Shown: piece by piece, positions 1-64,000 of the stretch
Numbering within the stretch: position 1 is the first letter of the stretch
Layout: each line of letters begins with the position of its first letter
Source: Candidatus Bathyarchaeota archaeon
Lineage (GTDB): Archaea; Thermoproteota; Bathyarchaeia; 40CM-2-53-6
NCBI GenBank assembly: GCA_963726255.1
Contig: CAVSBL010000002.1
Location: forward strand, 2,080,001 to 2,144,000
Direction: 5' to 3'
Length of the DNA stretch: 64,000 nt
The notes under the pieces: generated by a model
Database searches by the model: none
The model's input: only the letters and a program-made list of their open reading frames with translations
What the model was told of the DNA's origin: nothing
Program-made: the position numbers and the translations under genes

Positions 1-123
1 GTTTGGATATACGACAACATGAACGGCAATTGGATACGTGCAAGTCCTGACGGCTCAACCCGGCTCAAGCCCGGACAAGCCATGTGGGTCCTCGTAACCG
101 CGCCCGCAACCCTGAGGCCATAA
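1..123 (+). repeat. TLRP C-terminal repeat copy 1 (3' end of a GWNL-domain gene, cut by the window edge)
   Basis: Frame 1 reads VWIYDNMNGNWIRASPDGSTRLKPGQAMWVLVTAPATLRP-TAA, homologous to the C-termini of ORFs 3279..5285 and 7988..8806. Confidence 0.9.
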
Positions 124-171
124 TTCTTGAATTCTACTCGTCGAAAAAATCGATGAATTAAGAAGTCTTCA

Positions 172-1071
172 TCAGAGTCTCATTGCTGCTGAGATAACGT
201 AGCCCATGGCCAAGAGGGCGATTGTGAGATAGGCGGTTGCAATGTTTGCTGCGAGCGCTGGAACTAGCTTTCGAGTGTTTGAAAACTCACGTAATGTTAC
301 CCTGATGGCTTTTGCGGCGAAGGGGAGCGCGGTCAGAGCGATCAGAGTGGGCGGAGGGGTAAGGCCGAAGATTACCGATACGGGGATGCAAGCAACAGCC
401 AACGCCTCGAGGAGGGCGTAGAGTTTCGCAGAACGCCCCCTGCCCAGCAATATTGGAATGTTCTTTCGTCCGCCTGCGGCGTCAGCTTCGAGGTCAGGCA
501 TCTCATTCAGGAAGAGCACGTTAGCAATCATTATGCCTGGCGCGAGACCCACGGCCACGGCGCCCGCACTTATGTTACCGGTTTGGACGAAGTAAGCCCC
601 GATTATTGCTAGTGGCCCAAGGTTTAGGCCTGCCAGGAACTCTCCCAAGTAGATTCTGGCGAATGTGTTTGAGTAGAAGTAGACCGAGATGGCCGCGATC
701 GCCACCAGACCCAGGAGCGCTATTCCCCGCGTCAATACAAAGTAGGCACCGATTGGAATCGCAAGAAGGAGCGAACCCAAGCCGAACGATAAGGCGCTCT
801 TCGGTTTGATTAAGCCCGCGACTAGGAATCTGCTTCCGCCACTGAAGGGCGTTTTCAAAGTGGCCGCATCCACCCCGGTCTTATAGTCGTAGTAATCGTT
901 GAGCACGTTCACTGCGTTCTGCGCTAATGTCACACCAATTATTGCGAGAACGTAGTAGGCTAGGTTGAAGAGACCCTCCCGTGCTGCAACGGCCGTGCCC
1001 AAGCTGACGAGTAGAAAACTCATCAACAAGGACGGTTCCACAGCTTCGCGGAACCAAACCTTAAGCCCCAA
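172..1071 (-). CDS. menA: UbiA-family prenyltransferase, MenA-like (1,4-dihydroxy-2-naphthoate polyprenyltransferase)
   Basis: NVLNDYYDYKTGVD and NEMPDLEADAAGGRKN aspartate-rich motifs; multiple TM segments. Confidence 0.8.
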   Translation of the reverse strand: MGLKVWFREAVEPSLLMSFLLVSLGTAVAAREGLFNLAYYVLAIIGVTLAQNAVNVLNDYYDYKTGVDAATLKTPFSGGSRFLVAGLIKPKSALSFGLGSLLLAIPIGAYFVLTRGIALLGLVAIAAISVYFYSNTFARIYLGEFLAGLNLGPLAIIGAYFVQTGNISAGAVAVGLAPGIMIANVLFLNEMPDLEADAAGGRKNIPILLGRGRSAKLYALLEALAVACIPVSVIFGLTPPPTLIALTALPFAAKAIRVTLREFSNTRKLVPALAANIATAYLTIALLAMGYVISAAMRL

Positions 1072-1197
1072 AGCAACTTTGCGCCGAGCTTACCGTTTCA
1101 GTGATTATAATGGTGACGCTTGAACCCAGAGGTTACGGCTTTGAACCTAATGTATTCTGAAGAATCTTCGATTGATTGCTTGTGACAATGGCTGCGG

Positions 1198-1791
1198 TCA
1201 AGACATGGTCATGGTTACGGTTGAGTTTGAAGGTGCCAGAACAGTAGCTATGGCGGAGACCGTCGTTCCAACGTTGTACGCGCCCGACATGAACCTGACG
1301 CCGATCGTTACGCCGTTGGAACCGCCGTTGGCAATGAGCGCGTCATTACCCATGGGGTCCTTGACTAGGAGGAAGTTCAGGTATGGTGGAATTGCGGATA
1401 TGACATCACCCACCATCAACCCGGCTGGAACCACTACAACCTTCGATGAGGTTGAGAAACCTGTGATTTGCATTACCCCCGTTCCATCGATGTTTATCGT
1501 GTCGAGGAGTATGTCGAAGTCAGCGGCCCGGTTCAGGACCAGGACAATTCTCGTAATGAAGAATGGGCCGGTTCCTTGACTTGTGATCGTAATCTTGGAG
1601 TTTCCTAGGAATTGTGTGCTAGCGTAGACTCGAACAATGCCATATTGGGATAGGGGCATTGGGACGTCTGTGGAAGGAGGAGGAGCGAGCACGTAGCTGA
1701 GGCTAATTGAGGTTAAGCCAATCAGTATGATGGCCGCTGCTAGGATTGCAATCCTAGTCCTCCGCGCTAGGATCTTCCGCATAACACTCAC
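1198..1791 (-). CDS. Secreted or membrane-anchored hypothetical protein
   Basis: Basic N-terminus plus hydrophobic signal/anchor, then a beta-rich domain. Confidence 0.7.
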   Translation of the reverse strand: MSVMRKILARRTRIAILAAAIILIGLTSISLSYVLAPPPSTDVPMPLSQYGIVRVYASTQFLGNSKITITSQGTGPFFITRIVLVLNRAADFDILLDTINIDGTGVMQITGFSTSSKVVVVPAGLMVGDVISAIPPYLNFLLVKDPMGNDALIANGGSNGVTIGVRFMSGAYNVGTTVSAIATVLAPSNSTVTMTMS

Positions 1792-1989
1792 TAAGGTGGG
1801 GAACCCGCCGACCGCACAAAATTGCGCTCTAAGGATACTTAATGCTTTGCCATCACACCGCTCCTAGGCTAACGTGTAGACAACATCAAACAAAGGGCTA
1901 ATCCAGCCGAACAATCTTTCCAGGCTTCAAAGCGTCGAACGATCCCTACTTCACGAAAGCTTTAGTAATATCCGCTTAAGTATCGCGAT

Positions 1990-3132
1990 TTGATTTTCAT
2001 GAGAGCCCAAAATGCCAGTCTTCTGTTCACGGGCCTCATCTTGGCGCTTCTGGTGGCGAATTTCCCGATTCTGGTGCAGGCTCAGAGCCCTCCGCCGTTA
2101 CCTATGCTGTACACCGGGAACGTAACCCTCAACGGTTCCCCGGCGCCGGACGGCCTGAATGTCACAGCGCTAGATAACGGCGTGGTCGTGGGTTCAGCAT
2201 TAACGAGTGGCGGCACATATTCACTCTTAGCCTGTTCGCCCGAGAATTGCAATCAGGGCGATACGTTGAGTTTCAAGCTGAACGGCCAATTGACCGCGGC
2301 CCAAACCGTTGCAGTAGACACTAGCCAACGCGGAATCCCGCAAAACCAAGACCTATCCTTCACGGGAACATTATCGTCAGTCACAACAACCACGCCTCCA
2401 CCCACATCAACGACGACCGCCACGCAACAAACCACTTCAACGAGTTCGGCTGTGAGTAGCACTAGTTCAACCGAAAGTAGCGCTAGCATGACTGAGAGTA
2501 GTTCGGCTACGGTTCCAGCTACGACGAGCAATTCTAGCGCTCTTCCCACTGGCCCGAAATGCCTCATAGCCACCGCTACTTATGGGTCTGAGCTTGCACC
2601 GGAAGTTCAACTGCTCCGCAACTTCCGTGATTATTCAATCATGAAAACTCAGGCTGGGTCAAACTTCATGGTTGCCTTCAATGCCTGGTACTACTCCTTC
2701 AGCCCCTACGTTGCGAACTATATCGCTAGCCATTGGGTTGAACGAACCGTCATGAAGGGCGTCCTCTACCCGCTGATCGGAATGCTCTTCCTGACGCATG
2801 TCGTCTTCTCGGCTGCTGCCACCTCCCCCGAATTCGCAGCTCTCCTTTCTGGGTTGCTTGCGAGTTCACTAATTGGCGCATTCTACTTGGGCTTGCCAAT
2901 CGGCTTCCTCAGGGCAAAGCTCCGCCGGCTGCGCAACTGGAAAGGAGAGAGGCTATTCGAGCAATCGCTTGGGTTGATACTCCTCAGCGGAATGATTCTA
3001 CTAATCGCCGGAGAAGCCACAGCCCTTCCGGCATTGCTCATGATCTCATCGGCCGCAATCGTATTGTCAACCCTCTTCCTCTCTGCATTACTCACATCAG
3101 CGATGATTGGCAAGAAACTCCAAGCCGACTGA
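1990..3132 (+). CDS. Cell-surface protein with Ser/Thr linker and CFI-box-CTERM domain
   Basis: Signal peptide, small beta domain, S/T-rich linker, CLIATATYGSELAPEVQLLRNFRD (CFI-box motif), C-terminal TM helices. Confidence 0.85.
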   Translation: MIFMRAQNASLLFTGLILALLVANFPILVQAQSPPPLPMLYTGNVTLNGSPAPDGLNVTALDNGVVVGSALTSGGTYSLLACSPENCNQGDTLSFKLNGQLTAAQTVAVDTSQRGIPQNQDLSFTGTLSSVTTTTPPPTSTTTATQQTTSTSSAVSSTSSTESSASMTESSSATVPATTSNSSALPTGPKCLIATATYGSELAPEVQLLRNFRDYSIMKTQAGSNFMVAFNAWYYSFSPYVANYIASHWVERTVMKGVLYPLIGMLFLTHVVFSAAATSPEFAALLSGLLASSLIGAFYLGLPIGFLRAKLRRLRNWKGERLFEQSLGLILLSGMILLIAGEATALPALLMISSAAIVLSTLFLSALLTSAMIGKKLQAD

Positions 3133-3278
3133 ATCTTTAGAGACCGCAATTGGCGCCGATTCCTGCGTTTGGTCATGCCTTATGGCATAATTATTCGAAC
3201 GAGTTGAATCTACGTACCTCGTGGCTCCTAGGGCAATATTCTTGTCGTTATGAAAGGCGTTAAATAACGATTCATATT

Positions 3279-5285
3279 ATGTACTGTTGGTCGATTTTGC
3301 GTTATCATGTTCGCTCAACGATTGCGGGTTTGTTATCTTTCCTATTGATAGTTAGTTTCGCAGCGTTCATACCTCCATCCGTCTTCGCTGTGAATAACAC
3401 GATTACCGTCAAGGTGCTTCCTACTGGCGCCGGCACCGCCAAAGCTCTCCCTGCTCTCTCTGTTCTCCCGGGAACGACCGTGACCTTAACTGCGGTCCCT
3501 GCAGCAGGCTACTACTTCCAAGCATGGGTCTTAGAAAATATGAACAATGGAACGTACGGGTACTATTCGAACGTCAATCCTACGATGCTCAAGACAGATT
3601 CAGCGGGAGGAGTAGCCTATGCTGTGATTGCGTATTTCCAGCAGGTGAATCAATGGGTCAGATACCAAGGCAACCCGATTCTAACACGAGCAGCTGACCC
3701 AACCTCTTGGTTTAGTGACTATGTCTATGAGCCGAAGGTCTTCGCTCGGCCCGATGGAAGTTTTGGAATGGCTTTCAGGGGATGTGGCCCACTCACATTG
3801 ACGGCTTCATTTCCTGTGTACAACTGCAGGATCGGACTAGCAACGAGCGCTAATGCATTTACCTGGACGCCGAACCTCGCCCCAATCCTCTCCCCAGGCG
3901 GAGGAAGCTCAGTCAATTCTATCATAGGTAGCTCGAACAGCCCCTACCCATGGGATAATTACAGCATGAATCTGGGCAGCGTATTCTGGGATCCTTCGTT
4001 CTCGGGAGGAAAGTTTCTGCTATACTACAGCGCCCAGAATGTTTCATCATCGAGTACTCGTCCCTTTCTCCTGTTTAGGGGAATTGGGCTGGCATCGTCA
4101 TCTGACGGAGTAACCTTCGCCCGTGAGAATGGTGGGAAACCGCTTTTGTACACACAATTCACGTGCACAAGCGGATCCTGCCCGAGTTTTGCATACCCGT
4201 CCGTGCTCAAGCACGGCTCCACGTATATGATGTGGCAAAACGGCAAGCCAACCGGCGGACAAGGAGGAGCCATATTCCTCGAAACATCAACAGACGCTAT
4301 CCATTGGAGCCTGCAAAACGGAGGAGACCCCGTGTTAACCCAAGAAGACTGGAACGATTACGACAACTATGGTCATCTGATCATCAATCCACAATCCCTG
4401 ATTGACGCCTACAAATGGGACGGCGATTTCGTATATGCTCCAAGCGTGCTCTACGACGCCCTCGCGAACAATTTCAAAATGTTCTACTCTGGAACTGATT
4501 ACAACGGGACTTCATGTTGCAGGACGGGCTTCGCAACTTCACCCGAAGGAATAAACTGGAATCCATACCCCGGCAATCCGATCATCGCACCTAATGCTGC
4601 CCCTGCATGGGATGATGGTGACAGCACAGACCTTGTCGGAGCGTTCTACCTCAACAGTACGCTCATGGTCTACTATTCAGGGGACACGTTCAACTCTATC
4701 AGTTGCATTGAAAACGGGGATACCTGCAGTCACTTCCAAGCGTACAGCATAGGTTTGCTTTACGCTTCCGAGATTCCGGTAGTTGCCGGATGGAACCTTA
4801 TCTCGTTACCCGTAGTTCCCAACAATAACAACCTGAAAACGATCCTTGCCCCACAAATCGCCACGGGTCACCTCACAATAGTCTGGAGCTATTTGACGGC
4901 TACGAAGAGCTGGATATCCTTCACGCCTCCCTCCACGGGCACGTTGACTACTCTGGTGGACGGCAAGGCATATTGGGTGAGGATGACGACCGCAGACACC
5001 ATCATCGTGGGTGGAACAGTGATACCCCCAGCCGTGGGGCCTCCAAGCTATGTGCTTCCTCAAGGCTGGAACCTGTTAGGCTTCAAACCACAACCCAACA
5101 TCGAGAACGAAACCGTATCCTTCTACCTATCCAGCATTTCATCCGGCTATGACCCCAACAGCGTCTACATCTACAACAACCTTTCCGGAGCATGGACAAA
5201 GGCGAATGGTAACACGTTGCTTCTGCCAGGCCAAGGATTGTGGATTTACGTAACCTCCGCTACACCTGTCACCTTGAGACCGTAA
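3279..5285 (+). CDS. Secreted five-bladed beta-propeller glycosidase-like protein (GH32/43/130-like) with two C-terminal GWNL repeats (TLRP copy 2)
   Basis: Signal peptide; TVTLTAVPAAGYYFQAW repeat; repeated blade motifs (IGLATS, IGLASSSDG, STDAIHW, SPEGINW, GNPI); GWNLISLP and GWNLLGFKPQP repeats ending VTLRP. Confidence 0.8.
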   Translation: MYCWSILRYHVRSTIAGLLSFLLIVSFAAFIPPSVFAVNNTITVKVLPTGAGTAKALPALSVLPGTTVTLTAVPAAGYYFQAWVLENMNNGTYGYYSNVNPTMLKTDSAGGVAYAVIAYFQQVNQWVRYQGNPILTRAADPTSWFSDYVYEPKVFARPDGSFGMAFRGCGPLTLTASFPVYNCRIGLATSANAFTWTPNLAPILSPGGGSSVNSIIGSSNSPYPWDNYSMNLGSVFWDPSFSGGKFLLYYSAQNVSSSSTRPFLLFRGIGLASSSDGVTFARENGGKPLLYTQFTCTSGSCPSFAYPSVLKHGSTYMMWQNGKPTGGQGGAIFLETSTDAIHWSLQNGGDPVLTQEDWNDYDNYGHLIINPQSLIDAYKWDGDFVYAPSVLYDALANNFKMFYSGTDYNGTSCCRTGFATSPEGINWNPYPGNPIIAPNAAPAWDDGDSTDLVGAFYLNSTLMVYYSGDTFNSISCIENGDTCSHFQAYSIGLLYASEIPVVAGWNLISLPVVPNNNNLKTILAPQIATGHLTIVWSYLTATKSWISFTPPSTGTLTTLVDGKAYWVRMTTADTIIVGGTVIPPAVGPPSYVLPQGWNLLGFKPQPNIENETVSFYLSSISSGYDPNSVYIYNNLSGAWTKANGNTLLLPGQGLWIYVTSATPVTLRP

Positions 5286-5288
5286 ACT

Positions 5289-5312
5289 TGGAACACGGAA
5301 ACCCGTGTTCCA
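5289..5312 (+). terminator. Perfect 10-bp stem hairpin right after the 668-aa gene
   Basis: TGGAACACGG-AAAC-CCGTGTTCCA starting 4 nt after the stop codon. Confidence 0.5.
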
Positions 5313-5373
5313 CTTAATTTCCACTCAAGGCATTTCTGTCATGCTCCATCCAAGCGCGTAACGCCGGGTAGTG

Positions 5374-5460
5374 TCGTCGGCCGCAATCGTATTGTCCACT
5401 CTCTTCCTATCCGCATTGCTGACGTCAGCGAAGATTGGCAAGAGACTTCACCCAGCCTAA
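5374..5460 (+). pseudogene. Orphan 3' end of a CFI-box-CTERM gene (paralogue of 3046..3132)
   Basis: Reads SSAAIVLSTLFLSALLTSAKIGKRLHPA-stop versus SSAAIVLSTLFLSALLTSAMIGKKLQAD-stop; an in-frame stop at 5359-5361 lies just upstream. Confidence 0.9.
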
Positions 5461-5531
5461 CTGCACGGAAAGACCGAAACAGCAGCCACGACAAACCCAC
5501 TCCGCAATTTCACGATCACACTTTCCGTGCT

Positions 5532-5729
5532 CAACGTGGAATCCCTCAAAACCAGGACCTAGCCTTCACGGGAACATTATCATCAGTCACAACAACCACG
5601 CCACTGACCACAACTAGCGAAATGGTAACGACAACTACACCCATACCTGAATTCCCGGCGTTGGCATTGGCGCTGCTTGCCGCGTTGGGCGTGGCGTTCG
5701 CAACATTCTACAAGAAGACTCGGCGTTAA
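5532..5729 (+). pseudogene. Orphan alternative C-terminus of the 1990..3132 protein ending in a PEF-CTERM anchor
   Basis: 5532..5602 matches 2326..2396 at 66/71 nt (QRGIPQNQDLAFTGTLSSVTTTTP), then a Thr linker, PIPEFP, a TM helix and KKTRR-stop. Confidence 0.9.
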
Positions 5730-5776
5730 CCCTTCAGGTTCTCCATTTCTTACAGGTCCTACATTTTGTCTGACAA

Positions 5777-6367
5777 CTAAGATTCAGTGTACGACAAAAT
5801 TGTGGTGTGGCACACCCAGAAACCTGGTGTGTCAAGTTTCCGGTTTCTTCGTCTTGATGTAGCCTGATTGCGTTTTTTCGGAAGCACTAACGCAATTATT
5901 AGCGTGGCCGTGAGGGTGATTCCGATTAGACCTATGATGGCTTGATCGAATTCTGGGACGGGGCGCACGCAGACTAGAAAGTTGGTTATGCTACCCGCTA
6001 CCGTGATTTGTTGCAACCCGGGCGGGTGAGAGGATGGGCTGGTGAAAGTTTGCGTATTGTTTCCTGAGATTTCCACAACTGTGATGCTGTAGTAGGAATA
6101 GGTGGTGCTGGAAGTTTGCAGAAGTTGCACGTAGATTACTCCCCTGTAATGGCCTGTGCCGTTGTAGGGGGCAAGATACCCCGTAACGGAGGTCGCAGTT
6201 CCGTTCGCAAACTTGCCTGCGACCCCGGCGAGGCTGTAGTAATCGGAAGACGGCGCAGTAAGCTGATAATTGGAGTAGCAAGTTTGTGTTGCGGCTTCAG
6301 GCAATACCAAGGCTATAGCTAGGACGGCGAACAACCCGCCCCATAACAGCACTTTCACCGGAAGCAT
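5777..6367 (-). CDS. Secreted protein with PEF-CTERM-like anchor
   Basis: Likely start MLPVKVLLWGG at 6367 (signal peptide); VPEFDQ followed by a TM helix and PKKRN. Confidence 0.75.
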   Translation of the reverse strand: MLPVKVLLWGGLFAVLAIALVLPEAATQTCYSNYQLTAPSSDYYSLAGVAGKFANGTATSVTGYLAPYNGTGHYRGVIYVQLLQTSSTTYSYYSITVVEISGNNTQTFTSPSSHPPGLQQITVAGSITNFLVCVRPVPEFDQAIIGLIGITLTATLIIALVLPKKRNQATSRRRNRKLDTPGFWVCHTTILSYTES

Positions 6368-6587
6368 GCCCCCTAACTCGTATACGACTCGGGCCTGGAA
6401 TTTGAACCCACTTCGACCCCCTTCGACAATTGTCGTATGAAAAATCTGATTATCTGCTAATCGACGCGTTTCAATACTTAGGCTCCCATTATGCGCACTT
6501 AATGGCATCTTCGTGTAAGACGACTTCGCCAAGTAAATGAAAATATGGTTTAAGTATGCAATTGGTATCATTTGTAAACGATACGCA

Positions 6588-6908
6588 ATGACGTTGCGGC
6601 CGCTGGCGACAAGGGTGCCCAAGGAAGTCGAGCATGAGATACAAGACGTTATGGATTTCCTCAAAATCGAGAAGGCCCAGGCTGTCAGGATGATTCTGGA
6701 GATTGGAATTTCAGAGTGGAAGAAGAGAACGGCGATTGAGCTTCTAAGGGATGGAAGAGTAACCTTCGCAAAAGCCGCGAAACTAGCCAACCTGGACCTA
6801 TGGGACTTTGCGGATGTGGTAAGGGATAGGAAGGTAGAGTGGGTTAGCACCCCTGCTAGTGAGCTGGAAGTTGAGGCCAGCAAGGCCTCAAGGGCCGCAA
6901 ACGAATGA
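6588..6908 (+). CDS. UPF0175-family antitoxin
   Basis: AIELLRDGRVTFAKAAKLANLDLWDF signature; overlaps the downstream PIN gene (ATGA). Confidence 0.85.
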   Translation: MTLRPLATRVPKEVEHEIQDVMDFLKIEKAQAVRMILEIGISEWKKRTAIELLRDGRVTFAKAAKLANLDLWDFADVVRDRKVEWVSTPASELEVEASKASRAANE

Positions 6909-7417
6909 AATCCCTCATATTCGATTCTACGCCTCTAATCTACCTGACAAGAGTTGGACTCGTCAGACTGTTCGAACTTATTCCAGCCCAGAAGTTCGTT
7001 GCCCGTTCGGTTTTCAGGGAAGTGGTCGAGCGCGGGAAAGTGAAAGGATTAGCAGATGCATTAGCGCTGGAGGCTCTTTTCGACGCGAAAACCATAACGA
7101 TCAGTGAGCCATCGAAGAAAGCAGTTTTGCGCATGTTTACCAGCATAAGCGGCTTGGAGGAAGCCGATGCTGAAACCCTGGCCATCGCGAAGGAACAGGG
7201 TTATCGTGCCGTTCTAGACGACCTTCTAGCGAGAAAGGTAGCGAGAACCTACGGGATTGATTTCGTGGGAACCCCCTACTTGCTAATGATTGCAACCAAT
7301 ACTCGGATACTCACGAAAAAAGAGGCAACGAAGGCAGTCGACGAGATGATTGAAGCCGGCTGGAGATGCGGCCCCGAGCTATACCGCGAGATCCTGCGAT
7401 TGATCGAGCATAGCTGA
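6905..7417 (+). CDS. PIN-domain toxin (DUF3368-like)
   Basis: IFDSTPLI, VFREV, ADAETLAIA, LDDLLARKVA, GTPYLL motifs. Confidence 0.85.
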   Translation: MKSLIFDSTPLIYLTRVGLVRLFELIPAQKFVARSVFREVVERGKVKGLADALALEALFDAKTITISEPSKKAVLRMFTSISGLEEADAETLAIAKEQGYRAVLDDLLARKVARTYGIDFVGTPYLLMIATNTRILTKKEATKAVDEMIEAGWRCGPELYREILRLIEHS

Positions 7418-7444
7418 ATCCCGGCAAAAGAGAAAGTGACTTGC

Positions 7445-7960
7445 CTAGGCTTTGCGGCTTGACGTTCTTCTGCGCTTGAGGAAGAATAGGCTGAGCGCAA
7501 CGGCGGCGATTCCTACTACGCCAATTACAATGAGTTCGAACCCTGGGGTTGGCTGCGCTGGGTCGTGGACGTGGATTGTTGTTGAAGCCCCCAGCGTTTT
7601 CGTCATGGCATCGTTTCCCAGCAATCTCATGAAAGCAGAGGCTATGATTGTGTAGCCACCTGCAGTCGTTGGTGTCCATTTTTCGCTAACTATCAAAGCG
7701 TCGGCCGTGACGTGTGTGGATGAGTAGGTTGTTTGGTTTGAAGCGTTCAGTACTTGGATTTGGATTACGTAATTGTGGGCGATCATGGGTTGCATGCAGC
7801 CCGGAAGCAGGGGGAGAAAGGTTACGGTGATGTTCACACGCTCGCCGACAGCGTAATCGTCCCGATCGGTTTGGACGATTAGGGAACTGCACGCCCGGAC
7901 ATTAATTGAAGCAGCGCCGGCAAGGACTGGAAAAACCGACGCTAGGACTAAAGCCATCAT
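7445..7960 (-). CDS. Secreted Ig-like protein with PGF-CTERM-like anchor (possibly 5'-clipped)
   Basis: TDRDDYAVGERVNITV Ig-like motif; TPGFE, TM helix, KRRR tail. Confidence 0.75.
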   Translation of the reverse strand: MMALVLASVFPVLAGAASINVRACSSLIVQTDRDDYAVGERVNITVTFLPLLPGCMQPMIAHNYVIQIQVLNASNQTTYSSTHVTADALIVSEKWTPTTAGGYTIIASAFMRLLGNDAMTKTLGASTTIHVHDPAQPTPGFELIVIGVVGIAAVALSLFFLKRRRTSSRKA

Positions 7961-7987
7961 TAGGCTAAGGAATACGGAACGGGCGAT

Positions 7988-8806
7988 TTGCCTTTGCGAT
8001 CATCTTGCTCCTTCAGTCCGTCACCTGCTGTTCCAGACTATATTAGCACACTCACGATAAGCACGGAGCCTTCGACGCCAGCAGGGTCTTACGACGTTAT
8101 TGTGAACGGCACAGTCGGGATCGTGACTAACTCGACTAGCTTCAACCTGGTTGTGAATCAGCATCAACAATCCTGCACGTTGACCTCTCTCCCCTCAATG
8201 TACAATTGCCCGTTACCGTTCGTGCAGGGTTGGAACCTGTTTTCACTGCCAGTCACGCCTGTGGCTAACAGCACATTCCCGAACACTGTCGACGGCATCT
8301 TCGGTTCTAACCCTCAGTTTGGTTTCATGAGCAATGTGAGCAGCATCTTCGCGTACACTTCGGGAACATGGCAAACCTGTATGGTGACTAAACAAGGTTC
8401 AGAGGCGAATGCGAAGTACACCTGCACAGGGGCTTTGAAGAACTTGGTTGACGGCAGGGGGTACTGGGTTTACGCTAAGGTAGCGTTCACTTTGAACAAT
8501 CCAAACAACCTCGCTCCGACTTGGGGTGGGCTGGTCGGTTCGGTCATTCCCTCAACCTCTACACCACCAACATACTCGCTGACTGCGGGCTGGAATCTTG
8601 TAGGGTACAAGCCGCAACCTGACCCAGCTGTGTCGGAAACGGTTTCCACATACTTGACCAGCCTGCTCGGCAGCAGCTACGACCCTAACAATGTCTGGGT
8701 CTACGATAGTGCAACAGCGCGGTGGGCTCGTGGCACGGAGACGACGCTGGAGCCCGGCCAAGCGTTCTGGGTCTTCATGCTAACCCCGGCCCAGCTCCGC
8801 CCATAA
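7988..8806 (+). pseudogene. 5'-truncated surface protein: Ig-like fragment plus two GWNL repeats (TLRP copy 3)
   Basis: No signal peptide; begins mid-domain (STLTISTEPSTPAGSYDVIVNGT); head-to-head 27 bp from the divergent gene; GWNLFSLP and GWNLVGYKPQP repeats, ends AQLRP. Confidence 0.75.
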
Positions 8807-8830
8807 CCCGTCCCAATCAGTTGCCAGATA

Positions 8831-9061
8831 TACTCGCTGACTGCAGGATGGAACCTGATCGGCTACAAACCCCAACCCCGCGTTCAAAATGAAACTGTAA
8901 GTCAATACCTCATCAGCATCAGCGGAAGCTACGACCCGAACAACGTTTTCGTTTACAACAACCTAACCGGTTCATGGACTCGCGGCGGACCCTCAACTCA
9001 ACTTGTCTCTGGAGAAGTCATGTGGATTCTAATGGCCTCATCCGCTACGCTGAGGCCGTAA
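8831..9061 (+). repeat. TLRP copy 4: start-less copy of the terminal GWNL repeat
   Basis: YSLTAGWNLIGYKPQPRVQNETVSQYLISISGSYDPNNVFVYNNLTGSWTRGGPSTQLVSGEVMWILMASSATLRP-TAA; same frame as 7988..8806. Confidence 0.9.
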
Positions 9062-9171
9062 CACCCAGCCACAATGACCGGAGGGCATTCCCTCGTCAGC
9101 TTGGCAACGCCCTCAAGGTGGATGTAATCAACTGATGATTAGTGCTGTGAGCTGTCCATTCGTGAGGGCGT

Positions 9172-9597
9172 CTAATTGCGTGTCTTCTTGATTAGGTGGG
9201 AGGGTTCGGTTCTTGGAACGTCGAGTTTGTCGAAATGCTTGTCGTAGCTTACAATGGCCTCTACTCCTAATCTCTTTGCAACGTAATATTGCAGCGCGTC
9301 GTCAAAATCCAGAGATTCTCTCTCAGTTAGCATCGCTGCAGACATCTCATCCGCTACGCCGGTCTCAAAGACGGTGAGCCCAAGCGAATTATCTAGATTC
9401 CTGAGGAAGGTGAGGATTGGTTCTCCTGAGCCAAGCACAGCTTCCACTGCGTGTACGGTGAAATGGGTGATAACCGCTTCAATCCTGCCCTTTGAGACAG
9501 CACTAAGTAAAGCTTCACAATCATCAGCCCTACTTTGCCCCAGCAATAATTCAAGGAAGACGTTCGTATCCAGTAGAATCAATCTTGGTTCGACCAA
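9172..9597 (-). CDS. vapC: VapC PIN-domain toxin
   Basis: LLDTNVFLE, LDFDDALQYY, IVSYDKHFD. Confidence 0.9.
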   Translation of the reverse strand: MVEPRLILLDTNVFLELLLGQSRADDCEALLSAVSKGRIEAVITHFTVHAVEAVLGSGEPILTFLRNLDNSLGLTVFETGVADEMSAAMLTERESLDFDDALQYYVAKRLGVEAIVSYDKHFDKLDVPRTEPSHLIKKTRN

Positions 9598-9815
9598 AGC
9601 CTATGCTGCAATTGAACAGAGGAACCCTTCTTCCCCGTCCTCAAAGTGCCCTTCAAAGAAGCCCAATCCACTGACCCTGACATGGAGAATTTCGTGATCA
9701 CATCCTCCACGGCTTTCTTGATCGTCCCCTTCTTGTACCCGTACTTTTCCATGGCCTTCTTCCTGAACTTCCTAGCAAGAGCATCATCAACCTCGACTTT
9801 TATTGTTTCGGTCAT
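9579..9815 (-). CDS. vapB: Ribbon-helix-helix-type antitoxin
   Basis: 78 aa, TIKVEVDDALARKFR beta-alpha pattern, overlaps vapC. Confidence 0.75.
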   Translation of the reverse strand: MTETIKVEVDDALARKFRKKAMEKYGYKKGTIKKAVEDVITKFSMSGSVDWASLKGTLRTGKKGSSVQLQHRLWSNQD

Positions 9816-10064
9816 ATGTCCATATCCCCCAAATGTCCATTACTCGCCCAACCTAAAAGAGTTAAGGTATCTACGCGTGCAGTCACGTGTAAATCGAGGG
9901 AAATTACGCCGCCACCCTCGTTACAATAGCTGCGCCTGAGGCCGCGGCGATCTGCCGCCAACGCTTCTACGTAGAAAGTTGCGCGTCCACGAATCCCACC
10001 GGTCCGAGAATACCGACTGAGAAACCAGGAATTAATCCGTTTAAAGAACGAAATATTGCTGGCA

Positions 10065-10454
10065 CTAAAACCATGTTGTCTTCACGTTAGCTATTGATTT
10101 GATGTGGTCGTCGTCCGTGAAGCAAACCAGCTTCTTGATCTTCGCAGTTGCGGCAATTATTGCGTCTGCGATTGGAAAATCTCTGCCTTGGGAAACTTTA
10201 ACCTCAGCAGACTCGGCGGCTATGTCAGAATTAATGTCTATGACTTCAAAGTCTCTCTCAATAGCAGATTTTCTTATCTTTGCCACATCACGGCCTTCAA
10301 CTTCGAGGCTTATTCTGTATACTTCGTGAATGGTAATGGCTGATACGTATCTACGTTTTCGAGCCTGTAGTTCCGACTTGACCTTCAGTCGCAGACCACG
10401 TTCTGCAGTGTAGGTTGCGATGAAGAATCTTGTGTCATAAAGTGTGTCAGGCAT
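10065..10454 (-). CDS. vapC: VapC PIN-domain toxin
   Basis: YDTRFF, TIHEV, IADAIIAATA, FTDDDH. Confidence 0.9.
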   Translation of the reverse strand: MPDTLYDTRFFIATYTAERGLRLKVKSELQARKRRYVSAITIHEVYRISLEVEGRDVAKIRKSAIERDFEVIDINSDIAAESAEVKVSQGRDFPIADAIIAATAKIKKLVCFTDDDHIKSIANVKTTWF

Positions 10455-10668
10455 CTTCTCGCCTGATCTGGTCTAGTCTTCGCTTCATTTCGTCGAAGCC
10501 TTTTTTGCTGCTTCCAATGAGGTCGATCGTCGACCGAGCTTTTCTGAACATTACTCCCTCACCGGTGTCAATTACTTGGAGCTTCGCTCCTTGGGACATG
10601 GCATACTTCTCCCGCAACTCTTTGGGGATAGTTGTCTGGCCCTTCCGGGTTACAGTGACGGTAGTCAA
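10447..10668 (-). CDS. vapB: AbrB/MazE-family antitoxin
   Basis: VTVTRKGQTTIPKELREKY signature. Confidence 0.9.
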   Translation of the reverse strand: MTTVTVTRKGQTTIPKELREKYAMSQGAKLQVIDTGEGVMFRKARSTIDLIGSSKKGFDEMKRRLDQIRREDA

Positions 10669-10719
10669 TCCTGATTCAGATCAAGTGTGGTTTGGGTAGT
10701 ATTTATCAGTGACGGTAGT
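10653..10719. promoter_or_regulatory. 13-bp direct repeat across the antitoxin start and promoter (candidate autorepression operator)
   Basis: CAGTGACGGTAGT at 10653-10665 and 10707-10719. Confidence 0.45.
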
Positions 10720-10934
10720 ACTGTTAACTTCGGTACTACTTCATGCTCCTGAAGCAGGTCCGTTTCAAACCTGGGCGTTAACATGCAGTCAATGGTGCTT
10801 GATGTGTGGACAGCCGTACGGGACTCATTTAACCCAATAGATCTTGGGCTCAGACCCCATTGATCCCAAGATTGTCTGGGAATGCTGCCGGAAAATGCAC
10901 CCAGGACGAGACGATATGTGACCGGCCCCGCCCC

Positions 10935-11006
10935 ACATCAACTCAACTAGTCCATGGAGAAGTCGTGTGGATCCTAAGGGCCTCATCCGCTGCACTGAGG
11001 CCGTGA
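10935..11006 (+). repeat. TLRP copy 5 (short remnant)
   Basis: TSTQLVHGEVVWILRASSAALRP-TGA; closest to copy 4, with similar downstream flank. Confidence 0.9.
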
Positions 11007-11165
11007 GAATTCAGTCACAAGAACCGCGCCTGAGGCCTAAACCAGCTTAGGGTTGCCTTCGCTTGGCACCGTTTGGCACCACCCCAAGATGGGTGGATCA
11101 ACCGTCCCCGCTGCGAATGGTTGCAGCATTATTTGGCCGTGAGTTCCTTCGGTCCGAACGTTTGA

Positions 11166-11555
11166 TTAGATCATGTAAACTTCTGGTAATCCTCGAAAAT
11201 GCTGGTCCCCGGTAACAACCTTCCCGCCTCTATCACGTGCAGTTGAAAGTACAATTGAATCAGCCAACCCCCAACCCGGAACACGTTTCTTCATCACCAC
11301 ATCCAGCTTAGCGGCTTCGACAGCCAATTCCTCACCGAGAACCACAAGCGCACTTCTCGATTTGATGAAAGCCCTTCGGAGCTCCGCCTTCTCGGCGGCC
11401 TCGCTTCTCAGAATCTTAGCGTATATCTCTGCCAAGCATATTGATGGTGTGAGCTTCTCATTGACTTCAGAGTCAACAATTGCTTTGACTTTCCTTCCGC
11501 CGTCGGTTCCCATGAAGTATTCTAGCCAGGCGTGGGAATCTATAATGTACTTCAA
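11166..11555 (-). CDS. vapC: VapC PIN-domain toxin
   Basis: IIDSHAWLEYF, CLAEI, LADSIVLSTA, VTGDQHF. Confidence 0.9.
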   Translation of the reverse strand: MKYIIDSHAWLEYFMGTDGGRKVKAIVDSEVNEKLTPSICLAEIYAKILRSEAAEKAELRRAFIKSRSALVVLGEELAVEAAKLDVVMKKRVPGWGLADSIVLSTARDRGGKVVTGDQHFRGLPEVYMI

Positions 11556-11737
11556 GTTCGGTCCCTATGGTCGCGGAGGTCCCTCAAGGACGTCTTGTCC
11601 ATTGTGCCGAACATGCTCTCTCCCTTCAGCAAGGCTTCGGCTAGGATTGCGTTAATGGCGTCTGAGATTCCTCTCGGGCCGTACTTCTTTTTGAGAATCT
11701 CATACAGGTCTTCTCTAAGCAACACTGTCGTCTTCAT
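11552..11737 (-). CDS. vapB: Small antitoxin
   Basis: 61 aa, KTTVLLREDLYEILKK RHH-like, 4-nt overlap with vapC. Confidence 0.8.
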   Translation of the reverse strand: MKTTVLLREDLYEILKKKYGPRGISDAINAILAEALLKGESMFGTMDKTSLRDLRDHRDRT

Positions 11738-11750
11738 GGCAAATACGTAA

Positions 11751-11778
11751 CCGTAAACATAAACATAAACCTTTACGG
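11751..11778. promoter_or_regulatory. Inverted repeat upstream of the antitoxin (candidate operator)
   Basis: CCGTAAA-(CATAAACATAAACC)-TTTACGG. Confidence 0.45.
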
Positions 11779-11791
11779 CTTCGCATCTACC

Positions 11792-11968
11792 ATGAGAGGT
11801 AACCGCGAAACCTACCTAATGAGCACCACAGGAAGTTATGAAACAAACAGCATTTGGGTTTACGATAGTTTAACCTCGGTTTGCGTTTGGGCTGACTCGA
11901 GCTACATGCTTCAGCCTGGTGTGGGAATGTGGATCCTTATGACCGCGCCCGCGACGCTCAGACCGTAA
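11792..11968 (+). repeat. TLRP copy 6 (remnant; open 58-aa frame from ATG 11792)
   Basis: MRGNRETYLMSTTGSYETNSIWVYDSLTSVCVWADSSYMLQPGVGMWILMTAPATLRP-TAA. Confidence 0.9.
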
Positions 11969-11984
11969 CCCATGCTGAACTTAA

Positions 11985-12338
11985 TCAAATGTCCCGGATG
12001 ATGTTGGGAATATCGCCGAGAATTATTTGGGTGATTTCGACGAAGCCACGGAACTTCCCCGCCTTAAACCAAGGCGTTTGGCACACCAACTTTCGCACTC
12101 CCCCCTTCTGCGTAGTGTAAACGTTTGCCTGCTTTTTCTCTATAAGCTCCTTGAGTTTCGCCCGTGCCGATTCCGGGTGGCAATCAAACACATTAGTGCC
12201 AATCAGCTGCTGACCCCCATCGTCCTTGAAGTCTTCGGCCGCCTTCGCGTTCATCTCCAGAATCATTCCCGCGGAATCGCACACAGTAATTGCAGCAGGA
12301 AATTCTTCCACCCACGAATGATTAGTGACTTTCGCCAA
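11985..12338 (-). CDS. Stand-alone PAS-domain protein
   Basis: ITVCDSAGMILEMNAKA...LIGTNVFDCHP PAS signature. Confidence 0.8.
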   Translation of the reverse strand: MAKVTNHSWVEEFPAAITVCDSAGMILEMNAKAAEDFKDDGGQQLIGTNVFDCHPESARAKLKELIEKKQANVYTTQKGGVRKLVCQTPWFKAGKFRGFVEITQIILGDIPNIIRDI

Positions 12339-12554
12339 ATTCGCCTCACAACTTCCTAGTTGAATTAAAACCGAGCCCTCCTTTAGAATGCTTTACTCCT
12401 TATCCTTAGAGGAAATCACTCAAGATTAGCGGCCAAGTCTTGCAGACTTCACCGGTGGCCTCTGTAACACTGAAATCGTATGACTGACGGGCACGTTACA
12501 GGTTGTACGTCAGTCTTAAGTACAACACTTTAGCTAAGGTTGTACTGGCAACCT

Positions 12555-12791
12555 ATGTCAGACGATGTCGTTCTGGTTACAAGGAAGGGTCAGATTACGA
12601 TCCCAGTCTCAAAGAGAAACAAGTACAGAATAAAGGAAGGCATGAAGGTTCTTGTAAAGGACAGTTCTGAGGGCATTCTCATTAAGCCAATTACACCGAT
12701 AGAAAGTTTAGCGGGAGTGGATGCAGGTAAAGTAAGCATTGCGCGGATGAAGCGTAAACTGGACGACATGAGGCGACAAGATAGGTACTGA
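12555..12791 (+). CDS. vapB: AbrB/MazE-family antitoxin
   Basis: VLVTRKGQITIP; ATG at 12555 chosen as the start. Confidence 0.9.
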   Translation: MSDDVVLVTRKGQITIPVSKRNKYRIKEGMKVLVKDSSEGILIKPITPIESLAGVDAGKVSIARMKRKLDDMRRQDRY

Positions 12792-12793
12792 AC

Positions 12794-13192
12794 ATGCCCG
12801 TCACGGTCGACACACGTTTCTTTTTGACTCATTACCTCGCGGACACTGATGAGCTTAAGTCGAGAACATCAGGAAAAATGATTGAACTTCAAAGAGAAGG
12901 CGCCGTGGTTCCTACGATCGTTCTCCATGAAGTGTATAAGTTCACTTACGAAAATGTCGGAAAGGAAGTCGCCTATCTTCGCGTCAACTCGATTATGAGC
13001 TCGGATATGAGGGTGGTTGATTTGACACCACAAATTGCTGTAGCATCAGCTAACCTGAGGTGTCGGCACAGGGGATTGCCGACAGCCGATTCGATTATTG
13101 CAGCAACGTGCATAGATACGAAATCGAAGCGCGTTCTCTCCGATGACCCACGCTTCAAGATGATCAAAGAAATCGAGGCCGAATGGCTCTAA
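12794..13192 (+). CDS. vapC: VapC PIN-domain toxin
   Basis: VDTRFF, VLHEV, TADSIIAATC, LSDDPRF. Confidence 0.9.
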   Translation: MPVTVDTRFFLTHYLADTDELKSRTSGKMIELQREGAVVPTIVLHEVYKFTYENVGKEVAYLRVNSIMSSDMRVVDLTPQIAVASANLRCRHRGLPTADSIIAATCIDTKSKRVLSDDPRFKMIKEIEAEWL

Positions 13193-13207
13193 CGCTCTCC
13201 ACGTGCC

Positions 13208-13288
13208 CGTACTAATGAGTACACATCGCTTCGGCCTGGGCAGGCAATGTGGATTCTTATGACCGCGCCTGCCACACTCCGACCTTAA
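13208..13288 (+). repeat. TLRP copy 7 (last remnant; right end of the island)
   Basis: RTNEYTSLRPGQAMWILMTAPATLRP-TAA. Confidence 0.9.
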
Positions 13289-13354
13289 CGCAGTCCCGTT
13301 CTCTTCGCAGTCACGGCGCCACATTGTGTATGCGCGCACGAATTAATCTGAATG

Positions 13355-13633
13355 TCATTCTAGTCTGCGAATGATGTGGTATCCGAATTGTGTTTTCACG
13401 ATGGGTGAGGTTTGTCCTTTCTGGAGCGCGAACGCGGTCTGCTCAAACTCTTTCACCATCTTCCCACGCGTGAACCAGCCGAGGTCGCCCCCACGTTTGC
13501 CCGAGCCCGGGTCGCGGGAGACCGCTTTCGCAATATTAGAGAACTTCTCACCCTTACTCAGCCGATCCAAGACCGCCTGCGCCTCCTTCTCAGTCTTCAC
13601 GAGAATATGGGTGCAGTGAACCTGATTGGGCAA
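13355..13633 (-). CDS. Parvulin-type peptidyl-prolyl isomerase
   Basis: HILVK, GGDLGWFTRGKMVKEFE, TQFGYHII. Confidence 0.95.
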   Translation of the reverse strand: MPNQVHCTHILVKTEKEAQAVLDRLSKGEKFSNIAKAVSRDPGSGKRGGDLGWFTRGKMVKEFEQTAFALQKGQTSPIVKTQFGYHIIRRLE

Positions 13634-13784
13634 AAGTAATCACTGGTACGAAACTCCGCCGAGTCCTCAATTAAGCATGTCGTCGACCTCGCCGATTACA
13701 AAGTGAGGAATCAGGGAGCATCAGGAGAGTTTGCTGAGTGGCGCGCACGGCATGTGAATCGAGGGCGTTTGCTAGTTAGTTAGG

Positions 13785-14252
13785 TTATTTGTTTCTGCGT
13801 ACGTAGTCTCTTTCCAGTGCTGACGCATACTTGTCCCAGATTTCGTGAGTATGCTTCAAATCTTGCGTTTTGGTGGGGGCGTTGCGTATCTTGTAGTGTT
13901 CTGTAAAGCGCATGTCAAGTCTGGTTCTTCGGGGGCCGAGTCTCGTTAACCTGTAATCACCCGTCTCGTCATCTTCATCGCCTATGAAGTCGAGGTGCCA
14001 CCACTTGCGGGGATACAGGGTCACTATGTTCACCCCAATCTTGGGCTTGCCTCCGCTCCTGTAAGCTGAAACGTAAATCACATGAGGTCCCCTCTTCAAC
14101 AGCATTTTCCGTTTCGCCTTCGAGCCAGTTATTTTCGGGTCGCTTTCCCGATAGTCTGTGCACCAATCGTAAACGAAGGGAAGTGGGGCGTGAATTATTT
14201 TTGAAACGCGGTAAGAGTAAGTCTTCGTGTAGCTATGCGCCAAGCCTAACAT
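13785..14252 (-). CDS. Hypothetical protein, possibly START/SRPBCC fold
   Basis: IHAPLPFVYDWCTD pattern resembles the SRPBCC N-terminus. Confidence 0.55.
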   Translation of the reverse strand: MLGLAHSYTKTYSYRVSKIIHAPLPFVYDWCTDYRESDPKITGSKAKRKMLLKRGPHVIYVSAYRSGGKPKIGVNIVTLYPRKWWHLDFIGDEDDETGDYRLTRLGPRRTRLDMRFTEHYKIRNAPTKTQDLKHTHEIWDKYASALERDYVRRNK

Positions 14253-14404
14253 TTCCTCGTAGTTACGTACGTCCCAGCATATTTAGCGTTACGTTTGAAA
14301 ATATGATTCCATGGTGTGTGCGCATCATCAGACCCATAGTAGATTGTCGCGGGCCTTATTCTTCGATATCCGTTTCGTGATGATGACGGTGAAAAAAGTT
14401 CAGC

Positions 14405-14695
14405 CTATTTCTTTGCGGTTTTGTCTGCTATTTCCTTGGCGATTTGTTCTTTGGTTTTGCCTTCCGTGCTTATGTTGAGGCTTCGAGCAGCCACCAGGAG
14501 AGGGTCTTGCGCGGTTTCGGTTGTAGTGCCCGTCGTGGGGTTCTTGATTGACGTTATCTCCTGCGTGCTTTTCTCGAACTCTTTCTTAGCCAGGCCTAAG
14601 GATCTGGCCAGTTCGGGGAGTTTCTTGGGGCCCCACAGGAAAATGACCAGTATGATCCCGATTATGATGAGCCATTCATACCCAATTAACGCCAT
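14405..14695 (-). CDS. tatA: Twin-arginine translocase TatA
   Basis: EWLIIIGIILVIFLWGPKKLPELARSLGLAKKEF. Confidence 0.92.
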   Translation of the reverse strand: MALIGYEWLIIIGIILVIFLWGPKKLPELARSLGLAKKEFEKSTQEITSIKNPTTGTTTETAQDPLLVAARSLNISTEGKTKEQIAKEIADKTAKK

Positions 14696-14847
14696 CGGAC
14701 TTCCGCAACCATGTTTCCTCTGAGCTTAATATAAGTGAATTTCTGCTGCCTACAATCCCATGAGGCCGGGTTTACTTTATCATGCGAACTTCTTGCGTCA
14801 AATCTCGGAAATGCTCATCGTGCGCTTTCCAAATTTTCCGCGTGGAA

Positions 14848-15648
14848 CTAAGTCCTCAATTTACCGAGAAAACTCAATACGTGCATATTGAAGTCCTCAG
14901 GGTTTTCCAAGTTGCTCATGTGCGCGGCGTTAGGGATCACATGAAATTCTGAGTTTGGAATTCTGCTGTGTATCTCCTGCGAGGCTGAAGGGGGAGTAAG
15001 CGTGTCATGTTCGCCCACAAGAATAAGCGTCGGAACCTTGATGCTCGCTAGTGCTTCAGTCGTGTCCGTCCTACTGGCTAAAGCTAACAATGCTCCGCAT
15101 ATGCCGGGCGAAGAATTCCCCTGAATTATCCGCTTAATCTTCTCAACCGCAGCTTTGTTGCCAGTAAAGCTCTGTGGGGCGAACACTGATTTGACAAAGT
15201 TATCCGCATACGCATTAACCCCATTGGTTTTGACGGATTTGATTGCGGCCGCGCGCTTCAACTTGGCTTCGTTGGAATCCGCCTTGGCCTGCGTGTCAGC
15301 GAGAATCAGCGCCCCCACCCTCTCAGGGTTCCTCTCAACCGTTCTAAGCGCAATGTACCCGCCCATCGATAGCCCGCAGAGCAGCGCTCTCTCAATCTTC
15401 AGGTAGTCGAGCAGCGCGAGTAGGTCGTCCACAAAGAATTCGAGCGTGTATTGTCCGTCGCCGACCCCGCTGCTCCCGAGCCCACGAAGGTCGTAAGCGA
15501 CAATCCGATACTGTTTCTGCAGCGCCTGGATTTGCGGGGTCCACATTTCATGGCTGAAGGGAAAGCCATGAATCAGAACGACCGCCAACGCGTTTGGAGC
15601 GCTAACATCAACAAAGTTGACCTCAATCCCATTGATAACCGCCTTCAT
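14848..15648 (-). CDS. Alpha/beta hydrolase (PcaD-like)
   Basis: HGFP, GLSMGG nucleophile elbow, GEHD, AAHMSNLE. Confidence 0.9.
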   Translation of the reverse strand: MKAVINGIEVNFVDVSAPNALAVVLIHGFPFSHEMWTPQIQALQKQYRIVAYDLRGLGSSGVGDGQYTLEFFVDDLLALLDYLKIERALLCGLSMGGYIALRTVERNPERVGALILADTQAKADSNEAKLKRAAAIKSVKTNGVNAYADNFVKSVFAPQSFTGNKAAVEKIKRIIQGNSSPGICGALLALASRTDTTEALASIKVPTLILVGEHDTLTPPSASQEIHSRIPNSEFHVIPNAAHMSNLENPEDFNMHVLSFLGKLRT

Positions 15649-15853
15649 CGATTGCCACTTTACCTACCGTTGCTGGCTTAGTAATCCGACAGTTCTGCTT
15701 AAGCCTCGCCCTAGCGATGTCATGCTGGAGAAAATGATGCCTAGCATATGTTATACACCCGCATTTCCCCTCCTGCCTTAAGGGCGAGTGACATGTTGTC
15801 CCCGCAAAACTAAGCCCATTAAACCTAATCGAGGCGTTTCACGCTAAGGACAC

Positions 15854-16966
15854 TTGTGGTTGCTAATGCTCAGGGTCATTATGCACATTGACATGGATGC
15901 CTTCTATTCCTCCGTCGAGCAACGCGAGAACCCAGACCTGAGAGGCCAGCCAGTCATCGTCGGCGCAGACCCGAAAGGGGGAAAGGGCAGGGGCGTCGTC
16001 GCTGGCTGTTCTTATGAGGCACGGAAGTTCGGTGTGCACTCCGCTCAACCAATCTCCATAGCCTACAGGCTTTGCCCGAACGGAGTCTACCTGAGGCCAA
16101 ACTTCACGCTCTACGAGCAGGTTTCAGAACGAATCATGGAACTGCTCAGGCGGTTCTCAGAGAAGCTCGAACCGATGAGTATCGATGAAGCCTTCATAGA
16201 CGTTTCAGACAAGCTGGCCAGCTTCGAGGAAGCCGCGGGGCTGGCCGCAAAGATAAAGCAAGAAGTGAAGGAGAAGGCTGAGTTCACCTGTTCGGTCGGC
16301 GTCGCGCCAAACAAATCAGTCGCCAAAATAGCCTCAGACTTCAAGAAACCTGACGGCCTAACCATAGTCCCACCAGAGAAAGTACAGAAATTTCTAGCTC
16401 CGCTACCGGTTGGCAAAATCAGTGGCATTGGTAAGAAGAGTTCCGAAGTTCTCGGCGCGAGGGGTATCAAAACCATTGGGGATTTAGCCGCAACCCATCC
16501 CAGCAAGTTGACTGAAGCTTTCGGCAAGTATGGGACGCGCCTATGGCAAGTTGCCAACGGCATAGATGATGAGGAGGTGATCACCTCCTTCTCGATTAAG
16601 TCCATCAGCTCCGAAACCACATTCGAAGAAGATGTGACTGACCGGGGGAAGGTAAGAGAGGCCTTTGCTTCGCTGATTCAAGACGTTCATGCCCGTGTCC
16701 AATCGCAGAATGTCCTCTTCCGCACTGTCGGCATCAAGGTACGCTTGGAAGATTTCACAACGTTCACGCGGGCCAAGACCCACCCGAGGTACAGCGACGA
16801 CAAAGCCGTCATGCAAGAATGCGTGAAGGAACTCTTCAGCGAATTCGAGAAGAGCCCGGCGAAAATTCGGTTAGTGGGCGTTCGGGTGGCTAACTTCAGG
16901 AGGATGGACGCCGAGCAGGAAACATTACTGAGTTGGGCGGCCAGGGGTTCAGGGGCGCAGGGCTAG
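15854..16966 (+). CDS. dinB: DNA polymerase IV (Y family)
   Basis: HIDMDAFYSSVE, SYEARKFGV, SIDEAFID, KIASDFKKPDG; true start may be a few codons downstream. Confidence 0.95.
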   Translation: MWLLMLRVIMHIDMDAFYSSVEQRENPDLRGQPVIVGADPKGGKGRGVVAGCSYEARKFGVHSAQPISIAYRLCPNGVYLRPNFTLYEQVSERIMELLRRFSEKLEPMSIDEAFIDVSDKLASFEEAAGLAAKIKQEVKEKAEFTCSVGVAPNKSVAKIASDFKKPDGLTIVPPEKVQKFLAPLPVGKISGIGKKSSEVLGARGIKTIGDLAATHPSKLTEAFGKYGTRLWQVANGIDDEEVITSFSIKSISSETTFEEDVTDRGKVREAFASLIQDVHARVQSQNVLFRTVGIKVRLEDFTTFTRAKTHPRYSDDKAVMQECVKELFSEFEKSPAKIRLVGVRVANFRRMDAEQETLLSWAARGSGAQG

Positions 16967-17145
16967 GGCCGCAAGATGCTGAGGTCAAGAGATGCCCTGT
17001 GAATGGCGCAATTATTGTCCGTAGGCGTGCCGCAACGAATACCGGCAAAGCGCCCTGCATGTCCTTGTAATTCAAGCCTCTTCGCGTTTGATTGGTGACC
17101 TGTGGCGTCATAAATGGTTTCCATGATGTGGGAGCCGTTTCGCTC

Positions 17146-17379
17146 TTACTGCTTAACCTTGGAGAGGTCGATCCTCTCCAATTCCACGCGCAATTCCACC
17201 AGCCACGCCGCGAATTGTCCTGCTTCTGGGCATACGATGCGTAGGTGTCCGTCAGGAAGAATCGTGATGCTCCCGTTCTCTTCGGTTTTTAGGGGGATGA
17301 ATATGGACTCTCGGTGCAGGTTGAATGAGTCCGTTATCTCCAGAATCCTGAGGATCTGGTCGGGGCGTAGAGCGCTCAT
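17146..17379 (-). CDS. Small hypothetical protein
   Basis: 77-aa ATG ORF filling the intergenic gap, plausible composition. Confidence 0.55.
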   Translation of the reverse strand: MSALRPDQILRILEITDSFNLHRESIFIPLKTEENGSITILPDGHLRIVCPEAGQFAAWLVELRVELERIDLSKVKQ

Positions 17380-17527
17380 CCTTGTTCGCTGGCCTGTAGC
17401 CGGCTACTTACTGGCAATTGATTAAGGCAGCCACTGCATTTAGTTTAGTTATTCTGTAGTATCCAACTGCTACTCTATATGCTAAACATAAGACACGACC
17501 TTTCACGTAACACCTTTTGCGATATCC

Positions 17528-18133
17528 ATGCAAGCGGAGCTCGCTCATCGGAGAGTAGACTCTCTAAGCGAAGTATTTCTCGAAGACGTATACGCCATCC
17601 CCGGCGGGCACAAGGTCAAGGAATGTATTCAATGCGGCACCTGTAGCGCCTCCTGTCCCACAAGCTACGCGATGGACTACACACCAAGAGAGGTCATCGC
17701 AGCGCTCAGGGCTGGCATGCTTGACCGTGTTCTGATGAGCAACACAATCTGGCTCTGCGCCTCATGCTACTCCTGCACCGTCAGGTGCCCATCAGGAATC
17801 AAACTCACGGACGTCATGTACGAGCTCAAACGGCTGGCAATCGAGTTCAACCTCGTCCCCAAGAACGTCAAAACGCCCATAGTATCGAAACTGTTCGTCA
17901 ACATCGTCGATAAGTACGGTCGCATCTCAGAAACTGAACTCGTTAGCAAATTCATGATGAAGACGAACCCACTATCAACCCTCAAAATGATACCTCGGGC
18001 CTACAAGTTATTCATGCGGGGGAGGCTACCGCTCATTCCTCACCGAATCAAAGGAACACGCGACCTACGCAAGAGCACTGAGATGCTGGTTTCCGGCGTG
18101 CATCCGGGAACAGCCTCCAAGGGGGCGCAGTAG
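17528..18133 (+). CDS. hdrC: Heterodisulfide reductase subunit C
   Basis: CIQCGTCSASCP and CASCYSCTVRCP [4Fe-4S] motifs. Confidence 0.92.
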   Translation: MQAELAHRRVDSLSEVFLEDVYAIPGGHKVKECIQCGTCSASCPTSYAMDYTPREVIAALRAGMLDRVLMSNTIWLCASCYSCTVRCPSGIKLTDVMYELKRLAIEFNLVPKNVKTPIVSKLFVNIVDKYGRISETELVSKFMMKTNPLSTLKMIPRAYKLFMRGRLPLIPHRIKGTRDLRKSTEMLVSGVHPGTASKGAQ

Positions 18134-18137
18134 AAAG

Positions 18138-19043
18138 TTGCAATCTCAACTTGAATTCTCGTATTACCCTGGTTGCTCGGTTGAGGGAATGAACAAATCC
18201 TACGACAAAGCTAGCCGCTTAGTCTGCGAGGCTCTCGGCATCAACCTAGCCGAGCTCAATGACTGGAACTGTTGCGGTGCCACCTCATACATGGCCATCA
18301 ACGAACAGAGGGCGCACGTTCTCTCAGCAAGAAATTTGGCGTTGGCGGAGAAAGAGAAGAAAGACCTCGTAGTCGTCTGCCCTGCCTGCCTAACAACCCT
18401 AACCAAAACCAATCGCTACATGGGCGAAGATCCGAGGCTGAACAGAACAATCAACTCAGCTCTGAGCGCCGCGGGCCTGCGGTACCAGGGTGGCGCGAGG
18501 GTTAGGCATCTTCTAGAAGTGATCGTTAACGAGGTGGGCGAAGCCAGAGTCAAGTCCAGGGTAAGAAAGTCGCTCATGGGCCTCATGGTCGCGCCGTATT
18601 ATGGTTGCCAATTAACTCGGCCTTTCGGAGAAATCGACGACAAGGAATTCCCAACGATACTCGACAAACTGCTCTCTTGGTTAGGAGCGAAACCCGTCGC
18701 TTTTCCGATGAAGACGAAGTGCTGCGGCGGCATGCTAATGATGACTAACGAAGCCGTTGCATTGGGGTTGACGAGAAACCTTCTGGCTTCAGCGAAACAA
18801 AATGGGGCAGAGTGCATTGCTACTCTTTGTCCACTGTGCCACATGAATTTGGAAGCGTACCAAGGCAACGTGAACAAGCTCTTTGGAACAAGCTTCAACG
18901 TTCCAATACTTTACTTCACACAATTGCTGGGCCTCGCCTTCGGTTTCTCGCGAAAATCGCTAGGCGTTGACGAAGAACTCACGCCTAGCAAAGAATTGCT
19001 GAAGAAAACTTGGTGGTTGTACGAGAGTTGTCAGAAAAGATAG
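18138..19043 (+). CDS. hdrB: Heterodisulfide reductase subunit B
   Basis: YYPGC, WNCCGA, CPAC, YYGC, KCCGG, CPLCHMNL CCG domains. Confidence 0.93.
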   Translation: MQSQLEFSYYPGCSVEGMNKSYDKASRLVCEALGINLAELNDWNCCGATSYMAINEQRAHVLSARNLALAEKEKKDLVVVCPACLTTLTKTNRYMGEDPRLNRTINSALSAAGLRYQGGARVRHLLEVIVNEVGEARVKSRVRKSLMGLMVAPYYGCQLTRPFGEIDDKEFPTILDKLLSWLGAKPVAFPMKTKCCGGMLMMTNEAVALGLTRNLLASAKQNGAECIATLCPLCHMNLEAYQGNVNKLFGTSFNVPILYFTQLLGLAFGFSRKSLGVDEELTPSKELLKKTWWLYESCQKR

Positions 19044-20986
19044 GCGTCTACGTGTGCCATTGCGGGACGAACATAGCCCGCACCGTGGACTGCAAGGCCG
19101 TCGCTGAATATGCGCGTTGCCTCCCCAACGTAGTTGTAGCCCGGGATTACCAGTACACGTGCTCCGACCCCGGCCAAGAAATGATCAGGAACGATATCAG
19201 CGAATTTGGGTTGACGCGGGTCGTCGTTGCCTCATGCTCACCCTTGATGCATGAGCCGACCTTCAGGCGCGCCGTTGCAGGTGGTGGCCTGAACCCGTTC
19301 CTGTTTCAAATGGCCAACATTCGGGAGCAATGTTCGTGGATAACCGAAGACAGAGAGTTGGCCACTGAACGCGCTAAGGCCATTGTCGGCGCAGCCGTAA
19401 TGCGCGTGATTTTCCATGAAGTGCTCGAGGTCAAGAAGGTTCCAGTGAATCCGGACGTGCTGATCGTTGGAGGCGGTATCACGGGAATTGAGGCTGCGCT
19501 TCAGATTGCGGATTCAGGGAAGAAGGTGTACCTCGTCGAGAAGGAACCCTCAATTGGGGGTTATATGGCGCGGTTCGACAAGACTTTTCCAACACTCGAC
19601 TGTGCGGCCTGTATCCTTACTCCCAAGATGGTATCCGTCGGCCAGCACCCAAACATTGAACTCCTAACTTACAGCGACGTCGTCGGCTTCTCAGGGTATG
19701 TAGGGAACTTCACCGCACGAATACGCAAGAGGCCTAGGTACGTTGACGAGGAGAAATGCACTGGCTGTGGCCAATGTGAGCAAAAATGCCCGTTGAGTGT
19801 GCCAAGCGAGTTCGAATGTGGCTTGGGTAAGAGGAAGGCAATCTACAGGCCGTTTCCACAAGCCGTCCCGGGCACACCGGTCATAGACAAGGAACACTGC
19901 CTATACTTCACAAGAGGCGCCTGTAAGGTCTGCGTCAAATTCTGCCCGAAAGGCGCAATCGACTTCGAACAAAAAGAGAGTTTCCTCGAAGTGCCGGTTG
20001 GCTCCGCAATCCTAGCCACAGGGTTTGATGTTTTCGACGGCGCGCGTGTGAAAGAATACGGGTATAGCAGATTTCCCAACGTCATAACGAGCCTAGAATT
20101 CGAGCGCCTAACGCATGCATCGGGGCCAACCGCAGGCAATATAGTTCTCAAGAACGGCAAAACCCCTGAGAGCATAGCAATCATTCACTGCGTCGGAAGC
20201 CGAGACCACAACTACAACGAGTACTGCTCACGCGTCTGCTGCATGTACTCACTGAAGACAGCTCACCTAGTTCGGGAGAAAACAGCCGGGAAGGTGTATG
20301 AATTCTACATTGATATGCGGGCGGCTGGGAAAGGCTACGAGGAATTCTACAAACGGCTACTCGAGGAAGACGTGACCTTCGTTAGGGGAAGAGTGGCCGA
20401 GGTCACAGACGTAGCCGAAACTGCCGCCGAGAAAGGCAAGCTCGTGGTTATGGCTGAAGACACACTCCTAGGCATCGTACGCAGGATCCCAGTTGACATG
20501 GTCATCCTTAGCGTTGGGCTCGAACCGAGGCGGGACGCAACAGATGTTGCCCACACATTCTCCATCAGCAGAAGCAAAGACGGGTTCTTCCTAGAGAAAC
20601 ATCCGAAACTCGCGCCCGTCTCCACAGCCGTCGACGGCGTCTTCGTGGCGGGTGCTTGCCAGGGACCTAAGGACATCCCCGATAGTGTTGCGCAGGGGGC
20701 AGCCGCAGCGGCCAACGTTCTCTCATTGATTGATAGGAAAACAGTGGAACTTGAATCAGCAATAGCGCTGATCAACGAGGCATCATGTTCCGGCTGCAAG
20801 ATATGCGTCGAATTATGCCCGTACCATGCAATAACCTACGACGAGGAAAGAAAACTCGCCGTGGTAAACGAAGCCTTATGCAAGGGATGCGGCGTCTGCG
20901 TGGCAGCCTGTCCTTCCAGTGCGATTGAACAGCAGAACTTCACGAACCCGCAGCTCCTAGCCGAGATTGAAGCTATCTGCACATGA
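19010..20986 (+). CDS. hdrA: Heterodisulfide reductase subunit A
   Basis: IGVYVCHCGTNIA, GGGITG, DKTFPTLDC, CSRVCCMY, inserted and C-terminal ferredoxin domains. Confidence 0.95.
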   Translation: MVVVRELSEKIGVYVCHCGTNIARTVDCKAVAEYARCLPNVVVARDYQYTCSDPGQEMIRNDISEFGLTRVVVASCSPLMHEPTFRRAVAGGGLNPFLFQMANIREQCSWITEDRELATERAKAIVGAAVMRVIFHEVLEVKKVPVNPDVLIVGGGITGIEAALQIADSGKKVYLVEKEPSIGGYMARFDKTFPTLDCAACILTPKMVSVGQHPNIELLTYSDVVGFSGYVGNFTARIRKRPRYVDEEKCTGCGQCEQKCPLSVPSEFECGLGKRKAIYRPFPQAVPGTPVIDKEHCLYFTRGACKVCVKFCPKGAIDFEQKESFLEVPVGSAILATGFDVFDGARVKEYGYSRFPNVITSLEFERLTHASGPTAGNIVLKNGKTPESIAIIHCVGSRDHNYNEYCSRVCCMYSLKTAHLVREKTAGKVYEFYIDMRAAGKGYEEFYKRLLEEDVTFVRGRVAEVTDVAETAAEKGKLVVMAEDTLLGIVRRIPVDMVILSVGLEPRRDATDVAHTFSISRSKDGFFLEKHPKLAPVSTAVDGVFVAGACQGPKDIPDSVAQGAAAAANVLSLIDRKTVELESAIALINEASCSGCKICVELCPYHAITYDEERKLAVVNEALCKGCGVCVAACPSSAIEQQNFTNPQLLAEIEAICT

Positions 20987-21045
20987 AGCGGCCCCAGAGC
21001 TGGCCGCATACTCCAAGCCTAAGATTACATGTTTCGCTACGCTAT

Positions 21046-21381
21046 CTAGTGGACGTACCTGGAGACTAAGCCTAGAATGCCTCCAACAAGGACTAGGAGG
21101 CCGCCGATTCCTCCGCCGACCAAGCCAACAACTATCAGTACGACTGCCGAGAGAAGTTCCGTAACACGCTTCGACAAATAGATGGCTATTATACCTAGTA
21201 TGATGCCCACAATGGCTCCAAAGCCCGCGAAAAGCCCGAGCCTAGGCAGCCCAATAGATGTCATGAATGCCATCCCCACAAAACTAAGCACGCTGAGCAG
21301 AATCAGCAAAATGCCGCCAACCAAAGCCAAAACATAAGCGAGCCGACCGAGTGACGTCTTAGCCACGACTCTATCCTCCAA
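21046..21381 (-). CDS. Small Gly-rich membrane protein
   Basis: 3-4 hydrophobic segments. Confidence 0.7.
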   Translation of the reverse strand: MEDRVVAKTSLGRLAYVLALVGGILLILLSVLSFVGMAFMTSIGLPRLGLFAGFGAIVGIILGIIAIYLSKRVTELLSAVVLIVVGLVGGGIGGLLVLVGGILGLVSRYVH

Positions 21382-21465
21382 CTACAATTTTTCCCATCAA
21401 CTACCCAAGTTGTTCTTAAGCTTTGACAACTACATTATGGCCTCTCGCAGGCTCACGTTAGGAAA

Positions 21466-21798
21466 TCACCGTTTCACCTGTACTCTAAGGTCTTTCACCA
21501 CTGCTCTAATCACCTTGAAGTGCTGATCTCGCGTAACAAGTTGAAGACCCAGCCTGACTGTGATGGCGGAGATCACCAGATCCAAGGCCGGGACCGGCGT
21601 CCCCTGTTTCAGCATCTCGGCGGACCAAAGTAAGGCATTGTCAAAGTCCTCTCTCGTAGGGTACAATATTCCAAGTCTGATTAGTTCGACGGCTTTAGGG
21701 AATTCAATTAGATTTAGAATTGTTGTGAATCCTTCCGCTTGGACTCCTGCCCTACGTAATTCGATCAGTTCGCTTGAATCGTAGAGGTTCTCTTCCAT
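21466..21798 (-). CDS. vapC: VapC PIN-domain toxin
   Basis: LYDSSELI, NLIEF, ALDLVISA, VTRDQHF. Confidence 0.85.
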   Translation of the reverse strand: MEENLYDSSELIELRRAGVQAEGFTTILNLIEFPKAVELIRLGILYPTREDFDNALLWSAEMLKQGTPVPALDLVISAITVRLGLQLVTRDQHFKVIRAVVKDLRVQVKR

Positions 21799-22043
21799 TC
21801 CAATTCCTTCGTTTTCCGGTAGTAACGAATTGCATCCTCGACCGGAATCTTCTCAAGTTCGATGCCCGACTTTACAATCATATCTCTCAGGTCTGAAGTC
21901 GAAGCGCGAAACGCCACAGGCCCTTCAAGTCGTTCTAGTCTTTCGACTATCGCTCTTCTCGCAACCTCACTCCATTTGACGTCAGTTCGCCTCTTCATTT
22001 TCCGGTAAACCTCCTCAGGTAATGAGAGTGTGATATTTGGCAT
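21765..22043 (-). CDS. vapB: RHH antitoxin
   Basis: MPNITLSLPEEVYRKMK...VKWSEVARRAI; palindrome TGTGAGTTCACA just upstream. Confidence 0.85.
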   Translation of the reverse strand: MPNITLSLPEEVYRKMKRRTDVKWSEVARRAIVERLERLEGPVAFRASTSDLRDMIVKSGIELEKIPVEDAIRYYRKTKELEWKRTSTIQAN

Positions 22044-22115
22044 AAGTGTAAACTGTGAGTTCACATAAATAATCATTTCTTAAGAACTGCCCATCCGCGT
22101 GCGGGGCCGAACTCG

Positions 22116-22439
22116 TCAAGCGCGTATGTCGTACCAGTGTAGTTGAACTGGGACCTGCGCGAGCAGCCTTGCTTCGTTGAATAGGTCTATGACTCGTTGG
22201 ACGGGGGCGCTGTCGCCGTTTATGCCGTAGACGTACACGGGGCCGTAGCTTTTCATGTGAACAAGGTTCGCCGCTATCAGTTTCTCTAAATGTTTGCGTA
22301 TAACCTTCCTATCCAACCCGCTGAACTTTGCAATCTTATAGATCGTCAAATCCTCACCCCGATTGCGGGCGAGGACCAACAGAATCCTCAACCGGGCCTC
22401 ACTGCCCAAAGTCTTCAAGAACAGAGGTCTCAGCGGCAA
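22116..22439 (-). CDS. ArsR-like winged-helix regulator
   Basis: LGSEARLRILLVL...TIYKIAKFSGLDRKVIRKHLEKL. Confidence 0.8.
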   Translation of the reverse strand: MPLRPLFLKTLGSEARLRILLVLARNRGEDLTIYKIAKFSGLDRKVIRKHLEKLIAANLVHMKSYGPVYVYGINGDSAPVQRVIDLFNEARLLAQVPVQLHWYDIRA

Positions 22440-22550
22440 GGTGCCTCACGAAGAACAAAAGACCCCCTGTAAAGATAAACAAGAGAGCTAAGTGAAAGTA
22501 TGAGCCATAGTTTTTAGCATGCACCAAGAATTCATATTGCCAGGCGTTTC

Positions 22551-22757
22551 ATGATGAAAGAGCGACGTTTCTTTGTGGCAATCAATTTCACTAAATACAA
22601 AGGCAGGTACGTCGCCATAGTCCGGAAGAGAATCGTCGCTAGCGGAAAAGACGCGAAGATTGTCTGGTTGGAAGCCAAGCGGAAACATCCAGACTCCCGT
22701 CCCGAACTGCTCAAAGTTGCAAAGGGCGAAACGCTTGTGCTTGTAATATGCGAGTAA
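22551..22757 (+). CDS. DUF5678-like small protein
   Basis: KYKGRYVAIVRKRIVASGKD signature. Confidence 0.75.
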   Translation: MMKERRFFVAINFTKYKGRYVAIVRKRIVASGKDAKIVWLEAKRKHPDSRPELLKVAKGETLVLVICE

Positions 22758-23146
22758 CCTTCCCATACATCAAAGAGAAGTCTTCAGTTTTCGGTGTGGT
22801 CTTCCGTCCAGTCGCAAAGGTGATTTTTGAAGGGGAATTTCCTCAATGGATGTACGTTGACTCGGGCGCGGACATCAGCCTCATTCCTCTATCAGTTGGG
22901 AAACTCATAGGGTTTCGCCGCGAAAGAGAGGAAAAACTGGAAAGAATTTTCGGTGTGGGCCACTCTTCAATTCCAATTCTGACAAGACGAGTATCAATCC
23001 GATTGGGATTGTTGGAATTTCCTGCGAGGGTTGCTTGGAGTCAAATTGAAGATGTCCCGCTGCTATTAGGACGGATGGATATTTTTCGGAGGTTTCACGT
23101 AACTTTCATGGAGAGAGAAAAAGCAACTGTCTTTTCAACTAGATGA
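22748..23146 (+). CDS. Retropepsin-like aspartyl protease
   Basis: VDSGADISLIP and LLGRMDIF motifs. Confidence 0.85.
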   Translation: MRVTFPYIKEKSSVFGVVFRPVAKVIFEGEFPQWMYVDSGADISLIPLSVGKLIGFRREREEKLERIFGVGHSSIPILTRRVSIRLGLLEFPARVAWSQIEDVPLLLGRMDIFRRFHVTFMEREKATVFSTR

Positions 23147-23232
23147 CCAAAGGAGGACAGGGCAATGGGATGTCCGGAGTTCTCCAATAAAGTGATTAAC
23201 TCTTTAGGCGCACTCCATTCACACGCTTTGCG

Positions 23233-23673
23233 ATGCTGAGGGAAGTGCTCGAATTGGGGTGCGTCTTCTGCGACCTCATTAACAGAACTACAGCTTCCTA
23301 CCTCATCTACGAAGACGCCGAGTACATAGCCTTCTTAGACAAATATCCGATTTCCGTTGGGCACACGCTCGTACTGCCCAAGAAGCACGTCGAACGCGTC
23401 AATGATTTGACGCCAGAGGAGTTCTGTGCGTTGTTCGCGCGAGTTCACGCCCTGAATCGCCATGTAACCTCAAAGCTGGGAGCCACCGCGTCCCATATTT
23501 CAATAAACGATGGCGCGGCCGCGAATCAACTCATACCGCACGTGCATGTTCACATAATTCCGCGGAACAAGAATGACAGTGCGGGATTCACGGCGAGGAA
23601 ACTACTACGCTCGGTCGAAATGCAAGAAGTCAAGAAGAAATTAGAGGCCAGTGATCTGCGCCTTACATCGTAG
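23233..23673 (+). CDS. HIT family nucleotide hydrolase
   Basis: CVFC, GHTLVLPKKH, HVHVHIIPR. Confidence 0.95.
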   Translation: MLREVLELGCVFCDLINRTTASYLIYEDAEYIAFLDKYPISVGHTLVLPKKHVERVNDLTPEEFCALFARVHALNRHVTSKLGATASHISINDGAAANQLIPHVHVHIIPRNKNDSAGFTARKLLRSVEMQEVKKKLEASDLRLTS

Positions 23674-25408
23674 TTTGCGCAGCTACCATTTTGCCTACCT
23701 CGGGTCCGATTTGTTTTGGTTCAATGATTGGCGCGGTGCAAGCTGTTCCAACGCATATGTAGGCAGTTGGTTGTTCTGTGTTAGGGAACCCCAGGGCTGC
23801 GATTGTTTCGTAGTCCTTCTTCGGGTCTAGGACTTGTATGATTTTGCGCGGCTCATAGACTCGGTGTGCTTCTGCGAGCAGGCCTTTCGTCCCCGGTTTC
23901 TCTAGTGAGCCCAGTATTCGCAGGGTGGTTGGCTCGTTAAGGAACGTATCTACGGCTGTAGCGTATTCGGTTGCCATGAATCCGAATTGTGGGTATATCT
24001 CAACGAAACGCTTCAGTGTCCCTTCGGCCTGACTATGGTAGGTTTCATTTCCTGTCAGGTGGAATAGCTTCGTAAGCACCAGGGCCGCGGCGCTGTTCTC
24101 CTCGAGCGGCTTCGCAGGCTTACTTAGAAAACCAGGTGCGTTTGAGTCCACAACCGTGTCGAAGAAACCGCCATGTTCCGAATCATATAATTTTCGTGCC
24201 GCTATTTGCATCAATTCTTCAGCTAATTCCAAGAACTTCCGATCTGCCGTACACTCATAAGCGCAGCACAGTGTCTTCGCAGTTTGCACCTGGTCGGCGA
24301 GTTGGTTCTGGAGTTGCGGTTGCCCATCGTGGTAATGGTACATACCTTCACCCGGCTTGTAGTTAAGGGTCAGAAGCCTTCGCAAACTCTTCAGGCCAAA
24401 TTCCCGTGCAGATACCTCGCCGAGGGTGAACGACGCTTCCAGGTACGCGGAGGTCATCATGGCATTCCAATTTGTGTAGATATGTTTGTCAATGAACGGT
24501 GGTTTTAGTTTCGCGCGTTCACTCTTGCTCAGTTTGTAGTACTCTTCATCAGCGTCCTGGCTACCGTAGAAGCATCCGTTCTCCTGGTCGCTTAGCCAGG
24601 TGTTAACATAATCGATGATGCCCTTTGATATGTCGGCGTAGAATGGTTCTCCCGTAATCTGGTACGCGTGCAGATACAATTGTAACCATTTCGCGTTATC
24701 CTCGCACATCTTCTCGAAGTGTGGGACGCTCCAGTCCCTGAGGGTTGAGTACCTGAAGAAGCCCCCCATTTCCCTGTCGTATGTGCCGCTGCGGCCGACA
24801 TTCTGAAGCGTCACGGCCGCGAATCGAAGGAATTCGCGGTTGCCGCTGTAGTGATACTTGGAGAGGGCGAGTTCGTGGGCTTCGGTGTTAGGGAACTTTG
24901 GTTGCGTGCCGAAACCGCCGTAAATAGGGTCGAAATTGTTCGCTATCTCCCCAAGAATCTCATCGACAATTGAAGGCGATAGTTGGCCGATTGGGATGCT
25001 CTCAGGCTGGGGCATCTCCAGCTCGGGGGCAGGTTTACCTTGCAACTTCTCCCAAAAGGACTTGACATCCATCAAGACCTGCCTCATTTGTTCAGGTGGA
25101 AAGTATGTTCCACCGCCGATAACGTGGCCATCCGGGGCAAGGAAAGCGGTCGTCGGCCAACCGCCCATGTTATACCGCCGGTTTATGTCAGGTCGCTTAT
25201 CTGTGTCCACCCGAATTGGAATGAAATTCCTCTCAACATAATCGGCGATCTCTGGAACGGAGTATGTGTCCTGGTCCAGTCTGTGGCACCAATGGCACCA
25301 CACAGCACTAATGTCCAGAAGAACGGGTTTGTTTTCCCTCTTCGCCCGATCAAAGGCTTCGACCGTCCAATTTAGCCAACTTATTTTGGGCGATTTTTTT
25401 GCTCCCAT
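23663..25408 (-). CDS. Thioredoxin-domain YyaL/SPATA20-like protein (DUF255 plus alpha/alpha barrel)
   Basis: AVWCHWCH, GGWPTT, GGFGTQPKFP, PHFEKM; start MGAKK at 25408 preferred over 25492. Confidence 0.9.
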   Translation of the reverse strand: MGAKKSPKISWLNWTVEAFDRAKRENKPVLLDISAVWCHWCHRLDQDTYSVPEIADYVERNFIPIRVDTDKRPDINRRYNMGGWPTTAFLAPDGHVIGGGTYFPPEQMRQVLMDVKSFWEKLQGKPAPELEMPQPESIPIGQLSPSIVDEILGEIANNFDPIYGGFGTQPKFPNTEAHELALSKYHYSGNREFLRFAAVTLQNVGRSGTYDREMGGFFRYSTLRDWSVPHFEKMCEDNAKWLQLYLHAYQITGEPFYADISKGIIDYVNTWLSDQENGCFYGSQDADEEYYKLSKSERAKLKPPFIDKHIYTNWNAMMTSAYLEASFTLGEVSAREFGLKSLRRLLTLNYKPGEGMYHYHDGQPQLQNQLADQVQTAKTLCCAYECTADRKFLELAEELMQIAARKLYDSEHGGFFDTVVDSNAPGFLSKPAKPLEENSAAALVLTKLFHLTGNETYHSQAEGTLKRFVEIYPQFGFMATEYATAVDTFLNEPTTLRILGSLEKPGTKGLLAEAHRVYEPRKIIQVLDPKKDYETIAALGFPNTEQPTAYICVGTACTAPIIEPKQIGPEVGKMVAAQTTM

Positions 25409-25512
25409 ATTCAACCCTAACCTACTGGTTCTGCTCGCATTCGCCATAAGCATGTTCACGCAAGGACGCGAGGAGATTCTGTTTACCAGCAACCAAGAAA
25501 GCGGGCGCGCAG

Positions 25513-25866
25513 TTACGTGCGAGGTGGTGGGGGCCTGTTGGGCAGTTTTTTCTTGTACTCTTCTAGAATCTTGTCGTAAAGTCCCTTAGTGTACTTCAAC
25601 GCTTCCTGGGATTTTCCATGGCAATGCTCGTCCGGTTTCTTGGTCGAGATGCACTTTTCCTTCGCTTCCTCTATTCGCTTCAAAGCTGTTTCGAATTCTT
25701 CGCCTCTCTCAAGCTTGAGAACCGCGAGGAGTGAATTGTAGGCGGCCAGGTGAGCCCGCTTGCATTCTAAATGGCTCTTGCCCTCTCTCTCCTGGTAGCA
25801 AAGTTTGCAACAATCCATTGCCGTGCTGGCTTGGACCCACGGTTGGATGAGGAATACGGCTTCCAT
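25513..25866 (-). CDS. Small Cys-rich hypothetical protein
   Basis: CCKLC, HLEC, EHCH; start uncertain. Confidence 0.5.
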   Translation of the reverse strand: MEAVFLIQPWVQASTAMDCCKLCYQEREGKSHLECKRAHLAAYNSLLAVLKLERGEEFETALKRIEEAKEKCISTKKPDEHCHGKSQEALKYTKGLYDKILEEYKKKLPNRPPPPRT

Positions 25867-25963
25867 GGGGGCGCAGGGAAGCTCGGTCTGATTTATTGAT
25901 TATGCAACTTAAGCGAGGCATAAGCTATAGCATTCTAGGTCTGATTCAGTAGATTGATCGGCC

Positions 25964-26977
25964 TTGGAGTATTATGAGAACGTTCTCAGTCTGATCGGCA
26001 ATACCCCGCTGGTGAGGATAAACAAAGTCACTAACGGCGCCCGGTGCCTTATCCTCGCGAAGCTTGAGTACCTGAATCCCGGGGCAGCGTGAAGGACCGC
26101 ATAGGGGTTGCCATGATTGATGATGCTGAGCGAAAGGGATTGTTGAAGCCTGGCGGCACAATCGTTGAGCCAACATCCGGCAACACGGGTATGGGTCTAG
26201 CTCTCACCGCGGCGATTCGAGTGTACAAAGCTCTCTTCACAATGGCTGACAAGATGAGTGAGGAAAAGAGGCGTCTCCTCCGAGCTCTAGGCGCACGGGT
26301 TGTAATAGCACCCACGAATGTGCCTCCCGATTCGCCTGAGAACTACTACAATGTTGTAAAGCGAATCGCACGAGAAACGCCGGTTGGCAAGGGAGGAGGG
26401 GCTCTTCGTCGGCGGTTCAGCCGGCGCAGCTATGTACGCAACGCTTCAGGTCGCTGCAAAACTCCCGCAGGATAAGGTGGTTGTAGTGGTCTTCCCAGAC
26501 ACTGGCCGCAACTATCTAAGCAAGATGTACTCAGGCGAATGGATGCTCGAACTAGATTACATAGAAGCAGAAAAGGCGGAGAAGCTCACCGTGGAATTGA
26601 TACTGGAAGCGAAACCTCGTGATGTTCCAGCGATGATTGCCGTAACCCTGAATGATGCGTTGACGAAAGCGGTTGAATTGATGCGGAAGTTCGACGTATC
26701 CCAGCTACCCCTAGTCGAAGAGGGCCATGTTCTGGGCACGGTCCACGACGATACAATAATGAAGAGACTGCTAACGAAGGAGGCGTCACTAACGCAGTCA
26801 GTTCAGGAAATCATGGACGCGGCGCTTCCCACAATCGATGCAAAAGCGGAGGTATCCGAACTCTACAAACAACTTACTGGCGAACACAACGCAGTAGTTG
26901 TTGTCCGAGATGGGAAAGCGATAGGTGTCCTTACGAAGATGGGCGTGATCTCCCACCTTTCCAAGAGAGAGGCCTGA
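25964..26977 (+). pseudogene. cbs: Cystathionine beta-synthase (PLP plus CBS domains), frameshifted and internally deleted
   Basis: IGNTPLVRINK...KLEYLNPG, 1-nt loss near 26081, SVKDRIG...EPTSGNTG...RIARETP jumps out of frame to [12 protein letters not shown]...[10 protein letters not shown] plus a CBS pair. Confidence 0.85.
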
Positions 26978-28169
26978 GGTTTCTGAAGTCTGGCCCTACT
27001 ATGAGAATGGCAAATGTCATTGCTGCAACTAGGATTACGATGCCGGCGTAGAAGAGGCTTGAGAAGCCATACCGGTCAAGCAGGTATCCGCCCAGCAATG
27101 GTCCTATGATCGTTCCCAAGCTTATCACAACGGTGTAAATGCCCATTGTTGTTCCACGGCCTCGCTCCGGCGCCAGGTCCCCAAGTGAGGCGAGGGCTGC
27201 AGGGGCGAAGGCGAAGCTTCCAACTCCGAATACAACGAGGAACGGAGCCGCGTACATCAAGTCTAAGCGGTGCCTGAGCAGCGTGATGACCGTTGCGAAA
27301 AGTCCGATGAGTGAGACCATTCCCAGCATCATTAGTCTATCCCGGCCATAACGATCTGAAAGGTGGCCGAAGAATGGTTGCGAAAATGCCAGAATCAGAA
27401 CAACACCCGCGATGAAGAAACTAGTGAATAGTGGCGAGGGTCCGAGGCGTGGGCCGAATGTCAGCGCCATTCCGATGAATATCGTCACTGACAACCATAT
27501 CGGAAACATCGCTGCAGCGCGCTTATCAGTCAGAAGCAGGCGCAATGTCTTAACCGGAGAGAGCGCGGAGCGCAGCGCATGTGTCTTCTTTTCTCTAACT
27601 CTCAAGTAGGCGAAGATGGCCCCAACCGCTGCCAACGCCGAGCCGAAATAGAATGGAGCGACAATAAGGTTTGTTCGTACCAAAAGCCCGGCTGCAGAGA
27701 TGCCGACCACATATCCGCCGAGGTTGGCAAAATCGTAGATTCCCATCTCGCGGCCACGGTTCGCCGCTGTGCTCATGTCAGTCACCATGGTCAAGGTGCT
27801 GACAACGATCATCGCCGCAGCCAGGCCTTGAATCGCGTGTACGATGACGAGATAGCCTACCGCGGTATTCAGCGTGAAAGCAAACAAAGCCAAAGTCGAC
27901 AACGTCAACCCAAAGTAAATCCACCTCCTTCTCCCATACCTATCCACTAACACACCAATTGCGGGGGCAGCGATGATCTCCGTAACTGGATAAGCAGCCG
28001 CAATGATTCCCACCACGAAGTTCGAGAACTCCTGCTTGGGAAGGTAGAGTGGGAGTGTGAACAGGACCAGGCCAAAGCTGAACCGCATCAAGAAGACTGA
28101 AATGTAGAGTGGTGAGGAAAGAATCAATGAGCCAACAGTCGAGATTCGCCCCGAATAAGCCCTAGCCAA
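26931..28169 (-). CDS. MFS transporter
   Basis: [10 protein letters not shown] and [10 protein letters not shown] motif A; about 12 TM segments. Confidence 0.92.
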
Positions 28170-28275
28170 CTTTCCCCGCCTTCAACCCGACAGAAGCATT
28201 TTCGTTCTGTGAAGCGGCCGTCCGTATAAGTAAACTTGTAAGCGTTTAATTATATGTGAATAGAAGCCACGAACC

Positions 28276-28932
28276 ATGCCGTTGAAGACTCTTCAGATTG
28301 TAATTCTCGGCGGCAGCGATGACGCAGTTCTTGTTGGGCTCAGAAGCTTTCCCGCTCACAAACTCATCCTCCTCGCATCCCCCGATCACGCAACGCAAGC
28401 AAATGCTCTTTCAGGAAAACTTACAGACACCTTGAAACTGGCTATCGATATTGTGCAACTGAAAGACGACAGAGTCTCTACTATGCTTGAGGCTGTGGGT
28501 CAGATCGTCCGCAAGGAATCCGAGAACTACGAGGATTTCCTCATAAACGTCGGCTCCGCGGGCAAACACTTAACTTGCGCTGGTGTCACCGCCGCATTCG
28601 TTTATGGAATCAAAGCATTCGACGTGATGGGCGAACAGCCGGAAGTCCTGCCGGTAATGAAATTCAGTTACATGCAAGCAGTCACTGAATCCAAATTGGA
28701 AATACTGCGAGCCATCGAGCGTTCAGGAGGGGAGGTCGAGAGCCTGGAGAGGCTCAGTGAAACGTCGAACTATGGAAAACCGCTGCTGAGCTATCATATT
28801 AGGGGTTCAGAAGACGGGCAGGGCTTGGAGGAACTAGGCCTTGTTGAGGTTGAACGCGGAAAACGCGGGAGGCTCAGGGTGAGGCTTACGGCGCTGGGGC
28901 GGATACTGCTGTCGGCTGGGCCAGTCAAGTAG
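28276..28932 (+). CDS. Putative regulator: CARF/Csa3-like (DUF6293-like) Rossmann domain plus winged helix
   Basis: N-terminal beta-alpha pattern with INVGSAGK; C-terminal wHTH (LLSYHIRG...LEELGLVEV...RLTALGR). Confidence 0.55.
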   Translation: MPLKTLQIVILGGSDDAVLVGLRSFPAHKLILLASPDHATQANALSGKLTDTLKLAIDIVQLKDDRVSTMLEAVGQIVRKESENYEDFLINVGSAGKHLTCAGVTAAFVYGIKAFDVMGEQPEVLPVMKFSYMQAVTESKLEILRAIERSGGEVESLERLSETSNYGKPLLSYHIRGSEDGQGLEELGLVEVERGKRGRLRVRLTALGRILLSAGPVK

Positions 28933-29116
28933 CTGGTTTGGCCTCTTTTGCGGGAGTGTTGTTCTTCTTCTTCTGCATAATCTTCAGCCTGCAGAATACC
29001 GGGTCGCCATCTTTAATCTCGAATATCTTGCGGATTTCTTCGGGTATGGTTATTCTCCCGCCTGCGGTCACTTCAGCGTAGAATGGAATATCCTCTTCTG
29101 CTAATTCTACTGGCAC
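28925..29116 (-). CDS. AbrB/SpoVT-family DNA-binding protein
   Basis: VTAGGRITIPEEIRKIFEIKDGD. Confidence 0.85.
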   Translation of the reverse strand: MPVELAEEDIPFYAEVTAGGRITIPEEIRKIFEIKDGDPVFCRLKIMQKKKNNTPAKEAKPAT

Positions 29117-29192
29117 TAAGAAGCCACCGGCTAATGCAGAGAACGCTCTTTGCTAAAAAGTGTTTTTGACGCGAAAAATCAAGAGGTTCACG

Positions 29193-29852
29193 CTAAACAA
29201 TGCTGCTCGGGCACCACTTGTTGACTGGGCATATGCTGCATCGTGGCCTCGGTGCCTTGCAAATCGCGCGGCCGAATTCGATAATGGACAAATGCAGGCT
29301 CACCCTGTTCTTCGGAGGAATCAACGCCTCCAACGAAGTTCGGGTCTTCTCATAATCGGCGTTGGCCGGGGCGATCCCAAGCCGTTTGGTGACGCGAGCA
29401 ATATGTGTGTCAACGGGAATCACCGGGTTCTTCGCAACGAATGCCAGAAGTATGTCCGCCGTCTTCGGCCCCACCCCCGGCATCTCCATCAACTTCTCTT
29501 TTGCTTCCGCATATGGGAGGTTGAGAATGGGTGCGAGCCTCCCGCCATACTCCTCCTCGACGATTCTTGAAACCTCCTTAATCCTTGGGGCCTTCGACGT
29601 ATACAAGCCTGCTGAGCGAATGAGAGGAATGAGCTCGCTGACCTTGACTCTCGAGAGGACCTTGGGTGTGATCCTGTAGCGTTTCCGAAGTTTCCTCATG
29701 GCTGCGCCGCTGTTTCGGTCATTCGTGTTCTGCGAGAGTATCGTGCCAACCAGGGTCTCAAAGGGAGACCCAGCCTTCCAGACCTTGACTGGAAACCGGC
29801 GTCCGATTAGCCTAAGCATCATGATTTGTGTCCGTGGGTTCGAGTGTTTCAT
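29193..29852 (-). CDS. nth: Endonuclease III
   Basis: ILSQNTND, HhH MPGVGPKTAD, VDTH, CKAPRPRCSICPVNKWC. Confidence 0.93.
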   Translation of the reverse strand: MKHSNPRTQIMMLRLIGRRFPVKVWKAGSPFETLVGTILSQNTNDRNSGAAMRKLRKRYRITPKVLSRVKVSELIPLIRSAGLYTSKAPRIKEVSRIVEEEYGGRLAPILNLPYAEAKEKLMEMPGVGPKTADILLAFVAKNPVIPVDTHIARVTKRLGIAPANADYEKTRTSLEALIPPKNRVSLHLSIIEFGRAICKAPRPRCSICPVNKWCPSSIV

Positions 29853-29950
29853 CGGAATAATTCCTAATTCTGGGACGCGCTATTTCGCTAAGTTTGAAGC
29901 ACACTTTAAAGCAAGCTATCTTCGTACCCTCTTGGAGAAGCTCCAGAGAT

Positions 29951-31321
29951 ATGCGCCCTTTCCTCCTGGTAGTCGTGCTGGCATTTGTCCTGGTGGCAAG
30001 TCTGCAGCCAAGTGCTTCGGCTCAGGGTAGCGTTCTCGTTGTAAGAATAAGCTCAGACATATCGAGCCCAACAGCGGAACTTGTTTCGCGCTCCATCTCG
30101 GAAGCGCAGGCGGGTGGTGCTCGGCTGATAGTCTACGAGCTGAACACGCCCGGCGGCGATCTGGCTTCCGTAACGGAGATTATGAACAGCTTCAACTCCT
30201 CCCCCATTCCGGTCGTAGTTTGGGTTACGCCCTCAGGGGCAGCCGCTTGGAGTGGCGGAACTTACATCCTCATGGCATCCCATATCGCAGTGATGGCGTC
30301 TGGGACCACTATCGGTTCGGCGCAACCCGTGACCTCTACGGGGGAGACCGTGAACGAAACCAAAATCATCAACGCCCTCACCGGCCTAATGCGGGACAAT
30401 GCTCGGCTGCATGACCGGAACGAAACAGTTGCTCAAGAATTCATAACCCAGAACATCAACCTTGGGCCTGAAGAGGCCTTAAGGGATCATGTGATAGAGT
30501 TTGCAGCTGACAGCTTGGACAGCTTGCTCTCACAACTTCAGCCGTATACTCTAGTTCTTTCAACCGGGGAGATGGGAACATCAGTTTGGAAACTCGTTTT
30601 GACCTCTTCACTCGGGACTGTTACCTATACGAGAAGTTACGATTTTTCGGGGCTCTCTCAGGCTGCGGCGTATAACTATCAGCCCGGCATCAGCATCGGG
30701 GTGCTGCAGTTTCTTTCTAATCCTCTGATCGCAACCGTTCTCTTCTTGGTAGGTATGTATGCGGTGATTATTGGTTTCAAAACGCCCGGTTATGGAGTTG
30801 AGATAGCTGGCGCACTGATGGTGTTCCTCGCTCTAGTTGGGTATGGAATTATCGGCATCAACATTGCTGCGGTTCTCCTATTCATCCTGGGCATCATCCT
30901 AACGCTGATTGAGATTAAGACGCATATCGGGATATTCGCTCTGGCCGGCATCGGAATAATCATTCTAGGCAGTTTCTTGATGTTCCCGCTTCCAGGCTGG
31001 GAATTACTCGCCGCGAAATCCGTAGAGTCCGCTAGGCAGACGTTGATCGCTGTCGCACTCGTAATGTCCGGCATCTTCGGCTTTGTCGTTTACAAGGTCG
31101 CGCAGGCAAGGCGGATGAGGGTGAAAATGGGCCCTGAGCGACTCATGGGGAAAACTGGCACCGCTGTTTCAGCTCTCGCACCAAGGGGTGAGGTTAGGGT
31201 GGAAGGGCAGACCTGGAGGGCGGAAACTCTCGGCGAAAATGTAAAGGAAGGAGAAGAAGTGGAAATCGTCAGCAGAGAGGGACTAATCTTAAGAGTCAAG
31301 CCGAAGCAAGCCCAGAAGTGA
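29951..31321 (+). CDS. nfeD: NfeD membrane-bound serine protease
   Basis: LNTPGG, AWSGGTYI, TTIGSAQPV, TM bundle, C-terminal OB domain; start MRPFLL preferred. Confidence 0.9.
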   Translation: MRPFLLVVVLAFVLVASLQPSASAQGSVLVVRISSDISSPTAELVSRSISEAQAGGARLIVYELNTPGGDLASVTEIMNSFNSSPIPVVVWVTPSGAAAWSGGTYILMASHIAVMASGTTIGSAQPVTSTGETVNETKIINALTGLMRDNARLHDRNETVAQEFITQNINLGPEEALRDHVIEFAADSLDSLLSQLQPYTLVLSTGEMGTSVWKLVLTSSLGTVTYTRSYDFSGLSQAAAYNYQPGISIGVLQFLSNPLIATVLFLVGMYAVIIGFKTPGYGVEIAGALMVFLALVGYGIIGINIAAVLLFILGIILTLIEIKTHIGIFALAGIGIIILGSFLMFPLPGWELLAAKSVESARQTLIAVALVMSGIFGFVVYKVAQARRMRVKMGPERLMGKTGTAVSALAPRGEVRVEGQTWRAETLGENVKEGEEVEIVSREGLILRVKPKQAQK

Positions 31322-32169
31322 AGGCCGGGTTAATGGCGTTAGAAGACCTGCTAACTCCTGAATTTATCGCTGGAATAATCCTCGTACTATTTGTTGTAAT
31401 CCTTGTGGCCTCGGGCATCAGAGTCATCAAGGAATGGGAACGCGCACCCGTTCTGCGCCTCGGACGTTTCACAGGTCTCAAAGGGCCGGGTATTTTCTAC
31501 ATCATTCCATTCGTAGATAAGATTCCGAACATTGTCTCTATGCGCATCCAAACAATTCCATTTCGCACCGAGCAGACCCTGACGAAGGACAATGTTCCCG
31601 TAAATGTCGATGCCATAATGTTCTTCCAAGCCGTTGATGTGGAAAGGGTGATCTTGAACGTCGAAAGGTACCTAGATGCAACAACCTGGGCTGCACAGAC
31701 GACGCTCAGAGAAGTCATGGGCAAGGTGAGCCTCGACGAGTTGCTCGCCGAACGTGAGAAGGTAGGAGTTGAGGCTCGAAATATTATCGACGAGAAGACG
31801 GAACACTGGGGAATCAAGGTAAGCTCCGTAGAGGTTAAGGACATAGCGATACCCCAAGCGTTGCAGGAAGCGATGTCGCGGCAAGCCTCCGCCGAGCGCG
31901 AGCGCAGGGCAAGAGTCACACTGGCCATGGCCGAATACGAGGCGGCACAGAAAATGGTCGACGCGGCGAACCTATACGAGAAGAACATCCGTGCTCTAGA
32001 ACTGCGTTGGATGAACATTCTCTACGAGCTCGGGCTGCAAAGCAAAGGGACCCTCATGCTCGTCCCGACAAACACCCCCACAGCCGGAGTTTCAATGGGG
32101 TTCCCACCGTTAGGCATAGCCAGCATCCGGGACATTACAAGAGATAAGAAAGATCAAAAGACCGATTAG
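31318..32169 (+). CDS. SPFH/stomatin (band 7) protein
   Basis: LRLGR...GPGIFYIIPFVD, TKDNVPVNVDA, AQTTLREV; canonical partner of nfeD. Confidence 0.95.
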   Translation: MKAGLMALEDLLTPEFIAGIILVLFVVILVASGIRVIKEWERAPVLRLGRFTGLKGPGIFYIIPFVDKIPNIVSMRIQTIPFRTEQTLTKDNVPVNVDAIMFFQAVDVERVILNVERYLDATTWAAQTTLREVMGKVSLDELLAEREKVGVEARNIIDEKTEHWGIKVSSVEVKDIAIPQALQEAMSRQASAERERRARVTLAMAEYEAAQKMVDAANLYEKNIRALELRWMNILYELGLQSKGTLMLVPTNTPTAGVSMGFPPLGIASIRDITRDKKDQKTD

Positions 32170-32267
32170 GTTCCGCTGTAGGTTGCAGGGGAACGTTCCC
32201 TCTTGGTTAGTTCTCGATGTCTGACAAGCCTGTCGGTTAGTCGTCCTCCTAATTGGTTGGTTGGCCG

Positions 32268-33239
32268 ATGAAAATACCACAAAGACTGCTGGATTGGCTA
32301 CTGGAACCAAATCAACCAGCCATACGCTGCAGCACATTAATGCATTTACTTGGTTATTCGAGAAATAGCGAAGACGTACGAGAAGCCTATTCCAAGATTC
32401 CGAACGTTGGATGGGCGCATGAAATTCTAGCCGGGCAAAGACCCGGAGGTTATTGGGAGTCACGAGAGGATCTTTATCGCCCCAAGTATACTGCGACAAT
32501 TTGGAAACTCATAGTTCTCGCCGACTTGGGGTTGACTGCTAAGGACGCTCGAATCCGAAAACCATGCGAATTTTTCCTGAACGAATACGCTCAACCAGAC
32601 GGCGGCTTCGACACGCCAAGCGAGTCGCCTAGAAGTGAACTGTGCATCGTGGGGAACCTGGCGAGGACACTTCTCCTCTGTGGGCACGGCGAAGACAAAC
32701 GTGTGCTCGCCGCGTTCGATTGGATAGTAGAAAACCAGATGGATGACGGCGGCTGGCATTGCTTCCCCGACAGGGCCCATGGGAGGGGCACCCTTGATTG
32801 CTGGGAAGGCCTGAGTGCGTTCGCTGCCCTCCCAAGGAGAAAGTGGACGCGGCGAATCAACCGTTCCGTTGAGAGAGGAGCCGAGTTCTATCTCGAACGG
32901 GGACTTTTCAGGGAAGGCCGCCGGCGATATTTGCCATGGTTCCGGTTCCATTACCCAGTCCACTACTACTATGATCTACTCGTAGGACTAGATGTCATCA
33001 CCTGCCTCGGCTATGCGGGTGACAAGCGGCTAAGGGCGGCCCTTCGAATATTGAAGGACAAACGCCGTCCAGATGGCACTTGGGCTCTCGACGCTGTCCA
33101 TCCGGACTTAGGGGTTGGTGCCGGTTATAGGTTCAAGAAGCGACCGAAACATTTTGCGCTAGAGAAGCAAGGAAAACCAAGCAAGTGGATTACATTAACT
33201 GCATTGCGCGTTCTAAAAAGAGTCGAGGAAGCGAATTAG
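32268..33239 (+). CDS. Prenyltransferase/squalene-cyclase-repeat protein
   Basis: QW-like repeats QRPGGYW, QPDGGF, QMDDGGW, RRPDGTW. Confidence 0.8.
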   Translation: MKIPQRLLDWLLEPNQPAIRCSTLMHLLGYSRNSEDVREAYSKIPNVGWAHEILAGQRPGGYWESREDLYRPKYTATIWKLIVLADLGLTAKDARIRKPCEFFLNEYAQPDGGFDTPSESPRSELCIVGNLARTLLLCGHGEDKRVLAAFDWIVENQMDDGGWHCFPDRAHGRGTLDCWEGLSAFAALPRRKWTRRINRSVERGAEFYLERGLFREGRRRYLPWFRFHYPVHYYYDLLVGLDVITCLGYAGDKRLRAALRILKDKRRPDGTWALDAVHPDLGVGAGYRFKKRPKHFALEKQGKPSKWITLTALRVLKRVEEAN

Positions 33240-33330
33240 AACTAACCGCAACAACTCTGTCTTGCAGAGAATTGCGTTCGACCACTGGAGAGTAGTACTT
33301 GCGGGTTGATACTCCGAATCGCTTCACTGT

Positions 33331-34221
33331 CTAGCGGTGTATCTCGGCCAGGCGAATTAGTTGGTTGATCCGGTAGCGAATTGGTGGGTGGCGGCTCGTA
33401 AGAGTTGAACCCGCACCAAGGATGGAGAGCGTCCCATAAGAGCGCAGGCTGCTTTTCGGAAATGCTTCGTAGATTTTCAATAGCGCAGAGGCAAGAGACA
33501 GTGGCTTGTTTGTGGTGAGGGCGGCAGTTTCATCAGCAACCATCTCCCTCTCCCTGTGGAAGGCCGCTTCCACCATCCGTATGAGTGGGTCCATGGGTAG
33601 CGCTGTCTTGTAAGCTGTAACCAGTGCCTTCAACATAGTATCTGAATTCTTTACATGCGCTAGCTCGTGCGCCAAAACAGCTTCGAGTTCATCTTTCTTC
33701 AAGAGCGAGAGGAGTCTTTCAGATATTACGACCAGTGGTCTATCCGCATCGACGGCGAAGGAGATTGGGGTGCTCATCTCTGAAAGTCGAAGTTCAGCGG
33801 CTGGTACTCCCATTGCTTTTCGTATTGCTTCGAAGGATTCTGCGATGTCACCGCGAGCTACCGTGAGGTTCGTTGCTTTCGCGAGGACAATTTTGGGTGA
33901 AATGTACCGCAGGGAGATTGCGAGCGGGAGTCCGGCGACAACTGCAATCAATACGGCGTTCCCGAAGACAGCCCTTACAGCTGCCTGGGGTTGCAATTCA
34001 TAGGTTTCCCCTGTGGCGTAACACAAGACGAGGCTGATTCCTACGAAAAGCCAAAGAACAATCGAAGAAGCCAACATGAGGCCGAGGCTCCAGGAACGTG
34101 CCCGCGAGCTGCTCGTCCTTCTGAAGAACGAGTAGAGTAACAGAATAATGGCGAGGGGGATTACTATCGACGCAAATGTTCTCCAGTCCGAAAAGTATGC
34201 GCCGTAGATTCCTAATTCCAT
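33331..34221 (-). CDS. M48/M56 (HtpX/BlaR-like) membrane zinc peptidase
   Basis: LAHELAH, REMVADE, SRHPPIRYRI. Confidence 0.88.
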   Translation of the reverse strand: MELGIYGAYFSDWRTFASIVIPLAIILLLYSFFRRTSSSRARSWSLGLMLASSIVLWLFVGISLVLCYATGETYELQPQAAVRAVFGNAVLIAVVAGLPLAISLRYISPKIVLAKATNLTVARGDIAESFEAIRKAMGVPAAELRLSEMSTPISFAVDADRPLVVISERLLSLLKKDELEAVLAHELAHVKNSDTMLKALVTAYKTALPMDPLIRMVEAAFHREREMVADETAALTTNKPLSLASALLKIYEAFPKSSLRSYGTLSILGAGSTLTSRHPPIRYRINQLIRLAEIHR

Positions 34222-34227
34222 TCAGGT

Positions 34228-34602
34228 TTACCTTCGGGCCTTGCTAACTTTCTTCTTGAGTTCAGCCGTGTCGTCCTTCGAAATTTGGTCGAGGCTATCA
34301 TAAATTGTGGGAACGACGGATGGCCCAAAGGCGCTGACGAGTTGATTCAGTGCTCTCTGAACTAGGCTAGCTCGCACCTCTGCAGGTGCTGCGTAAGAGT
34401 AAACATACTTGGCCCCGCCCCTCGCAACCATTTTGGAACGTTTCACTAACCCCTTCTTGTATAGGCGGCCCAGGACTGTGCTCACAGTTGTGTAAGCGAC
34501 CGGCCTCTGTGCGCCAATCTCCGACATAATCTCCCTTGCAGAAGCCTTTCCAAGCTTCTGAATCGCACCCAAGATTTCTGCCTGTAGGTCGCCCAGTGAC
34601 AT
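34228..34602 (-). CDS. BlaI/MecI/CopY family repressor
   Basis: LGDLQAEIL, VAYTTVSTVLGRLYKKGLV. Confidence 0.92.
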   Translation of the reverse strand: MSLGDLQAEILGAIQKLGKASAREIMSEIGAQRPVAYTTVSTVLGRLYKKGLVKRSKMVARGGAKYVYSYAAPAEVRASLVQRALNQLVSAFGPSVVPTIYDSLDQISKDDTAELKKKVSKARR

Positions 34603-34617
34603 TGTTCATCAGCAAGC

Positions 34618-34633
34618 TACTATGCTCGTAGTA
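34618..34633. promoter_or_regulatory. Candidate BlaI-type operator
   Basis: TACTA-N6-TAGTA inverted repeat 16 nt upstream of the repressor start. Confidence 0.5.
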
Positions 34634-34751
34634 ACTAAAAACAAGCGCAACCCCTGTTAAAGAGGTTTCTTCCTTCCTATCGGCCCTGCTCTAGGCGCGG
34701 CTGTTAGAAGAAAACCATAGTAGCCGCAATTGGTTTGCTAAGAGCGGAGGT

Positions 34752-35669
34752 TTGAACATGAGGTTCGGCGTCTGTATACCCAATTATGGGGAGACCACTT
34801 CCGTAGATGGTTTGCGAACGGTAGCTGTTGAAGCTGAAAGGATGGGCTACGATTCTGTCTGGACCACGGATCATCTACTCATGCCCACCCAGAGCGGGAC
34901 GCCTTACGAGAGAATTTTTGAAAGCGTCACCGGCCTAGCGTACCTTGCCTCAGTCACAAGCACCGTGAAGCTCGGTATCTCCTCGTTGATTATGGCGATG
35001 CGCAACCCCGCCGTTGTAGTCAAGCAACTTGCCACAATCGACCTTTTCAGCGGCGGCAGAGTCATGCTGGCCACAAGCGCGGGCTGGAACGAAAGCGAGT
35101 TTCAGCATTTAGGCTCAAACTTCCACGACAGGGGCAGACGGCTCGACGAATCAATCAAGCTCATCAGGGCGTTATGGAACAACGCCTCCGGTGCCAAGTT
35201 TGAAAGCAAGAAGATTCCACACAAGTTCACCAATCCAAAGTTCGAGCCTCGGCCAATTCAAAAGAGACTCACAATTTGGATCGCCGGAAACGGCAAAGCA
35301 GCAATGAAACGGGCAGCAACACTCGGAGATGCTTGGCACCCGAACGTCACGCCGCTCGATACATTCAGGAGCCTTGTCTCAGAATTTCGGAATATCCCTG
35401 AAGCGAAGGGCAAGGACATATGCGTCCGTATCGGCCTAAACCCGAAGGCAACAGAATCAGAATACGTAAGCCCCCAAGGGGAACGCAGGCTACTACTTTC
35501 AGGCAACATGGCTGAAAACAAGAACACGGTAACCGAACTTGAAAAGCTCGGAGTCACACATATGCTCGTCACCCCAAGCCCAGACGGAAAGGTGCCAATT
35601 CCAGATCAAGTGCTGAACTTAAGGGCCCTGTCAGAAGTCTTCATCAGAAAATCAAGTTACATCGGATAA
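34752..35669 (+). CDS. LLM-class (probably F420-dependent) oxidoreductase
   Basis: GYDSVWTTDH, MRNPAVVVKQLATID, SGGRV, IWIAGNG. Confidence 0.88.
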   Translation: MNMRFGVCIPNYGETTSVDGLRTVAVEAERMGYDSVWTTDHLLMPTQSGTPYERIFESVTGLAYLASVTSTVKLGISSLIMAMRNPAVVVKQLATIDLFSGGRVMLATSAGWNESEFQHLGSNFHDRGRRLDESIKLIRALWNNASGAKFESKKIPHKFTNPKFEPRPIQKRLTIWIAGNGKAAMKRAATLGDAWHPNVTPLDTFRSLVSEFRNIPEAKGKDICVRIGLNPKATESEYVSPQGERRLLLSGNMAENKNTVTELEKLGVTHMLVTPSPDGKVPIPDQVLNLRALSEVFIRKSSYIG

Positions 35670-35736
35670 ATGCGGTTTAGCTGTACAAGTGTTCTAGTTA
35701 ATGCTTAAATGCGGCATATCCGACTACGCATCGTAG

Positions 35737-36135
35737 TTGGTTTTCTTGAAGGCTCCTAGTATACTCGCCGTGCTAGTCTTGGTGGATGCGTTACTGATGG
35801 CTTACGGTCATGTCCCTATAATCCGCGCGATCTTCTTCTCTCTCCCGGTAGGGGGATACTTTCTCTTCGCCACCGTCGCGTATATCCTCGGCGGTATCTT
35901 CGTAGTGGCGAATAGGCTATTCAAATTATCAATTGTGGGGCTCGTGGTTTTGGCGGTAGTGGACAACCTGCTTCTCATCTACACGAGAACTATGCCCAAC
36001 ATCTTCTTCCATAGAATGATACCGTGGTCGTGGGATTGGGTCCCACTCGGCACAGTTCAAGTTCTGGTTGGGCAGGTTATCCTGATCGTGCTCTGCGCAA
36101 TCCTCTACAGAACAAGACGGTCATCCGCGAAGTGA
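35737..36135 (+). CDS. Membrane protein
   Basis: Four hydrophobic segments. Confidence 0.7.
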   Translation: MVFLKAPSILAVLVLVDALLMAYGHVPIIRAIFFSLPVGGYFLFATVAYILGGIFVVANRLFKLSIVGLVVLAVVDNLLLIYTRTMPNIFFHRMIPWSWDWVPLGTVQVLVGQVILIVLCAILYRTRRSSAK

Positions 36136-36233
36136 AGGCCCTACCTTCGACTTGAGCCCAGTCAAACTGGTCCATAGCTAATGACATTAATTCTCCTCGG
36201 AGTAACATGTTTTCCACACAAAACTACACCACC

Positions 36234-36286
36234 CCACCCCCCTCAGGGGTGGAGCCACCCGATGAGGGGTGGCACCATTTGGCACC
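36234..36286. repeat. Tandem CCACCC-N6/7-GGGTGG palindromes plus TGGCACCATTTGGCACC
   Basis: Palindromes at 36234-36252 and 36255-36272; the same motifs occur at 11064-11096. Confidence 0.6.
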
Positions 36287-36399
36287 CCCACTTCAGGCAG
36301 AATAACGCCGCAAAATCAACCCCGCTTGACTCAGAAAACTGCACCGCCCCCCTACCCACTTCCGCAAGCGTGCGCGCGATAATTCTGCGCAGCCTAGGT

Positions 36400-37236
36400 T
36401 TAGCTTGACTTTGTTATCTCTCGTTCGGCGATTGAGAGTGGCTTCCCAGTCGCCCCCTTTCTCCGCATTATTATTTCAGCCATCGTGCTAACAGCAATTT
36501 CACCGGGAGTTTCGGCACCAATATCCAAACCAATGGGTGTCACTACCCGTCGAAGCAAGTCCTCGGAGATCTTCTCTCTCCTCAACTTGCCCAGAATCGC
36601 TTTCGCCTTGGATTCGCTTGAAATCATTCCAATGTACGCCGCCTTTGACCCGATAACCGTCCTTAGGGCCAGCTCATCGAATTCGCCAGCATACGTCAAA
36701 ATTACCACATACGTATGCTCATCAATTGGAACTTCCCTCAACGCTTTCCCCCAGTCATCAACGATGAGCTTGTCCGCCTCCGGAAATCTTTCCTTGGTCG
36801 CGTATTCGACTCGGTCATCGACGACGATTACCCTGAACCCAAGCATTTTCCCCAGCGTAGCCATGGGCTGGGCGACGTGGCCTGCCCCGGCTAGGATCAG
36901 TGTTTCGCGGGCCGGGAAGACATTGATGAAGCAGGTTATGACGCCTGCGCAGACGGGCAGGGGCATCTTGACGGTTCGTGGTTTTCCATCTTTTATCGCT
37001 TGGATGGCTTGGTCGATTAGTTGCAGTTCAGCGATGGCTCCGCCGACAGTTCCAATCACCCTGCCCTCGCTAGTTACAAGCATTGAGGAACCGAGGTGGC
37101 GTGCGCTCGACCCTTCTTGGCCGATAATGGTTACCCATGCGAACGCCTTCGACGCTTCGATCAGCTTGTTGGCTTCTTGAACAATCTCCGCGTCCGACGC
37201 TATGGGTTGATGTTTCAACTCTTTTTCTTCTCCCAC
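36400..37236 (-). CDS. xdhC: XdhC/CoxI Moco maturation factor
   Basis: GTVGGA, VCAG, GAGHVA, YIGMIS, PIGLDIGAETPGEIAVS. Confidence 0.92.
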   Translation of the reverse strand: MGEEKELKHQPIASDAEIVQEANKLIEASKAFAWVTIIGQEGSSARHLGSSMLVTSEGRVIGTVGGAIAELQLIDQAIQAIKDGKPRTVKMPLPVCAGVITCFINVFPARETLILAGAGHVAQPMATLGKMLGFRVIVVDDRVEYATKERFPEADKLIVDDWGKALREVPIDEHTYVVILTYAGEFDELALRTVIGSKAAYIGMISSESKAKAILGKLRREKISEDLLRRVVTPIGLDIGAETPGEIAVSTMAEIIMRRKGATGKPLSIAEREITKSS

Positions 37237-37238
37237 GC

Positions 37239-39569
37239 CTACTTCTTGGCTTCTCGCGCCATCTTGTAAGCTGCCAATACCCTGTCCGGTAAAGTTGGTA
37301 TTTCGTAAAGCCTAACGCCTAGCGCATTATCAATCGCGTTCACAATAGCTGGGGCCGGTAGAACTATCGGTGGTTCCCCTATCGCTTTCGCGCCGTACGG
37401 GCCTAACGGTCCCGGGTATTCTATAATCATCGTTTTGATTTCAGGGATATCGAGTGATGTGGGTATGTAGTAATCTGCAAGGTTGGGGTTGACGACGATA
37501 CCGTCTTTGTGGACTAGGTCTTCCATTATCGCGTAACCCAGTCCTTGCACGGTGCCCCCTTCGATTTGGCCTATGAGGGACAGCGGGTTGATGGCTTTGC
37601 CAATATCATACGCCGCGACCATTCTCTCAACCTGCACCTTGCCAGTCTCAGTGTCAACCTCCACTTCAGCCGTGACCGCCCCGTACGTGTATTGCAAGTA
37701 TGTCGTGCCTTGGCTTGTTTCAGGGTCGTATTCGCATTTGGGTGCGGTGAATGTTCCAGCCTCCTTCAGCTGGACGCTGTGCTTGTAGGCGTATTCAATC
37801 AATTCGTGGTAAGTGACGGAGCGTTGGGTTTTCGATTTCTGGTAATATTTTGCGTCGGCTGATTCAACTTCCTTGGCGGCGCAATCTAACATTTCCGCCG
37901 CGACCTCGATTAGCTTCTGGTTTAGCGTGCCGGCTACCATCTGGGTGGCGCGGCCACCGATGGTAATCGTTCGCGAAGCAACTGTCGGGCCAGTGTCCTT
38001 GCAGAAATCTGTGTCGGGTGCTTCGAGCCTGAAGTAGTCTACGGGGAGGTGCATGGTTTCCGCTGCGATCTGCATGAGGCCGGATAGTGCTCCAGTTCCG
38101 TATTCCGTGAGTCCCGTCCTAAACCTAACCAGTCCGTCTCGGTCGATTTGCATGTGAACTGCTGCGTAGTCGTTTCCTTCTGGTCCTAGACTGTTTCCGT
38201 GGTAGATGATGGCGATGCCTAGGCCTCGCCGTTTGGTTCCAGTTATGTTAGCGAACTCTTTGCGCTTGCGGTACCAGTCCGATTCCTTTACCGACTTGCT
38301 AATGCATTCTTCAAGCCCGCATGCTTCGTCGACGACTTGGCTCGTAGCCGTCAAGCTTCCAGGTCTCAAGATGTTCAGGAGGCGGAAGTCTACTGGGTCC
38401 ATGGCGAGTTTCTTTGCAATCTCGTCTACGAGTGACTCAGCCGCGAAGTGCGCTTGCGGTCCTCCGAAGCCTCTGAAGGAGCCGGCCATGGTGTTGTTCG
38501 TGTAGACGCAGTAGGCGTCGGTTTTCACATTCGGGATAACGTACGGGCCTGTCGCATGGAAGCATGCACGGATGACTACGAGTGGGCCTAGGGAGGCGTA
38601 TGCTCCTGTGTCCGCGAGCATGGTAGTTTCCCAAGCCGTGAACTTCCCATTCTTATCCACGCCCGCCTTCAATGTCGTGACGAAGGGGTGGCGTTTTGTG
38701 TGCCCAATCATGGATTCTTCTCGCGTGTAAGCTAGCGCCGCGGGTTTTCGGGTTTTTATGGCTACTAAGGCGGCCATGCCTAAGACGTCGACTGGTATCT
38801 CATCGGATTTTGGTCCGAAGGCGCCGCCCGTAACGGCTTGGATGACGCGAACTTGTTCGGGCCGCAGCGAGAGTATCTTGGCTATGCCTGTTTGGACGTG
38901 GAAGGGGCTCTGGATCGAGCCGACGCAGGTTACTGACCCATCGGGTTCTGGAACGACGAAGCCAGCTTCGGGTTCTAGCGGGACGGGTTCTTGGAATTGG
39001 CTCTTGTAAGTGCGTTCAACGATCAGGTTCGCCCGTTTGAAGCCTTCCTCCGCATTGCCCTTTCGCAATTTCATGTGCTTGGCAATGTTTCCGTTCTTGT
39101 GAATTTTCGGCGCGTCTGGTTTAATGGCATCTACGGGAGAGAAGACTGCTGGAAGGGGTTCGTATTCCACCTTCACCAGGTCAACTGCTTCTTCAGCAAC
39201 GGACGGATCGTAGGAGGCGATGGCTGCGATTGGTTCCCCGGCAAAGCGCACCCTGTCTGTTGCGAACAGTGGCTTGTCGGGGAGCAGGGCGGTCGATTCG
39301 TTAATGCCTGGTATATCATGTGCTGTGACAACTCCGGCAACGCCCGGATACTTCCGGGCCTCCGTAACGTCCACCATTTTCAGGAGTGCATGCGGGACGC
39401 TTGACCTGACGACTTTCAAGTAGAGGGCGTTTTCTGGGACGATGTCCATTGTGTAGATTGGTTTCCCAAGCACTTTATCAACGGAGTCGAGTCGTTGGAT
39501 GCTTTTGCCCACAACTAGTAGTTGCCTGCTCCTGGTAAGTTTCTCTACTGCCGCGTGGTCATCGACCAT
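37239..39569 (-). CDS. Xanthine dehydrogenase family molybdopterin-binding subunit
   Basis: GGAFG, SFRGFGGPQ, GQIEGG, GAKAIGEP. Confidence 0.93.
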   Translation of the reverse strand: MVDDHAAVEKLTRSRQLLVVGKSIQRLDSVDKVLGKPIYTMDIVPENALYLKVVRSSVPHALLKMVDVTEARKYPGVAGVVTAHDIPGINESTALLPDKPLFATDRVRFAGEPIAAIASYDPSVAEEAVDLVKVEYEPLPAVFSPVDAIKPDAPKIHKNGNIAKHMKLRKGNAEEGFKRANLIVERTYKSQFQEPVPLEPEAGFVVPEPDGSVTCVGSIQSPFHVQTGIAKILSLRPEQVRVIQAVTGGAFGPKSDEIPVDVLGMAALVAIKTRKPAALAYTREESMIGHTKRHPFVTTLKAGVDKNGKFTAWETTMLADTGAYASLGPLVVIRACFHATGPYVIPNVKTDAYCVYTNNTMAGSFRGFGGPQAHFAAESLVDEIAKKLAMDPVDFRLLNILRPGSLTATSQVVDEACGLEECISKSVKESDWYRKRKEFANITGTKRRGLGIAIIYHGNSLGPEGNDYAAVHMQIDRDGLVRFRTGLTEYGTGALSGLMQIAAETMHLPVDYFRLEAPDTDFCKDTGPTVASRTITIGGRATQMVAGTLNQKLIEVAAEMLDCAAKEVESADAKYYQKSKTQRSVTYHELIEYAYKHSVQLKEAGTFTAPKCEYDPETSQGTTYLQYTYGAVTAEVEVDTETGKVQVERMVAAYDIGKAINPLSLIGQIEGGTVQGLGYAIMEDLVHKDGIVVNPNLADYYIPTSLDIPEIKTMIIEYPGPLGPYGAKAIGEPPIVLPAPAIVNAIDNALGVRLYEIPTLPDRVLAAYKMAREAKK

Positions 39570-39575
39570 TAGCTC

Positions 39576-40034
39576 TTACCCCTTCATTTCCTCGGCCGCC
39601 GCTTGCACCGCCTCAAAGATTTTCAAGTAGCCTGTGCAGCGGCATAGAATTCCACTCGTCGCTCTCCTGATCTGATCCTGGGTAGGGTTCGGGTTCTTGT
39701 CGAGAAGGTTCTTTGCGGCCAAAATCATGGCCGGGATGCAATATCCACACTGAGAGGCGTTCCATTCCATGAATGCTCGTTGTACCGGATGTAGTTTCTC
39801 GGCAGTTCCAATTCCTTCAATGGTCTCGATGCTCTTGTTCCTGGCCTGTATGGCAAAAATCAAACACGAGTTAACAAGCTTCCCATCCATCAGCACGCCA
39901 CAAATGCCACAGTCACCAGTGCTGCAACCTTCCTTGGTTCCCTTCAACCCCAACCTGTTCCGAAGGACATCCAATAATCGTTCGTGTGATTCCACGACCA
40001 GAGCATAGTCTTTGCCGTTGACTGTGAATTTCAA
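39576..40034 (-). CDS. Xanthine dehydrogenase family 2Fe-2S subunit
   Basis: GCSTGDCGIC, QCGYCIP, LCRCTGY. Confidence 0.95.
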   Translation of the reverse strand: MKFTVNGKDYALVVESHERLLDVLRNRLGLKGTKEGCSTGDCGICGVLMDGKLVNSCLIFAIQARNKSIETIEGIGTAEKLHPVQRAFMEWNASQCGYCIPAMILAAKNLLDKNPNPTQDQIRRATSGILCRCTGYLKIFEAVQAAAEEMKG

Positions 40035-40041
40035 CAGATGC

Positions 40042-40929
40042 TTAGCCAGAGTTGTTCTCTCCTAGCAATGTGTTCGTGCTTCTGCCCAGGGCTCGTCTGA
40101 ACAGCACACATGCGACATCCGTGCGGTAGTCCCCTGAAACTCTAAAGTCCGAACTGAGCTTCAACTCACTCCTCAACGCAGAGACCGCGCCCTCGACCGC
40201 TTCAGCACTCAACACTCGTCCGCGTAGCTTTTCTTCGGTTCTTCTTGCCCGTTCAGGTATCTTTCCGCCCACCCGATTGAAAGCGATTCGAATCTCCTCG
40301 ACGAGTCTAGTCTCACTCTTCGCCTTGAGGTATACAGCGCAGTTGACAAACGCTATGATTAGTGAATTCCTCATCCCGATCTTTTCGAATGCGCATGCAG
40401 AGTGTTCATCGAGTGCCTTGAACATGGTCTCAACGAGAATTTCGTTTGGTCTTAGGTCGCTTGCCCGTTTGCCCTTCAGAAAATCCTCAAGCCGCATCAC
40501 GCGTTCTCCATTTGTGCTGCGCACGCGAACTTGGGCGTCAAGAACGAGGAGTACGGGTAAGAGGTCTTCAGAGGATGAGGCAGCGCAGATGTTGCCGCCT
40601 ACGGTTGCCACGTTAATTATCGCCGGTCCACCGAACTTCGCGGCAACTTCACGGAAAACCTCATGTCGTAAGTCTATGACGGGGGAATCGCTAAGGTCAG
40701 AGATTGTTGTGAGTGCTCCAATCCTGATTGCGTTTCCCTCTTTTTTCACGTAATTGAATTCCTTTAAGCCGGAAAGGTCGACCAGCGTTTTGGGGTTGAT
40801 CTGTCGGCGTTGAATTCGGCTGATAAGGTCGCTTCCGTTCGCTATCAAGTGGACTCCGGACTGGTGGGTGTCTAAGTAGTGGAGTAGGTCGGGTAGGTCC
40901 TCTGGGACGTACATGTCAAACCTGCGCAC
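40042..40929 (-). CDS. Xanthine dehydrogenase family FAD-binding subunit
   Basis: IANGSDL, IGALTT, ATVGGNI, SDFRVSGDYR. Confidence 0.93.
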   Translation of the reverse strand: MRRFDMYVPEDLPDLLHYLDTHQSGVHLIANGSDLISRIQRRQINPKTLVDLSGLKEFNYVKKEGNAIRIGALTTISDLSDSPVIDLRHEVFREVAAKFGGPAIINVATVGGNICAASSSEDLLPVLLVLDAQVRVRSTNGERVMRLEDFLKGKRASDLRPNEILVETMFKALDEHSACAFEKIGMRNSLIIAFVNCAVYLKAKSETRLVEEIRIAFNRVGGKIPERARRTEEKLRGRVLSAEAVEGAVSALRSELKLSSDFRVSGDYRTDVACVLFRRALGRSTNTLLGENNSG

Positions 40930-40937
40930 CTACTCCT

Positions 40938-41213
40938 TCACCCACCTGCTGCTGCTGGAACCAATAACACTAGGTCGCCGTCATTTAGCTTCTGGGAAAG
41001 GTTAGGCGGATTTTGAACCATGTTGTTAACATAGAACAGCAAGTACCCTCGAACTTGCCCTTGAGAGTCGAAGATTAGGTCCTTCACGGCCTCGCTCCTG
41101 TGGATGAGCGTCTGAAGCACCTCGTTTAGGGTGTTAGCTTCGAGCTCGAGTTCACTCTCCCCAACGCTCGAACGGAGTTCATGGAATAGTCTAACTCTGA
41201 CTCTCGCTCGCAA
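40938..41213 (-). CDS. MoaD/SAMP ubiquitin-like sulfur carrier
   Basis: Beta-grasp pattern ending LNDGDLVLLVPAAAGG; TTG at 41213 taken as the start. Confidence 0.85.
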   Translation of the reverse strand: MRARVRVRLFHELRSSVGESELELEANTLNEVLQTLIHRSEAVKDLIFDSQGQVRGYLLFYVNNMVQNPPNLSQKLNDGDLVLLVPAAAGG

Positions 41214-43518
41214 AATCTCCGAGTCCCTTTTTCTCTCTAATGGCCTTGTAGACTCGTTCGGGCGTTGCAGGTAGTGTGAAAACACGTGCGCCGGTTGCGT
41301 CGTACAAGGCGTTGGCCACAACTGAACCCACGGGAATTATGCCGATTTCCCCAAGGCCCTTTGCCCCAAACGGTCCGATCTTCTCGTAGGTTTCTACTGG
41401 GTCCACTTCAATTTCTGGTATGTCGCAGATGGTCGGGATGATGTATGTGGTGAAGTTGTTCGTCCTTACCATGCCGTTTTCGATTTGCGTATCCTCAGTC
41501 AGCGCGAAGCCCAGCCCTTGGACTATTGCACCTTCACATTGTCCTGTGTAGGATTGTGGGTTGATGATCTTTCCCGAATCGGTTGAAAGGAAGAATTTGA
41601 GTACCTTCGTCGCACCGGTCAAGGTGTTTACTTCTACTAACGCTACTGCGCTGGCGTACATGTATGACCAGTGTGGGATCTCTAAGCTGCCTTTGACTGG
41701 TTTGTCGACCCGTGGGACATTGAATCCGGCTACGACCTTCGTCTCAAAGCCTGTTCGATGCATGTATTGAGCGATTTCTGCGTACGTGGCGGACTTCTTC
41801 GGGTTCTTTATCGAAACGACATGCGATCCTTTGAACCTTAGCTCTTCTTTGCGTTCGCCGAATATTTTGGCTGCGGTCTCCAGTAGCAAGTCATTCATTT
41901 TCGGTGCTGCTGCAAGGATGGCGTTGCTTCCCCGAACCAAGGCCATGGAAGCTGATGATGAGCCAGTGTCCGGGGCCAACAGCGTATCTGCTGAAGCAAT
42001 GTAGACGTCGCTAATGTCACAGTGTAGCGTTTCAGCTGCAATCTGAGAGTATGCGGTAACCGCTCCTTGCCCAATCTCCGGGCAGCTAATTCCAACAACG
42101 AACTTACCTGTCGGCGTGATCTGGATCGACGCAGCGCCAAAATCCGGCAACGCACCGAAACCAAAACCCTTGACGGCAGTGGTGACTGCGATGCCTCTTT
42201 TGCACCAGGGAGCGGACGGGGTTGATTTGTGCCGTTCCCTGTTTCTCCATACATCGGAACGCTCAGCTTTCTGGAGTGTTTCGTAAATTCCAATGCTTCC
42301 GAGTAGCTTGTAACCGAATGGCCCGATGTCGCCCTCGCGGAGAACGTTCTTCTTACGAATTTCGAGTCGGTCCATTCCAAGTTTTTCTGCAATGACGTCC
42401 AAGTTCGATTCTACCGCAAAGTTGACTTGTGGCGCGCCGAAACCGCGAAACGCTCCGGCGACGCCGTTGTTCGTGTAAACCAGGTAAGCGTCTATGTCGA
42501 TGTTCGGTATCCGGTATGGGCCGCAAGAGTTTTCGATCGCAACGTCTAACACGGTTGGGCCCAGTGACGCGTAGGCGCCGGTATCTGCAATTACTCGCAC
42601 TTGGTTGGCGACGATTCGGCCGCCTCTGTCGGCTGCAGTTTTCATAGTGACGGTCATTGGGTGTCGTTTGATGCCGGTAACTCCCGACTCTTCCCTAGTC
42701 CAGACCATCTTCACGGGGCGTTTTGTTTTCAACGCAAGCATCGCGAGGTGAATTTGGACCGTGTTCTCCTCTTTTCCGCCGAAAGCGCCGCCGACTGGTG
42801 TCGAAATGACTCTGACTTGTTCAGGCTTAATGCCGAGCGCCCTCGACACTTGCATTTGGTCTCTGTAGGGCGATTGCCCTCCTACGTAGAGGACAATGTT
42901 TCCTTTCTCATCGAGTATGCCGACGCCGGCTTCAATCTCGAGGAACATGTGCATCTGGCGGCCGGTTTGGTAAGTGTTCTCGACAACTACGGCGGCTTCG
43001 CGGAACGCTTTTTCAACATCGCCGACGCGCACCGTTGCGTGTCTTTGTATGTTGCCTTTCTCGTGGACTTTCGGCGCATCTGGCTTCATGGCTTCGAACG
43101 GGTCGGAAACGACGGGCAGTGGTTCATACTCAACCTCGACCAGTTGTGCTGCCCTTTCTGCTGCTTCCAAGGTTTCTGCAGCTATGACGGCGATTGCGTC
43201 TCCAAGGTACCTTACCTTGTCGTGGCAAAGGACGGGTTGGTCGGGTACGATGATGCCGAATCCGTTGACGCCGGGGACATCCTTGTGGGTGAGAACAGTC
43301 ACAACGCCTGGAATAGCCTCAGCCTTCTTTGTGTTGATTCCCTTGATCCGTGCGTGGGGATACCTACTTCGGGCGGCTTTAGCAAAGAGCATGTTCGGGA
43401 ATGACATGTCCGAAAAGAATTTTGTTTCCCCGGTGACTTTGCGTGCACCATCTTTTCGAGCGACTGATTTTCCAACCCACTCGAGCTTTTGCGTGCCAAC
43501 TGCTGCGGTTTCCGTCAC
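41191..43518 (-). CDS. Xanthine dehydrogenase family molybdopterin-binding subunit (PucD/XdhD-like)
   Basis: GGAFGGKE, AFRGFGAPQ, GQCEGA, GAKGLGE. Confidence 0.93.
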   Translation of the reverse strand: MTETAAVGTQKLEWVGKSVARKDGARKVTGETKFFSDMSFPNMLFAKAARSRYPHARIKGINTKKAEAIPGVVTVLTHKDVPGVNGFGIIVPDQPVLCHDKVRYLGDAIAVIAAETLEAAERAAQLVEVEYEPLPVVSDPFEAMKPDAPKVHEKGNIQRHATVRVGDVEKAFREAAVVVENTYQTGRQMHMFLEIEAGVGILDEKGNIVLYVGGQSPYRDQMQVSRALGIKPEQVRVISTPVGGAFGGKEENTVQIHLAMLALKTKRPVKMVWTREESGVTGIKRHPMTVTMKTAADRGGRIVANQVRVIADTGAYASLGPTVLDVAIENSCGPYRIPNIDIDAYLVYTNNGVAGAFRGFGAPQVNFAVESNLDVIAEKLGMDRLEIRKKNVLREGDIGPFGYKLLGSIGIYETLQKAERSDVWRNRERHKSTPSAPWCKRGIAVTTAVKGFGFGALPDFGAASIQITPTGKFVVGISCPEIGQGAVTAYSQIAAETLHCDISDVYIASADTLLAPDTGSSSASMALVRGSNAILAAAPKMNDLLLETAAKIFGERKEELRFKGSHVVSIKNPKKSATYAEIAQYMHRTGFETKVVAGFNVPRVDKPVKGSLEIPHWSYMYASAVALVEVNTLTGATKVLKFFLSTDSGKIINPQSYTGQCEGAIVQGLGFALTEDTQIENGMVRTNNFTTYIIPTICDIPEIEVDPVETYEKIGPFGAKGLGEIGIIPVGSVVANALYDATGARVFTLPATPERVYKAIREKKGLGDFASESQS

Positions 43519-43523
43519 TGCAG

Positions 43524-43793
43524 TTAACCTCCTGCTATTGGCGGAACAACTAGGATTTCATCGCCGTCTTTGAGTTTCGTTGATGGTTTGAGCCTAATGC
43601 CTTCTCGTACGATGTATAGGTAGTCTCTGTCCTTGACTGGTATGGATTTGAGCAAATCTTCGGTCGTCGCTTCCTCACATAACTCAAGCATCAGTTCATT
43701 GCTCTCAAGTGCGAGCATGGGCGCGCCGAAGATTTTGACTCGAACACGGACAGGATTACCCACCGGCTTTCCTCCTTCCGTGCAACGCTTCAT
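43524..43793 (-). CDS. MoaD/ThiS ubiquitin-like sulfur carrier
   Basis: Ends LKDGDEILVVPPIAGG; the start may be about 9 codons downstream. Confidence 0.88.
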   Translation of the reverse strand: MKRCTEGGKPVGNPVRVRVKIFGAPMLALESNELMLELCEEATTEDLLKSIPVKDRDYLYIVREGIRLKPSTKLKDGDEILVVPPIAGG

Positions 43794-44640
43794 AGAGCGC
43801 CTGGTAAACTAATGAAACAACCATATTCTTCCTATACTCTGCCGAACCACGAATATCATCTATCGGCGTCGCATCTTCAGCGGCGAACGTTGCGGCTTCC
43901 CGCAGGATCTTCTCATTCAACGGCTTATGCTCCAATGCCTTCTCGCTTTTGCGAGCGCGTGTTATTACTGGGGTAACGGCCCCTAACGCGACTCTAGCTT
44001 CAGTAAATGAGTCATTGGCGCTTCTGTCTCGAAGTACGGCAGCCACGTCAACGATCGAAATTGCATTTGCTTCCCTAAGGCCGAGTTTTAGGTAGGCTCC
44101 GCGGTCATTCGAATTCATTGGTTTGAAGTGGACTTCTTCAATCAGCTCGTCAGGCCTCAATGCGGTCTTTCTGTAGGAGACGAAGAATTGTTCGATGGGT
44201 GTTTCGCGTCGGCCGGCTTTGCTTCTGATAACGACATAAGCATCCAGAGCGTATAATGGGGGGAGGGAGTCTCCTGCCGGTGAAGCATTCCCAAGGTTTC
44301 CACCTAACGTCGCTGTGTTCTGGAGTTGAACCGCACCAATCTGCTTGGCCGCGGAAACAAGAACCCAAGCATGTTCCCTCATCAGCTGGGAATTAGTGAT
44401 GTCGCTGTACGTTGTTAGGGAACCTATGTGAAGCTGATCGTCCTTTTCCCGGATGTATCTCAGTTCCTTCAGACATAGTATGTTCAGAAGTCTTTCGGCT
44501 TTCATGGCGCCGTCTCGGAGTTGCACAACTACGTCTGATCCGCCAGCAACAATTCTGAGCCCTGCTTGCCTTTGCTGAAGTATACTGAGTGCTTCATCTA
44601 ACGTCTGTGGAGTCAGTACATCAATTTCAGATCGCATCAT
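43756..44640 (-). CDS. Xanthine dehydrogenase family FAD-binding subunit
   Basis: AGGSDV, ATLGGNLGNASPAGD, DDIRGSAEYR. Confidence 0.94.
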   Translation of the reverse strand: MMRSEIDVLTPQTLDEALSILQQRQAGLRIVAGGSDVVVQLRDGAMKAERLLNILCLKELRYIREKDDQLHIGSLTTYSDITNSQLMREHAWVLVSAAKQIGAVQLQNTATLGGNLGNASPAGDSLPPLYALDAYVVIRSKAGRRETPIEQFFVSYRKTALRPDELIEEVHFKPMNSNDRGAYLKLGLREANAISIVDVAAVLRDRSANDSFTEARVALGAVTPVITRARKSEKALEHKPLNEKILREAATFAAEDATPIDDIRGSAEYRKNMVVSLVYQALYEALHGRRKAGG

Positions 44641-44644
44641 GAGC

Positions 44645-45121
44645 TCAATGGCTCCAATTCTTTGCGGCTTCCTGAACGGCGGCGATTATCTTAGTGTAGC
44701 CAGTGCATCTGCATAAGTTACCTGAGAGGGCGGTGCGGATTTCTTCGACAGAGGGCTTCTGGTTACGCATTAGGAGTGCTGAGGCTGAGACGATCATGCC
44801 CGGAATACAATGGCCGCACTGGACGGCTCCTTCCTTGAGAAAAGCTTCCTGAACGGGGTTCAATCTCCCGTCCTTCAACAGTCCTTCTGACGTAATGATC
44901 TCAGAGCCCTGCGCCTGTGAAACCAGCACGAGGCAAGAACAGACGGGTTGGCCGTTCATCAATACTGTGCAGGCGCCGCATTCGCCCTTGGCGCAATCTT
45001 CCTTTGGTCCCGTTACGTGAAGCTGCTCGCGGAGGACTTCAAGCAAGGTGTAGGCAGGGGGGGTGTTCACCGTTACCTGTTGCCCGTTGAGCTTGAAACT
45101 AACAGCACGTTCAATACGCAT
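44645..45121 (-). CDS. Xanthine dehydrogenase family 2Fe-2S subunit
   Basis: CAKGECGACTV, QCGHCIPG, NLCRCTGY. Confidence 0.95.
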   Translation of the reverse strand: MRIERAVSFKLNGQQVTVNTPPAYTLLEVLREQLHVTGPKEDCAKGECGACTVLMNGQPVCSCLVLVSQAQGSEIITSEGLLKDGRLNPVQEAFLKEGAVQCGHCIPGMIVSASALLMRNQKPSVEEIRTALSGNLCRCTGYTKIIAAVQEAAKNWSH

Positions 45122-45384
45122 TCAACCTGACACCTCTGCCCTTGCACCGGATGAAGTCCGAGTAATCGCGACCCCTGAAAGAGTTCCGATAGCCCATTCT
45201 TAACCGTTCATGAGTTATGGTGCGGGACAGACATGTTCACGTAGAAACACCGTACTCTAGAGTGTACTTCGAAAGTCAGGTTCAAGACGAGACCACTCAT
45301 CCCGTATCGATTGTACCTCGAGAGTGAAATCAGAAGTTTCACATATGCAATGCTATTCTTCAACGAGGGGGTATTATTCGAACC

Positions 45385-46383
45385 ATGAAACGGGTGGCAC
45401 TCTACCTTCAAGACAAGCATCAGGTTCGCGAGGAAATGAAGCTCGCGCAATACGCTGAGCAGAAACGCTTCGAGGCTGTGTGGCATGCTGAATCTCGCCT
45501 CGCCCGCGACGCCTTCACGCCCTTAGCCGCGATGGCAGCGGTCACGGAGAGAATCAAGCTAGGCACAGGCGTCATCAATAACTGGACTCGAAACGTTGCA
45601 CTGACCGCCGCTTCTTTTCTAACGCTCGATGAATTATCGAACGGCCGCTTCTTACTCGGGATCGGTGCCTGGTGGGACCCGCTCGCTTGGAAGGTTGGAA
45701 TAGAGCGGAAGAAGCCGCTGAAAGCCATGCGTGAGTACGTCACAGTTCTCCAACGTCTATTCAAAATGGAGAACGTCACCTTTGAAGGCGAATTCGTGAA
45801 CGTTCGGGACATACGGTTAGATGTCGTCTACGGCGACCCTTCGACTCCGCGCAAAATTCCCATCTACATTGGGGCAACCGGCTGGGAGATGATTGAGTTG
45901 ACCGGGGAAATAGCAGACGGCCTGCTTCTGAATTATCTCGTATCTCCTGAGTACAACCGCAAAGCCTTGGAACATCTGAGGGAGGGCGCAAAGAAAGCAA
46001 AGAGGAAGTGGGAGGACATCGATAGACCTCAGCTTGTGGTGTGTTCGTTGGACGAAGATGCTGACAGAGCGCTTGACAGTGCACGTCCCTTGGTAGCGCA
46101 ATATCTAGGGCAGCAGCCTCACATCGCAAAGGCCAGCGGAGTAAAGGATTCCTTGATTGAAGAAGTGAAGACGGCACTAGGAGGGTGGCCCGCAAAACCA
46201 GGAGGCTTGGAGAAAGCGAAAGCACTGATAGATGACAAACTCGTCCAACTAATCACGGCCAGCGGGACCGCTAACGATTGCATGAAGAAAGTTGAGGAAT
46301 ACAATAAGACGGGCTGCACATGCCCTGTACTCTACCCGCTCGCGGACGATGTTGAAGCTATGATTGACGCGTTCGAACCCTAG
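45385..46383 (+). CDS. LLM-class Mer-like (probably F420-dependent) oxidoreductase
   Basis: [39 protein letters not shown]. Confidence 0.88.
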
Positions 46384-46409
46384 TTCGACAGTAAGACGTG
46401 AGTTTCGGT

Positions 46410-48218
46410 TTACTCGATGATTGGGTTCACGAATTTGAAATTTACAGTGTCGAGTAGTCCCTTATCGGTGATTCTGAGTTCCGGGATTACGGAGAGTGTC
46501 GTGAACGCGAGCGTTATGTAAGGGGAAGGAAGCGTGCTGCCGAGTTTGCTCCAAGCATCCTTGAGCGCGTAGACCTGCTCCGAGACGACCTCCACTGATT
46601 TGTCTGACATGAGGCCTGCGATGGGAAGCGGTACCTGGGCTATCACTTTCCGATCCTTCACTGCAACCATTCCCCCACTGCTTTCGATCACTGCGTTAGC
46701 CGCAAAGATCATGTCGGGTTCATTTGCCCCTGCGACGACGAGGTTGTGGCAATCATGTCCCACTGTGGACGCGACTGCTCCCTCCTTGACTTCTAGGCCT
46801 TTGACGAAGCCGAGACCTACGTTACCAGAGGCCTTATGACGTTCAAAGACGGCTATCTTTAGGACGTCGTCGTCGGGGTTGGCTGAGGCTTTCCCATCCT
46901 TTGTTGGTACATCCTCCTCCAAATTGCGTGTGTAAATGCTATTTGGCATGACGCCAATCGCCCGAACCTTTACCGTACCGTTGGCCGCCTTCGTTCGAAT
47001 CATTACGTCGTCTATTGTCGGCCGCGTTTTGATTCGGATGGAGTTTTTCACGGAATCAGGGAAATTCGGCCGGGGGAATATTGAAACTAATTTGCCGTTT
47101 TGGTAGACAACTCTTCCGTCAGCTATTACTGTGCTTACGGCTACTTTGTTCAAGTCATCAAGGATTGCCATATCCGCATGGCGTGCGGGGGCTATGCTCC
47201 CAAGTTCTCTAGCGCACTCATAATGCTCGGCGACGTTCAGGGTGGCCATCTGTATTGCTTCGACGGGGTCGACGCCTTCTTGGATTGCTCGTCTCACAAC
47301 GTGGTCAACGTGGCCCTCCTCCCGAAGTGAATTGGGCTCACGGTCGTCGGTTACCAAGCAGACATGTCGCGAGTCCAATTTGTCCTCGGTAACTGATTGT
47401 ATGGTGTCAGCTACATCTCGAGACGCTGATGCCTCTCTGAGCATAGCGTAGATGCCATAGCGTAGTTTCTGGATTGCCTCAATTTTCTTTGTTGATTCGT
47501 GGCAGGAGGTTATCCCCGCAGCCGCGTAGGCCGCCAATTCTCTTCCCAATAAATTCACAGCGTGGCCTTCTACAACGCGCCCCGCACGAAGGGTGGCGGC
47601 TATTTCCCCGTGGACCTGTAGGTCGCCCGCGAGCACGGCCGGATAATTCATCATCTCCCCCAAAGCCACAACGCCTTCCCAACCTAATGCTTCCTCGACC
47701 TCTTTGGGCCCAATCGTGGCGCCATTAGTTTCGAAACCAGGTGCCGCGGGGACGCAGGAGGGGAACGTAACAAGAACTTTGAGTGGCAGGCCATGAGCTT
47801 CTGTGAGGAAGAACCGAACGCCCTCTAAGCCAAGGACATTCGCAATTTCATGCGGGTCGATGAACACCGTTGTTGTCCCATGGGGCATCACCGTCTTTGC
47901 AAACTCGGTGGCTGTGACCATTGCGCTCTCGATGTGGACGTGGCCGTCAATTAATCCAGGGATTACATGTCTTCCCTCAGCATCGATTACCTTGGTAGAA
48001 GTGCCAATCGTGGCCTGCGCGTTTCCTACCAGTGCTATGCGGTCGTCCCTCACTGCGATATCCTGATTCTCAAGGATTTCTCCCGAATTGACATTCACTA
48101 ATGAAGAATTTCGTATGACCAGGTCAGCCTTCTCGCGCCCCATCGCCACGTCTACGAGTTCCCTTGTCACGTCTGCGAGGCGAGTCCGTCCTGGAACATT
48201 GAACAATGCGCCGTCCAC
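46410..48218 (-). CDS. ade: Adenine deaminase
   Basis: DGHVHIES, DPHEIANVLG, LGEMMN, CHES, TDDR, HDCHN. Confidence 0.95.
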   Translation of the reverse strand: MDGALFNVPGRTRLADVTRELVDVAMGREKADLVIRNSSLVNVNSGEILENQDIAVRDDRIALVGNAQATIGTSTKVIDAEGRHVIPGLIDGHVHIESAMVTATEFAKTVMPHGTTTVFIDPHEIANVLGLEGVRFFLTEAHGLPLKVLVTFPSCVPAAPGFETNGATIGPKEVEEALGWEGVVALGEMMNYPAVLAGDLQVHGEIAATLRAGRVVEGHAVNLLGRELAAYAAAGITSCHESTKKIEAIQKLRYGIYAMLREASASRDVADTIQSVTEDKLDSRHVCLVTDDREPNSLREEGHVDHVVRRAIQEGVDPVEAIQMATLNVAEHYECARELGSIAPARHADMAILDDLNKVAVSTVIADGRVVYQNGKLVSIFPRPNFPDSVKNSIRIKTRPTIDDVMIRTKAANGTVKVRAIGVMPNSIYTRNLEEDVPTKDGKASANPDDDVLKIAVFERHKASGNVGLGFVKGLEVKEGAVASTVGHDCHNLVVAGANEPDMIFAANAVIESSGGMVAVKDRKVIAQVPLPIAGLMSDKSVEVVSEQVYALKDAWSKLGSTLPSPYITLAFTTLSVIPELRITDKGLLDTVNFKFVNPIIE

Positions 48219-48402
48219 CCGCGAGATACGAATTCCAATGATACTTAATGAATGCTCTGATACTAACCGGCCTTCATGAAAATGTGAGCGCCCAGTTCAA
48301 TCCATGGCCACGTTTGCCAAATCGTCTTACTCGAGTTGGAATTCCGAGAGATAAATTCTAGTACTATCCAACGTACCTACCCGTTATCGAAGATGCGTAG
48401 AG

Positions 48403-49371
48403 TTGCCGGACAAGAAGTTTACGAAGATATTCTTCGCAACTGACCTACACGGTTCGAGTCGTTGTTACGAGAAGTTGCTGAGCGCGGCCAAATTCTACAA
48501 GGTGGACGTTCTGGTTCTCGGGGGAGATCTAACTGGCAAGATGCTTGTACCGATTGTCGACCTCGAGGATGGGACGTTCAAAGCGGACTATATCGGCGGA
48601 AGAACTGCGAGGGGAGCCGACGAGGTGAAGGCTTTGGAGAAGGAAATTACTGACAGCGGTTATTACTACTACCACTGTGGGAAAGCAGAGATGGAGGAGC
48701 TCAAAGCATCCAAGGAGAAAGTAGACAAACTCTTCATGACAACCATGAAGGAGACATTGATGAAGTGGGTTGACCGTGCTGAACCATTCCTCGCCGACCT
48801 AGGTGTGACTTGTTACTTAACGGGCGGAAACGACGACTATCAAGAAATCGTAGACGCCGTGCACGATACGCCTCATGTGAAGAATGCTGATAACAAAGTT
48901 ATGAAAATAGACGAACTCCATGAAATGGTGAACTTGGGATGGAGCAATCCAACCCCTTGGAAATGCCCGCGAGATCATAGCGAGGAAGATCTTGAAGCTG
49001 CAACAGAGAAACTAGTCTCTTCTGTAGCCAATTTGGAGAATTGTGTATTCAACGTACACGTACCTCCGGCAAACTGCGGGCTTGATACATGTCCGAAATT
49101 GGACGATTCGGTATTCCCGCCGAAGCCTGTTTTTGATAAGGGGCAGGCCGTTATGATCGGCGCGGGAAGTACTGCGATTCGGCGTGAAGTCGAAAAGCAT
49201 CAGCCGCTTGTTCACCTGTGCGGTCATATCCATGAGTCGAGGGGTACGACTAAGATTGGAAAAACACTCGTGGTTAACCCGGGCAGCGAATATCCTGAAG
49301 GGGTACTCAGAGGTGCGATTGTGAACGTGGGGGACAAAAAAGTGGTTAGCTGGCAGCTTACGTCCGGGTAA
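48403..49371 (+). CDS. Icc-like metallophosphoesterase
   Basis: TDLHG, GGDLTGK, GGNDD, CGHIHE, NPGS. Confidence 0.9.
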   Translation: MPDKKFTKIFFATDLHGSSRCYEKLLSAAKFYKVDVLVLGGDLTGKMLVPIVDLEDGTFKADYIGGRTARGADEVKALEKEITDSGYYYYHCGKAEMEELKASKEKVDKLFMTTMKETLMKWVDRAEPFLADLGVTCYLTGGNDDYQEIVDAVHDTPHVKNADNKVMKIDELHEMVNLGWSNPTPWKCPRDHSEEDLEAATEKLVSSVANLENCVFNVHVPPANCGLDTCPKLDDSVFPPKPVFDKGQAVMIGAGSTAIRREVEKHQPLVHLCGHIHESRGTTKIGKTLVVNPGSEYPEGVLRGAIVNVGDKKVVSWQLTSG

Positions 49372-49487
49372 TGTACGGTGGGTTAGGGATTTGGCCCCGG
49401 TAACAGCGTGTACACCGGCGTAACTTGGTCCGTATTGCCGCGTTTTCGTTTCGGGGCTCGTTCAGTCAGTATTCTGCTGTAAAGGGA

Positions 49488-51035
49488 CTACAGCGGGGGC
49501 AATTCCTTGTACGCTAGCGATATGTCGATGCCACGCTTGCCGTAGTAAGATTTCGAAATTGCATAGATTATGATGCCGCCGATGAAACTGCCCACAACCC
49601 AACCATAGGCGATCGGGTTTCCTCCCCATATTCCAGGGAAGGCTAGGAACTGGTACGTAATGTACACGAACACTATTGTCATTAGGGCTCCGGAAGTTGC
49701 CAGAAGAGCCTTGGATCCACCCTTCTCGTTCTTGAAGGCGTAGAGCACGGCGGCGATTCCAACGAAGATGAAGTAAATCATTGCTGCGACGACTGCTCCA
49801 AAGAGTGCAACCAAGGTACCGTAGAAGAACGAAGCTAACCCAATCAAGACTAGGGTTCCTACGAGTTCAATCAGTAATGCTACTACGGGTGAACTGTACT
49901 TCGGGCTGACGTAAGCTACCTTCTCGGGTAGGAATCGGTCGAAGGATTGGGCGAAGAGGTAACGGGATAGGACGATGATTCCATAAGCAAGGATGGCGAC
50001 GTTCCAGAGAATCCATCCCAAGCCGATAAACCATGACACTGCTGGAATGCTAGAGACGCCCATTGCAAGCGTCCAGAAGTTGAAAGTCCAATCGTATACT
50101 AGATTCGGATTACTTAACGCGCCATTTACGAAATTGAAACCACCCGCGTAGTACATGCTTGCGAACGCCGTGGTGACGACTATAAGAGTTACAACTGAAG
50201 AAATCACCACGTTATACCGGAGAGCGCCTTTACCCTTAATCTCGGAGGCAACGGCAGGTCCAGCGTTTATCCACGGATAGACGAAGATTGCAAAGAATGG
50301 CAACATGAAGATTGTTGCTCCCAGATCGAACGTTGGAGAATTGGCCGGCAACGAAGCCGACTCATACGTGGCCTTCGCGCCGATGGAATCGAGAAAACTC
50401 ATGTAGCCTTGGACGCCAGACGTGCCTGCGCCCAAGATTGTGAAAATTCCGACGAAGGTAGCCGCTATCGCGATTATCACTGCGATCGCAACTATCTTGT
50501 AACCAGCCTTTGGCTTTAGGATATTGACAGCTATGAGGACAGCGAAGATTGCCGCGGCAATCACAAATTGCCCCACGAGATCGGCTCCAGGAATATTCCC
50601 TGGCAGCGCCAAGCTTAGCATGTTCTCATACCCAAGTGAAAGCCCAACCGAACCAATCGAGACAACCGCTGCCAACGCAATCAGAGCCAGATAGGCCATC
50701 GTCTCAAGAGTGTAACCCATGAACGAAAGCGCTCCCCCAAAGAATCCACCGTACACTCGTGAGGCCCACACGTAATCTCCGCCAGTACGACTAATTCGCG
50801 TTGTCATCATCGTATAGACGATGATCTGCGGGATTGATAGAACCCAAGCGAGTATGGAGCCATACACCAAGTTGACTCCTGATGTCGATGAGAGTAACAC
50901 CATTGTGTATCCGATAATTCCGAGGGCTGCTCCTCCTGACATGTTGCTCAAATTCAGACCAACAACATCCAAGAAGGAGACGTCTCGGCGCAGCCCTGAA
51001 GCCTTTCTAACAAACGCCACAGGTTGGCTTGTCAT
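49488..51035 (-). CDS. APC family amino-acid/nucleobase permease
   Basis: FVRKASGLRR, RTGGDYVW, about 12 TM segments; start MTSQP at 51035 preferred. Confidence 0.88.
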   Translation of the reverse strand: MTSQPVAFVRKASGLRRDVSFLDVVGLNLSNMSGGAALGIIGYTMVLLSSTSGVNLVYGSILAWVLSIPQIIVYTMMTTRISRTGGDYVWASRVYGGFFGGALSFMGYTLETMAYLALIALAAVVSIGSVGLSLGYENMLSLALPGNIPGADLVGQFVIAAAIFAVLIAVNILKPKAGYKIVAIAVIIAIAATFVGIFTILGAGTSGVQGYMSFLDSIGAKATYESASLPANSPTFDLGATIFMLPFFAIFVYPWINAGPAVASEIKGKGALRYNVVISSVVTLIVVTTAFASMYYAGGFNFVNGALSNPNLVYDWTFNFWTLAMGVSSIPAVSWFIGLGWILWNVAILAYGIIVLSRYLFAQSFDRFLPEKVAYVSPKYSSPVVALLIELVGTLVLIGLASFFYGTLVALFGAVVAAMIYFIFVGIAAVLYAFKNEKGGSKALLATSGALMTIVFVYITYQFLAFPGIWGGNPIAYGWVVGSFIGGIIIYAISKSYYGKRGIDISLAYKELPPL

Positions 51036-51190
51036 GGGCGGAAGACCTGTCGACCACAAATTTAACACCTTCGAAGGGATGTTCTTAATCCGATACGCGG
51101 CCTCGCTGAGCCAACGGCATACGACTACGATTTTTCTCATCGTAACATGGTAATCAACACAAAGTTTCATTTAGCGGGGGGCTGACGGTC

Positions 51191-51988
51191 TTGCAAATTC
51201 CTTGTGGGATCGTCTTGGCAAAGTATGGTAATGCGAGCTCCGACTTTCTTGACGAGGTCCACAGAATCACGAATGCCGCCAAGACCGAAGGCGTACTATT
51301 GAGGCTGCTTGGAGCGCTCGCCTTTCACATACATTGTCCAAAATTCTCGTACATGCAGGAAATGCTGGGACGCACGTTTACTGACATAGACTTTGCCTCA
51401 TACAGACAAGAAAGTTCCCGAATCACCAACCTATTCACCGAGCTCGGGTATCAGCATGACGCACGAGTAAGGGCCCTCTTTGGTTCGAGGTTAGTATTCT
51501 ATGAAACAAGCGGGACTAACAGACACTGTGATGTATTCCTAGACAAGCTTGAGTTCTGTCACGATGTGGACTTCCAAGATAGGCTCGAAGTTGACGATCC
51601 GACTGTGCCGCTCGCGGAGCTTCTCCTGGAGAAAATGCAGATAGTCAGGTTGAATCAAAAGGACGTCATCGACACTATAATGCTTCTAAGAGAGCATCAG
51701 ATCGGCGGGTCAGACGATGACACAATCAACGCAGACCGCATAGCGCGCCTTACCGCTCGCGATTGGGGTCTTTGGAGAACATTCACACTCAACTTGGAAA
51801 ATGTGGGAAGAATCGCTCAAAATCTCGAGAAGCTCTCCGAGGAGGATAAGAAAGATGTGAATTCGAAGATCACAGCTTTACGGTCTCGCATAGATAGCGA
51901 ACCCAAGACACGGGGTTGGAAGATTAGGTCACAAATCGGAGAGAGAAAGAAGTGGTACCGAGATGTTGACGAGCTCCTGCGGGAATAA
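51191..51988 (+). CDS. Hypothetical protein, nucleotidyltransferase-like fold
   Basis: LRLLGALA...TDIDF...CDVF...LLLEKMQ...KDVID pattern. Confidence 0.6.
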   Translation: MQIPCGIVLAKYGNASSDFLDEVHRITNAAKTEGVLLRLLGALAFHIHCPKFSYMQEMLGRTFTDIDFASYRQESSRITNLFTELGYQHDARVRALFGSRLVFYETSGTNRHCDVFLDKLEFCHDVDFQDRLEVDDPTVPLAELLLEKMQIVRLNQKDVIDTIMLLREHQIGGSDDDTINADRIARLTARDWGLWRTFTLNLENVGRIAQNLEKLSEEDKKDVNSKITALRSRIDSEPKTRGWKIRSQIGERKKWYRDVDELLRE

Positions 51989-52074
51989 TTCTGGTTGTCG
52001 TGCACATCGGTCGTGAAATGAAGTAATTACGGGCTTATTCTCTCGCCAGTCGCTTCACAGGCCACTGCCTGTTC

Positions 52075-53016
52075 TTATCCGCTTTCTCTAGTGTAGGGGA
52101 TTCCCAACGCCGACGGTTGGCGGGCGCCTCGGGCAATAGCCACTAGGATTACGAGGGTAAGCAGGTAGGGGACCATGAGCAGGAAGTAGTAGGGTATTAT
52201 TGAGCCTACGACTTGGAAGAATGAGCCGAGAAGATAAGCCGCACCGAAGAGGAATGTTCCGAAGAACGCCCTAGCAGGGCGCCACTTACCGAAATATACC
52301 ATGGCAACTGCGATGAACCCTCTTCCAGCGGTGATGTTTTCTGCCTGGAAAGCGTGGACTGAGATGGCTAGGTAAGCGCCTCCGATTCCTGCCAAGGTCG
52401 CTCCTGCAATTACCGCAATGTACCGTATCTTTGCGACGTTGACTCCCAGTGTGTCAGCTGCTGATGGATTCTCGCCAACTGCTCTCAAGTTAAGCCCGAA
52501 CGTTGTTCGCCCAATCACGAGAATTACGATGACGAGCGTCACGAAGGCCATGTACTCTATGATATCTTGGGAGAAGAGTGAGTTACCGAGTATGGGAATT
52601 GAGGATAGCACGGGTATTGGTATATTCGGAAGCCCTTCAATTCTGATCGTCGAGCCAATTTCGCCGAACAAGGCTTCGTAGACGAATCCAGAAAGACCGA
52701 GTCCTAGAAAGTAGATTCCGAGACCCGAGAGGATTTGGTCCTGTTTCAAACTTATCGAGATAAACGCCATCAGCAGGCCGATGAGCGCGCCACAGAATGC
52801 CCCCAGGATTACTCCGAGTAGGTTGTCATGCATGAAGAAGCTGACTGAAAACGCCGAGATTGCTCCGACGAGCATTACTCCCTCCGTTCCGAGATTTATC
52901 ACCCCACCTCGTTCACTAATGACCTCGCCCAACGATGCGAATGCCATTGGGACGCTCAATTCAAGCATCGAAGCGATCAGACCGGAAATCGCTGCTGCAT
53001 CAAGAACAACACCCAT
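52075..53016 (-). CDS. Nucleoside ABC transporter permease
   Basis: ISERGGVINLGTEG, LRAVGENPSAADTLG, AGRGFIA. Confidence 0.93.
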   Translation of the reverse strand: MGVVLDAAAISGLIASMLELSVPMAFASLGEVISERGGVINLGTEGVMLVGAISAFSVSFFMHDNLLGVILGAFCGALIGLLMAFISISLKQDQILSGLGIYFLGLGLSGFVYEALFGEIGSTIRIEGLPNIPIPVLSSIPILGNSLFSQDIIEYMAFVTLVIVILVIGRTTFGLNLRAVGENPSAADTLGVNVAKIRYIAVIAGATLAGIGGAYLAISVHAFQAENITAGRGFIAVAMVYFGKWRPARAFFGTFLFGAAYLLGSFFQVVGSIIPYYFLLMVPYLLTLVILVAIARGARQPSALGIPYTRESG

Positions 53017-53019
53017 TTC

Positions 53020-54120
53020 CTAGCTTCTCCTGATTTCGTACCTTGCAAAAACCTGAATGATGAGGATTAGAACAATAATTATGCCCTGTGACAGCAAGGA
53101 TAAGGTTTGGGGAATTTGAAGTGCTCTCTCGACCGAGGACATTCCCGAAATGAGACTGCCAAAGAATATCGATGAGAAGATCACGCCTAAAGGATGTAGG
53201 TTCCCAAGCAAGGCGACAACGACCGCAGTGTAACCGATTCCTGAAGCTTGTTCTGGCAACAGTTCATGCGTGATGCCAAGTATGTAGACACCTCCTCCTA
53301 AACCACACAATGCTCCACTCAGAAACATTGCTGAAATTACCACACGCTTTACTGAAATTCCGCTCGTCTTAGCCGCTGACGGGTTTAGCCCGACTGCACG
53401 TATTGTATACCCAAGAGGCGTCTTGAAGAGAATATAGTACGCCAAAACGCATGCTACGACGGAAACAATGATGCCGACGTTTAAGCTCGACTGGCGGAGT
53501 AGGATTGGTAAAGAAGTTTCTTTCGGAAAGATAGGAGATTCAGGGTAACTTCCCGGAATCGATTTGTCTTGGAACGGGCCTCTCACAAGCCAGTTCAGAG
53601 CGTCGATTGCAACATAGTTCAGCATAATCGTAGTGATGACCTCGTTAATTCCAAGCCTCGATTTGAGTAAGGCCGGTATCGCAGCGAACAAGCCTCCGCC
53701 CAATAGCGACAGTACCAGCGCAAGCGGAATCATAACGTAGGAAGGCATTGGCTCCTTCAAGAAAGGCAATACGAACCACGTGACGAGAATAGCGCCAAAA
53801 ATCTGCTGCCCTTCGGCGCCTATGTTCCAGACCTTGCAGCGGAAGGCAATGACAAGGCCAATAGCCATGAGCATAAGCGGGGTCGCTTGAACAATTGATT
53901 CGGCGAACCCAGCTTCTGTCCCTACCGTTCCCCTGTAAAGGGCGTCCAGCGCCACAAGGGGGTTCTTTCCCGCAGCCCCCAGAACGACTAGAACCACAAG
54001 GGGTGAAACGATGTACGCTAACAGCGTGACGGTCAACATGGCTCGCCGGCTTACATCTAGACGTTGAGTAACCTTGAATCCCAACAAGTGTTCACGCCGC
54101 CATCGAGATCTTCTTCGCAC
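53020..54120 (-). CDS. Nucleoside ABC transporter permease
   Basis: WNIGAEGQ, NEVITTIMLNYVA, IRAVGLNP; start approximate. Confidence 0.92.
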   Translation of the reverse strand: MRRRSRWRREHLLGFKVTQRLDVSRRAMLTVTLLAYIVSPLVVLVVLGAAGKNPLVALDALYRGTVGTEAGFAESIVQATPLMLMAIGLVIAFRCKVWNIGAEGQQIFGAILVTWFVLPFLKEPMPSYVMIPLALVLSLLGGGLFAAIPALLKSRLGINEVITTIMLNYVAIDALNWLVRGPFQDKSIPGSYPESPIFPKETSLPILLRQSSLNVGIIVSVVACVLAYYILFKTPLGYTIRAVGLNPSAAKTSGISVKRVVISAMFLSGALCGLGGGVYILGITHELLPEQASGIGYTAVVVALLGNLHPLGVIFSSIFFGSLISGMSSVERALQIPQTLSLLSQGIIIVLILIIQVFARYEIRRS

Positions 54121-55657
54121 CTGTCATCAGGAGTCCGATCTCTTCCATGTTGAACTGTCCGGGTTCGAGCAATCCGACTACCTGGCCTTTGTACATGACT
54201 GCAACTCTATCGCTCAGGGTGATCAGCTCAGCTAGGTCTTCGTCGACTAGGAGTACAGCAGCGCCTCGATTTCGTTGTTGAACCAAAATGCTCCTGACGT
54301 ATTCTGTTGCGGCTACGTCGAGGCCGCGCGTTGGTTGTGAAACCACAATGAGTGAGGGTTGCCCAGACAGTTCTCTTGCTAAGATTAGCTTCTGAAGGTT
54401 TCCGCCGGAAAGCGACCTTGCTTTTGCAGAAATACCTGTCGTCTTAATGTTGAACTGTTTGATGGCTTCCTCTCCCCTGTGCGTAATCTCTTTGCTATTC
54501 AGCAAGGTTGGTACCTTGTTGGCTAGCATATTGCAAATGGGTGGTTTATCGAAGTCTTTGAGGATCATATTTTCGTCTAAACGAAAGTCCGTGATAATGG
54601 CGTCCTCGGTTCTGTTTTCGGGGACGTAGGCGAGGCCTAAGTCAATTATCCTGCGAGGTGACTTGCCAGTGATGTCTATGCCTGCAAACTTTAGGGATCC
54701 TGAAGAGCTCCTCCTCAGTCCCACAATGGCTTGAACAAGTTCTCTTTGGCCATTCCCGGATACACCGGCTATTCCGAGGATTTCTCCTCTTCGAACTTCG
54801 AAAGTGACGCCCTTGACCGCTTCGAGGCCTCTATCGTCAAATACAGAGAGTTGTTCTATTTGCAGAACAACTTCCCTTTCCGAAGTCCTTGTCTTGTCGG
54901 CGATTGGAGGAATCTCCTCGCCAACCATCATGTGAGCTAACTTTTCCTTGTTTACAGCTTGCGTCGCTTGCGTGGTAACTTTGCGTCCTTTCCTCAAAAC
55001 CGTGACCCTGTCTGTGACATCCATTACTTCGTCAAGTTTGTGAGTGATTAGAACGATGGAGATTCCCGTGTTTTTCAATCCGCGTAATGAGTTGAAGAAA
55101 TCACTAACCTCAGTAGGTGCGAGAACGGATGTAGGTTCGTCAAGAATCAGAACTTTCGCGTCACGATATAATGCTTTGAGAATTTCGACACGTTGGAGTT
55201 CCCCTACCGCGAGTTGCCAGATCTGAACCTTAGGGTCAACGTGCAGACCATGTTGTTCTGATAAGCGTGAGATTCGCGTCTCGGCCGAAGCTATGTCCGT
55301 CAGTATTCCTCTGGGAGACTTCAGTCCCAAGATTACGTTTTCTGCCACAGTCATGTCGCTCACAAGTTTGAAGTGTTGGTGTACCATGCCGATACCCCGC
55401 TTGATTGCGTCGGATGGGGAGCGAAACGCGGCAGGTTGACCGAAAATTTCAATCGAACCAGCGTCTGGTTGATAAAATCCATAAAGGATATTCATGAGCG
55501 TAGTCTTCCCGGCACCGTTCTCTCCTAGGAGCCCATGTATTTCGCCAGCATGAAGCTCAAAATCTACCATATCATTTGCCACGACGCCGCCAGGAAATCT
55601 CTTCACAATACCCCGCATCACGACGGCGGGAGTTTCATTACTTATCTCATCTACCAT
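54092..55657 (-). CDS. Nucleoside ABC transporter ATP-binding protein (two ABC domains)
   Basis: GENGAGKTT, ILDEPT, LSGGNLQK, QPTRGLD. Confidence 0.95.
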   Translation of the reverse strand: MVDEISNETPAVVMRGIVKRFPGGVVANDMVDFELHAGEIHGLLGENGAGKTTLMNILYGFYQPDAGSIEIFGQPAAFRSPSDAIKRGIGMVHQHFKLVSDMTVAENVILGLKSPRGILTDIASAETRISRLSEQHGLHVDPKVQIWQLAVGELQRVEILKALYRDAKVLILDEPTSVLAPTEVSDFFNSLRGLKNTGISIVLITHKLDEVMDVTDRVTVLRKGRKVTTQATQAVNKEKLAHMMVGEEIPPIADKTRTSEREVVLQIEQLSVFDDRGLEAVKGVTFEVRRGEILGIAGVSGNGQRELVQAIVGLRRSSSGSLKFAGIDITGKSPRRIIDLGLAYVPENRTEDAIITDFRLDENMILKDFDKPPICNMLANKVPTLLNSKEITHRGEEAIKQFNIKTTGISAKARSLSGGNLQKLILARELSGQPSLIVVSQPTRGLDVAATEYVRSILVQQRNRGAAVLLVDEDLAELITLSDRVAVMYKGQVVGLLEPGQFNMEEIGLLMTGAKKISMAA

Positions 55658-55688
55658 TCGCGTCTACGCCCTGTTCGTCGTGGAGAAT

Positions 55689-55725
55689 AAAAAAATAGGA
55701 GGGGAAGCCCTCTGTGAGAGAGCTT
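55689..55725 (-). terminator. Intercistronic hairpin plus T-tract after the BMP gene
   Basis: Minus strand AAGCTCTCT-CAC-AGAGGGCTT followed 9 nt later by T7. Confidence 0.5.
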
Positions 55726-55733
55726 GCGGACGT

Positions 55734-56921
55734 TTAGTTGCGCGGCTGCTGCAGACCTATAGCAATGAAGAAACTGGTCTGAATCGATTGAAGCGATGTT
55801 CCAATCGTTAGTGGGCCGAGTGGGTCGGTTTGAATTTGGCCGCCTTGGACTTGCGATGCGACGCTCATGACTTGCTGTTGAACGGCCGCTGGAACATTGT
55901 CCTTGTTCAGTTCGATTTCCAACCCTCCAGTCTGGAGGTTTGCCCAGTACTTGCCGTTTGTCTTTCCTGCGGCTACATCAGCGAGCCATTGTTTCATTAC
56001 TGCGTCCCATTTCCAAGAACCACTCCCTAGGACCAGCTTCTCACCACCAACAGGTGGGTTGTCTGCTATGTCGACACCGTTACCGATCAGGCTCACGTTC
56101 TTCTCAATTGCCCCTTCGATGGTTCCGAGCACGACACCGTCGCCCATCGTCGCGATCACGTCGACGCCCTGGCTCGCCATCAATTCAGCATCAGATTTAG
56201 CGCCCTGCAAATCGTGGAAGTCACCTACTGCGACAACACTAATGCTGCCGCCTGGTTGAATGCCATTGCCGCCGCCCGGCAGAGGTCCATATGTGTACAT
56301 GATGTTTGAATTTGCGTCGTGCGCACCTTTCGCAAAGTTCGGTTCGAATCTTGCAAGTTCGGCGACCCTCGCACCCATAATGTACCCAATCTTGTTAGAC
56401 ATGGTCATCTTTCCGGCTAAGTAGCCGAGAATGTATCCTGTCTGGTCCGTTCGGACGTCTGCGATAGCGAGGTTTGGTAGTGAGTTATTCCATCCCGCGA
56501 TTACTAGGAAGTTTGTGTTGGGGTATTGTGGAGCAATTTCCTGAATGGGAATCTGAAACTCGAAACCGGAACCGATTATCAGGTTGTATCCCTTGCTGAC
56601 GAAGTCTCTGACATCAGCCTGAATCTGAGCGCTTTCCTGATGGTTTTGTACCCAGCATCCGCAGGTGTTTATGCCTTCGTTCATACTGGTCAGGAGGTCT
56701 TCAAATGAAGTGTAGCTTGCTTGGTTCCACGCAAGGTCGTCTGTTCGGCCGGGCATTATCATTGCGATCTTCATTGGCCCGCTCGTCATGGATTCAGTCA
56801 TTGAAGTGTTTGTAGCGGGTACCGATGGTTTCTGTGTGAGGTAGTATGCTGCGCCAGCGACGATGATGAGAACGACTATTACGACAGCCATGATTGTTTT
56901 GTTGTTCTTTGCTTGACTCAT
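55734..56921 (-). CDS. BMP family (purine nucleoside) ABC substrate-binding protein
   Basis: N-terminal anchor, DLAWNQ, GYNLIIGSGFEF, GYLAGKMTMSNKIG. Confidence 0.9.
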   Translation of the reverse strand: MSQAKNNKTIMAVVIVVLIIVAGAAYYLTQKPSVPATNTSMTESMTSGPMKIAMIMPGRTDDLAWNQASYTSFEDLLTSMNEGINTCGCWVQNHQESAQIQADVRDFVSKGYNLIIGSGFEFQIPIQEIAPQYPNTNFLVIAGWNNSLPNLAIADVRTDQTGYILGYLAGKMTMSNKIGYIMGARVAELARFEPNFAKGAHDANSNIMYTYGPLPGGGNGIQPGGSISVVAVGDFHDLQGAKSDAELMASQGVDVIATMGDGVVLGTIEGAIEKNVSLIGNGVDIADNPPVGGEKLVLGSGSWKWDAVMKQWLADVAAGKTNGKYWANLQTGGLEIELNKDNVPAAVQQQVMSVASQVQGGQIQTDPLGPLTIGTSLQSIQTSFFIAIGLQQPRN

Positions 56922-56964
56922 AATATATCTTCAACTCTCCGTGACGGAAGCTGGCTGGCTCCAA

Positions 56965-57777
56965 CTAGATATAACTTGCGAAAGCTTCCCAGCCAGGGTG
57001 TCGCTGAAACAGTCGCGTTTCCGTAGTTAGCGGCAGGAACGCGTGCCCGGCTGCAGAAATGATGTTGGTACTTAACTTGTAACTGGTCAGCGTTTGAGTG
57101 ACCTTCTCATTATTGTTATAGTACTCACCGTAGACAACTTGCCCCAACCCTGCGTCAAACCACAATACCTCCGACAATGTTCCGTTTTGTGTTACTGTTA
57201 CCTTGAACGCGTGAAATTGGCCGAGAGGAGTCGAAACATCATCTATCGACGTAGTTGTCCTCACCTCTAGAAGCAACTTTGTTGAAGTTATGGTTGTGTT
57301 CTTCACCTCAGTTGTGGTATGCAGAGTGCTGTTCACGGTCCATTTATCCCCGATGTGGAGGGGGACTTGAAATAGCTGGACGGGTGGCGTGTAGATTGTT
57401 GTGGAGTTGGCGAGTAGGTTGCCGATTGTTGGCCTGAACGTTTTGACCTCATGCCAATCTAGTGTGGTCCAGTGGTATTGAGTTGACAGATGTTGCGAAT
57501 CATCGTACAGAATCACATACGCCTCAGTCCCGTTCAAATCGGCAACCTCTCTTACTGACACGGTTAACTGGTAGCTCTTAGAATCAGGAAATACGACCTT
57601 GTAGTTCCAGCTGTCACCCGCGGCCAAACGGCGTGGTAACGTACTTCTCGACTCATTCCACATGAAGGCTAGTGGAGAGAGCGTCGCGAGAATCGCCATC
57701 AGAAACACAAGTGCAACAATGGAGCGTCTTGCCAGAATCAGCCCCGCCCTTCTAATCCTTTCAGACTTGTTGCGCAA
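56965..57777 (-). CDS. Secreted hypothetical protein
   Basis: Signal/anchor; PLHIGDKW and VSTPLGQFHAFKV motifs of beta-rich exported proteins. Confidence 0.7.
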   Translation of the reverse strand: MRNKSERIRRAGLILARRSIVALVFLMAILATLSPLAFMWNESRSTLPRRLAAGDSWNYKVVFPDSKSYQLTVSVREVADLNGTEAYVILYDDSQHLSTQYHWTTLDWHEVKTFRPTIGNLLANSTTIYTPPVQLFQVPLHIGDKWTVNSTLHTTTEVKNTTITSTKLLLEVRTTTSIDDVSTPLGQFHAFKVTVTQNGTLSEVLWFDAGLGQVVYGEYYNNNEKVTQTLTSYKLSTNIISAAGHAFLPLTTETRLFQRHPGWEAFASYI

Positions 57778-57825
57778 GGAATTCAGTTAAAGCCGACATC
57801 TGCAACTCGCTACACAACCTACGAA

Positions 57826-59227
57826 GTGTTCATCATGGCATCTATTCTGATTTCCGGCGGAACAATCATAACCATGGATTCAAATCGGCGAGTGATCAGG
57901 AACGGAGCCGTTCGGGTCGAGAACGATCGCATCGTCGAACTTGGAAAGGCAAACCAAGTCGGGACGCAGTCGCAGGCGGAGTCCGAACTAGACGCAAGCG
58001 GTATGGTTGTGCTCCCGGGCCTGATAGATACGCACGTGCACCTCGCCCAAGCTCTTCTTCGAGGTTGTGCCGACGATACCTCCTTGATAGATTGGCTACA
58101 GAAATTCGTTTGGCCACTTCAGGGCAACTTCGAAGCGGAGGATGGTAGGACGAGCGCGGAACTGTGCATGTTGGAAATGATTAAGTCAGGAACGACAACC
58201 TTCCTTGAGAGCCTCTTACACTCGCGTTACGGATTCGACGGCATCGCTGAAAGCGTGCAGAAATCTGGAATGCGCGGTTTTCTCTCCAAAACAGTGATGG
58301 GGCTACCCGGCTATGGGACCGAAAAGAGCATAATGCATCCGGGAATGATCGAGGACGCGGAAACCTGCCTTCACGAAGTCAAATCCCACTTCAAACGTTG
58401 GGATGGGAAGGCGAATGGGAGAATTAGGGTTTGGTACGGTGCTCGGTCGCTAGGTGGCTGCACAAAGGAATTGTACGAGCTTATCGCTAAAGGCGCTCAA
58501 GAGCTTGGGACGGGCGTCACGATGCATCTGAGCGAGGTCCAGGAGGATGTGCGATACGCCAAGAAAGAGTTCGGAATGATGCCTGCAGAATTCATGAACA
58601 AAGTCGGCTTAGCGGGACGAAATGTTGTTTTCGCGCATGGGGTATGGTTGACGGAGAGTGAGTGGGCCATACTAGCTCGGAAGGGTGCGCATGTGGCGCA
58701 CTGCCCATCTTCGAACATGAAGCTATCGTCTGGAATTGCTAGCGTTCCTGAGATGTTGAAGGCCGGTGTAAATGTCGGCCTCGGATGCGATGGCGGGCCA
58801 AGCAACAACTGCTACGATATGGTCCGTGAAATGAAGACCGCTTCGCTACTTCAGAAGGCCAGATTGCTCGACCCGCTGACTATGAGCGCTGAAACAGTCC
58901 TAGAGATGGCTACTATAAACGGGGCACGCGCTCTTAGGACTACAGAACGATCTTGGTTCGATAGAGGTCGGAAAGAAAGCCGATATGATCTTGATAACGT
59001 TGAAAAAACCGCACTTGACACCCGCTTTCAACCCCGTGTCACATCTTGTATACGCGGCGGAGGGAACCGACGTACAGACAGTAATAATTGATGGAGAGGT
59101 AGTGATGGAGAACCGAAACCTCAAAACACTCAGAGAAGAGGAAATCCTCAAAGAGGCCAGCAACAGAAGCGAAAAGCTTCTAGAACGGGCGGGTCTGGAA
59201 GTCAAACCTAAGTGGGCTATTAGTTAA
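57826..59227 (+). pseudogene. Amidohydrolase (MTA/SAH deaminase / SsnA-like), +1 frameshift near 58934
   Basis: DTHVH, HLSE, HCPSSNMKL, GCDG; removing one T restores GARALGLQNDLGSIEVGKKADMILI and joins ORF 58985..59227. Confidence 0.85.
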
Positions 59228-59282
59228 GAACTGCCCACAAGATTCAAGACTGAATTGCGATTGGAAGGTTGGCCTGATTCAT

Positions 59283-60379
59283 ATGAGCATAAAATGGACG
59301 AAATCCAGTAAGGTCGCAGATGGAGTGTTCCAAACGATTGGCCGAACTCCACTCGTTAGACTAAGGAACATACCTGCCTCTGAGGGTGTCAAAGCAAACA
59401 TTCTGGTTAAGCTTGAGTACATGAACCCCACGGGCAGCTTGAAGGATCGTATCTATTTCGAGATGATAACGAAAGCGATTGCGCGCAAGGAGCTCCGGCC
59501 TGGAATGGAGATTCTCGAAGCCTCCACAGGGAACGCGGGTATCGCTTGCTCATTTGTTGGAACAACTCTAGGTCACAAGGTGACCATAGTCATGCCGGCA
59601 GGCATGAGTCAGGAGAGAATGAAGATCATTCGAGCGTACGGAGCCGAAATCATTACTACGCCAGGCGGTGAGAGCGACGTAGACTTATGTCTAAACGAAA
59701 TTGAGGAGCTGAAACAAGCAAGCCCAAGCAAGTATTGGGAGCCAGGGCAATTTAGCAACAAAGACAATGTTGCGGCACACTACAAAACGACAGGTCCTGA
59801 AATTTGGGAACAGAGCGGGGGAAAAGTTGACTGTTTCCTCGCCTCGCAGGGGACTGGAGGAACATTAACTGGTGTGGGAAAGTACCTAAGAAAGAAGAAA
59901 AAGAAGGTGGCCCTCTTCGCCGTGGAACCTTCCGAAGCTCCAATCCTTGCCCACCGTCAGTGGGGAACCCACAGAATTGAAGGTGTCGGGGATTGGGCTG
60001 TCCCAAGAATCCTTGACGTCAGCCACCTCACTGGGATAGTTAATACGCGCTCTGATGTTTCCATTGAAATGGCCCGAAGGCGAAGGAAGAAGGAATCTTT
60101 TGCGGAAATAGGGAAGAGGGGAAAGTCGCTAAGGAAGAGGGAATCTTTTGCGGAATATCGTCAGGCTGCAAAGTACTAGCTGTTCTAAAAGTGGCCAAGC
60201 GTCACCCTGAATACAAGACGATTGTAACTATGGTGAACGACACTGGTCAGAGATACTTCTCGACCGAACTCTGTGGCGAAAAGAAACATGTGGAACTCCC
60301 TGAAAGAGAAGTACCGTTTGACGAGTATACAACGACGGAGCTGAACACATACGAATCGCGTTGGGAAATAGTTGAATGA
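59283..60379 (+). pseudogene. Cysteine-synthase-family PLP enzyme disrupted by an imperfect local duplication
   Basis: IGRTPLV, NPTGSLKDR, EASTGNAG, GTGGT; GGAATCTTTTGCGGAA occurs twice (about 60092 and 60140); downstream frame gives EEGIFCGISSG...KVAKRHPE...NDTGQRYFST. Confidence 0.85.
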
Positions 60380-61626
60380 CATCTTTCCTTAAGCTGATGA
60401 AATGTGCGCGCTGTGGGAAGGAATATCCGCCTGAATCTGGCGCAATCCGGTGCGTGAACAAAGACGACGGCCGTCTAGATATTTCCTATGACTACGATGC
60501 TTTGCGCGATTTCGTCAGCGTGGAGACATTTTCGAAAAGGCAAAGAGGGGTTTGGAAATACAGGGAACTGCTGCCAGTTAATGATCCGAAAAACATAGTG
60601 ACCCTCGGAGAAGGCGGAACGCCTTTCCTTCCGGCACACCGCCTAGGCGACAAACTCGGCCTAAGTAATCTTTGGCTGCTCGATGACACACGCAATCCGA
60701 CAGCCTCATTCAAAGATAGACCGATGACTGTTGGCGTTTCAAAAGCTGTTGAGTTAGGATACAAAACAGTGGTGTCAGCTTCCAGCGGTAACGCCGCTGC
60801 GGCGCTGTCAGCCTACTCTGCTAAGGCGGGGCTCAAATGCATCACCTTCGTCCCAGAGATGGCGAGCATAGGAAAATTGGCTCAGCTAACGATGTACGGG
60901 GCTCATGTCGTGAAAGTTCGAGGGCTAGAGTCAGGGGAGGACCCGACTGTGAAAATGCTCAAGGCTGTTTGCGACCGGAAAAATTGGTACCCTTGCCCAA
61001 GCTTCGGCCCTATGAATCCCTACCAAGCGGAGGGCCCGAAGACCATGTCGTATGAGATTGTTGAAGGACTGAGTTGGGAGGTTCCTGACTGGGTTTTCGT
61101 TCCGGTAGGTGCAGGAGGTGCATTAGCAGGAAATTGGAAGGGCTACTTGGATTTTCAGAACTTAGGTTTCATAAGATCAATGCCGAGAATGGCAGCGGTC
61201 CAATCGACCGGTTGCGCGCCCGTGATCCGTGCGTACGAGCAGGGCGCCGACCCGAAAAACATAGTTCCATGGGAAATGCCTGACTCCGTCGCAACAGGAC
61301 TCATGGACCCGTATCCTTGGGACGGTGATGCAGCTCTCGTTGCTATCCGGAGTTCTCATGGGGCAGCCGTTTCAGTCTCCAACGAAGAAATCCTAGAGGC
61401 ACAGAGGAAGCTCGCCAAGCTCGAAGGAATTTTCGCCGAGCCGTCCGGCGTAACTTCACTTGCCGGCTTGATCAAAGAGCGTGAAAAAATAGACAGGGCC
61501 GATTGTGTCGTGGTAGAAATAACGGGAAGCGGTTTGAAAGATCCGAATGTAGCAACGAAGGGAATGCCCGAGATACCTATCATTGATTCCTCGTTTCAAG
61601 AATTGGAACGAGTGTTGAAACTCTAA
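60376..61626 (+). CDS. thrC: Threonine synthase-like PLP enzyme
   Basis: TLGEGGTP, NPTASFKDR, ASSGNAA, EGIFAEP, TGSGLKD. Confidence 0.85.
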   Translation: MTSFLKLMKCARCGKEYPPESGAIRCVNKDDGRLDISYDYDALRDFVSVETFSKRQRGVWKYRELLPVNDPKNIVTLGEGGTPFLPAHRLGDKLGLSNLWLLDDTRNPTASFKDRPMTVGVSKAVELGYKTVVSASSGNAAAALSAYSAKAGLKCITFVPEMASIGKLAQLTMYGAHVVKVRGLESGEDPTVKMLKAVCDRKNWYPCPSFGPMNPYQAEGPKTMSYEIVEGLSWEVPDWVFVPVGAGGALAGNWKGYLDFQNLGFIRSMPRMAAVQSTGCAPVIRAYEQGADPKNIVPWEMPDSVATGLMDPYPWDGDAALVAIRSSHGAAVSVSNEEILEAQRKLAKLEGIFAEPSGVTSLAGLIKEREKIDRADCVVVEITGSGLKDPNVATKGMPEIPIIDSSFQELERVLKL

Positions 61627-61693
61627 GACAGCGCCAAGGGAAGAATAATAGGCCGGTAAACCCAACCGAGCCGAACGTGCGTAATACGCGCCT

Positions 61694-62719
61694 TCATCTT
61701 TTCTTGTTGCCCATGGTCACTGCGAGAACGGCCATTTTGGTGTACATTCCATTCTCGGCTTGAGGATAGATAACTGAGTGGCGGCCATCCATGACCTCAT
61801 CGGTGGCTTCTTCACCGCGAAGTACGGGCAAGACGTGAGTCACAATCGCTTTTCTCTCCATCTTGTCGAGCAAATCCTGAGTGAGCATCCAATCACGATA
61901 CTTCTCATGTAGTTCTACCTCTCTTTCCTTGCCGAACTTGCTCGCGCCCAATTGCAGTAGTTCGTTCGAGGCCCAATTTCTGGGGAAAACCGCCTGCGCT
62001 CCTTCGATCGCTGAATTGAGGTCGTTTGAGACTTCGAAGGTGCCGCCTGATTCTCTGGCGTTAGATTTTGCCGTCTCAACAATTGTTGGGTCGATTTCGA
62101 AGCCCGGCGGGTGGGCGAGAACGACATTCATCCCAAAGCGCGGCATGATTAGTGCTTCTTCTTGTATGCTGCATCTACCTCGGAAGCTCTTTGCATAACC
62201 CCACATTATGACGTACTTCTTCCCCTGCACCTTGCCCAACGCTTCCTGAGTCGTCATCAAGTCAGCAAGCCCCTGGGTGGGGTGGTAGGTGCAGCAGGCC
62301 ATGTTTATGACAGGAATCTCGGCGTGCTTGGCGTACTCTCGAACAACAGACACACCGGCCCCGTAAACGTAGTCGATTGCGGAATCAAGAATTCGAATAC
62401 CTAGTCCCTGGCCATACTTCTCATACATCTTGGCCACATCTTTCGGGGCCTCCCCAGACCCTAGTCGAGTCGTTGAGACGTCAATGTACAGCGCATGTCC
62501 ACCGAGATAGGTCATTCCAGCCTCAAAGGCTGCCCTAGTTCTAGTCGACGGTGCATAGAACAACATGAAGAACGTCTTATTTCGAAGGAGAGTTGGAACC
62601 CGACCACGCCGATATTTCGCTTTCAGGTCCCGCGCTAGCTTGAGCGTTGCCCTGAGCTCATCAACAGACCACTCTTGTGTAGTGATCAAGTCTCTACCCG
62701 CCAAATCAATCCTAGACAT
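61694..62719 (-). CDS. Carbamoyltransferase (ATCase/OTCase superfamily; YgeW/acetylornithine-type features)
   Basis: STRT, HPTQ, HVLP (not HCLP), MWGYAKS loop, QAENG. Confidence 0.85.
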   Translation of the reverse strand: MSRIDLAGRDLITTQEWSVDELRATLKLARDLKAKYRRGRVPTLLRNKTFFMLFYAPSTRTRAAFEAGMTYLGGHALYIDVSTTRLGSGEAPKDVAKMYEKYGQGLGIRILDSAIDYVYGAGVSVVREYAKHAEIPVINMACCTYHPTQGLADLMTTQEALGKVQGKKYVIMWGYAKSFRGRCSIQEEALIMPRFGMNVVLAHPPGFEIDPTIVETAKSNARESGGTFEVSNDLNSAIEGAQAVFPRNWASNELLQLGASKFGKEREVELHEKYRDWMLTQDLLDKMERKAIVTHVLPVLRGEEATDEVMDGRHSVIYPQAENGMYTKMAVLAVTMGNKKR

Positions 62720-62851
62720 TAAAGTCTCTCCAGTTTTCGTCAGCGTCAGCTCTTCCTACTAAATAGAACTTTCCGATTCGAGAAAAAGCATGAAAGTTCA
62801 TAAGGGGTAAAGTGGGACCGTGTGCGTCTACGATCGTGAGCTGAACCGAGG

Positions 62852-63805
62852 TTGACAGACAAACTCATAGTTATTGCCCTCGGGGGAAACGCTCTCCTCC
62901 GGCGAGGGCAGAAGGGCACCTTCGAAGAGCAATACCGCAACGTGAAGGAAACCGTAACGAAGATTGCGGATCTGATTGAACGCGGATACAAAATAGTCAT
63001 GACGCACGGGAATGGTCCGCAGGTGGGTGCCACACTTCTGAGGCACGAAGCCGCGAAGAGCATCGTTCCAGCTCTTCCGCTTGACGCGTGTGGCGCTGAG
63101 ACGCAAGGGTTCATCGGATACATGATTCAACAGGCTCTCAGAAACGAGCTCAAATCACGCGGGATCGACAAGTACGTTCTCACCATCATAACGCGGGTCA
63201 TTGTCGACAGGCATGACTTAGCTTTTCAAAATCCCACGAAACCGATCGGCCCCTTTTACTCCAAGGAGGAAGCAGCCAAAGTGAAAGAGCAGAAGCCAGA
63301 GCTGGTCATCAAAGAAGATGCTGGCCGCGGCTACAGACGCGTCGTCCCCTCTCCAGACCCAAAAATAATCGCAGAGCGCTCCGCCATTAGGGCCTTGGTA
63401 GATGCTGGTTTCGTTGTAGTTGCATGTGGCGGTGGGGGAATCCCAATCATAGAAGAGAATGGACTCGCGGTCGGAGTGGAGGCCGTAATCGATAAGGATC
63501 TGGGAGCCCAACGCTTAGCAACCCTGATCGGCGCTAACATCCTTGTAATCCTAACTGATGTGGAAGGCGCCTACATCAACTATGGAACACCCAAACAGGA
63601 GTTGATTAGAGAAGCCTCTTCAGGCAAGCTAAAGAATTATCTTCGAGAAGGCCAGTTCAAAGAGGGAAGCATGGCACCAAAAGTCGAGGCTGCAATCAGG
63701 TTCGTCGAAAGCGGCGGCGAGCGGGCAATAATCGCAGCCTTGGGCAGTCTGACCGAAGCCCTTGAAACAAAGACCGGAACGCAAGTTGTGATGCCAAGAG
63801 CTTAA
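62852..63805 (+). CDS. arcC: Carbamate kinase
   Basis: [41 protein letters not shown]. Confidence 0.96.
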
Positions 63806-63850
63806 TTCAAATAACGGCAGCCAACAGGGCACGACGAGGTTACAGGGTTG

Positions 63851-64000
63851 TTGTCATTCGTAGGTAAGTGGAAAGCTAAACATTTCCTAGACACAAATGA
63901 TTTCTCGCAAGAACAAATCAAAGAAGTTCTGGATGCAGCGGATGTTCTGAGGAAACTATTCCGATCGCGCAAGGAGCATCGATACTTATCTGGAAAAACA
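63851..64000 (+). CDS. Second carbamoyltransferase, N-terminal part (runs off the window)
   Basis: Open frame from TTG 63851: SFVGKWKAKHFLDTNDFSQEQIKEVLDAADVLRKLFRSRKEHRYLSGKT, similar to the N-terminus of 61694..62719. Confidence 0.8.
   Translation, partial: MSFVGKWKAKHFLDTNDFSQEQIKEVLDAADVLRKLFRSRKEHRYLSGKT

Follow-up and report, generated by a model that had tools for sequence, protein, structure and literature searches.

Repeated gene ends in a Bathyarchaeia chromosome probably mark a decaying secreted-enzyme gene cluster invaded by VapBC-type cassettes

Introduction

Integrons and superintegrons can carry cassette arrays stabilized by toxin-antitoxin pairs. In Escherichia coli, e14 and phage 21 insert in the 3' end of icd and bring a substitute end. 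Tandem islands are found at tRNA genes. C-terminal displacement in Rhs proteins was reportedly described by Jackson and colleagues in 2009. [quoted passage not shown] Variable or 'hyperplastic' chromosome regions of Sulfolobales, as in Acidianus hospitalis W1, accumulate vapBC pairs together with remnants of genes and genes that are not essential, and the pairs have been proposed to help keep local DNA (PMC3119797).

Here, we compare these systems with a locus in the 2.42-Mb assembly of a Bathyarchaeia genome (G000). The window analyzed comprises 64,000 nucleotides of one of its contigs (C2). Like integrons, the locus shows short repeats that all point one way, with small cargo in between, toxin-antitoxin pairs included; unlike them, it has no intI, its stops are not followed by a conserved or palindromic site of the attC kind, its cargo lies mostly on the opposite strand, and its repeats are coding remnants. 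The order of replaced end, cargo and displaced old end that characterizes e14, phage 21 and the tRNA islands was seen at tatA of a related genome (G021), but the inserts measure 1-2 kb, the ends that recur have diverged without a common core, and no integrase was found. The tatA event also has the form of T6SS and Rhs displacement, in which incoming DNA finds its anchor in a conserved stretch and earlier units shift downstream to give orphan arrays. In those systems, however, it is a core or 5' part that is conserved and provides the anchor, and what becomes displaced is a variable toxin tip together with its immunity gene. At the present locus the extreme 3' end is conserved, no variable part continues the frame beyond it, the PIN toxins have genes of their own, mostly on the opposite strand, and the majority of stubs are what is left, in place, of different genes. 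With the Sulfolobales regions the locus shares being an archaeal zone of gene exchange in which vapBC pairs are concentrated: 4 of the 11 PIN matches in the whole genome fall within 4 kb (window positions 9.2-13.2 kb). It differs from them in its size of ~15 kb, in that no transposase or IS element was noticed, in being marked by the tail stubs of one family, and in having cassettes bracketed by 42-83-nt repeats of neighboring gene ends.

Results

A preliminary description had reported seven coding ends of the form ...PGQxMW...ATLRP-stop, all on the + strand, and these are real: all seven stops (123, 5285, 8806, 9061, 11006, 11968 and 13288) close frames ending in ...W(V/I)(L/Y/F)...(A/P)(T/Q/A)LRP-stop. 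Six of the seven copies match a profile of the module to which the end belongs (E, 1.9e-79 to 3e-7), so the repeated end is not a chance resemblance. Copy 5 was recovered by profile at E<=0.01 and is 88% identical in DNA to the end of copy 4 over 67 nt (81% over 75 nt). Stub lengths are also about as claimed (272-280 codons for copy 3, 77 for copy 4, 24 for copy 5, 53-54 for copy 6 and 27 for copy 7). Over the last 75 nt, DNA identity among the copies is only 40-81%, and no conserved sequence was found 3' of the stops across the seven. The most similar pairs over this length, copies 4 and 5 (81%) and copies 6 and 7 (71%), both flank toxin-antitoxin cargo.

Each full gene has two GWNL domains, and it is the tail of the second one that recurs. 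The repeat is the end of an uncharacterized double beta-domain module, probably with a role in surface retention or substrate binding, that closes many different secreted enzymes of Bathyarchaeia at their extreme C-terminus. A genus-wide profile search of 41 genomes gave matches in 8 of them, 58 in total: 32 full modules, 22 stubs cut at the 5' side that keep the end, one weak match cut at the 3' side, one cut by a contig end, and two rows that repeat matches already counted. The 22:1 excess of end-keeping over end-losing stubs may arise because a stub is wedged against the next gene and because only the tail is recognizable. Among 24 stubs examined, the gap to the next open reading frame (ORF) ranged from -19 to 740 nt, and the downstream ORF was convergent in only 13.

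We compared the locus with three syntenic loci, G021, L022 (a metagenome locus) and L023; the four are 85-97% identical. The set is unrooted and its indel characters conflict, one VapBC pair (pair 2) grouping G000, L022 and L023 and a deletion in copy 6 grouping G000, G021 and L023. At the left edge, copy 1 (1..123, +) is the 40-codon end of a complete gene (G000:C2:2077370-2080123) for a 917-aa secreted protein with a papain-like C1 peptidase, an InlB B-repeat, a GH43/130-like propeller and the double GWNL module; copy 2 is therefore not, as had been stated, the only copy on a complete gene. Nor does the array run on leftwards: no copies were found further left, the upstream 15 kb holds core metabolic genes, and the sole other copy in the assembly (C2:143593-144060) lies 1.9 Mb off on a complete 568-aa gene. 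A UbiA-family prenyltransferase gene (172..1071, -), found also in L022 and L023, is convergent with copy 1 across a 49-nt gap, and a CFI-box-CTERM membrane or surface protein (NF041770, 74.5 bits) is encoded at 1990..3132 (+). Copy 2 (3279..5285, +) is a complete 668-aa secreted protein with a signal-like N-terminus, an InlB B-repeat, a GH43/130-like propeller and the double GWNL module. Both the window and L022 have it intact, while L023 keeps only its last 16 codons and lacks window positions 3210-5236, with 2-4-nt microhomology at the joint. A second CFI-box gene survives as two fragments (5368..5612, +), a tail stub (5368-5451, residues 351-378) and a middle piece (5529-5588, residues 112-131) whose DNA similarity extends to 5612; homology of L022 and L023 to the window stops at 5370, just 5' of these fragments.

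Copy 3 (7979..8806, +) is a 5'-truncated pseudogene in which ~276 codons remain from the end of an S53 (sedolisin-type) peptidase gene, both GWNL domains included. Its G021 orthologue is intact (909 aa; Pro-kumamolisin activation domain and S8/S53) and is 92% identical in DNA to the window downstream of 7979; in L022 only 18 codons are left. In a contig from run X2, the source for a strain co-occurring with G000, 4,680 other bases lie between 7860 and 7979, just upstream of the copy 3 cut in G000. Before copy 3 lie a toxin-antitoxin pair of a UPF0175 antitoxin-like and a DUF3368 PIN-like gene (6537..7417, +) and the gene for a 171-aa surface protein with a C-terminal anchor-like helix (7445..7960, -), which also adjoins the long form of copy 3 in the co-occurring strain. 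Copy 4 (8825..9061, +) is a second-GWNL-domain stub without a start codon (profile positions 78-155), in frame directly after the copy 3 stop in both G000 and G021. Two pairs follow on the - strand, a PIN toxin (9172-9597) with a small antitoxin (9579-9815) and a PIN toxin (10065-10454) with an AbrB/MazE-type antitoxin (10447-10668), together at 9172..9815 and 10065..10668. Copy 5 (10935..11006, +), a 24-codon stub without a start codon, is succeeded by an internally deleted copy of a dispersed intergenic repeat of ~150 nt (11007..11164, +; 13 copies in the genome). No longer form of copy 4 or 5 was found in any relative compared.

Copy 6 (11807..11968, +) is a 53-codon stub of an NHL/SMP-30-type propeller gene with the GWNL module, preceded by a PIN toxin (11166-11555) and a small antitoxin (11552-11737) on the - strand (11166..11737). 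In L022 it is a pseudogene of ~420 codons that aligns, with one frameshift, to residues 140-561 of a 561-aa NHL-propeller family member; in G021 and L023 it has ~70 codons. An internal deletion with a 16-nt filler is common to G000, G021 and L023, and G000 has an additional deletion of ~55 nt. A small PAS-domain protein (11985..12338, -) is convergent with copy 6 across a 17-nt gap. Next come an AbrB/MazE-type antitoxin (12540-12791) and a PIN toxin (12794-13192), a + strand pair (12540..13192) absent from L023, and then copy 7 (13205..13288, +), a 27-codon stub without a start codon. Copy 7 covers profile positions 129-155 in the window, 111-155 in L023 and 26-155 (at least 130 codons) in L022; at the copy 7 site of G021 there is no match to the module profile, and ~190-233 unrelated bases lie there instead.

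Full-length or longer counterparts thus occur in place for four copies (2, 3, 6 and 7), wholly or in part the finding that the preliminary description itself had named as speaking against its model. The idea of an age-ordered array, in which each conserved end and its cargo displaced the previous end of one resident gene, is therefore not supported. Nor do the stubs represent a succession of ends from a single gene, because the bodies differ (GH43/130-like, S53 and NHL propeller). Stubs are mostly separate genes eroded in place, as the four syntenic loci show.

The conserved ends do, however, serve as recombination joints, a part of the preliminary reading that holds. At the place that copy 4, two VapBC pairs and copy 5 occupy in the window, a lone copy-4/5 hybrid is present in G021; its upstream part resembles copy 4, its end for the most part resembles copy 5, and the copy 5 flank comes next. 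By manual count, four of six informative sites are copy-5-like from the first bases of the stub on, a pattern slightly more in line with an empty site than with a random crossover. Tail similarity across the four loci is 84-91% for copy 6 and only 65-67% for copy 7, and the copy-7 tails agree in alignment only over the last ~20 nt and the flank; they are therefore hybrids.

The cargo is as first listed: the prenyltransferase, surface or secreted proteins, the PAS protein and five toxin-antitoxin pairs, four being PIN toxins with an AbrB/MazE-type or unnamed small partner and one the UPF0175/DUF3368 PIN-like pair. VapBC blocks are 96-97% identical to L022 (97% for the pair at 10065..10668), while neighboring blocks, including the flanks of that pair, are 86-91% identical; since their identity exceeds that of their surroundings, these cassettes move between related genomes. 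A MazE-PIN cassette is likewise 95% (G015) and 92% (G011) identical at other loci, compared to 73% for the neighboring gene. To the right lie genes for parvulin, a 155-aa protein, tatA and an alpha/beta hydrolase, all on the - strand, and DinB on the + strand (13355..16966). Between these genes, G021, L023 and G011 have insertions of additional GWNL genes, stubs and VapBC pairs, so in relatives the variable zone is not bounded by copy 7.

These observations also bear on an account that casts the preliminary reading in mechanistic terms, in which a conserved tail is broken or invaded and then repaired from a foreign related tail and the DNA following it, the far end being joined illegitimately. 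A new tail and cargo would be gained, the old tail would become a stub, repetition would yield an array, and the shared GWNL tails would act as landing pads. Such an event has occurred in this lineage. In G021, tatA is intact with a 62-nt end bearing ~6 differences, followed by a 1.47-kb insert (MazE-like, DUF5678 and retropepsin-like genes), the old 62-nt end matching G000 and L023, and the old flank; a foreign tail with cargo has come in and the old tail has been pushed downstream, with clear polarity, in a single case. Run X2 shows the same back-step at tatA, of 59 bases. Elsewhere in G000, the MazE-PIN cassette mentioned above is flanked by 42-nt repeats that derive from the 3' end of an M10-like peptidase gene, and a KaiC-like gene is enclosed by an 81-nt repeat of the tail of a 309-aa gene. 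Of the 11 PIN matches, 5 fall within four repeat pairs; by our own sum, the total enclosed by all 31 such pairs is <=4.5% of the genome. The copy-4/5 repeat (67 nt, 88%) and the copy-6/7 repeat (70 nt, 81%) share this geometry and the size range of the 62-nt tatA duplication, and the mobility of the cassettes fits as well. Copies 4 and 5, for which no longer form was found, may be displaced tails. Most stubs, however, are not displaced ends of one head gene, since copies 2, 3, 6 and 7 each correspond to a gene that is or was long where it stands, and these genes encode different types of enzyme. In relatives, moreover, some stubs are found upstream of an intact GWNL gene and both strands carry stubs, and at the tatA/hydrolase site a block of a VapBC pair, a stub and an intact gene, present in G021 and L023, with nothing in G000, has a joint with 3-nt microhomology, a case of ordinary insertion or deletion. 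Displacement of ends, as first envisaged, is therefore seen once, at tatA; among the loci compared, no polarity-resolved tail replacement was found at a GWNL gene. As the general origin of the row, we consider this account doubtful.

Far less probable is that a site-specific integrase targeted GWNL 3' ends, brought replacement ends and was later lost, leaving stacked elements. The layout of intact gene, cargo and 3' stub does resemble tandem islands at tRNA genes, and G000 contains a 47-nt perfect duplicate, its copies 616 nt apart, which we take to be like a tRNA 3' half. The tails, however, have no identical core, nothing is conserved past the stops, and the same stub has different 5' ends in different genomes. 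The preliminary description had noted no visible recombinase, and the upstream 15 kb holds metabolic genes. A search by name, which covered tyrosine recombinases through PF00589 and left serine recombinases and SSV-type integrases of archaea aside, gave no match in the G000 assembly, compared to matches in 14 of 14 control genomes, and no recombinase was found among 30 ORFs in or beside the array. No tRNA, att-like core or known RNA was found at the array. An integron-like capture machine is not supported, given the in-place eroded genes in relatives and the negative searches for a recombinase and an att-like site.

It is similarly hard to credit that stubs are kept for a function, as silent gene-conversion donors, terminators for convergent neighbors or read-through extensions: hybrid tails do show sequence passing between copies and copy 4 does lie in frame behind copy 3, but stubs bear disabling changes (copy 5 has Arg in the hydrophobic strand, copy 6 has an insertion at the conserved Trp position and is frameshifted in L023, and the G021 copy 4/5 has lost the stop), lengths vary between genomes, copies 4, 5 and 7 have no start codon, and the tail is the conserved part of the family, leaving little to diversify.

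Discussion

Together, these data favor, with a probability of roughly two in three, a decaying secreted-enzyme gene cluster that was invaded by mobile VapBC-type cassettes with no dedicated capture machinery. The stretch would be a hypervariable island, and a hot spot of recombination, in the chromosome of this sediment archaeon. In its ancestor, a cluster of genes on one strand may have encoded secreted hydrolases of different types (GH43/130-like, S53, S8 and NHL-propeller), each ending in the double GWNL module. Genes would then have been lost piecemeal, as microhomology deletions and replacement by foreign DNA stripped promoter and body, steps whose products are visible for copies 2, 3 and 6. 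The last codons would persist as a stub against the 3' end of a still-needed convergent gene, because neutral deletion should seldom end in the short gap behind a stub that abuts such a gene.

VapBC-type cassettes, mobile between related genomes, would settle between the stubs. Toxin-antitoxin addiction makes such cassettes hard to lose, and once settled these would probably be retained. The shared tails would provide short homology at which unequal recombination may remove or reshuffle units of cargo and tail. Such tail-to-tail reshuffling has one demonstrated instance, the copy-4/5 hybrid of G021, and the hybrid copy-7 tails point to it as well.

Seven homologous coding ends

Translation of the frames leading back from the seven stops (123, 5285, 8806, 9061, 11006, 11968 and 13288; copies 1 to 7) gave seven plus-strand frames that all end in ...PG(Q/E)xxW...(A/P)(T/Q/A)LRP-stop. 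In a search of the source assembly (G000), a profile of the C-terminal module to which this peptide belongs matched six copies with E values of 1.9e-79 to 3e-7; copy 5 was matched by the module profile at E ≤ 0.01, and it is 88% identical to the end of copy 4 across 67 nt. The frames and the profile matches together bear out the seven same-strand copies reported in the preliminary description, and the copies are true homologues.

Copy 2 is a complete ORF of 668 aa (3279-5285, plus strand), and copy 3 (plus strand, stop at 8806) is an ORF of 272 codons inside an open frame of 280 codons. The open frames of copies 4, 5, 6 and 7 measure 84, 57, 100 and 31 codons, and no usable start codon is present in those of copies 4, 5 and 7. 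Copy 1 had been taken to be cut by the window edge, with copy 2 as the sole complete gene; copy 1 in fact closes a complete 917-aa gene that begins 2.6 kb left of the window. Nor does the array extend leftward as had been supposed: the sole other copy in the 2.42-Mb assembly lies at C2:143593-144060 (C2 being a contig of G000), on a complete 568-aa gene, and the 15 kb left of the window carry genes for a PLP enzyme, two SDH-type proteases, fumarase and an aldehyde dehydrogenase.

Over their last 75 nt the copies are 40-81% identical at the DNA level, with no shared core, and comparison of the sequence after the seven stops revealed no conservation. A repeat search of the window returned only the coding tails, CFI-box fragments and one weak inverted pair. 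Scans for tRNA genes (window 1-20,000) and Rfam families (1-17,000, E ≤ 0.1) were empty, so no RNA gene serves as its anchor. Read-through from copy 3 into copy 4, which share a frame, was considered and rejected, as copy 3 lacks its 5' half and the stop expected at the end of copy 4 is missing in the related genome G021. Copy 6 at first seemed to reach profile position 87, an impression likewise set aside as chance similarity of a sequence common to the upstream region of the metagenome locus L022.

A widespread C-terminal module of secreted enzymes

Full-length genes end in two related beta domains of ~75 residues each, with GWNL at the start of each, and the repeated peptide is the final strand of the second GWNL domain, reaching the last residue and the stop of the protein. 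The bodies that precede this GWNL module in G000 are a papain-like C1 peptidase with a GH43/130-like propeller, a GH43/130-like propeller alone and an HExxH metallopeptidase-like protein, and those in relatives include S53 peptidase, S8 peptidase and glucose/sorbosone dehydrogenase. Public proteins add C11, M4/M36, sialidase/BNR, GH32, GH10 and GH53 bodies, as well as PQQ propellers, NHL propellers and solute-binding proteins. As read from the sequences, a hydrophobic signal-like segment opens the full proteins.

Searching 1.84 billion cluster representatives with the module profile returned 12,419 proteins at E ≤ 0.001, of which 4,359 pass E ≤ 1e-10, and most of the 150 listed matches extend to the C-terminus or stop a few residues short of it. 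Organism names were given for only three close public relatives, all of them Bathyarchaeia. Over the module, the models of Pfam and NCBIfam all stayed below their curated cut-offs. AlphaFold2 (pLDDT 85.6) folds it into two small beta domains, for which a PDB fold search gave no match at E ≤ 0.001 (best 9.8e-3, TM 0.25) and an ESM Atlas structure search with the module gave unnamed clusters only. The module is an undescribed, widespread C-terminal unit and may serve secreted hydrolases in surface retention or substrate binding. It was found in 7 of the 22 other genomes of the genus and in none of 18 genomes from other genera of the order.

Two members elsewhere in the genus illustrate different states. 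At L018 11412-11886 (G003:C3), a whole GWNL module is split across four reading frames, covering profile positions 5-31, 31-85, 85-133 and 137-155 (the profile runs to 155); this member decays through frameshifts, not deletion. At L053 2125-5251 (G011:C2), a 990-aa ORF stops 11 nt before a stub, that is, a 5'-cut remnant of the module, covering profile positions 108-155; 289 nt past the stub comes an intact GWNL gene of 810 aa. Here an internal deletion seems to have taken out most of the module while the frame of the enzyme body stayed open.

Relatives carry longer genes at the positions of most stubs

Four syntenic loci with 85-97% DNA identity were compared: one on contig C121 of G021 (L015), the metagenome loci L022 and L023, both retrieved via the PAS protein, and a more distant locus of G011. 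Where the window has copy 3, G021 carries an intact S53 peptidase gene of 909 aa; the two are 92% identical from 7979 on and unrelated upstream of it. A contig of metagenome run X2, which belongs to the study whose data best cover the window, links 7860 to 7979 with 4,680 other bases in between. This length can accommodate the 1.9 kb that copy 3 has lost together with the S8-type GWNL gene standing before it in G021. In L022, the last 18 codons of copy 3 remain.

Copy 2 is whole in the window and in L022, and L023 lacks 3210-5236, which brings copy 2 down to 16 codons, with microhomology of 2-4 nt at the joint. Copy 6 of L022 still spans ~420 codons matching residues 140-561 of a 561-aa NHL-propeller member, with one frameshift; G000, G021 and L023 have in common one internal deletion with a 16-nt filler, and G000 has lost an additional ~55 nt. 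Copy 7 covers profile positions 26-155 in L022, 111-155 in L023 and 129-155 in the window, and its spot in G021 holds ~190-233 unrelated bases with no module-profile match. A longer gene therefore occupies the orthologous position for copies 3, 6 and 7, and the direction is reversed for copy 2, whose stub is in L023. Copies 4 and 5 have a longer form in no relative; the former is common to G000 and G021, the latter to G000 and L023.

The longer or intact genes at copies 2, 3, 6 and 7 in relatives indicate that the stubs derive from different genes formerly standing in a row; they are remnants of GH-type, S53 and NHL-propeller genes and are shortening from the 5' side. Longer genes at copy positions are the very result that the preliminary description had set as a refutation of its own model, an age-ordered array built by successive capture.

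In relatives, variability continues beyond copy 7

Core-type genes had been described as resuming after copy 7; in relatives this right flank forms no border, and GWNL blocks lie among its genes. Between tatA and the hydrolase gene, G021 and L023 hold a VapBC pair, a stub and an intact dehydrogenase-GWNL gene of 631-640 aa. A further GWNL gene adjoins the hydrolase on the side away from tatA in G021, L023 and G011, with DinB beyond it in L023, the one locus of the three in which its outer neighbour could be identified, and L022 and L023 have an extra GWNL gene of 657-665 aa between a 197-aa gene and the CFI-box gene. At the sites where the window is without these blocks it has no stub, and its tatA/hydrolase joint shows 3-nt microhomology, 3 nt past the GWNL stop of the relatives.

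Parts of a second CFI-box-CTERM gene also lie in the window: a tail stub (residues 351-378) at 5368-5451 and a middle fragment (residues 112-131) at 5529-5612, an odd order with the tail before the middle. The fragments sit just beyond 5370, where homology to L022 and L023 ends, and are absent from both loci.

Toxin-antitoxin cassettes move between genomes

Four PIN ORFs scored above the Pfam cut-off, two partnered by AbrB/MazE-type proteins and two by small unnamed ones that overlap by 4-19 nt; the fifth pair is UPF0175 with DUF3368. With adjacent genes that overlap or abut, the pairs appear to be VapBC-like type II toxin-antitoxin systems. Each PIN gene is an ORF of its own, preceded by its antitoxin in four of five pairs, and three of the five pairs are encoded on the opposite strand. 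Genome-wide there are 11 PIN matches, and four of them fall between copies 4 and 7.

Against L022, identity reaches 96-97% in the blocks of VapBC pair 2 (10065-10668, minus strand) and of the third PIN pair, compared with 86-91% for neighbouring blocks. Another MazE-PIN cassette of G000 is 95% (G015) and 92% (G011) identical to cassettes at other loci, and its adjoining gene 73%. Identity of the cassettes above that of their neighbours indicates that the cassettes move between genomes. According to a study of Sulfolobales, vapBC pairs gather in variable chromosome regions there and may hold these regions in place (PMC3119797). When ten further stub loci (L050-L059) were searched with a narrow profile built from the five local PINs, only two had a match, at distances from the stub of ~2.4 kb and ~5.7 kb; the link to toxin-antitoxin pairs belongs to the G000 array locus, not to stubs generally.

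We conclude, with a probability of roughly two in three, that the array lies in a variable zone of the chromosome which mobile VapBC-type cassettes have colonised, and in which a cluster of genes for secreted enzymes is decaying and recombining.

Recombination at the tails

A single tail in G021 takes the place of copy 4, two VapBC pairs and copy 5 of the window. It is copy-4-like upstream, copy-5-like at 4 of 6 informative sites at its end (counted using copy 5 of L023), and then followed by the flank of copy 5. The mosaic marks this tail as a recombinant of the copy-4 and copy-5 repeats, and its single state reflects either cargo lost by unequal crossing-over or the empty site of an insertion. 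Cargo loss is favoured by VapBC pair 2 being common to G000, L022 and L023, and an empty site slightly by the switch lying at the very start of the homology; indel characters among the four loci contradict one another. In G021 a full copy of a dispersed repeat (described below) begins at the Pro codon of the copy-4/5 tail, deleting its stop.

Identity among the copy-6 tails of the four loci is 84-91%, and for copy 5 it is 93% when G000 is compared with L023. Among the three tails of copy 7 it is only 65-67%, and these agree only in the last ~20 nt and the flank. This low identity beside a common flank indicates that different family members were joined to the same flank inside the tail. Assembled contigs from four runs of one study held no copy 4-copy 5 joint and no circle joint, which is uninformative given that rare variants are dropped from them. 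A joint in run X1 (8821>8934) was disregarded, its shorter side being just 27 bases.

Cassettes bracketed by repeats of gene ends

In G021, a 1.47-kb insert that carries MazE-like, DUF5678 and retropepsin-like genes comes after tatA (L015 4344-4634), and behind the insert stands a second copy of the last 20 codons and stop of tatA (L015 6109-6168). The displaced end equals that of G000 and L023 but for one base, the end of the intact gene (62 nt) has ~6 differences, and homology begins exactly at the stop codon; an X2 contig has the same 59-base back-step at tatA. With polarity fixed by the relatives, the comparison indicates that a foreign end came with the cargo and that the old end was displaced downstream. 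The arrangement is that of homology-facilitated illegitimate recombination, with no recombinase in sight. The CFI-box tail stub at 5368-5451 has a geometry like the tatA case.

Similar repeat geometry occurs elsewhere in G000. The MazE-PIN cassette compared with G015 and G011, with a dispersed-repeat copy, lies between 42-nt direct repeats (L060 2266-2307 and 4144-4185; G000:C2:639266 and 641144). These take in the 3' end of the 73% neighbour mentioned above, an M10-like peptidase gene. A KaiC-like ATPase gene (480 aa) lies between 81-nt repeats of 81% identity (L061 2573-2653 and 4899-4979; G000:C2:1775573 and 1777899) that correspond to the 3' end of a 309-aa gene, and a PIN gene lies between 83-nt direct repeats of 83% identity (L063 2680-2757 and 4150-4232; G000:C2:603680 and 605150) that overlap the 5' end of a 141-aa ORF, not a 3' end. 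Genome-wide there are 31 direct-repeat pairs (40-600 nt, 0.3-20 kb apart), together spanning at most 4.5% of the genome by our own sum; four of them, two being GWNL tails, enclose 5 of the 11 PIN matches.

Other repeats also occur. The dispersed repeat, ~150 nt long and intergenic, is present 13 times in G000 (window 11007-11164; C2:408518, 640864, 642933, 671020, 885658, 1061681, 1170182, 1209338, 1338209, 2245863, 2247476 and 2248431) and occurs in many contexts in four metagenome runs; its core is palindromic (GGGTGGATCCACCC), and it had no Rfam match. A perfect 47-nt direct repeat (G000:C2:871065-871111 and 871681-871727, 616 nt apart) resembles a tRNA 3' half (T-arm, acceptor stem, CCA) and may mark a small integrated element or a split or intron-bearing tRNA. 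A candidate island at direct repeats C2:925607/928840, which have the look of a tRNA 3' half, was rejected, as it encloses an M19 dipeptidase and a CO-dehydrogenase flavoprotein, that is, ordinary metabolism.

These geometries raise the question of whether, in this Bathyarchaeia genus, small toxin-antitoxin cassettes could spread between genomes without a recombinase of their own. An incoming end would pair with a conserved gene end, and the foreign tail and its cargo would be copied in, leaving the old tail as a 40-80-nt stub. Capture could be anchored at tatA, at the M10-like peptidase gene and at the GWNL tail of dozens of secreted-enzyme genes; the shared GWNL tail would then offer preferred landing pads, and at least copies 5 and 7 would be capture footprints. 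We regard this account as rather doubtful. The geometry at copies 4/5 and 6/7 does fit homology-facilitated illegitimate recombination, and no relative fixes the polarity there. That homology-anchored capture acted as a minority contributor to the array is, in our estimate, unlikely; the tatA insertion of G021 and the similar repeat geometry elsewhere keep it in play, but no polarity-resolved foreign-tail insertion was found at a GWNL gene among the loci compared. Such capture would resemble the process proposed for T6SS effector-immunity arrays (PMC5361080).

No match to integrase-based or tip-displacement systems

A search of the whole assembly for tyrosine recombinases (PF00589, E ≤ 0.001) returned no match, whereas all 14 control genomes were positive, and none of the 30 ORFs scanned in or beside the array is a recombinase, in agreement with the earlier observation that none is visible. 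The assembly is 98.5% complete, and the Xer-type recombinase of G000 is either very divergent or missing from it.

Stacks of integrase islands have an identical att core at each boundary and an integrase in at least one unit, whereas the tails here have no shared core, PF00589 has no match, and the 5' limits of the same stub differ between genomes. The likeness to Rhs/CDI-type displacement that had been suggested does not hold: those systems have a conserved core, an in-frame variable toxic tip with the immunity gene directly behind it, and orphans that keep a piece of the core, whereas the conserved piece here is the very end of the protein, with no variable tip after it, and the PINs are separate ORFs. 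The integron-like label can be dropped, as integrons and superintegrons have an intI-type tyrosine recombinase beside the array and an attC site at each cassette boundary, whereas this array has neither the recombinase (by the PF00589 search) nor an attC-like site (the DNA after the stops being unconserved), and its cargo is mostly on the opposite strand.

Why gene ends survive

The 58 profile matches across the genus comprise 32 full modules and 22 end-keeping stubs without a start (8 genomes); the rest are one weak end-less piece (in G013, E 2.2e-4, with two internal stops), one match cut by a contig end and two rows of matches already counted. Part of this excess of end-keeping stubs is ascertainment, because the tail alone is conserved enough to be recognised and remnants of gene starts go unseen. 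The remainder may be due to position, each stub being wedged before a neighbouring gene: a harmless deletion could end anywhere in a dead gene and hardly ever in the short gap behind the stub. At copies 1, 4, 5, 6 and 7, the 3' end of a convergent gene lies 17-160 nt downstream, and at copy 2 a minus-strand ORF lies ~490 nt downstream. Across all loci (24 stubs), the gap to the next ORF of at least 90 aa is -19 to 740 nt, and the neighbour is convergent at 13 of the 24. These gaps and orientations are compatible with an effect of position.

Discussion

The array is less exotic than first proposed. Its repeated coding ends resembled attachment sites, and close relatives reveal them to be mostly the last codons of separate genes; the case shows how a capture array can be distinguished from a gene graveyard. 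What remains is a new C-terminal module and a lead on toxin-antitoxin cassette insertion in this lineage, where the ends of neighbouring genes, repeated over 42-83 nt, often stand on both sides of such cassettes. If cassettes did spread by pairing with conserved gene ends, archaea would have a counterpart of gene capture that is anchored by homology and needs no integrase. The 22 stubs against 32 full modules in 8 genomes are a measure of fast turnover of the enzyme repertoire, and the module itself bears on how sediment archaea may retain protein- and polymer-degrading enzymes at the cell.

Follow-up and report, generated by a model that had tools for sequence, protein, structure and literature searches.

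CDI and T6SS effector loci are comparable to the displacement arrays found at rhs genes. For the latter, in which C-terminal ends are displaced, homologous recombination with circular intermediates and without a dedicated recombinase has been proposed (Jackson et al., 2009, PMC2935791). The e14 prophage in icd of Escherichia coli, with its C-terminal pseudogene icdC, depends on an integrase and a defined attachment site (PMC13626634, citing Hill et al., 1989). Integrated elements are also described from the 3′-distal regions of archaeal protein-coding genes, some of them in tandem arrays built by repeated use of a single site (Krupovic et al., 2019, PMC6563490). In the relevant passages of a 2026 paper on the erosion of toxin-antitoxin (TA) genes, the relics are those of TA genes themselves, not of neighboring genes (PMC13617665).

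The locus described here lies in a window, the whole stretch of DNA that was analyzed, of 64,000 nucleotides from a metagenome-assembled genome (G000; 9.3% estimated contamination). It was compared with congeners (G021, G015 and G011), metagenome contigs (L092 and L100) and environmental runs (X2 and X4). Relics of gene ends are stranded among predicted TA genes in a hypervariable island. They belong to a C-terminal domain (CTD), of which copies 4, 5, 6 and 7 are called f4, f5, f6 and f7. A sequence-only reading had singled out f6 and f7, whose last codons differ at synonymous sites, and had derived them from separate functional genes. We conclude that f6 and f7 are probably what remains, truncated at the 5′ end and without function, of two different genes or alleles within one secreted-enzyme family. 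As such they cleanly exemplify a type of recombination scar that is already known.

As in the rhs arrays, dissociated gene ends are stacked downstream of a family member, they come from different alleles, and the repertoire varies between strains. In the displacement arrays as presented in PMC2935791, a conserved core precedes displaced tips that are variable and toxic and come with immunity genes; here the conserved end itself is displaced, the intervening genes are unrelated VapBC-type pairs, and gene B, which stands upstream, has lost its own 5′ part in G000. The likeness to e14, in the account given in PMC13626634, is that a gene end is duplicated around an insert, the ends differ conservatively, and recombination removes the insert. 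Unlike e14, this locus has no shared DNA core, the genome has no integrase match (PF00589), and the cargo consists of 1–2 kb of TA genes. With the elements treated in the corresponding sections of PMC6563490 the locus shares its setting in an archaeal chromosome, the position of inserts at the 3′ ends of genes, the arrangement in arrays, and VapBC as occasional cargo. In those elements the att sites or target duplications are short and exact, and integrases or casposases are encoded; neither was found here, the search for integrases having been made with PF00589.

Architecture of the island

The borders of the island are conserved, with a UbiA-type gene on the left and PpiC, TatA and hydrolase genes on the right. 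The gene for the PpiC-type rotamase (13355..13633, minus strand; dN/dS 0.05 relative to G021) is the conserved right flank of the variable array. Copy 1 (1..123, plus strand) is the CTD at the 3′ end of a 918-codon open frame entering from upstream, in which papain-like, InlB B-repeat and GH32-like regions precede it. An intact gene for a CFI-box-CTERM protein (1990..3132, plus), of the allele type found in L092, is followed by copy 2, gene A (3279..5285, plus), encoding an intact secreted protein of 668 amino acids with an InlB B-repeat, a weak GH130-like match and a CTD end. In L092 only the last 48 nt of gene A and the flank are left, and the junction shows 2–3 nt of microhomology. A relic of a CFI-box gene (5368..5530, plus) and a TA pair consisting of a UPF0175 antitoxin and a DUF3368/PIN-like toxin (6537..7417, plus) lie farther downstream.

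Copy 3, or B (7979..8806, plus), is a 5′-truncated relic of about 272 codons from a gene for a pro-kumamolisin/subtilase-type peptidase, whose orthologue in G021 is intact and encodes 909 amino acids. Run X2 has 4680 extra letters at B. A scan of metagenome contigs with protein B gave 30 loci, most at ≤66% identity, and L092 was syntenic at ~92%. The whole CTD of f4 (8807..9061, plus; 84 codons and a stop) stands in frame right behind the TAA of B, an arrangement also present in G021. It is followed by TA1 (9172..9815, minus), with a PIN toxin at 9172–9597 and a small upstream partner at 9579–9815 without a family match, and by TA2 (10065..10668, minus), with a PIN toxin and a MazE/AbrB-type antitoxin. 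Next come f5 (10932..11006, plus), the last ~23 codons and a TGA, and the 3′ half of a structured dispersed repeat (11049..11103, no strand assigned), which is ~115 nt long and recurs at about 10 places in the genome; the relic in G021 is adjoined by a full copy. Rfam gave no match in 1–20000, and around the dispersed repeat only one hit at chance level. There is also a 24-nt similarity between 9920–9943 and 11014–11037, which may be due to chance.

TA3 (11166..11737, minus) consists of a PIN toxin and a small upstream partner without a family match. The last 46 codons (11828–11965) of the CTD relic f6 (11741..11968, plus) can be aligned. A small gene for a PAS-domain protein (11985..12338, minus) separates f6 from TA4 (12540..13192, plus), a MazE/AbrB-type antitoxin and PIN toxin pair missing from L092 and from the X4 haplotype, and f7 (13223..13288, plus) comprises the last ~21 CTD codons and a TAA. 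Four PIN genes score above the Pfam cut-off, each with an overlapping or abutting small partner, two of MazE/AbrB type and two without a family match, and are predicted to be VapBC-like type II TA systems; 4 of the 11 PIN matches in G000 are packed into 4.5 kb. The array spacers hold no relics of other genes apart from the CFI-box pieces and the dispersed repeat, and no tRNA or tmRNA genes were found in the window.

Protein-level conservation and the codons of two relics

The CTD is an unnamed domain of ~80 residues, mostly beta, which ends in LRP-stop and terminates many secreted enzymes in one genus of Candidatus Bathyarchaeia. It occurs at nine places in G000, four of them within long open frames of 586–918 codons; intact members lie at 3279–5285 and upstream of the window. 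A CTD query found matches in 6 of 22 congeners but in none of 18 further genomes from the order. A CTD profile, which f4, f5, f6 and f7 all match, found 3832 cluster representatives at E ≤ 0.001, nearly always with the domain at the C-terminus. No name was obtained from Pfam, NCBIfam or the PDB sequences (best PDB E 0.73), and the ESM Atlas yielded only clusters of “hypothetical protein.” The structure model is confident (pLDDT 89.9), and Foldseek found no PDB entry at E ≤ 0.001, the best value being 0.12. A likeness of the fold to RCK_C/TrkA_C was considered and rejected, since the best VIA-align Z, 5.5, is too low to indicate anything beyond a common arrangement.

In 32 intact CTD genes the frequency of the major base at third positions of degenerate codons is 0.34–0.56, compared with 0.9–1.0 at the first and second positions of the conserved P, G, W, L and P. 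Most pairs of CTD copies have a pS of 0.6–0.9, near saturation, and a pN of 0.13–0.4, and the terminal LRP-stop is variously written CTGAGGCCA, CTCCGCCCA, CTGAGGCCG, CTCAGACCG or CTCCGACCT. On these codon statistics, conservation of the CTD is confined to the protein level. Because selection acts on the protein only, synonymous sites drift to saturation; third codon positions are free to vary, so that relics left by different members of the family can share a peptide without sharing its codons.

This is the pattern seen in f6 and f7. As the sequence-only reading had noted, 11927–11968 and 13247–13288 differ at six positions, all synonymous, and both encode MWILMTAPATLRP followed by TAA. The differences fall, in window coordinates, at 11935, 11950, 11953, 11956, 11960 and 11965; five are in third positions and one in a first position (AGA/CGA), and three are transitions and three transversions. 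When six random substitutions were placed in 13 codons, the peptide was kept in 12 of 173,980, 10 of 168,873 and 8 of 162,905 simulations (kappa 1, 2 and 4), so that the chance of six synonymous changes out of six is ~5–7e-5. A binomial test of 6 synonymous to 0 nonsynonymous changes against the neutral expectation at kappa = 4 gave p = 0.0002. A shared 23-mer occurs twice in the window and not at all in 100 shuffles. The statement that the two remnants differ only at synonymous sites stood for the last 13 codons and failed for the first 8 of the ~21 alignable codons (13223–13285 and 11903–11965), where LQPGVG is opposed to LRPGQA by nonsynonymous changes. Over the 21 codons the method of Nei and Gojobori gave 7.8 synonymous differences in 16.3 sites and 8.2 nonsynonymous differences in 46.7 sites, a dN/dS of 0.27 (rough Fisher p 0.017), rather than the value near 1 that would have spoken against separate genes. 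Together with the conservation of codon positions one and two in the 32-member family and the near-saturation of pS, this ratio supports the earlier view that f6 and f7 diverged as working coding sequence of separate genes, and not as a decaying local duplicate.

The prediction that the remnants would branch apart was examined in a maximum likelihood (ML) tree. There, f6 and its G021 orthologue share a starred clade (96/96) with three intact genes, and f7 is placed elsewhere, beside an intact gene of the same genome. An AU test of a single clade of f6, its orthologue and f7 did not reject it (p 0.484). The test has no power, because f7 provides only 63 nt; the case for separate lineages is therefore carried by the position in the ML tree and by the ranking of identities over those 63 nt. 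In these ranks intact genes come first for f7 (82.5% and 81%), and f6 is fifth (74.6%). At the DNA level f7 is best matched, at 87% over 69 nt, by the 3′ end of an intact G021 frame of 1286 codons. For f6 and f4 no close intact parent was found among the relatives compared, the best intact genes being 60–65% identical. The f5 relic has another history: it is 88% identical to the end of f4 over 67 nt (pS 0.20, pN 0.12) and is a local duplicate of it, so that not every copy fits the explanation as a relic of a separate gene.

A second family shows the same signature as the CTD relics. The CFI-box relic consists of the last ~28 codons of an L100-type allele with its own downstream flank, and it is located downstream of both gene A and the intact CFI-box gene of L092 type. 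All eight differences between relic and intact copy within its first 19 codons are synonymous. Deletion alone cannot produce an L100-type relic of this kind behind an L092-type gene. The upstream intact gene bearing the incoming replacement end was found for the CFI-box family; in the CTD array gene B, the one upstream, is truncated in G000 though intact in G021, and no observation ties f6 or f7 to a former end of B.

Decay of the relics and strain polymorphism

Judged from their mutations, the relics appear to be dead. Indels in f6 are independent among three related genomes: its 5′ part in G000 is wrecked by deletions of 28 and 26 nt, as measured against G021 and L092, and L092 has deletions of 8 and 1 nt. 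The conserved Trp has been lost once in f6 (G000) and twice in f4 (G021), where the stop of f4 is lost as well. The peptides of orthologous relics differ, being MWILMTAPATLRP, MWIFMTASATLRP and MWILMTAPTMLRP for f6, and VWILRASSAALRP and VWILMASSTALRP for f5. G021 has 233 unrelated nt in place of f7. The dN/dS between orthologous relics is below 1, at 0.40 for f4 (11 synonymous to 15 nonsynonymous changes) and 0.29 for f6 (6 to 7), and the last 13 codons, pooled, have about 8.5 synonymous to 8 nonsynonymous changes. Neutrality is not rejected for f4, f6 or the pooled codons (p 0.09, 0.09 and 0.058), and all three lean toward an excess of synonymous change; the relics may be subject to residual constraint or to conversion from live paralogues. 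The contrast between the 6:0 ratio of f6 and f7 and the ratios in the relic phase is marginal (Fisher p about 0.05–0.06).

Cargo is present or absent between related strains, and environmental haplotypes break at the relics. The end of f4 and f5 bracket TA1 and TA2 in G000, and G021 lacks both pairs. In run X2 a joint leads from 9058 to 11049, its shorter side being only 28 nt. In run X4 one joint returns from 10965 to 9021, so that TA2 is followed by a hybrid relic and then by TA1, and a second joint leads from 12320 to 13234. The f7 of G000 and the relic at the same position in L092 are identical at 45 of 63 coding positions, compared with 51 of 56 positions in the flank (Fisher p 0.0097); they are different CTD alleles at one site, joined to the same flank. 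Short CTD pieces that reach the end of the domain keep that end in 23 of 23 cases, with one further fragment lacking it. Homology to paralogues ends at the stop or within ~10 nt past it (two pairs in G011). The relics are recombination joints, through homology and not through a site-specific enzyme.

Recombination and alternative explanations

CTD genes and VapBC-type cassettes are gained, lost and reordered between strains within the island. We infer the order of events and the mechanism of truncation as follows. A resident gene would be overwritten or cut by incoming DNA, or by deletion, with one junction made by homology and the other illegitimate. The promoterless 3′ end would stay attached to its own downstream flank, and would then decay. 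Relics still similar to one another would act as direct repeats, allowing homologous recombination to delete, duplicate and permute the cassettes between them, with need of neither a site-specific recombinase nor a fixed DNA site. On this account f6 and f7 would have ceased being genes at different times and from different family members, keeping the same 13 consensus residues.

Homology-facilitated illegitimate recombination in transformable bacteria combines one homologous junction with one microhomology junction. It would leave exactly such 3′ relics, and the microhomology at the gene A junction in L092 resembles it; we know of no demonstration of the process in archaea of this group. A bolder proposal is that conserved gene ends, both CTD and CFI-box, are portable homology arms of a recombinase-free cassette exchange, in which recombination between two relics would loop out a circle of cassettes able to insert again at any sufficiently similar gene end, whether in that cell or in a different one. 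The two reciprocal junctions of f4 with f5 are both found, the deletion form in G021 and X2 and the circle or duplication form in X4; we nonetheless regard the proposal as speculative and rather unlikely.

Serial insertion of small TA-bearing integrative elements at att-type sites in the 3′ end of a CTD gene, each bringing a replacement end as e14 does in icd, would account for the layout of gene, cargo, relic, cargo, relic and for the 67-nt direct repeats around the two TA pairs missing from G021. Of 22 congeners, 19 have tyrosine recombinases or integrases, one CTD gene of G011 has a degraded integrase-like frame ~1 kb away, and a relic behind msrB in G015 has att-like flanking direct repeats of ~28 nt that overlap the msrB stop. 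Archaeal integration into the 3′-distal parts of protein genes is, moreover, known from the elements treated in PMC6563490. Such insertion is nevertheless improbable here, since the gene ends lack a common nucleotide core, with third positions varying freely, and the 5′ ends of the relics are scattered over domain positions 1 to 63 of 81. PF00589 has no match in G000, in a search that covered neither serine recombinases nor casposases and whose controls gave a signal in 14 of 14 genomes, and the array carries no integrase or other element gene. Eleven loci elsewhere have homologues of TA1, TA2 or TA4, with a CTD relic at none of them and an intact CTD gene at one. At TA4 the strains differ by a replacement, one end of which falls within the PAS gene, rather than by insertion of a cassette between repeats. 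The earlier argument against a DNA-level att site is thus borne out by the lack of a conserved core, the lack of a tyrosine recombinase in G000 and the homologous TA cassettes without such remnants. The integrases of the congeners and the repeats in G015 mean that integrase-driven events may have taken place in the past of the genus. An integron-like cassette platform, with the repeats as attC-type sites, would suit small promoter-bearing cassettes with many TA pairs and short repeats between them, the concentration of PIN genes, and a cassette order that varies between strains. It has next to no probability, since no integron integrase or tyrosine recombinase is present in G000, the repeats are relics of coding sequence without a common DNA sequence, and the cassettes stand in both orientations.

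The two remaining explanations concern the relics themselves. That they are kept because they function, as 13-residue peptides, as extensions reached by readthrough of the stop of B into f4, or as silent donor cassettes for conversion of CTD genes, is suggested by the ATG that opens the last 14 codons of f4, f6 and f7 (GTG in f5), by the in-frame position of f4 in two genomes, by a dN/dS of 0.3–0.4 and not 1 between orthologous relics, and by the different alleles on one flank at f7, which conversion could produce. The 13-residue peptide differs between orthologous relics, however, and indels, frameshifts, a lost stop and a lost invariant Trp have accumulated; f7 is missing from G021, and the ATG is simply the M/L/F residue that precedes the invariant W in the family. 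Function is accordingly very improbable. Local duplication of a single remnant, followed by neutral decay that gave six synonymous differences by luck, has a precedent in f5 and the end of f4, and is not rejected by the AU test. It is extremely improbable in view of the simulated chance of such a result, the greater nearness of f7 to intact genes than to f6, and the unrelated flanks of f6 and f7. In addition, the relic state of f6 goes back to an ancestor shared by three genomes, and f6 has since taken on nonsynonymous changes and indels.

Differences confined to synonymous sites can distinguish what is left of a once-working gene from a local copy in decay, even over a length of 40 bases, and this codon test held when checked against related genomes. 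The relics should be annotated neither as genes nor as att sites, and the unnamed CTD, with its 3832 cluster representatives, deserves a family entry. If conserved gene ends do serve as homology arms, surface-protein genes and TA pairs would shuffle in an integron-like manner through homologous recombination alone. The locus shows the turnover of a hypervariable island in an uncultured lineage of Bathyarchaeia, in which genes for secreted enzymes are gained and lost and TA pairs accumulate without an integrase, and dead gene ends persist as scars and as substrates for recombination.

Copies of a shared gene end and the level of their conservation

Seven copies of a gene end, all closing in ..LRP-stop, form one series and match a single, unnamed C-terminal domain (CTD) of about 80 residues. 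The first (1-123) closes a 918-codon frame running in from upstream, and copies 2 and 3 are genes A (3279-5285) and B (7979-8806); copies 4 to 7 are f4 (8807-9061), f5 (about 10932-11006), f6 (11741-11968) and f7 (13223-13288). B is an intact 909-aa peptidase in the congener genome G021, and of it only the last ~272 codons remain in G000, the genome carrying the window, so that the whole right-hand series is made of relics. Between them lie four toxin-antitoxin pairs with PIN toxins (TA1-TA4) and a small PAS protein; of the 11 PIN matches genome-wide, the best four are those inside these 4.5 kb. In full-length secreted enzymes the CTD follows pro-kumamolisin/subtilase peptidase, papain-like, GH32-like and GH130-like domains, PQQ glucose dehydrogenase, NHL propellers or a solute-binding protein. 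It had no match in Pfam, NCBIfam or PDB sequences, and its fold, confidently predicted (pLDDT 89.9) as small and mainly beta, had no convincing relative among solved structures. With f4 as query, matches were found in 6/22 congeners and 0/18 other genomes of the order. Relatives are, by record title, Candidatus Bathyarchaeia MAGs, with distant ones (28-41%) in Dehalococcoidia and others; the CTD profile matched 3832 cluster representatives at E<=0.001.

There are six differences between the last 42 nt of f6 (11927-11968) and those of f7 (13247-13288): five at third positions and one at the first position of AGA/CGA. Both encode MWILMTAPATLRP-stop. The strings and their translation thus confirm the sequence-only reading that all six differences are synonymous (binomial p 0.0002 against a kappa=4 neutral expectation); after six random substitutions MWILMTAPATLRP was kept in ~5-7 per 100,000 simulations. 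The alignable part, ~21 codons, is longer than the identical-peptide stretch. Over all 21 codons dN/dS is 0.27, and the claim of purely synonymous differences does not extend to the first 8 codons, where the nonsynonymous ones sit.

Codon-position conservation was measured over the last 24 codons of 32 intact CTD genes. Positions 1 and 2 of conserved residues are near-invariant and third positions are free to vary; for most pairs of copies pS is 0.6-0.9 and pN 0.13-0.4. Conservation acts on the protein rather than the DNA, and it is for this reason that two relics can be alike in peptide but not in codons, and that no nucleotide core is left for a site-specific enzyme. The free third positions, with the 6/6 synonymous differences, support the derivation of the remnants from separate, once-working genes rather than from a neutrally decaying duplicate. 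The argument against a DNA-level att site also gained support: besides the missing core, PF00589 (tyrosine recombinase) had no match anywhere in the 98.5%-complete G000, with 14/14 control genomes positive. Such genes are carried by 19/22 congeners, 1-12 each.

Origin and decay of the relics

A maximum-likelihood tree of 55 CTD copies, built on 144 columns, puts f6, its G021 orthologue and three intact genes in a starred clade (96/96) and places f7 elsewhere, adjoining an intact gene from its own genome. Identity of f7 to intact genes reaches 82.5% and 81%, compared with 74.6% to f6; by BLAST, 69 nt of it align at 87% with the 3' end of a 1286-codon frame of G021. The expected branching of the remnants with different intact alleles is thus seen in the tree, but an f6+f7 clade was not rejected by the AU test (p 0.484), as 63 nt lack power. 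Unlike f6 and f7, f5 is a local duplicate of the f4 end (88% over 67 nt; pS 0.20, pN 0.12).

Orthologues of f6 are present in the syntenic G021 locus (92% identical) and the metagenome contig L092 (~92%). Two deletions, 28 and 26 nt long, affect f6 in G000; its L092 orthologue has independent ones of 8 nt and 1 nt. Conserved Trp residues have been lost from f6 in G000 and from f4 in G021, where the stop of f4 is also gone. The 13-residue peptide differs among orthologous relics, which opposes a conserved microprotein. Their dN/dS is 0.3-0.4, not 1; neutrality was not rejected (p 0.09, 0.09, 0.058), with all three tests leaning in the same direction. The low ratios may reflect small counts or exchange with live paralogues. 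To judge from their sequences, the relics are dead.

f4 starts in frame right behind the TAA of B (8804-8809), with zero spacer, in both G000 and G021 (L034 10099-10101). A relic in the congener G015 is likewise in frame with the preceding msrB stop. This could be chance (1 in 3); read-through is a candidate. Just past f5 (11014-11046), and also in L092, ..ACCGCGCC-TGAGGCCTAA is similar to the end of a CTD gene, apart from a 7-nt gap; TA1 and TA2 have a 24-nt look-alike between them, at 9920-9943. Either similarity may be due to chance.

A variable island and a second gene family

Gene content of the island differs among three haplotypes. G000 has truncated B, f4, TA1, TA2, f5, TA3, f6, PAS, TA4, f7 and PpiC. 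G021 has B (909 aa), f4, TA3, f6, PAS, TA4, 233 unrelated nt and PpiC. L092, without TA4, has the last 48 nt of gene A with flank, then TA2, f5, TA3, f6, PAS, a longer relic and PpiC. That longer relic is 45/63 identical to f7 in the coding part vs 51/56 in the flank (p 0.0097) and is a different allele. The gene A remnant is 100% identical over its 48 nt and, with flank (L092 16899-17032, window 5237-5370), 97% identical overall, compared with ~90% for neighbouring genes; it begins exactly one codon before the invariant Trp.

The same breakpoints were found in contigs from four public DNA runs. Run X2 has joints 9058 to 11049 (short side 28 nt) and 13209 to 13340 (233 letters in between), and 4680 letters at the truncation point of B. 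Run X4 joins 12320 to 13234, and 10965 back to 9021 in the order TA2, hybrid relic, TA1. Thus f4 x f5 recombination exists both as deletion and as circle or duplication. A block found in G021 and absent from G000 (L034, on contig C121, 1452-4267, between TatA and hydrolase genes) carries a TA pair and a CTD relic, together with an intact CTD-bearing gene for a 631-aa glucose/sorbosone dehydrogenase.

The CTD relic signature is repeated by a second family. Downstream of an intact CFI-box-CTERM gene of L092 type and of gene A lie the last ~28 codons and flank of a CFI-box gene (5368-5530), of L100 allele type; its first 19 codons show 8 differences, all of them synonymous. As deletion alone is unable to add the gene end of another allele, displacement by another strain's DNA gives the simplest account here. 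Right after it, 5532-5618 resembles the middle of a CFI-box gene.

A ~115-nt, highly conserved, dispersed repeat is represented by its 3' half at 11049-11103 and has ~10 copies in G000, the others on contig C2 near 408.6, 640.9, 671.1, 885.7, 1061.8, 1170.3, 1209.4, 1338.2 and 2247.5 kb, most between housekeeping genes. Other species of the genus carry it at >=90%; it is also in loci L034, L036, L040 and L047, and in G021 a full copy begins exactly at the expected site of the f4 stop. It had no Rfam match; its predicted fold is multi-hairpin, and covariation is low. In four metagenome runs it reaches 4-5x depth with many loose ends.

Formation of the relics

The CTD sample comprises 32 intact domains, along with 23 short pieces that run to the domain end (2 cut by contig ends). 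The 5' ends of the pieces are spread over profile positions 1 to 63, and the native end is missing from only one further fragment. Homology between fragment and live paralogue ends at the stop codon, and microhomology at the L092 gene A junction is 2-3 nt. These data fit a course in which a resident gene would be overwritten or deleted into, through one homologous and one illegitimate junction, with homologous recombination between relics to follow. We infer that the survival of 3' ends, but not of 5' ends, stems from promoterless ends being silent and from homology stopping at the stop codon. Elements bringing their own gene end along fit less well. The relic array shares its layout with e14/icd/icdC (PMC13626634) and with archaeal elements lodged in the 3'-distal regions of genes (PMC6563490), but those cases depend on integrases and fixed sites, and neither a tyrosine recombinase in G000 (PF00589) nor a DNA core common to the CTD copies was found. 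Nor did any of 11 loci with TA1, TA2 or TA4 homologues in other genomes bring a relic along. In G015 (L038, contig C1, ~10200-10470) a 56-codon CTD relic directly after msrB is bracketed by ~28-nt direct repeats that take in the msrB stop, and resembles what an integrated element would leave behind after almost complete deletion.

For rhs genes, C-terminal displacement has been proposed to occur via homologous recombination with circular intermediates, and, as outlined there, it is the closest described process to the overwriting and recombination proposed for CTD gene ends (PMC2935791).
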